The translations under genes were made by a program, and so were the position numbers. The notes below the pieces were generated by a model. It saw nothing but the letters and a program-made list of their open reading frames with translations. It made no database searches and was not told the DNA's origin. Shown here in pieces: positions 1-35,871 of a stretch of DNA of 35,871 nt; positions within the stretch are counted from its first letter, which is position 1; every line of letters begins with the position of its first letter. Source of the stretch: Callorhinchus milii (Eukaryota); NCBI RefSeq assembly GCF_018977255.1, contig NW_024705537.1, forward strand, positions 1-35,871, given 5' to 3'.

Positions 1-221
1 TGCATTGATGCACCGCCAGAGTGCAGGTCATCTCTACTGTTCTGCCGGTTTTCTTGACCATGGATCCGGGCTGCGTCAAGGAAAGACCATCACAGCCCAC
101 TGGAAAGACAAAAACAATTCCTTATTTTATTTTACTCTCTGATAATGTGATAATCCTTTAATTGCATCCAGAAAAACTTACGTGTCACCAGGAAACTCAG
201 CACAGAGACACAACCCCACAT
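1..221 (-). pseudogene. TRGV: TRGV-like family 2 (CGLWHS type), 5' part only (runs off window start), frameshifted
   Basis: Leader exon 221-182 (MWGCVSVLSFLVT), GT donor, AG acceptor 101-100, V exon GCDGLSLTQPGSMVKKTGRTVEMTCTLA. It reads caccgccag where paralogues (3979, 7606) read cacccgccag, a 1-bp deletion after Cys23. Confidence 0.75.
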
Positions 222-969
222 ATCTGATGTGATGTGTGGACCAGAGACAGTTTGAAGCGGATCGGATCACTTCACCTCACGTTCTCGCTGTGGGAATGAT
301 CCAAACCTCTTTCTGCCAATAGGGTTGTTGTGTGGTTGTGTTTCTCCCCTCCCCCACACCGATCTCTTCAGACCACACGATATCTGGGGCCATTTACTCT
401 TTTGTTGCATCAGTTTTATATGGAGGGCAGTTATTGGGAGAAATTCCTCATCTGGTTCTAAATCGAGGATTTAGATTTTTTTTTAAGTGAAAAAACGTTT
501 CATGATTTTTCATCTCCCATCAAGCAGAATTGACATGTTATAGTTTACAGTGCAACTCAGAAGGCGTGAGCAGGAGCCGAGCGTGAACTTTGTTGGGTTT
601 AACCATACAATTAGTAAGTTGCACCGAATGGAGATTTCAAAAAATTCGCCTTCAAACTGGAATTGTTAAGGTTTCCATGTGTAAGTGTTTGTTATTGATT
701 TGCTGTGTTTACAAGTACAAAATATCTGAGTGACTAAAATAAAGTTCCTCTTTAACTCTTTCCCTCCTACTTAATACAATGAACACAACGCCCTCTTTAT
801 AGTTCTTCCCAGTTTCTGGACCACAACTATCAGGATTGACCAGACTGTGATCTCTCTGCTGCAGTTAACAGTCTCCTCCTCAATACACTGAGACCCAACT
901 GCAGCCGTGTTGGCTTCCGAGTGAAAGGGACGTTTTTGTACGATCTCTTGTGTGTCTGCAGCTGCTGTG

Positions 970-1402
970 TGAATCCCAGACACCACAATAATAAATGCCA
1001 CTGTCATCCGAGGTGAGGCTTTTGATTCTGAGAGTGCACGAGTCCACAATTTTTTGAGCAGAAAAACTGGGAAAATCAGGCGAGTTATCTTTCTTATTTC
1101 CTGAGTGGTAATAGAGGATCCATTGCAGTCCCTTCCCGGGAGTTTCACGGTACCAGTGAACATAGTCATTGTCAATATTATTCTTTGTACAGGTAATCCT
1201 CGCTACCTTTCCTAATTTGACGATCATGGATCTGGGCTGTGACAAGGTAAAGCCATCACAGCCAACTGGAAAGACAAAAACAATCATTAGGTTATTTTAC
1301 TCTCTCTCTCTCTCTGACAATCTGATGGTTACTGAATGACATTCAGATAAACTTACGCGACAGCAAGACGGTCAGTACACAGACACAGCCTGTCCTCAGC
1401 AT
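970..1402 (-). CDS. TRGV: TRGV-like V segment, family 1, intact
   Basis: Leader exon 1402-1357 (MLRTGCVCVLTVLLS, phase 1) and V exon 1265-970 with Cys23, Trp41 and YYCGVWDS. RSS 969-931: CACAGCA-23-ACAAAAACG. Confidence 0.9.
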
Positions 1403-1465
1403 GTTTGATACCATGTGTGGCCCAGGAGCAGCTTCAAGCCAATTTGACCATCTCAGTTGGCTCGT

Positions 1466-1520
1466 CTTCCTGTGGGAAAGATCCAAACCCGTTTGCACCA
1501 ATTAGAGCCGTTTTGTGGTT
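1466..1520. promoter_or_regulatory. V promoter motif cluster (Ets-like CTTCCTGT, RBPJ/Ikaros-like TGTGGGAA, CCAAT, Runx-like TGTGGTT), repeated upstream of each leader
   Basis: Motifs at 1466-1473, 1471-1478 and 1514-1520. Equivalent positions are conserved upstream of all family-1 and family-2 leaders that retain a promoter. Factor assignments are motif matches only. Confidence 0.55.
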
Positions 1521-1769
1521 GTTTTCCTCCCCTCAGAGCGTAATACTCAAATCTTTACTATTTCACATTCTGCTGCTCACTCCACATACACCTCAATATA
1601 TCTCTTCTTCAGGCTTTACGTTTTTTTAATCTATAATATAGGCTGTGCGTCAGCAATGGTTGAGGCATGACATTTTATATGGCAACACCCCACCCCCCAC
1701 CACCGTGTAAAGGGAATAAGGTTGTGATGTTTAAAGCGTTACTTAGATTAATTTATTGCTTCATACACG

Positions 1770-1783
1770 ACCCCAGGTGGCCG
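1770..1783 (+). promoter_or_regulatory. Degenerate CTCF-like motif
   Basis: ACCCCAGGTGGCCG, a 1-bp-shorter variant of the CCACAAGGTGGCAG found at the homologous position in other units. Confidence 0.35.
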
Positions 1784-1990
1784 CACACCCCACACAGTAT
1801 GTGTATGCATACTTGAGAGAGACAGATAGCCATCAACTCGATATTAATGAAAGTAAATTGTAGGACTCAGAGTAATCATGTGTTGGCTTATGAGTTATTT
1901 AATTCTTTTTTTGGGAGGATGGGTTAGCCACATGTCTGATACATATGACAACTCATCACCATACCAGACTGAGAGTTCCATACATGTATG

Positions 1991-2117
1991 CCATGGTAGC
2001 AGTGAACATAGTCATTGCCCATCGATTTATCATGCATTGTACAGGTAATCACTGCTGTTCTTCTTCGATTATTGTTCATGGATCTGGGCTGTGACAAGGT
2101 AAAACCATCACAGCCAA
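1991..2117 (-). pseudogene. TRGV: TRGV-like family 3 fragment (FR1-CDR1 only)
   Basis: Acceptor, then GCDGFTLSQPRSMNNNRRRTAVITCTMHDKSMGNDYVHCYH (Trp41 to Cys). The leader exon and the 3' half of the V are missing. Confidence 0.8.
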
Positions 2118-3082
2118 CTGGAAACAGAAAATAAAATCATTTACTATCTCTGATAATGTGATGATCATTCAATTGCATCTAACCCTGTTTGTGCCAATAA
2201 GCAGTGTTTGCCGTTATGTTACCCCTCCCCCCACCACCTCAAGCTGGGCAGTACCTTTGCCAATTATTCATTTTCTAACATATTGGCTCATTTGGCAACA
2301 CTCAGGTTCCGCTTCAAAAGGTTGTGGTTTCAAGACCTGCAGCATTTGCACTTCTGTTAGGGAATAGGGTGTCAGCTATGGAGTCTGGCATTGATGGTCT
2401 CACAGAGCTTGTTTTGGCAAAGACTGTGCTATGACTGATCTATAATTTTTGGAGAGTAATAATGGTGAGTAGGGCCTTAGGGAAATCAGGTCTGGAGGGG
2501 ACAAAGTCGTGGAGGAGGGATTTGGCTGTATTGGGAGTGATGTGAGGACAGAGGCAGGTGATTAAGATAATGGTCTTCAGCAGAACTTGATTTTAAGACA
2601 CATTTCAACCTCTATTACAATAATATTGAATTCATGTTACAACTGATACGCCATGAGGCTGTGGTTATATTTTACAAATATAGCAGTATGCACAACAAAG
2701 AAAACATAGGTTTCACCATCTTCCATTTACCATCAGAGAGAACTGATATTTCAGATACTTAAAACGTGCATCTCTGGAGGAATGAGCAGGAGACTGTCAT
2801 CTGTAAATGCGACCTTCAGTAGATTTAATTTTGAACAACACATTTTACAGTCAATAGAATCCTTCAAAGCCAATGGCCAGGCACATACATTATGTTATTC
2901 ACTTCTGTAATACAATTACTGGACTGCACTTGAAAAACACTTTGACAAACAACAAGATTATATTTTTGAAGGGTCTTCAGATTTTACCAGGTTGTTTTCC
3001 CTCTGCTTCAGTTAACAATCTCCCCTTCAATACACTGAGACACAGCTGCAGCCGAAGTGATCTTCTAGAAAAAGGCAACTTT

Positions 3083-3408
3083 AATAATAATAATAATTCT
3101 TGCATTTCATAAAGCACTTTTCGCGTCTTCTAGATGGCTCAAACCGCTTCACAGAATATACTGTAAAGTGAATTGACTGTATACTTGTGGGCGAAACCCA
3201 ACAGACAAAGCAATGTCCAACATTGCACAAAGCAATGTCCCACAAACAGTCATGGATTGAAGTGACCAATTTATTTTTTCTTCTCTTGAGGGATTATTAT
3301 CAGACTTGTGGAGTAAGGAAACTTGCCGAAGGTTTTGCCCCACCAGGAATTGAGCCCAATTCCGTCGCTTGCGAGGTGAGTGCTCTAACCACTGAGCTCC
3401 AGGACTCC
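3083..3408 (-). mobile_element. tRNA-derived SINE (Deu-type body, L2-like tail)
   Basis: GGAGTCCTGGAGCTCAGTGG head, Deu-like TGTGGGACATTGCT..TGTGCAAT body and (ATT)n tail. Inserted at the RSS nonamer of the adjacent V. Confidence 0.85.
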
Positions 3409-3443
3409 ACTGTTTGTATGATTATGTGTCTAGGAGGGCTGTG

Positions 3444-4190
3444 TGAATGCCAGAGCCCACAGTAATAGGTGGCTGTGTCCTCCTGGACGGGTTTTATGAT
3501 TGTTAGAATGCACAACTGACCACTTTTAACAGCAGAGAAACGCTCTGAAAAGGCAGGTGAGGTTTCCCTCCAAGTTCCTGAGCGGTAACAGAGAATCCAT
3601 TGAAACTCCTTCCCGGGATTCCCACGGTAATAACAATAATAATAATCCTTGCATTTGATATAGCGCTTTTCACGTCGGGAGGACGTCCCAAAGCGCTTCA
3701 CAGAACACACTGTAAAGTGAATTGATTGTATATTTGTGGGAGAACGCGGCAGCCAATTGCGCACAGCAATGTCCCACAAACAGTCGTAGATTGAAAATGA
3801 CCAATTCATTATTGTTTTTTGGAGGGATTATTATTAGGCGTATGGAGTAAGGAAACTTGCCCAAGGTTTGGCCCTCTGCCTGGAATTGAACTCAGGTCTC
3901 TCGCTTGCAAAGCGAGTGCTCTATCCACTGAGCTACAGGACTCCACGTACCAGTGAACATGCACATTCTGCATTGATGCACCCGCCAGAGTGCAGGTCAT
4001 CTCTACTGTTCTGCCGGTTTTCTTGACCATGGATCCGGGCTGCGTTAAGGAAAGACCATCACAGCCCACTGGAAAGACAAAAACAATTCCTTATTTTATT
4101 TTACTCTCTGATAATGTGATAATCCTTTAATTGCATCCAGAAAAACGTACGTGTCAACAGGACACTCAGCACAGAGACACAACCCCACAT
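3444..4190 (-). pseudogene. TRGV: TRGV-like family 2, interrupted by a SINE in FR2
   Basis: Leader 4190-4151, V 4068-3945, SINE, then V 3629-3444 ending YYCGLWHS. Heptamer CACAGCC 3443-3437 with only a 19-bp spacer to nonamer 3417-3409. Confidence 0.88.
3630..3944 (-). mobile_element. tRNA(Ala)-like SINE
   Basis: Head GGAGTCCTGTAGCTCAGTGGATAGAGCACTCGCTTTGCAAGCGAGAGACCTGAGTTCAATTCC (A/B boxes), Deu-like core and (ATT)n tail. Approximate TSD ACG(G)TA. Confidence 0.88.
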
Positions 4191-4939
4191 ATCTGATGTG
4201 ATGTGTGGACCAGAGACAGTTTGAAGCGGATCGGATCACTTCACCTCACGCTTCTCGCTGTGGGAATGATCCAAACCTCTTTCTGCCAAATAGGGTTGTT
4301 GTGTGGTTGTGTTTCTCCCCTCCCCCACACCGATCTCTTCAGACCACACGATATCTGGGGCCATTTACTCTTTTGTTGCATCAGTTTTATATGGAGGGCA
4401 GTTATTGGGAGAAACTCCTCATCTGGTTCTAAATCGAGGATTTAGATTTTTTTTAAGTGAAAAAACGTTTCATGATTTTTCATCTCCCATCAAGCAGAAT
4501 TGACATGTTATAGTTTACAGTGCAACTCAGAAGGCGTGAGCAGGAGCCGAGCGTGAACTTTGTTGGGTTTAACTTTACAATTAGTAAGTTGCACCGAATG
4601 GAGATTTCAAAAAATTCGCCTTCAAACTGGAATTGTTAAGGTTTCCATGTGTAAGTGTTTGTTATTGATTTGCTGTGTTTACAAGTACAAAATATCTGAG
4701 TGACTAAAATAAAGTTCCTCTTTAACTCTTTCCCTCCTACTTAATACAATGAACACAACTCCCTCTTTATAGTTCTTCCCAGTTTCTGGACCACAACTAT
4801 CAGGATTGACCAGACTGTGATCTCTCTGCTGCAGTTTACAGTCTCCTCCTCAATACACTGAGACCCAACTGCAGCCGTGTTGGCTTCCGAGTGAAAGGGA
4901 AGTTTTTGTACGATCTCTTGTGTGTCTGCAGCTGCTGTG

Positions 4940-5368
4940 TGAATCCCAGACACCACAATAATAAATGCCACTGTCACCCGAGGTGAGGCTTTTGATTCTG
5001 AGAGTGCATGAGTCCACAGTTTTTTGAGCTGAATAACCGGGAAAATCAGGCGAGTTTTCTTTCTTATTTCCTGAGTGGTAATAGAGGATCCATTGCAGTC
5101 CCTTCCCGGGAGTTTCACGGTACCAGTGAACATAGTCATTGCCAATATTATTCTTTGTACAGGTAATCTTAACTGCCTTTCCTGATTTGACGATCATGGA
5201 TGAGGGCTGTGACAAGGTAAAGCCATCACAGCCAACTGGAAAGACAAAAACAATCATTAGTTTATTTTACTCTCTCTCTCTGACAATCTGATGGTTACTG
5301 AATGGCATTCAGATAAACTTACGCGACAGCAAGACGGTCAGTACACAGACACAGCCTGTCCTCAGCAT
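4940..5368 (-). CDS. TRGV: TRGV-like V segment, family 1, intact
   Basis: Leader 5368-5323, V exon 5235-4940, RSS CACAGCA-23-ACAAAAACT at 4939-4901. Confidence 0.9.
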
Positions 5369-5737
5369 GTTTGATACCATGTGTGGCCCAGGAACAGCTT
5401 CAAGCCAATTTGACCATCTCAGTTGGCTCGTCTTCCTGTGGGAAAGATCCAAACCCGTTTGCACCAATTAGAGCCGTTTTGTGGTTGTTTCCTCCTCCCC
5501 TCAGAGCGTAATACTCAAAGCTTTACTATTTCACATTCTGCTGCTCACTCCACATACACCTCAATATATCTCTTCTTCAGGCTTTACGTTTTTTTAATCT
5601 ATAATATAGGCTGTGCGTCAGCAATGGTTGAGGCATGACATTTTATATGGCAACACCCCACCCCCCACCAACGTGTAAAGGGAATAAGGTTGTGATGTTT
5701 AAAGTGTTACTTATATTAATTTACGGCTTCATACACG

Positions 5738-5751
5738 ACCCCAGGTGGCCG
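5738..5751 (+). promoter_or_regulatory. Degenerate CTCF-like motif
   Basis: ACCCCAGGTGGCCG, same as at 1770. Confidence 0.35.
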
Positions 5752-5954
5752 CCCACCCCACACAGTATGTGTATGCATACTTGAGACAGATAGCCATCAA
5801 CTCGATATTAATGAAAGTAAATTGTAGGACTCAGAGTAATCATGTGTTGGCTTATGAGTTATTTAATTCTTTTTTTGGGAGGATGGGTTAGCCACATGTC
5901 TGATACATATGACAACTCATCACCATACCAGACTGAGAGTTCCATACATGTATG

Positions 5955-6081
5955 CCATGGTAGCAGTGAACATAGTCATTGCCCATCGATTTATCATGCA
6001 TTGTACAGGTAATCACTGCTGTTCTTCTTCGATTATTGTTCATGGATCTGGGCTGTGACAAGGTAAAACCATCACAGCCAA
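5955..6081 (-). pseudogene. TRGV: TRGV-like family 3 fragment
   Basis: Copy of 1991-2117 with the same truncations. Confidence 0.8.
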
Positions 6082-7046
6082 CTGGAAACAGAAAATAAAA
6101 TCATTTACTATCTCTGATAATGTGATGATCATTCAATTGCATCTAACCCTGTTTGTGCCAATAAGCAGTGTTTGCCGTTATGTTACCCCTCCCCCCACCA
6201 CCTCAAGCTGGGCAGTACCTTTGCCAATTATTCATTTTCTAACATATTGGCTCATTTGGCAACACTCAGGTTCCGCGTCAAAAGGTTGTGGTTTCAAGAC
6301 CTGCAGCATTTGCACTTCTGTTAGGGAATAGGGTGTCAGCTATGGAGTCTGGCATTGATGGTCTCACAGAGCTTGTTTTGGCAAAGACTGTGCTATGACT
6401 GATCTATAATTTTTGGAGAGTAATGATGGTGAGTAGGGCCTTAGGGAAATCAGGTCTGGAGGGGACAAATGCGTGGAGGAGGGATTTGGCTGTATTGGGA
6501 GTGATGTGAGGACAGAGGCAGGTGATTAAGACAATGGTCTTCAGCAGAACTTGATTTTAAGACACATTTCAACCTCTATTACAATAATATTGAATTCATG
6601 TTACAACTGATACGCCATGAGGCTGTAGTTATATTTTACAAATATAGCAGTATGCACAACAAAGAAAACATAGGTTTCACCATCTTTCATTTACCATCAG
6701 AGAGAACTGATATGTCAGATACTTAAAACGTGCATCTCTGGAGGAATGAGCAGGAGACTGTCATCTGTAAATGCGACCTTCAGTAGATTTAATTTTGAAC
6801 AACACATTTTACAGTCAATAGAATCCTTCAAAGCCAATGGCAATGCACATACATTATGTTATTCACTTCTGTAATACAGTTACTGGACTGCACTTGAAAA
6901 ACACTTTGACCAACAACAAGATTATATTTTTGAAGGGCCTTCAGATTTTACCAGGTTGTTTTCCCTCTGCTTCAGTTAACAATCTCCCCTTCAATACACT
7001 GAGACACAGCTGCAGCCGAAGTGATCTTCTAGAGAAAGGCAACTTT

Positions 7047-7355
7047 AATAATAATAATTCTTGCATTTGGTAAAGCACTTTTCGCGTCTTCTAGATGGCT
7101 CAAACCGCTTCACAGAATATACTGTAAAGTGAATTGACTGTATACTTGTGGGCGAAACCCAACAGACAATTGCACAAAGCCATGTCCCACAAACAGTCAT
7201 GGATTGAAGTGACCAATTTATTTTTTCTTTTCTTGAGGGATTATTATCAGACTTGTGGAGTAAGGAAACTTGCCGAAGGTTTTGTCCCACCAGGAATCGA
7301 ACCCAATTCCGTCGCTTGAGAGGTGAGTGCTCTAACCACTGAGCTCCAGGACTCC
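7047..7355 (-). mobile_element. tRNA-derived SINE (duplicated copy of 3083-3408)
   Basis: Same insertion point in the nonamer and near-identical sequence. Confidence 0.85.
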
Positions 7356-7390
7356 ACTGTTTGTACGATTGTGTGTCTGGGAGGGCTGTG

Positions 7391-7817
7391 TGAATGCCAG
7401 AGCCCACAGTAATAGGTGGCTGTGTCCTCCTGGACGGGTTTTATGATTGTTAGAATGCACAACTGACCACTTTTAACAGCAGAGAAACGCTCTGAAAAGG
7501 CAGGTGAGGTTTTCATCTGACTTTCTGAGCCCTAATAGAGAATCCACTGAAACTCCTTCCCGGGATTCCCATGGTACCAGTGAACATACACATTCTGCAT
7601 TGATGCACCCGCCAGAGTGCAGGTCATCTCTACTGTTCTGCCGGTTTTCTTGACCATGGATCCGGGCTGCGTCAAGGAAAGACCATCACAGCCCACTGGA
7701 AAGACAAAAACAATTCCTTATTTTATTTTACTCTTTGATAATGTGATAAACCTTTAATTGCATCCAGAAAAACTTACGTGTCACCAGGACACTCAGCACA
7801 GAGACACAACCCCACAT
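7391..7817 (-). pseudogene. TRGV: TRGV-like family 2, in-frame stop
   Basis: Leader 7817-7778, V exon 7695-7391. TAG at 7534-7532 (WILY*), and the RSS spacer is only 19 bp (7383-7365). Confidence 0.88.
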
Positions 7818-8513
7818 ATCTGATGTGATGTGTGGACCAGAGACAGTTTGAAGCGGATCGGATCACTTCACCTCACGCTTCTCGCTGTGGGAATGATCCA
7901 AACCTCTTTCTGCCAAATAGCGTTGTTGTGTGGTTGTGTTTCTCCCCTCCCCCACACCGATCTCTTCAGACCACACGATATCTGGGGCCATTTACTCTTT
8001 TGTTGCATCAGTTTTATATGGATGGCAGTTATTGGGAGAAATTCCTCATCTGGTTCTAAATCGAGGATTTAATTTTTTTTTAAGTGAAAAACCGTTTCAT
8101 GATTTTTCATCTCCCATGAAGCAGAATTGACATGTTATAGTTTACAGTGCAACTCAGAAGGCGTGAGCAGGAGCCGAGCGTGAACTTTGTTGGGTTTAAC
8201 CTTACAATTAGTAAGTTTCCATGTGTAAGTGTTTGTTATTGATTTGATGTGTTTAAAAGTAGAAAATATCTGAGTGAATAAAATAAGGTTCCCCTTTAAC
8301 TCTTTCCCTTCTGCTTAATGCAATGAACACAACGCCCTCTATATAGTTCTTCCCAGTTTCTGGACCACAACTATCAGGATTGACCAGACTGTGATCTCTC
8401 TGCTGCAGTTAACAATCTCCCCCTCAATACACTGAGACCCAACTGCAGCCGTGTTGACTTCCGAGTGAAAGGCAAGTTTTTGTGCGATCTCTTGTGCGTC
8501 TGCAGCTGCTGTG

Positions 8514-8956
8514 TGAATCCCAGACACCACAATAATAAATGCCACTGTCAATCGAGGTGAGGCTTTTGATTCTGAGAGTGCACGATTCCCCACTTTTTTG
8601 AGCAGAAAAACCAAGAAAATCAAGCGATTTATCTTTATTATCTTCTGAGTGGTAATAGAGGATCCATTGCAGTCCCTTCCCGGGAGTTTCACGGTACCAG
8701 TGAACATAGTCATTGCCTATATTATTCTTTGTGCAGCTAATCCTTGCTGCCTTTCCTGATTTGACGATCATGGATCTGGGCTGTGACAAGGTAAATCCAT
8801 CACAGCCAACTGGAAAGACAAAAACAATCATTAGGTTATTTTACTCTCTTTCTCTCTGACAATCTGGTGGTTACTGAATGGCATTCAGATAAACTTACAC
8901 GACAGCAAGACGGTCAGTACACAGACACAGCCTGTCCTCAGCGTGTTTGATACCAT
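8514..8956 (-). CDS. TRGV: TRGV-like V segment, family 1; usual ATG mutated to ACG, upstream in-frame ATG available
   Basis: V exon 8809-8514 open, RSS 8513-8475 CACAGCA-23-ACAAAAACT. Leader ACG at 8944-8942, in-frame ATG at 8956 (MVSNTLRTG). Confidence 0.8.
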
Positions 8957-10279
8957 GTGTGGCCCAGGAACAGCTTCAAGCCAATTTGACCATCTCAGTT
9001 GGCTCGTCTTCCTGTGGGAAAGATCCAAACCCGTTTGCACCAATTAGAGCAGTTTTGCGGTTGTTTCCTCCTCCCCTCAGAGCGTAATACTCGAACTTGT
9101 CTCATTCGACAGCAGTTTATTCCCACAGGATTTGAGCTCCTAATCTTGCTTTGCACAGGGGGAACGGAGCATAATCAGAGGTACTGTCTTTGTGGTGAGA
9201 TGTTCAACCGAGGTCCCTTTGCCTCATTCAGGTGGACACTAGAAATATTATGACACTATCAATACAAAAGATTTTCTCTCTGCCCTGGACAAACTTCCTC
9301 TTTGTGTTCATGAACTTGCTGGTGCAAATGGGTTTGCATTTGCCTACAAAGCAAGCCACTACCCAATGAACAACAATTACATATGAAGGCAATAAATACG
9401 TAGCAACATGATATGGAAGTTATACCCTGACCAGTCCTGCAGTAGATTGACAATAATTCATACCAAAAGCTATTGATAGAAACATATTTATTCGACAGAG
9501 GATTTGGCATTGATATAATTTTCAGATCTCAGTTTGCGAAACCTCACAGACACTTGGGGACACCAACCATACTGACCTACTGTCAGAGTGAAATTCCATG
9601 AGACATTAGTCAAATATGTTAATACAGCAAATGTGTTACCTCTTTCAAACGCCCCCTCCTGCCCTCTACAACTGATACAATTCAAGCTTGGGGGGGTCAC
9701 GTAATCATCAATTCTCACATTATCTTACTCTCTCCTCGTGCCATAAATCTCATCCTATATGAACTTGTCTCAATAAAAATGGAAACTATATGAGGGATCC
9801 AGAAAATGATTGTTACAGATTGTTAATTTGTGATTATTTTTTGCAAATTCTGTTCAACAGAACATCTTTGATGGTGTAATTCTTGTTTTAATCAGCTTTT
9901 CTATGAATTGTTTTACACCCATTCCCCCTGCTTATTTTTCTTTGGAGCACTTGGAACTTGTTGACTGGTTTAAAATGTGTGTCTTTGTGGTCAGTTCCCC
10001 CTCTGCTCGAAATCTGCCTCCGTTAAGCAGAGCTGCAACAGGAAAGTCGAAAGTCTTTCATAAACTTGCACCAAGCAAAAGATTTAAAAGCATATTTACT
10101 TATAATTTTTTATACTTTGAACTTTTACTAGACAACAAATCCACAGAAAATACGAGGAAATACATAGTGACTTGGCCAGTCTTGATCTGTGGCATAAGTT
10201 ATAGAATCACAGAATGTTACAGCATAGAAACACACCAATTAGCTCACTAAGGCTGCACTGGTGTTTTGCTCTGTATTAA

Positions 10280-10911
10280 CAACAACAACAACAACAAGGT
10301 TCCATTTGTATGGCGCCTTTCACGTCGGGAGAACTTCCCAAGGCGCTGGACAGTGTACAGCTTTTCAGACCCGAGCTGAGATGGGGGGGGGGAAGGGAGA
10401 GGAAGGTAAGGGGCGTGACCAATGGCATGGTCGAAGATGAGGGTCTTGAGGTGTGACTTGAAGGAGGCTAAGGAGGGGGCGAGGCGGAGTGATTGGGGAT
10501 GGAGTTCCAGAAGTTGGGAACAGAGTGCCTGAAGGCTCTCCCGCCAATGGTGGGACGGGTGGGTCGGGGAACGTGGAGCAGGCCGGAGCCGGCTGAGTTG
10601 GTAGGGGATAAGGAGGTCGCAGAGGTAGGGTAGGGCGAAGCTATGGAGGCCTTTGTAGTGAGGACCAGGATCTTGAACTGGATCCTCTGAAGGATAGGGA
10701 GCCAATGGAGTCGGATGTGAATGGGGGAGATGGGGTCATGGAATTTGGTGCAGGAGAGGACACCAGCTGCAGAGTTCTGGATTATCTGCAGTCTGTGGAG
10801 GGAGGCGTTGGGAAGGACGACAAGCAGGGCATTTGCTTAGTCGAGCGTGGAGGTGATGAAGGCATGAACAAGAGTTTCAGCGGCCTGAGGGGTGAAGTAA
10901 TGGCGGAGTCG
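10280..10911 (-). mobile_element. 5'-truncated L2-clade LINE fragment
   Basis: Frameshifted ORF2 C-terminus (..LRLAPSLASFKSHLKTLIFDHA..), (GTT)n tail, TSD ATTAA at 10275-10279 and 10912-10916. The empty site is visible in paralogous units (~20630, ~26700, ~30815). Confidence 0.88.
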
Positions 10912-11119
10912 ATTAAGGCGCGTAATCTAATCGCACTCTCCTGCTCACTCCACATACACCTCTATATTTCTCTTTTTCCAGGCTGGTCTTTTTCTTAAAT
11001 ATAATATGGGATCTGCTTCATCTTATTATTATCTTACATGCCAACCACCCTCTGTGTAAAGGGAATAATGTTGTGATGTTTAAAGCGCTCCTTGTGTTAC
11101 GTTATGTCTGCATACGTGA

Positions 11120-11133
11120 CCACAAGGTGGCAG
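11120..11133 (+). promoter_or_regulatory. CTCF-like motif
   Basis: CCACAAGGTGGCAG, an exact match to CCACNAGGTGGCAG. Confidence 0.65.
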
Positions 11134-12089
11134 CACACCCAACACAGAAAGTGGATTGTGCCTCTTCAGACTAGATAGCCACCATCTTTATATTAGTCAA
11201 ACAAAATTAAATTGTAGGCCTCAGAGTAGTCATATGTTAGCATATGAGTTGTTTTGTAGAGTTGATCTGCTGAGAAGCGGTGAAATCTGTGCTATGGGGT
11301 AATAGTCATAATTCAAAACTTCAGAATCAACATTCAACACTGGCACATCAGATATCAGACTTCAGTGAATGGGAGATGGATTCCATGGAGCAATTTGGTG
11401 AATGTACTTTTTGCGGATTTAACCACATGTCTGATACATTTGTAAACTCATTACCATAAAAGACTGAGACTTCCACGTATGTATGTCTTTTACACATGGA
11501 AAATTCTCTACGGAATGGAATACACCTCTCCCTAGAGGGATACACCCAATTTCCTAATTCCAGAGGATAATGGGCAAGGATTAGTGAGCTAAAGGTTGGA
11601 GATCCCTGAGTATCCGTTGAGACATTGCTGCAATTTAACCAGCTAAGACGACATAACATGCTATTGATAGCACTGCCCAGCAAGCTTGCCCAACGAGGAC
11701 CACTATACTAGTCAGGGCTTTGGCTTGCAGAGCAAATAGGAACTGAGTGACAAGTGTTCTTTTTCCTAGGAAACTAGTCCACCTCTGCAACTTGTGCCAA
11801 AGAGTTAGCTGGCTGGCCTGTCAGCGGCAGGGCCCTGTATTACTGTGATCTCTCTGGCTAAGAATACTAAGGACTTCTTCAGCTGGAACTCCATTTTGAT
11901 CTGATGGTATCCCTCTCCCAAAGGGCAAAAAGATCCCAAGAAAAAGAAAAAACACTCCTCTAGTTGGTATTTCAGTTGTTGTATAAACACAGAAGCTGTA
12001 TCCTAGGACTGGAGCACAACACATTTGTTATTCAAAAAGGGAGTGAGTAATGTGCTTATTATGTTACATATTCAATATTTAATTATCAG

Positions 12090-12325
12090 CCTGGTTTGGC
12101 TGCTAGCAGGCTGTCTCTGAGCAAGAAGGTTGTGGGTTCAAGCCCCGTATCAGGACTTGGAACTGATATATTCTATGCTGACTCATCCAGTGCCGAATTG
12201 TTGGAGGAGCTGTCCTTCAGATGAAACATTATCCCAAGATCCAGTTTGCTTTGTCCAGGAGAACATTAAAGATCCCAAGGCACTATTCAAAACGTGAAAG
12301 GAGTATATCATGGTGTCGTGGCCTT
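12090..12325 (+). mobile_element. Old degraded SINE fragment (shark Deu-SINE-like), carried in the repeat unit
   Basis: CTGAGCAAGAAGGTTGTGGGTTCAAG (B box)...GTCCTTCAGATGAAAC...AAAGATCCCAAGGCACTATT. Resembles chondrichthyan Deu-SINE 5' regions from memory; not database-checked. Confidence 0.55.
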
Positions 12326-12748
12326 TGTTGGGACTTCATCTTAAAATTAATACTTGCAGCCAATTGAAATACTAGCATGTTGTTTCAAAGCTGCAATTAT
12401 CATATTTGGGAAACAATTACGTTTTTCATCTTTGTAATTGATTTTGTTCGTTTACAAGCCCACTATGCGATTATTGTTGTGCAATCTACCATAGGTGTAA
12501 AATTTCAGAGTGACTAAAATAAGGTTTCTCTACAATGCTTTCCATCCTGTTAATACAATGAACACAACGCTCTTTTTACAGTTCTTCCCAGTTTCTGGAC
12601 CACAACTATCAGGATTGACCAGACTGTGATCTCTCTGCTGCAGTTAACAATCTCCTCCTCAATACACTGAGAACCAACTGCAGCCGTGTTGGCTTCCGAG
12701 TGAAAGGGAAGTTTTTGTACGATCTCTTGTGTGTCTGCAGCTGCTGTG

Positions 12749-13179
12749 TGAATCCCAGACACCACAATAATAAATGCCACTGTCATCCGAGGTGAGGCTT
12801 TTGATTCTGAGAGTGCACGAGTCCCCACTTTTATGAGCAGAAAAACGCGGAAAATCAGGCGAGTTTTCTTTCTTATTTCCTGAGTGGTAATAGAGGATCC
12901 ATTGCAGTCCCTTCCCGGGAGTTTCACGGTACCAGTGAACATAGTCATTTTCCATATCACTCTTTGTACAGCTAATCATCGCTGCCTTTCCTGATTTCGC
13001 GATAATGGATCTGGGCTGTGACAAGGTAAAGCCATCACAGCCAACTGGAAAGAGAAAAACAATCATTAGGTTATTTTACTCTCTCTCTCTCTGACAATCT
13101 GATGGTTACTGAATGGCATCCAGATAAACTTACGCGACAGCAAGACGGTCAGTACACAGACACAGCCTGTCCTCGGCAT
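12749..13179 (-). CDS. TRGV: TRGV-like V segment, family 1, intact
   Basis: Leader 13179-13134 (MPRTG..), V exon 13044-12749, RSS 12748-12710. Confidence 0.9.
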
Positions 13180-14482
13180 GTTTGATACCATGTGTGGCCC
13201 AGGAACAGCTTCAAGCCAATTTGACCATCTCAGTTGGCTCGTCTTCCTGTGGGAAAGATCCAAACCCGTTTGCACCAATTAGAGCAGTTTTGTGGTTGTT
13301 TCCTCCTCCCCTCAGCGCGTAATACTCGAAGCTTTACTTGTCTATTTGCCATATATTCTCATAACTTGGCTCAATTGAAAGCAATTTATTCCTATAGAAT
13401 TTGATCTCCTTATCTTGCTTTACACTGGGGGAACGCAGCACAGTCAGAAGTACTGTCTTTGGGGTGAGATGTTCTACCGAGTTCCCTTGCTTCAATCAGA
13501 TGGACACTAGAAATATTATGACACTAACAAAAAAGTTTTTCTCTCTGCCCTGGCCAAACTTCCCCATTAGGTACTGCTGTTTTCGGGAACTTGCTGGTGC
13601 AAATGGGTTTGAGTTTGCCTACAAAGGCAGCCACTGCACACTGACCAACGGTTACTCCTGAAGGGATTAGATACACAGCAACATGATATGGAAGTTATAC
13701 CCTGACCAGTCCAGCAGCAGCTTGGTATGACAATAATTCATACCAAGAGCTATTGATAGAAACATTTTGAATCGAAAGAGGCTTTGGGGTTCATATAATG
13801 TTCATTGATATCACTTTGCGAAACCTCACACACACTTGGGGACACCAACCATATTGACCTACTGTCAGAGTGAAATTCCATTAGACATTAGTCAAATATG
13901 TTAATACAGCAAATGTTTTACCTCTTTCAAACGCCCCCTCCTGCCCTCTACAACTGATACAATTCAAGCTTGAAGGGTCACGTAATCATCAATTCTTACA
14001 TTATCTTACTCTCTCCTATTCCTTTCAACCTTACTAGTGCCGTAAATCTCATCCTATGTGAACGTGTCTCAATAAAAATGGAACGATACAAGTGACCCAG
14101 AAAATGATTGTTACAGATTGTTAATTCGTGATTATTTGTTGCAAATTCTGTTCAACAGAACATCTTTGCTGTTGTAATTCCTGTTTTAATCAACTTTACT
14201 ATGAATTGTTTTACACCCATTCCCTCTGCTTATTTTTCTTTGGAGCTCTTGGAACTTGTTGACTGGTTTAAAAATGTGTGTCTTTGTGGTCAGTTCGCCA
14301 CCTGCTCGAAATCTGCCTCCGTTAAGCAGAGCTGCGACAGGAAGTTGGAAAGGCTTTTATAAACCAGCACCAAGCAAAAGATTTTAAGGCATATTTACTT
14401 ACAATTTTTTTATATTTGGACCTTTTACTAGAAAACAGATTCACAGAAAATACCTTGTGTTGCTTTACGTCTATATACACGA

Positions 14483-14496
14483 CCACAAGGTGGCAG
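14483..14496 (+). promoter_or_regulatory. CTCF-like motif
   Basis: CCACAAGGTGGCAG. Confidence 0.65.
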
Positions 14497-15464
14497 CACA
14501 CCCAACACAGTAGGTGGATAGTGCCTCTTCAGACCAGATATCCACCATGTTTATATTAGTGAAATGAAAGTAAATTGTAGGCCTCAGAGTAGTCGCATGT
14601 TAGCTTATGAGTGATTTCGTAGGGTTGATCTGCTGATGAGCGCGGAAATCTGTGCTATGGGTTGATAGTCATGATTCAAGTTTTCAGAATCAACATTCAA
14701 CACTGGCACATCAGAAACCAGGCCTCAGTGAATGGGAGATGGATTCCATGCAGCAATTTGGTGAATGTACTTTTGGGGTGGGTTGGGCAGTGTCAACCAC
14801 ATATCTGATATATGTGAAAATTCATCACCATACCAGACTGAGATTTTTGTGTATGTATATCTCTTACACATGGAAACCTCTCTTTGGAATGGATTACACA
14901 CTCTCTCCTTGGAGGGACACACCCTATTTCCTAATTCCAGAGAGTATTGGCCACAGTTTAGCGAGCCAAAGCTTAGCAATCCCTGAGTATCTGTTGGCTC
15001 ATTCCTGCTGTTTAACTAGCTAAAACTGCATAACGTCCCATTGAATACACTGCCAAGCAAGCTTGCCCATCGAAGACCACACTTCTAGTCAGGCCTTTGG
15101 CTTGCAGAGTAAACAGGAGCTGAGTGGGAAGTGTCCATGTTCACATTGAACCGTTCCACCCCTCCAAGTTCTGCCGAAGAGTTGGCTGGTCGTTCGGTCA
15201 TAGGCAGGCCCTGGTACTCTGTGATCTGACCGGCTAGGAAAACTTGAATCTTCATCAGCTGAAACTCCCTTTTAATCCGGTGATATCCCTCCATCAATGG
15301 GCACAAAGATTCTCACAAAGAAAAACCCTCCTCTGGTTGGTATTTCATGAGTAGCATACACAAAACCTGTATCTGTAGACTTGAGGACAACACATTTTAT
15401 ATTCAAAAAGTAAGTGTGGTGGTTGCTTGAAAGATGTTACATATTCATTATTTAACTATCATCC

Positions 15465-15840
15465 AGGTACAGTTGGTAGCACTCTTTCCTCTGAGTAAGA
15501 AGGTTGAGGGTTCAACATGACATGACATAATATAACATAACATGTAGGAGCAGGAGTAGGCCATTCGGCCCTTTGAGCCTGCCCTGCCATTCAATCATGG
15601 CTGATCTTCTAATCTAACTCCAGCTAATAACCTAACACTGCCTTATCCCCTTCAAGCCCCATATCAGAACTTGGACCCGATATAGTCTATGCTGTCTAAT
15701 CCGGTGCTGAATTGTTGGGGGTGCCATCCTTCAGATGACACATAATCCCGAGATCCAGTCTGCTTTGTGCAGGTGGACACCAAAGGTCCCAAGGAACGAT
15801 TCAAAAAGTGAAAGGAGTTTATCCCGGTGTCCTGGCCTTT
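15465..15840 (+). mobile_element. Old SINE fragment (paralogue of 12090-12325) with nested insertion
   Basis: Same motifs, interrupted at the B box by 15516-15650. Confidence 0.55.
15516..15650 (-). mobile_element. CR1-like LINE 3' terminal fragment
   Basis: ACATAACATGTAGGAGCAGGAGTAGGCCATTCGGCCCTTTGAGCCTG resembles the antisense CR1 3' end with a pentamer microsatellite tail. TSD TTCAA at 15511-15515 and 15651-15655; empty site at ~21843. Confidence 0.7.
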
Positions 15841-16246
15841 GTTGGGATTAATCTTAAAATTAACACCTGCAACCAATTAAAATAATAGTGTGTTGTTTCA
15901 AAACTGGAATTATGCTATTTGGAAAACGATTAGTTTTTTCAAGTTTGTAATTGAATTTTATTCGTTTTCAAGCCCAAAATGTGATTATTGTTTGCAATCT
16001 ATCACTGATGAGACTAAATTAAGGTGCAGCTATAACTCTTTCAATCCTGTTAATACAATGATGCAACGCCCTCTATATACTTCTTCACAATATCTGGACC
16101 ACAAGTATCCGAATTGACTAGGCTGTGTTCTCTCTGCTGCAGTTAACAGACTCCTCCTCAATACACTGAGACCCAACTGCAGTCGAGCAGGTCTCCAGTT
16201 AAAAGCAAGTTTTTGTGCGATCTCTTGTGTTTCTGCAGCTGCTGTG

Positions 16247-16574
16247 TGAATCCCAGACACCACAATAATAAATACCACTGTCATCCGAGGTGAGACTTTT
16301 GATTTTGAGAGTACACGAGTCCCCATTTTTTTGAGCAGAATAAACAAGAAAATCAGGTGATTTATGTTTCTTATTTTCTGAGTGGTAATAGAGGATCCAT
16401 TGCAGTCCCTTCCCGGGAGTTTCACGATACCAGTGAACATAGTCATTGCCAATATTATTCTTTGTACAGGTAATCCTCGCTACTGATCCTGATTTCCCGG
16501 TCAGGGATTTGGGCTGTGACAAGGTAAAGCCATCACAGCCAACTGGAAAGACAAAAACAATCATTAGGTTATTT

Positions 16575-16608
<34 letters not shown>

Positions 16609-16699
16609 CTCTGACAATCTGATGGTTACTGAAATGCATCCAGATAAACTTACGCGACAGCAAGACGGTCAGTACACAGACACAGCCTGTCCTCAGCAT
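16247..16699 (-). CDS. TRGV: TRGV-like V segment, family 1, intact
   Basis: Leader 16699-16654, V exon 16542-16247, RSS 16246-16208. The intron has an expanded (CT)n. Confidence 0.9.
16577..16612. repeat. (CT)n microsatellite in leader intron
   Basis: Longest version of a CT run whose length varies among family-1 introns. Confidence 0.85.
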
Positions 16700-17059
16700 G
16701 TTTGATACCATGTGTGGCCCAGGAACAGCTTCAAGCGAATTTGACCATCTCAGTTGACTCGTCTTCCTGTGGGAAAGATCCAAACCCGTTTGTACCAATT
16801 AGAGCCGTTTTGTGGTTGTTTCCTCCTCCCCTCAGAGCGGAATACTCAAAGTTTTACTATTTTACACTCTGCTGCTCACTCCACATACACCTCAATATTT
16901 CCCTTTTTCAAGGCTTTACCTTTTTTATGTAAAGGATGGGCTGTGTATCAACTATAGTTTATCGAAGATCATGTTACATGCCAACCACTCTCTGTGTAAA
17001 GGGAATAAGGTTGTGATGTTTGATTCATCACTTATGTTACTTTACGTCTGCTTACACGA

Positions 17060-17073
17060 GCACAAGGTGGCAG
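17060..17073 (+). promoter_or_regulatory. CTCF-like motif
   Basis: GCACAAGGTGGCAG (1 mismatch). Confidence 0.55.
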
Positions 17074-17836
17074 CACACCCAACACAGTAAAGGTATTCTA
17101 CCTCTTCAGATCAGATATCCACCGTATCTATATTAATGAAAGTAAATTGTAGGCCTCCGAGTAGTCATGTGTTGGCTTATGAGTTATTTAATTTTGGTGG
17201 GGAAGGGATGGGTTAGCCACATGTCTCATACATGTGATAACTCATCACCATTCCAGACAGAGTTCCATATATGTATGCCTCTTACACATGGAATGGAATA
17301 CAAACTCTCTCCCTGGAGAGACCCACGCTGCATCCTAATTCCAGAGAGTATTGACCACAAGTTAGGAGCCAAATTTCAGTAATCCCTGAGTATCTGTTGG
17401 GACTTTTTGCTGCAGTTTAACCAGCTAAAGCTGCATAACTTGCCATTGAAAGCACTTCCCAGCAAGCTTGCCCAACGAGGACTACCCTACTAGTCAGGGT
17501 TTTGGTTTGCATACTAAATAGGAGCTGAGTGGGAAGAGTCCTTGTTGCCAGTGAACCTGTCCACCCCTTCGAGTTGCGCCGAAGGGTTGGCTGTCTGATC
17601 GGTTACAGGCAGTGCCCTAGAACACTGTCATCTCCTCGACTAAGAAAATTAGTGTCTTCTTCAGATGAACATCCCTCTTGATCTGTTGATATCCCTCCCC
17701 CATTGGGCACAAAGATTCTCACAAAAAAAGTACTTCTACGGTTAGTATTTCAGGAGTCATATAGACATAGAAGCTGTCTTCAAGGACTGGAGGACAACAC
17801 ATTAGTTATTCAAAAAGGGAGTGAGGAATGTGCTTC

Positions 17837-18145
17837 ACAGTGCCCGTTGCCTTCGTTCCTCAGGGTCTGGCCTCCTCCTTGTCTGCCGAGTTCTCCGCTC
17901 CACCATCGGCGGCCGTGCCTTCAGCTATGATGCCCCGAGGCTCTGGAACTCCCTTCCTCACTTCCTTCGCCTCGCTCCCTCTCTTCCTATTTTCAGGTCT
18001 CTGCTGAAGAACTTTCTTTTCGACCGCACTTTTGGTCACCTTCTTCCCCACCGCCTGGCGGCCCCGGGATCCATTACAGTGAAGCACTCTGAGACACCGT
18101 CCAGTGTGGAGGGCGCTATATAAATCCAAGATGTTGTTGTTGTTG
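17837..18145 (+). mobile_element. 5'-truncated L2-clade LINE fragment
   Basis: ORF2 end STIGGRAFSYDAPRLWNSLPHFLRLAPSLPIFRSLLKNFLF, 3' UTR GGCGCTATATAAATCCAAG and (GTT)n tail. Absent from paralogous units. Confidence 0.88.
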
Positions 18146-18169
18146 TTACACATTCAATAAGTAAATTCC

Positions 18170-18390
18170 AGCCTGATTCAGTTGCTAACACTCTTGCCTC
18201 TGAGTAAGAAGGTCATGGGTTCAAACCCCATATAGTCTATGCTGACTAATCCAGTGCTGAATTGTTGGAGGTGCTGTCCTTCAGATGAAAATTTATTGAG
18301 AGATCCAATTTGCTTTGTCCAGATGGACACTCAAGATCCTAAGGAACTATTCAAAAAGTGAAAGGCTTTTATTCCAGTATTGTGACCTTT
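18170..18390 (+). mobile_element. Old SINE fragment (paralogue of 12090-12325)
   Basis: Same degraded motifs. Confidence 0.5.
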
Positions 18391-18813
18391 GTTGGGATTC
18401 AATCTTAAAATTAATACATGCAGCCAATTGAAATACAAGCGTGTTGTTTCAAAGCTGGAATTATCCTATTTAGGAAACGATTAGGTTTTTCATGTTTCTG
18501 ATTGAATTTTATTCGATTTCAAGCCCACCATGTGATTATTGTTGTGCAATCTACCATAGGTGTAAAATGTCAGAGTGACTAAAATAAGGTTTTTCTATAA
18601 CTCTTTCCATCCTGTTAATACAATGAACGCAACCCACTTTTTGTAGTTCTTCCCAGTTTCTGGACCACAACTATCAGGATTGACCAGACTGTGATCTCTC
18701 TGCTGCAGTTAACAATCTCCTCCTCAATACACTGAGACCCAACTGCAGCCGTGTTGGCTTCCGAGTGAAACACAAGTTTTTGTGCGATCTCTTGTGTGTC
18801 TGCAGCTGCTGTG

Positions 18814-19244
18814 TGAATCCCAGACACCACAATAATAAATGCCACTGTCATCTGAGGTGAGTCTTATGATTCTGAGAGTGCACGAGTCCCCACTTTTATG
18901 AGCAGAAAAACGCGGAAAATCAGGCAAGTTTTCTTTCTTATCTTCTGAGTGGTAATAGAGGATCCATTGCAGTCCCTTCCCAGGAGTTTCACGGTACCAG
19001 TGAATGTAGTCATTGCCAATATTATTCTTTGTACAGGTAATCCTCGCTATCTTTCCTAATTTGCCGAACATGGATAAGGGCTGTGACAAGGTAAAGCCAT
19101 CACAGCCAACTGGAAAGACATAAACAATTATTAGGTTATTTTACTCTCTTTCTCTCTGACAATCTGATGGTTGCTGAATTGCATCCAGATAAACTTACGC
19201 GATAGCAAGACGGTCAGCACACAGACACAGCCTGTCCTCAGCAT
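18814..19244 (-). CDS. TRGV: TRGV-like V segment, family 1, intact
   Basis: Leader 19244-19199, V exon 19109-18814, RSS 18813-18775. Confidence 0.9.
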
Positions 19245-20844
19245 GTTTGATACCATGTGTGGCCCAGGAACAGCTTCAAGCCAATTTGACCATCTCAGTT
19301 GGCTCGTCTTCCTGTGGGAAAGATCCAAACCCGTTTGCACCAATTAGAGCAGTTTTGTGGTTGTTTCCTCCTCCCCTCAGAGCATAATACTCGAAGCTTT
19401 ACTTTGTCTCTTTGCCATTTATTCATTATTCTAATAACTTGGCTCATTTGATAGAACTTTACTCCCACAGGATTTGAGCTCCTAATCTTGTTTTGCAATG
19501 GGGGAACAGAGCACGGTCAGAGGTACTGTCTTTGGGGGTGAGATGTTCAATCGATGTCCCATTGCCTCATTCAGGTTGCCACTAGAAATATTATGACTCT
19601 TTCAATAACGAAGCTTTTCTCTCTGCCCTGGCCAAGATTGCTCTTTGTGTTCGGGAACTTGCTGGTGCAAATGGGTTTGAGTTTGCCTACAAAGGCAGCC
19701 ACTGCACACTGACCAACAGTTACTTATGAAGGGATTAGATACATAGCAACATGATATGGAAGTTATACCCTGACCAGCCCAGCAGCAGATTGACAACAAT
19801 TCATACCAAGAGCTATTGATAGAAACATTTTGATTCTACAGAGGATTTGGTGTTGATATAATTTTCATTGATATCACTTTGCGAAACCTCACACACACTT
19901 GGGGACACCAACCATAATGACCTACTGTCAAAGTGGAATTCCTTTGGACATTAGTCAAAAATGTTAATACAGCAAATGTTTTACTTCTTTCAAACACTCC
20001 CTCCTGCCCTCTACAACTAATACCATTCAAGCTTGGGGGGTCACGTAATCATCAATTCTCACATTATCTTCCTTTCTCCTATTCTTTTCAACCTTACTCG
20101 TGCCCTAAATCTCATCCTATATGAACGTGTCGCAATAAAAATGGAAACGATACAAATGACCCGGAAAATGATTGTTACAGATTGTTAATTCGTGATTATT
20201 TGTTGCACATTCTGTTCCACAGAACGTCTTTGATGTCGTAAGTCCTGTTTTAATCAGTTTTTCTGTTAATTGTTTTACACCCATTCCCCCTGCTTGTTTT
20301 GCTTTAGAGCACTTGGAACTTATTGACTGATTTAAAAATGTGTGTCTTTGTGGTCAGTTCGCCCCATGTTCGAAATCTGCCTCCGTTAAGCAGAGCTGCG
20401 CCAGGAATGTTGAAAGGCTTTCATAGACTTCCACCAAGCAAAGATTTAAAGGCATATTTACTTATTTTTTATTATTGATCCGTTCACTAGAAAATAGATT
20501 AACAGAACATACCAGGAAGTGCATAGTGACTTGGCCCGTCTTGATCTGTGTTATAGAATCACAGAATGTTACAGCATAGAAACACACCAATTAGCTCACT
20601 AAGGCTGCACTGGTGTTTTGCTCTATATTAAGGCACTTATTCTAATCGCACTCTCCTGCTCACTGCACATACTCCTCAATATTTCTCTTTTTCCAGTCTT
20701 TACGTTTTCTTAAATATAATATGGGATATTCTTCAACTATGGTTTATGGCAGATGATTTTACGTGCCAACCATCCTCTGTGTAAAGGGAGTAACGTTGTG
20801 ATGTTTAAAGCGTTACTTGAGTTACTTTACATCTGGATACACGA

Positions 20845-20858
20845 CCACAAGGTGGCAG
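20845..20858 (+). promoter_or_regulatory. CTCF-like motif
   Basis: CCACAAGGTGGCAG. Confidence 0.65.
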
Positions 20859-21794
20859 CACACCCAACACAGTTGGTGTATAGTGCCTCTTCAGACCAGA
20901 TAGCCACCATTTCTATATCAGTGAAATGAAAGTAAATTGTAGGACTCAGAGTAGTCATATGGTGGCCTATGAGTTATTTTGTATTGTTGATCTGCTGAGG
21001 AGCATTGAAATCTGTGCCATGGGGTGATAGTCATGATTCAAGGCTTCAAAATCAACATTCAATATTGCCACATCAGAGACCAGGCCTCAGTGAATGGGAG
21101 ATGGATTCCATGCAAGAATTTGGTGAATGTACTTTGTGGGGGAGGCGGGTGTGGGGCAGTATCAGACACATGTCTGATAATTGTAAACAATCATCACCAT
21201 ACCAGACTGAGATTTCTGTGTATGTATGTCTCTTACACATGGAAACCTCTCTTTGGAATGGAGTACACACTCTCTCCTTGGAGGGATACACCCTACTTCC
21301 TAATTCCAGAGAGTATTGCCTCAGTTTAGCGAGCCAAAGCTTGGCAATCCTGAGTATCTGTTGACTCATTGCTGCAGTTTAACCAGCTAAAACCACATAA
21401 CTTGCCGTTTAAAGCAAAACCCCGCAAGCGTGCCCAACGAAGATCACCCTACCAGTCAGGCCTTTGGCTTACAGAGTAAATAGGAGCTGAGTGGGAAGTG
21501 TCTTTGTTCCCATTGAACTGTCGTTCGGTCATAGGCAGGGCACTGGAACTCTGTGATCCTCCCGGCTAAGAAAACTTGGGTCTTCTTCAGCCAAAACTCC
21601 CTTTTGATCTGGTGATATCCCTCCATCAATGGGCACAAAGATTCTCACAAAGAAAAACTCTCCTCTGGTTGGTATTTCAGAAGTAGCGTACACAAAACCT
21701 GTATCCACGGACTGGAGTACAACGCATTTGATACTCAAAAAGGAAGTGAGGTGTATGCTTGATACATGTTTAAAATTCAATATCTAACGATCAT

Positions 21795-22030
21795 CCTGGT
21801 ACAATTGGTAGCACTCTTTCCTCTGAGTAAGAAGGTTGAGGGTTCAAGCCCCATATCAGGACTTGGACCTGATATACTCTATGTTGACTGATTCGGTGCT
21901 GAATTGTTGGAGGTTCCATCCTTCAAATGAAACATTATCCCAAGCTCCAGTCTGCTTTGTGCAGTTTGACAACAAAGGTCCCAAGGCACAATTCAAAAAG
22001 TGAAAGGAGTTTATCCCGGTGTCCTGGCCT
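21795..22030 (+). mobile_element. Old SINE fragment (paralogue of 12090-12325)
   Basis: Same degraded motifs. Confidence 0.5.
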
Positions 22031-22452
22031 TTGTTGGGATTAATCTTAAAATTAATACACGCAGCAAATTAAAACAACAGGGCATTGATTCAAATCTGGA
22101 ATTATCCTATTTGGGAAATGATTAGGTTTTTTTTGTTTGTAATTGAATTTTATTCGTTTTCAAACCCAAAATGTGATTATTGTTGTGCAATCTATCACTG
22201 ATGCAAAATGTCAGAGTGACTAAATTAACGTTCCTCTATAACTCTTTCGATCCTGTTAATAAAAAGAACGCAACGCCCTCTTTATAGTTCATTCCAGTTT
22301 CTGGATCACAGCTTTCAGAATTGACCAGACTGTGTTCTCTCTGCTGCAGTTAACAATCTCCCCCTCAACACACTGAGACCCAACTGCACCCGAGTGGGCT
22401 CGAGTGAAAGTCAAGTTTTTGTACAATCTCTTGTGTGTCTGCAGGTCCTGTG

Positions 22453-22883
22453 TGAATCCCAGACACCACAATAATAGTTGCCACTGTCATTCGTCTTAAC
22501 TTTTATGATTGTGACAATATTCAAGTCCCCACTTTTATCAGCATAAAAACGCATTGGAAAATCAGGTGAATTTTCTTTCTCAGTTCCTTTGTTGTAGAGA
22601 ATCCATTGAAGCTCCTTACTCGCTTTCTCATGGTACCAGTGAATATAGTCTTCGCCCATCGATTTATTGTGCATTGTACAGGTAATCCTTGCTGTTTTTC
22701 ATTGATTATTGATCATGGATGTGGGCTGTGACAAGGTAAAACCATCACAGCCAACTGGAAACAGAAAATAAAATCATCAGCATCATTTACTGTCTCTGAT
22801 GATGTGATGATCATTAAATTGCACATAAAGAAACTTACGTGATACCAATGCATACAGTACACAGACACAACCTGCCCCCACAT
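22453..22883 (-). pseudogene. TRGV: TRGV-like family 3, leader frameshift plus stop
   Basis: Leader exon is 45 nt (46 nt in the 32076 copy; one G missing from a G run). TGA in FR1 at 22701-22699. RSS CACAGGA-23-ACAAAAACT at 22452-22414. Confidence 0.88.
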
Positions 22884-23872
22884 ATCTGATGTGATGTGGA
22901 AAGCTTGAAGGGGATCTGACCATCTCACTGCGTTCCTCTTGAGTGAGAATGGTCTAAACCTGTTTGTGCCAATAAGCAGTGTTTGCGGTTATGTTACTCC
23001 TCCCCCCACCACCTCTTCAAGCTGAGCATTACCTCTTGCCTTTTATCCATTTTGTAACATATTGGCTCATTTTGTAGAACTATAGATTCTGGTACAGAAG
23101 GTTGTGGGTTCAAGACCCACAGCATTTGCACTTCTGTTAGGGAATAGGGTGTCAGCTATGGAGTCTGGCATTGATGGTCTCACAGAGCTTGCTCAGGCAA
23201 AGTCTGTGCTATGAATGATCTATAATTTTTGGAGAGTAATGATGGTGAGTAGGGCCTTGGGGAAATCAGGTCTGGAGGGGACAAATGCATGGAGGAGGGA
23301 TTTGGCTGTATTGGGAGTGATGTGAGGACAGAGGCAGGTGATTAAGACAATGGTTTTGGGCAGAACTTGATTTTAAGACACATTTCAACCTCCATTTCAA
23401 AAATATTGAGTTTATGTTACAATTGATATGCCATGAGTCTATGGTTATATTTTACAATTATAGTAGTATTCACAACAATGTTAGTGAAAACATAGGTTTC
23501 ACCATCTTCCATTTACCATCAGAGAGAACTGATATGTCAGATACTTAAAACGTCCTTCTCCGGAGGAATGAGCAAGTAACTGTGGTCTGTAAGTGCGATC
23601 TTTCGTGGATTTAATTTTGAACAAAACATGTTAAAGTCAATGGAATCTTTCGAGCCAATGGCAATGCGAATAGATTGTCTTATTCACTTATGTAATACAG
23701 TCACCGGACTGCACTTGAAAAACACTTTGACAAACAACAACAACAACATTATAGTTTAAAGTGCTTTCAGATTTTACCAGGTTGTTTACTCTCTGCTGCA
23801 GTTAACAATCTCCCCTTCAATACACTGAGACCCAGCTGCAGGCGAGGTGATCTTCTAGCGAAAGGCAACTTT

Positions 23873-24186
23873 AATAAGAATAATAATCCTTGCATTTGAT
23901 AAAGTGCTTTTCATGTCTATTAGTCGTCTCATGTCTATTAGTGCTTCACGGAATATACTGTAAAGTGAATTGACTATACATTTCTGGGTGAAATGCAGCA
24001 GCCAATTGCACACAGCATTGTCCCACAAACAGTCATGGATTGAAGTTACCAATTATTTATTTTCTTGAGGGATTACCATCAGGCATGTGGAGTAAGGAAA
24101 CTTGCCCAGGGGTCCGCCCCGCTAGAACCAAACCCAATTCTCTCGCTTGTGAGGCGAGTGCTCTAACCTTTGAGCTACAGGACTCC
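23873..24186 (-). mobile_element. tRNA-derived SINE at RSS nonamer (same insertion site as 3083 and 7047)
   Basis: GGAGTCCTGTAGCTCAAAGG head, AAT tail, TSD ACTTT. Confidence 0.85.
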
Positions 24187-24225
24187 ACTTTTTGGACGAT
24201 GCCTTGTGTGTCTGGGAGGGCTGTG

Positions 24226-24457
24226 TGAATGCAAGAGGCCACAATAATAGGTGGCTCTGTCCTCCTGGATGGGTTTTATGATTGTTAGAATGCACGACTG
24301 ATCACTTTTAACAGCAGAGAGACGCTCTGAAAAGGCAGGTGAGGTTTCCCTCCAAGTTCCTGAGCGGTAATAGAGAATCCATTGAAACTCCTTCCCGGGA
24401 TTCTCACGGTATCAGTGAACATACACATTCTGCACTGATCCACCCACCACTGTGCAG
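24226..24457 (-). pseudogene. TRGV: TRGV-like family 2, 5'-deleted, Trp41 to stop
   Basis: Begins near Cys23, reads CAC TGA TAC at FR2 and ends YYCGLLHS. RSS CACAGCC-23-CCAAAAAGT at 24225-24187. Leader and promoter are deleted. Confidence 0.85.
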
Positions 24458-24871
24458 CTCAGAAGGCGTAAGCAGGAGCCAAGCGTGAACTTTGTTGGGT
24501 TTAACCATACAATTAGTAAGTTGCACCGAATGGAGATTTCAAAAATTTCGCCTTCAAACTGGAATTGTTAAGGTTTCCATGTGTAAGTGTTCATCATTGA
24601 TTTGATGTGTTTACAAGCACAAAATGTCTGAGTGAATAAAATAAGGTTCCCCTTTAACTCTTTCTCTCCAGCTTAACACAATGAACACAACGCCCTCTTT
24701 ATAGTTCTTCCCAGTTTCTGGACCACAACTACCAGGATTGACCAGACTGTGATCTCTCTGCTGTAGTTAACAATCTCCCCCTCAATACAGTGAGACCCAA
24801 CTGCAGCCGTGTTGGCTTCCGAGTGAACCACAAGTTTTTGTACGATCTCTTGTGTGTCTGCAGCTGCTGTG

Positions 24872-25302
24872 TGAATCCCAGACACCACAATAATAAATGC
24901 CACTGTCATCCGAGGTGAGGCTTTTGATTCTGAGAGTGCACGAGTCCACAGTTTTTTGAGCAGAAAAACCGATTAAATCAGGCGATTTTTCTTTCTTATT
25001 TTCTGAGTGGTAATAGAGGATCCATTGCAGTCCCTTCCCGGGAGTTTCACGGTACCAGTGAACATAGTCATTGCCAATATTATTCTTTGTACAGGTAATC
25101 CTCGCTACTGATCCTGATTTCGCAATAATGGATCTGGGCTGTGACAAGGTAAAGCCATCACAGCCAACTGGAAAGACAAAAACAATCATTAGGTTATTTT
25201 ACTCTCTTTCTCTCTGACAATCTGATGGTTACTGAATGGCATTCAGATAAACTTACGCGACAGCAAGACGGTCAGTACACAGACACAGCCTGTCCTCAGC
25301 AT
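24872..25302 (-). CDS. TRGV: TRGV-like V segment, family 1, intact
   Basis: Leader 25302-25257, V exon 25167-24872, RSS 24871-24833. Confidence 0.9.
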
Positions 25303-26917
25303 GTTTGATACCATGTGTGGCCCAGGAACAGCTTCAAGCCAATTTGACCATCTCAGTTGGCTCGTCTTCCTGTGGGAAAGATCCAAACCCGTTTGCACCA
25401 ATTAGAGCAGTTTTGCGGTTGTTTCCTCTTCCCCTCAGAGCGTAATACTTGAAGCTTTACTTTGTCTCTTTGCCATTTATTCATTATTCTAATAACTTGG
25501 CTCATTTGATAGCAGTTTATTCACATAGGATTTGAGCTCCTAATCTTGCTTTACACTGGGGGAACGGAACATAATCAGAGGTACTCTCGTTGGGGTAAGA
25601 TGTTCAACCGAGTTCCCTTGCCTCATTCAAATGGACACTACAAATATTAAAACACTATCAATAAAAAATATTCTCTCTGCCCTGGTCAAACTTGTTCTTT
25701 AGTTACTGCTGTGTCCGGGAACTTGCTGCTGCTTATGGGTTTGAGTTTGCCTACAAAGGCAGCCACTACACACTGACCAACAGTTACTTATGAAGGGATT
25801 AGATACATAGCAACATGATATGGAAGTTATACCCTGACCAGTCGAGCAGCAGATTGACAACAAATCATACCAAGAGCTATTGGTAGAAACATATTTATTT
25901 GACAGAGGATTTGGGATTGATATAATTTTTGTTGATATCAGTTTGGGAAACCTCACACACACACTTGGGGACACCAACCAAACTGACCTACTGTCAGAGT
26001 GAAATTCCATTAGACATTAGTCACAAATGTTAATACAGCGAATGTTTTACCTCTTTCAAACGCCCCCTCCTGCCCTCTGCAACTGATACAATTCAAGCTT
26101 GGGGGGGGGTCACATAATCATCAATTCTTACATTATCTTACTCTCTCCTATTCCTTTCAATCTTAGTAATATCGTAGATCTCATCTTATATGAACGTGTG
26201 TCAATAAAAATGGAAACTATATGAGGGACCCAGAAAATTATTGTTACAGATTGTTAATTCGTGATTATTTGTTGCAAATTCTGTTCTGTCTTTGATGTTG
26301 TAATTCTTGTTTTAATCAGCTTTTCTATGAATTGCTTTATATCCATTCCCTCTACTTATTTTTCTTTGCAGAACTGAGAACTTGTTGACTGGTTTAAATA
26401 TGTGTGTCTTTATAGTCAGTTCGCCCTCTGCTCGAAATCTGCCTCCGTTAAGCAGAGCTGCGACAGGAAAGTGGAAAGGCTTTCATAGACTTGCACCAAG
26501 CAAAAGATTTAAAGGCATATTTACTTTTAATTTTTTATACTTGGACCTTTCACAAGGAAATAGATTAAAGAAAATACCAGGAAGTGCATAGTGACTTGGC
26601 CAGTCTTGATCTGTGGCATAAGTTATAGAATCACAGAATGTGACAGCATAGAAACACACTAATTAGCTCACTAAGGCTGCACTGGTGTTTTGCTCTATAT
26701 TAAGGCATTCAACTCTAATCGCACTCTCCTGCTCACTGCACATATACCTCAATATTTCTCTTTTTCCAGGCTTGACTTTTCCTAAAATATAATGTGGGAT
26801 GTGCTTCAGCTATGGTTTATGGCAGATCACGTTATATGCCAACCACCCTCTGTGTAAAGGGAATAATGTTGTGATGTTCAAAGCTTTATTTGTGTTACTT
26901 TACGTCTATATACGCGA

Positions 26918-26931
26918 CCACAAGGTGGCAG
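26918..26931 (+). promoter_or_regulatory. CTCF-like motif
   Basis: CCACAAGGTGGCAG. Confidence 0.65.
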
Positions 26932-27436
26932 CACACCCAACACAGTAAGCGGATTGTGCCTCTTCAGACCAGATATCCACCGTCTCTATATTAATGAAAT
27001 TAAGGTAAATTGCAGGCTTCAGAGTAGTCATGTGTTAGTTTATGAGTTATTTTGTAGAGTTAATCTGCTGATGGGCGGTGAAGTGTGTGCTATGTGGTGA
27101 TAGTCATGATTCAAGGCTTCAGAATCAACATTCAACACTGGCACATCAGATATCAGGTTTTAGTGAATGGGAGATGGATTCCATGTAACACATTTGTGAA
27201 TGTACATTTTGCGGGTTCAGCCGCATATCTGATACATGTGAAAACGCATCCCCATACCAGACTGAGACTTCCATATATGTATGTCTTTTACACATGGAAA
27301 ATTCTCTACGGAATGGAATACACATTCTCTCCCTGGAGGGACCCATCCTATTTCCTAATTCCAGAGTTTAATGGGCAAAGATTAGTGAGCCAAAGCTTGG
27401 AGATCCTGTAGGATCCTGGAGATCCTATAGGACTGC

Positions 27437-27746
27437 GGAGTCCTGTAGCTCAGTGGTTAAACTACTCACCTTGCAAGCGAGACACCTGGGTTCAATTCCA
27501 GACAGGGGGAAACCTTGGGCACGTTTCCTTACTCCACACGCCCAATGATAATCCCTCCAAAACAAAAACAATAATAAATTGGTCATTTTCAATCAACAAC
27601 TGGTTGTGGGACACTGCTGTGCGCAATTGGCTGCCGTGTTTCGCCCACAAGTATACGGTCAATTCACTTTACAGTATATTCTGTGAAGCACTTTGAGATG
27701 TCTAGAAGATGTGAAAAGCACTATATCAAATGCAAGGATTATTATT
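27437..27746 (+). mobile_element. tRNA-derived SINE, full length
   Basis: A box TAGCTCAGTGG, B box GGTTCAATTCC, Deu-like TGTGGGACACTGCTGTGCGCAATTGGCTGCC, (ATT)n tail, TSD AGATCC. Confidence 0.9.
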
Positions 27747-28235
27747 AGATCCCTGAGTATCTGTTGAATCATTGCTGCAGTTTAACCAGCTAAAACTGCA
27801 TAACTTGCTATTGAAAGCACTGCCCAGCAAGCTTGCACAATGAGGACCACTATACTAGTCAGGGATTTGGCTTGCAGAGTAAATAAGAGCTGAGTGGCAA
27901 GTGTCCTTTTTCCTAGGAAACCAGTCCTCCTCTTCAAGTTGTGCCAAAGAGTTAGCTGGCTGGCCTGTCAGAGGCAGGGCCCTGTACGACTGCAATCTCT
28001 CTGGCTAAGAATACTAGGAACTTCTTCAGCTGAAACTCCATTTTGATCTGATGGTATCCCTCCCCCAAATGGCAAAAAGATTCTAAGAAAAAGAAAAAAC
28101 TCCTCTGTTTGGTATTTCAATTGTTGCATAAACATAGAAGCTGTATCCTAGGACTGGAGGACAACACATTTGTTATTAAAAAAGTGAGTGATGTATGTGC
28201 TTGTTATATGTTACACATTCAATATTAAATTATCA

Positions 28236-28500
28236 GCCTGGTTTGGCTGCTAGCAGGCTGTCTCTGAGCAAGAAGGTTGTGGGTTCAAGACCCATATCAA
28301 GACTTGGAACTGATATATTCTATGCTGACTAATCCAGTGCTGAATTGTTGGAGGAGCTGTCCTTCCGATGAAACATTATCCCAAGATCCAGCTTGCTTTG
28401 TCCAGGAGGACATTAAAGATCTCAAGGCACTATTCAAAATGTGAAATCCTTAGGCAATATTCAAAACTATTCAAAACGAGTTTACCGCGGTGTCGTGGCC
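28236..28500 (+). mobile_element. Old SINE fragment (paralogue of 12090-12325)
   Basis: Same degraded motifs. Confidence 0.5.
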
Positions 28501-28926
28501 TTTGTTGGGATTTAATCTTAAAATTCATACATGCAGCCAATTGAAATACAAACGTATTGTTTCAAAGCTGGATTTAACCTATTTGGGAAACAATTACGTT
28601 CTTCATCTTTCTAAATTGATTTTGTTCGTTTCCAAACCCACCATGTGATTATTGTTGTGCAATCTACCATAGGTGCAAAGTTTTAGAGTGATTAAAATAA
28701 GATTTCTCTATAACTCTTTCCATCCTGTTAATACAAGGAACCCAAAACACTCTTTATAGTTTTTCCCAGTTTCTGGACCACAACTATCAGGATTGACCAG
28801 ACTGTGATCTCTCTGTTGCAGTTAACAATTTCCCCCTCAATACATTGAGACACAACTGCAGCTGTGTTGGCTTCCGAGTGAAAGGCAAGTTTTTGTACGA
28901 TCTCTTGTGTGTCTGCAGCTGCTGTG

Positions 28927-29357
28927 TGAATCCCAGACACCACAATAATAAATACCACTGTCATCCGAGGTGAGTCTTATGATTCTGAGAGTGCACGAGT
29001 CCCCACTTTTATGAGCAGAAATACGCGGAAAATCAGGCGAGTTATCTTTCTTATCTTCTGAGTGGTAATAGAGGATCCATTGAAGCCCCTTCCCGGGAGT
29101 TTCACGGTACCAGTGAACGTAGTCATTTTCCATATCACTCTTTCTACAGGTAATCATCGCTGCCTTTCCTGATTTGACAATCATGGATCTGGGCTGTGAC
29201 AAGGTGAAGCCATCACAGCCAACTGGAAAGATAAAAACAATCATTAGGTTATTTTACTCTCTCTCTCTCTGACAATCTGATGGTTACTGAATTGCATTCA
29301 GACAAACTTACGCGACAGCAAGATGGTCAGTACACAGACACAGCCTGTCCTCAGCAT
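28927..29357 (-). CDS. TRGV: TRGV-like V segment, family 1, intact
   Basis: Leader 29357-29312, V exon 29222-28927, RSS 28926-28888. Confidence 0.9.
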
Positions 29358-31028
29358 GTTTGATACAATGTGTGGCCTAGGAACAGCTTCAAGCCAATTT
29401 GACCATCTCAGTTGACTCGTCTTCCTGTGGGAAAGATCCAAACCCGTTTGCACCAATTAGAGCAGATTTGCGGTTGTTTCCTCCTCCCCTCAGAGTGTAA
29501 TACTCAAAGCTTTACGTTGCCTCTTTGCCATTTATTCATTATTCTAATAATTTGGATCATTTGTTAGCAACTTATTCCCATAGGATTTGACCTCCTAATC
29601 TTGCTTTACACTAGGGGGGGGAGAGTGGGTCGGAGCACTACACACATATATTCTCATAACTTGGCTCAATTGAAAGCAATTTATTCCTATAGGATTTGAT
29701 CACCTTATCTTGCTTTACACTGGGGGAACGCAGCACAGTCAGAGGTACTGTCTTTGGGGTGAGCTGTTCTACCGAGTTCCCTTGCTTCATTCAGATGGAC
29801 ACTAGAAATATTATGACACTATCAAAAAAGTTTTTCTCTCTGCCCTGGCCAAACTTCCCCATTAGGTACTGCTGAGGTACTGCTGTTTTCGGGAACTTGC
29901 TGGTGCAAATGGGTTTGAGTTTGCCTACAAAGGCAGCCACTACACACTGAAGTTATACCCTGACCAGTCCAGCAGCAGATTGACAATAATTCATACCAAG
30001 AGCTATTGATAGAAACATTTTGATTCTACAGAGGTGTTGATATAATTTTCGTTGATATCAGTTTGCGAAACATCACACACATTTGGGGACACCAACCATA
30101 TTGACCTACTGTCAGAGTGAAATTCCATTAGACATTAGTTAAATATTTTAATTCAGCAAATGTTTTACCTCTTTCAAACGCCCCCTCCTGCCCTCTACAA
30201 CTGATACAATTCCAGCTTGAAGGGTCACGTAATCATCAATTCTTACATTATCTTACTCTCTCCTATTCCTTTCAACCTTACTAGTGCCGTAAATCTCATC
30301 CTATGTGAACGTGTCTCAATAAAAATGGAAACGATACGAGTGACCCAGAAAATGATTGTTACAGATTGTTAATTCGTGATTATTTGTTGCAAATTCTGTT
30401 CAACAGAACGTCTTTGATGTCGTGTTTTAATCAGCTTTTCTATGAATTGTTTTAGACCCATTCCCTCTACTTATTTTTCTTTGGAGCACTTGGAACTTGT
30501 TGACTGGTTTAAAAATGTGTGTCTTTGTGGTCAGTTCACCCCCTGCTCGAAATCTGCCTCCGTTAAGCAGAGCTGCGACAGAAGGTGGACATCTTTCATA
30601 GACTAGCACCAAGCAAAAAATTTAAAGGCATATTTACTTATAATTTTTTATACTTGGACCTTTTACTAGAAAATAGATAAACAGAAAATAGGAGGAAATG
30701 CATAGTGACTTGGCCAGTCTTGATCTGTGGCATAAGTTATAGAATCACAGAATGTGACAGCATAGAAACACACCAATTAGCTCACTAAGGCTGCACTGGT
30801 GTTTTGCTCTATATTAAGGCACTTATTCTAATCGCACTCTCCTGCTCACTGCACATACTCCTCAATATTTCTCTTTTTCCAGTCTTTACTTTTTTAAGCA
30901 TTATATGGGATGTGCTTCAACTATGGTTTATGGCAGATGATTTTACGTGCCAACCATGCTCTGTGTAAAGGGAGTAAAGTTGTGATGTTTAAAGAGTTAC
31001 TTGTGTTACTTTACGTCTGGATACACGA

Positions 31029-31042
31029 CCACAAGGTGGCAG
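31029..31042 (+). promoter_or_regulatory. CTCF-like motif
   Basis: CCACAAGGTGGCAG. Confidence 0.65.
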
Positions 31043-31644
31043 CAAACCCATCACAGAAAGTGGATAGAGCCTCTTCAGACCAGATATCCACCATCTCTAT
31101 ATCAGTGAAATTAAAGTAAATTGTAGGAGAGTAGTCATGTGTTGTTTATGAGTTATTTTGTCGGTTTGATCCCAAGGCACTATTCAAAAAGTGAATGGGG
31201 TTAATCCCGGTGTCCTGCCTTCGTAGGGATTTAATCTTATAATTAATACATGCAGCCAATTGAAATTCAATCGTGTTGTTTCAAAGCTGGAATTATCCTA
31301 TTTGGGAAACGATTACGTTTTTCATGTTTTTAACTGAATTTTATTTATTTACACGCCCACCATGTGATTATTGTTGCGCAATCTACCATAGGTGTAAAAT
31401 GTCTGAGTGACCAAAATAAGGTTCCTCTGTAACTCTTTCCATCCTGTTAATATAATGAACACAACGCCCTCTAAATAGTTTTTCCTAGTTTCTGGTCCAC
31501 AACTATCAGGATTGACCAGACTGTGATCTCTCTGCTGCAGTTAACAATCTCCTCCTCAATACACTGAGACCCAACTGCAGCCGTGTTGGCTTCTGAGTAA
31601 AGGCAAGTTTTTGTGCGATCTCTTGTGAGTCTGCAGCTGCTGTG

Positions 31645-32076
31645 TGAATCCCAGACACCACAACAATAAATGCCACTGTCATTCGGCTTAACTTTTATGA
31701 TTGTAAGAATACTCGAGTCCCCACTTTTATCAGCAGAAAAACGCAATGGAAAATCAGGCGAGTTTTCTGTCTTAGTTCCTGCGTTGTAGAGAATCCATTG
31801 AAGCTCCTTCCCGGGATTCCCAAGGTACCAGTGAACATAGTCGTTGCCCATCGATTTCCCATGCATTGTACAGGTAATCCTTGCTGTTCTTCCTTGATTA
31901 TTGATCATGGATCTGGGCTGTGACAAGGTAAAACCATCACAGCCAAATGGAAACAGAAAATAAAATCATCAGCATCATTTACTGTCACTGATAATGTGAT
32001 GATCATTAAATTGCATTCAGATAAACTTACGTGACACCAGAGCACACAGCACACAGACACAACCTGCCCCCCGCAT
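31645..32076 (-). pseudogene. TRGV: TRGV-like family 3, open V frame but splice acceptor AG>AT
   Basis: Leader 32076-32031 (MRGAGCVCVLCALVS). The acceptor reads AT at 31948-31947. V ends IYCCGVWDS (YYC to YCC). RSS 31644-31606 is intact. Confidence 0.8.
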
Positions 32077-32862
32077 ATCTGATGTGAAAAGCTTGAAGGG
32101 GATCTGACCATCTCACTGCGTTCCTCTTGAGTGAGAATGGTCTAAACCTATTTGTGCCAATAAGCAGTGTTTGCGGTTATGTTACCCCTCCCCCCACGAC
32201 TTCTTCAAACTGAGCATCACCTATTGCCAATTATTCATTTTATTAACATATTGGCTCATTTGGCAGCACTGCAGGTTCTGGTACAGAAGGTTGTGGGTTC
32301 AAGAACCACAGCATTTGTACTTCTGTTAGACAACAGGATATCATCCATGGAGTCTGGCATTGATGGTCTCACAGAGCTTGCTTTGGTACAACTGATAATC
32401 CATGAGGCCATGGTTATATTTTTACAAATATAGCAGCATTCACAACACAGAAAGCTGTTAGTGAAAACACATGTTTCACCATCTTCGATTTACCATCAGA
32501 GAGAACTAATATGTCACGATACTTAAAATTTGATTCTCCAGAAAAATGAGCAAGAAACTGATCTGTAAGTGCGATCTTTAGTGGATTTCATTTTGAGCAA
32601 ACATGTTACAGTCAATGGAATCCATAGAAGCCAATGGCAATGCAAATATATTGTCGTATTCACTTATATAATAGACACAGGACTTCACAGTAAAAACCCT
32701 TTGAGAAACGTTTTGAGATGTGATATTTGGGCGATATCATCAGATTGTTTTCTCTGCTGCAGTTAACAATCTGCCCTTCAATACACAGTCCCAGCTGCAG
32801 CCGAGGTGATCTTGTGAAAGGCAACTTTTTGTACGATGCCTTGTGTGTCTGGGAGGGCGGTG

Positions 32863-33162
32863 TGAATGCCAGAGCCCACAGTAATAGGTGGCTGTGTCCT
32901 CCTGGACGGGTTTTATGATTGTTAGAATGCACAACTGACCACTTTTAACAGCAGAGAAACGCTCTGAAAAGGCAGGTGAGGTTTCCGTCTGACTTTCTGA
33001 GCGGTAATAGAGAATCCACTGAAACTCCTTCCCGGGATTCCCACGGTACCAGTGAACATACACATTCTGCATTGATGCATTGATAATGTGATAATCCTTT
33101 AATTGCATACAGAAAAACTTACGTGTCACCAGGACACTCAGCACAGAGACACAACCCCACAT
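32863..33162 (-). pseudogene. TRGV: TRGV-like family 2 with ~130-bp deletion of acceptor and FR1
   Basis: Leader ATG 33162. The intron remnant is fused to CDR1 near 33080, so Cys23 is lost. RSS CACCGCC-23-ACAAAAAGT at 32862-32824. Confidence 0.82.
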
Positions 33163-33912
33163 ATCTGATGTGATGTGTGGACCAGAGACAGTTTGAAGCG
33201 GATCGGATCACTTCACCTCACGTTTCTCGCTGTGGGAATGATCCAAACCTCTTTCTGCCTAATAGGGTTGTTGTGTGGTTGTGTTTCTCCCCTCCCCCAC
33301 ACCGATCTCTTCAGACCACACGATATCTGGGGCCATTTACTCTCTTGTTGGATCAGTTTTATATGGAGGGCAGTTATTGGGAGAAATTCCTCATCTGGTT
33401 CTAAATCGAGGATTCAGATTTTTTTTTAAGTGAAAAAACGTTTCATGATTTTTCATCTCCCATCAAGCAGAATTGACATGTTATAGTTTACAGTGCAACT
33501 CAGAAGGCGTAAGCAGGAGCCGAGCGTGAACTTTGTTGGGTTTAACCATACAATTAGTAAGTTGCACCGAATGGAGATTTCAAAAAATTCGCCTTCAAAC
33601 TGGAATTGTTAAGGTTTCCACGTGTAAGTGTTTGTTATTGATTTGCTGTATTTACAAGTACAAAATATCTGAGTGACTAAAATAAAGTTCCTCTTTAACT
33701 CTTTCCCTCCTACTTAATACAATGAACACAACGCCCTCTTTATAGTTCTTCCCAGTTTCTGGACCACAACTATCAGGATTGACCAGACTGTGATCTCTCT
33801 GCTGCAGTTAACAGTCTCCTCCTCAATACACTGAGAACCAACTGCAGCCGTGTTGGCTTCCGAGTGAAAGGGACGTTTTTGTACGATCTCTTGTGTGTCT
33901 GCAGCTGCTGTG

Positions 33913-34341
33913 TGAATCCCAGACACCACAATAATAAATGCCACTGTCACCCGAGGTGAGGCTTTTGATTCTGAGAGTGCACGAGTCCACAATTTTTTGA
34001 GCAGAAAAACTGGGAAAATCAGGCGAGTTTTCTTTCTTATTTCCTGAGTGGTAATAGAGGATCCATTGCAGCCCCTTCCCGGGATTTTCACGGTACCAGT
34101 GAACATAGTCATTGTCAATATTATTCTTTGTACAGGTAATCCTCGCTACTGATCCTGATTTCGCGATAATGGATCTGGGCTGTGACAAGGTAAAGCCATC
34201 ACAGCCAACTGGAAAGACAAAAACAATCATTAGGTTATTTTACTCTCTCTCTCTGACAATCTGATGGTTACTGAATGGCATTCAGATAAACTTACGCGAC
34301 AGCAAGACGGTCAGTACACAGACACAGCCTGTCCTCAGCAT
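33913..34341 (-). CDS. TRGV: TRGV-like V segment, family 1, intact
   Basis: Leader 34341-34296, V exon 34208-33913, RSS CACAGCA-23-ACAAAAACG at 33912-33874. Confidence 0.9.
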
Positions 34342-34710
34342 GTTTGATACCATGTGTGGCCCAGGAACAGCTTCAAGCCAATTTGACCATCTCAGTTGGC
34401 TCGTCTTCCTGTGGGAAAGATCCAAACCCGTTTGCACCAATTAGAGCCGTTTTGTGGTTGTTTCCTCCTCCCCTCAGAGCGTAATACTCAAATCTTTACT
34501 ATTTCACATTCTGCTGCTCACTCCACATACACCTCAATATATCTCTTCTTCAGGCTTTACATTTTTTTAATCTATAATATAGGCTGTGCGTCAGCAATGG
34601 TTGAGGCATGATATTTTATATGGCAACACCCCACCCCCCACCACCGTGTAAAGGGAATAAGATTGTGATGTTTAAAGCGTTACTTATATTAATTTACGGC
34701 TTCATACACG

Positions 34711-34724
34711 ACCCCAGGTGGCCG
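34711..34724 (+). promoter_or_regulatory. Degenerate CTCF-like motif
   Basis: ACCCCAGGTGGCCG, same as at 1770 and 5738. Confidence 0.35.
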
Positions 34725-34927
34725 CCCACCCCACACAGTATGTGTATGCATACTTGAGACAGATAGCCATCAACTCGATATTAATGAAAGTAAATTGTAG
34801 GACTCAGAGTAATCATGTGTTGGCTTATGAGTTATTTAATTCTTTTTTTGGGAGGATGGGTTAGCCACATGTCTGATACATATGACAACTCATCACCATA
34901 CCAGACTGAGAGTTCCATACATGTATG

Positions 34928-35054
34928 CCATGGTAGCAGTGAACATAGTCATTGCCCATCGATTTATCATGCATTGTACAGGTAATCACTGCTGTTCTTC
35001 TTCGATTATTGTTCATGGATCTGGGCTGTGACAAGGTAAAACCATCACAGCCAA
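34928..35054 (-). pseudogene. TRGV: TRGV-like family 3 fragment
   Basis: Copy of 1991-2117 and 5955-6081. Confidence 0.8.
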
Positions 35055-35871
35055 CTGGAAACAGAAAATAAAATCATTTACTATCTCTGATAATGTGATG
35101 ATCATTCAATTGCATCTAACCCTGTTTGTGCCAATAAGCAGTGTTTGCCGTTATGTTACCCCTCCCCCCACCACCTCAAGCTGGGCAGTACCTTTGCCAA
35201 TTATTCATTTTCTAACATATTGGCTCATTTGGCAACACTCAGGTTCCGCGTCAAAAGGTTGTGGTTTCAAGACCTGCAGCATTTGCACTTCTGTTAGGGA
35301 ATAGGGTGTCAGCTATGGAGTCTGGCATTGATGGTCTCACAGAGCTTGTTTTGGCAAAGACTGTGCTATGACTGATCTATAATTTTTGGAGAGTAATGAT
35401 GGTGAGTAGGGCCTTAGGGAAATCAGGTCTGGAGGGGACAAATGCGTGGAGGAGGGATTTGGCTGTATTGGGAGTGATGTGAGGACAGAGGCAGGTGATT
35501 AAGACAATGGTCTTCAGCAGAACTTGATTTTAAGACACATTTCAACCTCTATTACAATAATATTGAATTCATGTTACAACTGATACGCCATGAGGCTGTA
35601 GTTATATTTTACAAATATAGCAGTATGCACAACAAAGAAAACATAGGTTTCACCATCTTTCATTTACCATCAGAGAGAACTGATATGTCAGATACTTAAA
35701 ACGTGCATCTCTGGAGGAATGAGCAGGAGACTGTCATCTGTAAATGCGACCTTCAGTAGATTTAATTTTGAACAACACATTTTACAGTCAATAGAATCCT
35801 TCAAAGCCAATGGCAATGCACAGACATTATGTTATTCACTTCTGTAATACAGTTACTGGACTGCACTTGAA

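Follow-up and report, generated by a model that had tools for sequence, protein, structure and literature searches.

A CTCF-like site probably propagated by tandem duplication of V units in a putative TCR-gamma-type array of a chimaera

Strong matches to the CTCF core motif lie upstream of V genes of one family in the window (the whole stretch of 35,871 nucleotides of Callorhinchus milii DNA that was analysed). They are homologous copies, placed antisense to the V genes, and the motif has decayed in part of the family. We think it probable, on the basis of the sequence, that a single ancestral CTCF-like site was spread by duplication of the V unit, that its intact copies are likely to be bound by CTCF, and that the number and strand of the copies record the history of that duplication.

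The window contains 15 V segments, all on the minus strand, and each has a 23-spacer RSS with heptamer CACAGCA, a 23-nt spacer and the nonamer ACAAAAAC(G/T). Nine are family-1 V genes, made up of a leader, an intron of ~90 bp, the V exon and the 23-RSS. These have a match to the V-set domain (Pfam), and their closest proteins are Ig-like domain proteins of Callorhinchus milii, with 72% identity. The motif at the end of the V region (YYC-G-V-W-D) is presumably gamma- or lambda-like. A PDB sequence search returned mostly scFv chains and an Atlas search gave generic V-set clusters, so that neither discriminated gamma from other chains. The array is V-only, and has the V-set domain, leader intron and 23-RSS of a TCR-gamma V segment. 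The immunoglobulin genes of cartilaginous fish have a cluster, non-translocon organisation, and their TCR loci are described as ordinary translocons (PMC6795676). Partly on account of that cluster organisation of the immunoglobulin genes, we tentatively regard the array as putative TCR-gamma-type V genes of the chimaera. It is compact, with 15 V segments in 36 kb.

Table 1. Motif copies and V-unit features, with positions in the window. Scores are in bits, using an approximate CTCF matrix; distances from the leader ATG are in bp.
Feature	Position	Strand	Score	Block	Leader ATG (distance)	Remarks
Exact CTCF-consensus 14-mer	11120..11133	plus	22.5	~10926-11265	8956 (2164)	
Exact 14-mer	14483..14496	plus	22.3		13191 (1292)	left side of block lost to 311-bp deletion ending at 14455
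One-mismatch copy	17060..17073	plus	17.1	16865-17189	16711 (349)	G in place of first C of CCAC; short unit
Exact 14-mer	20845..20858	plus		~20650-20990	19256 (1589)	
Exact 14-mer	26918..26931	plus		26719-27052	25314 (1604)	reference unit
Exact 14-mer	31029..31042	plus		~30833-31161	29369 (1660)	1.43-kb deletion after block
Decayed homologue	1770..1783	plus		1563-1900	1414 (356)	1-bp deletion and substitutions, 3 mismatches; short unit
Decayed homologue	5738..5751	plus		5531-5864	5380 (358)	short unit
Decayed homologue	34711..34724	plus		34504-34837	34353 (358)	short unit
Family-1 V gene	931..1414	minus				V-set domain, leader and intron, 23-RSS
Eight further family-1 V copies	4901-5380, 8475-8956, 12710-13191, 16208-16711, 18775-19256, 24833-25314, 28888-29369, 33874-34353	minus				
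Promoter-proximal region, reference unit	25315..25461	minus				longest invariant runs of unit; CCAAT-like and ETS-like CAGGAAG motifs
1.26-kb segment separating promoter from motif block	25462..26718	unstranded				long and short units differ by its presence

The sequence CCACAAGGTGGCAG is found exactly five times on the plus strand, where none is expected in shuffled sequence, and a further plus-strand copy at 17060 carries one mismatch to it (Table 1). All six are where the initial annotation had placed them. These copies are stringent matches to the CTCF core motif, five being identical to CCACNAGGTGGCAG and the sixth differing by a single mismatch. Their spacing is regular, at 2.6-6.1 kb. 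With the approximate scoring matrix, scores are 22.3-22.5 bits for the five exact copies and 17.1 bits for the 17060 copy; on the same matrix a 22.3-bit match has p = 1.8e-8 per position, i.e. ~1.2e-4 per 3.5-kb unit, and a match of 22 bits would occur by chance ~36 times in 1 Gb. The ancestral match is thus far better than chance, so that CTCF binding is plausible, and the intact predicted sites most likely bind CTCF. The CTCF consensus is 5'-CCACNAGGTGGCAG-3', and forward-reverse pairs are convergent (PMC5291250), in agreement with the original identification of the motif and with the statement that loops form between convergent sites. CTCF-dependent convergent looping has been reported in a cartilaginous fish and in lamprey, and the antigen-receptor loci of the mouse are dense in CTCF sites (PMC6439775).

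Nine sites had been proposed for the nine intact V genes. The copies at 1770, 5738 and 34711 are ACCCCAGGTGGCCG. Each has three mismatches to CCACNAGGTGGCAG, and at that stringency chance alone gives an expectation of 7.4 matches per window. With the approximate matrix their scores are 8.2 bits (plus strand) and 10.0 bits (minus strand), which is background. The higher minus-strand score raised the possibility that these are reverse-oriented CTCF sites, yet both values are at background and no orientation was assigned. The number of credible sites is six, for nine family-1 V genes or 15 V segments overall. Open reading frames persist in the three V genes whose sites have decayed; a V gene can thus stay intact without the site.

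All nine positions are homologous and fall in one block of ~330 bp, which is found in the window only 5' of the family-1 V genes. The six strong copies are paralogues of a single site and did not arise independently. The nine positions lie 349-2164 bp upstream of the nearest family-1 leader ATG, matching the 0.36-2.2 kb noted at the outset. The promoter-proximal region has 94-98% identity between units. The 1.26-kb segment that follows it is present in the five long units (those with the sites at 11120, 14483, 20845, 26918 and 31029) and missing from the four short units. At the DNA level an insertion of 646 bp (10280-10925) has no second copy in the window. The initial annotation had the sites surviving both large indels and LINE insertions; large differences are indeed seen between units, and the LINEs are putative, no reverse-transcriptase domain having been found by Pfam in the open reading frames of the intervening DNA. 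In a tree of the block the three decayed copies, which are 98-99% alike, group with the 17060 copy. The branch of that grouping is ~0.2 substitutions per site, with ~3 events in the 19-mer, roughly the neutral expectation.

This structure suggests a simple history. A single, very good match to the CTCF core would have lain a few hundred bases 5' of a family-1 V gene promoter (TCR-gamma type), and head-to-tail tandem duplication of the entire V unit would then have copied it. Five copies would have remained exact, and one would have changed once, at an important C. In the short-unit lineage the motif would have lost the phase of its 5' half-site, and the decayed version would subsequently have been duplicated three times. 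Where a V unit containing one site is duplicated head-to-tail, one site per unit and a single strand follow automatically. The one-per-unit count and uniform strand, offered earlier as architecture, are by-products of tandem duplication; they reflect duplication history and not a designed locus-wide polarity.

An 18-nt invariant run is common to the five exact copies, and is equalled in 1.8% of distal windows (about 2-4% as a summary range) and in 5.6% of all windows. A uniform-rate simulation gave P = 0.003-0.03 for five copies staying identical, a post hoc value because the copies were chosen for identity. When all nine copies are taken the motif lies at the 58th percentile of windows and the 15th within the block, and its rate of change is about that of its surroundings. 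AGGTGGC alone is invariant in all nine, and does not extend beyond several other runs of 7-11 nt in the block. Evidence for selection on the motif is marginal at best. The initial annotation had named, as fatal to its reading, a motif that formed part of an interspersed repeat with no excess conservation. Within the window the block is confined to the 5' side of family-1 V genes, so the first part does not apply there; excess conservation is the marginal one described above.

The lack of excess conservation across the nine copies is what would be expected if the motif were a neutral passenger, lying in methylated or closed chromatin and never bound by CTCF in vivo, or if it were a site for another factor. 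Changes in the motif fall on positions of high information, which is in keeping with this. The RUNX consensus GACCACA shares bases with the 5' part of the motif, so that another factor could be involved. Against this, chance would yield a 22-bit match only ~1e-4 times per unit, and the RUNX 7-mer by itself has much lower specificity. We therefore consider this explanation unlikely, though it deserves to be taken seriously.

The six strong sites are all on the plus strand and the V genes are on the minus strand, so that the motif is antisense to V, and co-orientation along the array holds for 6/6. The earlier description of every site as antisense to V stands for these six and lapses for the three decayed copies. 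With the V genes on the minus strand, a plus-strand motif in forward orientation points toward higher coordinates and away from the side on which the RSSs lie. V-associated sites of mouse Igh and Tcrb face the D-J-C end (PMC6439775, PMC10772921), and the direction had been correctly reasoned to be the opposite of theirs. No J segment (FGXG plus heptamer, sought on both strands) and no C segment is present in the window, and the best minus-strand match, at 11.4 bits, is background; there is thus no convergent partner within the 35.9-kb window. It had been argued that either J-C lies to the right, with joining by inversion, or the locus uses loops of opposite polarity. That choice is not forced, because two simpler options were omitted: the sites may have no role in V-J looping, or their orientation may be of little importance. 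In the mouse Tcra/d and Igk V regions bound CTCF sites are found in both orientations, and inversion of the VH81X site led to a modest drop in the use of VH81X (PMC6439775). Copy number and shared direction say little on the folding of the locus.

If the sites were functional V-associated CTCF elements facing a recombination centre, J-C would lie at higher coordinates with the opposite transcription, and the V genes would join by inversion. The direction of the six strong copies agrees with this, as does the precedent of the mouse Igh and Tcrb V-region sites. But co-orientation is accounted for by duplication alone, the window is without a J or C segment, TCR loci of cartilaginous fish are described as ordinary translocons (PMC6795676), and the prior for a whole inverted V array is low. 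We regard joining by inversion as improbable.

A selected architecture of opposite polarity seems slightly less credible still. Here the sites upstream of V would pair with a reverse site or boundary 5' of the array, or insulate each V promoter from the neighbour upstream of it, and would shape V usage. The sites are strong, co-oriented and regularly spaced, five copies show marginal local conservation, and in mouse Tcrb loops are formed between V sites of the same orientation (PMC10772921). However, there is no strong minus-strand partner in the 36 kb, the motif has decayed in 4/9 units while V reading frames have been kept, and in so compact an array long-range contraction may be unnecessary. 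That the motif was brought by a transposable element, like the CTCF sites borne by B2 SINEs in rodents, is very improbable: tRNA-derived SINE copies and other interspersed repeats are present in the window, but the SINE copies are located elsewhere and do not overlap the block, which has no tRNA-like head nearby and, within the window, has matches at the nine positions upstream of family-1 V genes only.

We return to the spread of one ancestral site by duplication of V units. An intact site would probably be a directional barrier of the ordinary kind, at which cohesin coming from higher coordinates (the side upstream of V) would stall, and when bound might serve as a local loop anchor or insulator 5' of the V promoter. 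As far as the sequence goes, nothing indicates a role in V-J joining. As it stands, the observation is what tandem duplication of V genes would ordinarily produce.

A literature search found no published description of V-associated CTCF sites in a cartilaginous fish. If CTCF binds, then V-associated CTCF elements, known from the antigen-receptor loci of mouse and human, would extend to a TCR V array of a chimaera. If joining by inversion were true, the arrangement of mammalian Igh and Tcrb, with CTCF sites directed at the recombination centre, would already have been present in the earliest-branching jawed vertebrates. Reversed polarity, if true, would bear on the way in which V(D)J recombination came to be coupled to loop extrusion; the data analysed speak neither for nor against it.

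The closest comparison is with the promoter-associated CTCF-binding elements of mouse Tcrb (e.g. the Trbv1 site; PMC10772921), which likewise lie near or 5' of the V promoter and recur along the array in one orientation. The mouse sites have proven binding of CTCF and cohesin and face D-J-C in the V sense, whereas those of the chimaera are predicted, are antisense to V, and are strong at only 6/15 V segments. The V_H-associated elements of mouse Igh (PMC6439775) are similar in being strong co-oriented motifs tied to V units, with a quality that varies among copies. However, the proximal Igh sites, placed immediately 3' of the RSS, converge with IGCR1 and with the 3' sites, while the chimaera sites are 0.35-2.2 kb 5' of the leader and face the reverse way relative to V. 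The PAIR elements of the distal mouse V_H region are intergenic repeats with sites for CTCF, E2A and Pax5. They resemble the chimaera block in that a non-coding segment with a CTCF motif has been propagated with one V family by duplication, and differ in that Pax5-dependent antisense transcription and the binding of factors are what define them.

All 15 V segments in the window lie on the minus strand, ending in YYC-G-(V/L)-W-(D/H)-S-H followed by a heptamer CACAGCA, a 23-nt spacer and a nonamer of the ACAAAAAC type. Nine belong to family 1, whose genes comprise a leader exon, a V exon that is open and, between them, an intron of ~90 bp (GTAAGT donor, CAG acceptor). Their nearest database proteins are unnamed Callorhinchus milii Ig-like domain proteins (72% identity). 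Database searches with the V segments gave no separation of gamma from other chains, and no J segments are present in the 35.9-kb window. In cartilaginous fish the TCR loci are translocons and the Ig genes are clustered (PMC6795676), and the V-only array fits the former layout better than the latter. Two minus-strand leaders have altered start codons; in the V at 28888-29369 the first ATG is ATT and a second in-frame ATG is retained, while in that at 8475-8956 the second is ACG and the first is retained. In the V at 16208-16711 (minus strand), an expanded (GA)n microsatellite (16574-16610) occupies part of the leader intron.

Upstream of the family-1 genes there are five exact copies of the 14-mer CCACAAGGTGGCAG, where zero are expected in shuffled sequence, and one copy with a single mismatch, as the initial annotation had described. 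The 14-mer is identical to the published CTCF consensus 5'-CCACNAGGTGGCAG-3' (PMC5291250), so the earlier identification holds, and all copies are on the plus strand. These six and three degenerate copies have the same position within a ~330-bp block that lies upstream of all nine family-1 genes and occurs nowhere else in the window. The distance to the leader ATG is 349-2164 bp, in agreement with the earlier 0.36-2.2 kb. The differences in spacing arise from a 1.26-kb segment that is present in five long units (those with the exact copies) and missing from four short ones, a 646-bp insertion in one unit, a 311-bp deletion in the unit of site 14483 that ends at 14455, 28 bp left of the motif, and a 1.43-kb deletion in the unit of site 31029 that starts at 31161, ~120 bp right of the motif. 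Both deletions spare the motif, but they are anecdotal and are not tests of constraint. The sites were said to survive large indels and LINE insertions; the indels are seen, and the LINE insertions are putative, as no reverse-transcriptase domain was found in ORFs of the intervening DNA. The unit-specific insertions at 10280-10925 and 17835-18130 have ORFs sharing the peptide motif LRLAPSL..F.S.LK..LFD in opposite orientations, with no DNA similarity between them; one terminates in a (CAA)n run, and the two probably represent old interspersed-repeat copies.

CTCF-like motifs and SINE copies in the window (bit scores are approximate, from JASPAR MA0139.1 counts)
Feature	Position	Strand	Score (bits)
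Exact copies, long units	11120, 14483, 20845, 26918, 31029	plus	22.3-22.5
One-mismatch copy, short unit	17060	plus	17.1
Degenerate copies, short units	1770, 5738, 34711	plus	8.2
Degenerate copies, opposite strand		minus	10.0
Weak CTCF-like 19-mer (V-sense)	9647-9665, 13929-13947, 26058-26076, 30176-30194	minus	10.2
tRNA-derived SINE	3088-3408	minus	
tRNA-derived SINE	3637-3944	minus	
tRNA-derived SINE	7049-7355	minus	
tRNA-derived SINE	23879-24186	minus	
tRNA-derived SINE	27437-27747	plus	

Scoring with MA0139, as had been proposed, sets the exact and one-mismatch copies apart from the degenerate ones. The matrix counts are approximate, and p values were taken from the exact score distribution of that matrix. 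A score of 22.3 bits has p = 1.8e-8 per position (~1.2e-4 per 3.5-kb unit, or ~36 chance matches per gigabase). The degenerate copies, in which a 1-bp deletion shifts the 5' half-site and an A-to-C change affects the 3' part, are at background; 2-5 matches of 8-10 bits are expected per window by chance, as are 7.4 with their three mismatches to the IUPAC consensus. Of the proposed nine sites for nine V genes there are thus nine homologous positions but six credible sites. On the minus strand no partner above 11.4 bits (approximate matrix) is present in the 35.9-kb window. The weak minus-strand 19-mer, conserved in four long units and lying ~0.86 kb closer to V than the strong site, would make a divergent pair with it; 2.4 such chance matches are expected per window.

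Self-comparison shows that the V unit is repeated head-to-tail, and duplication of a unit carrying one motif explains one motif per unit on a single strand with no need for selection. In a tree of the block the degenerate copies (98-99% alike) and the 17060 copy form one clade, of short units, so that there are ~7 lineages: five keep the exact motif, one has a weakened form and one a decayed form. The copies are homologous, the match is strong, the motif is antisense to V and decay is partial. We propose that one ancestral high-affinity CTCF-type site lay upstream of a V promoter and was propagated by duplication. An intact site would probably bind CTCF, block cohesin coming from the V-upstream side and serve as a local anchor or insulator. 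This would add a new case to a class of element already known, predicted here from sequence.

Across all nine copies the aligned sequences show no excess conservation of the motif over its surroundings. The 14-mer has three parsimony changes and one indel; among windows drawn from the columns common to all nine it ranks at the 58th percentile, and within the block alone at the 15th. AGGTGGC is the sole stretch of the motif invariant in all nine, and is equalled by other invariant runs of 7-11 nt in the block, e.g. GTGTAAAGGGA and TTGTGATGTT. The decayed-clade branch (~0.2 substitutions per site; ~3 events in 19 nt) is at roughly the neutral expectation. The five exact copies give a mildly positive signal. 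All share GACCACAAGGTGGCAGCA, an invariant stretch of 18 nt that ranks seventh in length across 1403 shared columns; of the six that exceed it, four fall in the promoter and leader. Of all 18-column windows in these units 5.6% are invariant, or 1.8% without the proximal 300 columns. Uniform-rate simulation on the block tree gave P = 0.003 that five 14-mers stay identical, and P = 0.03 with the slower whole-unit rate. Because these copies were chosen for identity, and rates vary clearly along the unit, constraint in the long-unit lineage is suggestive, not demonstrated. Identity between units is 94-98% in the promoter-proximal 270 bp versus 76-89% in the motif block. The longest invariant runs (36 and 50 nt, five units) directly precede the leader ATG, at 25326-25412 on the minus strand and at homologous positions. 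They include CCAAT-like (ATTGG) and ETS-like (CAGGAAG) motifs and probably form the core of the V promoter.

The motif might instead be a passenger that CTCF does not bind, or might serve a different factor, for example RUNX; we consider this unlikely. The first bases of the strong motif, on its 5' side (11118-11124 and homologous positions), also read as the RUNX consensus GACCACA, which is missing from the 17060 and degenerate copies.

Forward-reverse consensus pairs are the convergent, loop-forming configuration (PMC5291250), the CTCF N-terminus being exposed to oncoming cohesin (bioRxiv 10.64898/2026.10.19.759930). The plus-strand motif thus faces higher coordinates, as first reported; for V genes on the minus strand this is the upstream direction, away from the RSSs. 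Relative to V this is opposite to mouse Igh (PMC6439775) and Tcrb (PMC10772921), where the V-region sites do face the D-J-C end as had been stated. An inversional layout, with the sites facing the recombination centre, seems to us very unlikely, as does selected reverse polarity or insulation. The initial annotation's choice between J-C to the right and reversed polarity is not compelled, since it presumes functional sites and decisive orientation, and since the window has no J-C to set direction against. In mouse, Tcra/d and Igk V regions have bound sites in both orientations and inversion of the VH81X site lowered usage modestly (PMC6439775), and loops between same-orientation V sites also form in Tcrb (PMC10772921). 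The window contains no N and may, speculatively, form a short scaffold of its own, in which case its strand relative to J-C would be arbitrary. Long-range contraction may not limit an array this compact, which packs 15 V segments into 36 kb.

That a transposon brought in the site is highly improbable, as the SINE copies (~310 bp, three of five with an Rfam tRNA match) lie away from the motif block. The SINE adjoins the RSS nonamer of three V segments of family 2, a second V family (YYC at 3467, 7414 and 24249), and one copy splits the V exon of the V at 3467 after HWY. No SINE is present at the V at 32886, also of family 2.

Convergent CTCF looping is reported for little skate and lamprey (bioRxiv 10.64898/2026.10.19.759930), and a convergence rule is therefore reasonable for the chimaera. 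CTCF-type sites are enriched in mammalian antigen-receptor arrays (PMC6439775), and the strong ancestral match argues that they are truly enriched in such V arrays, as in mammals.
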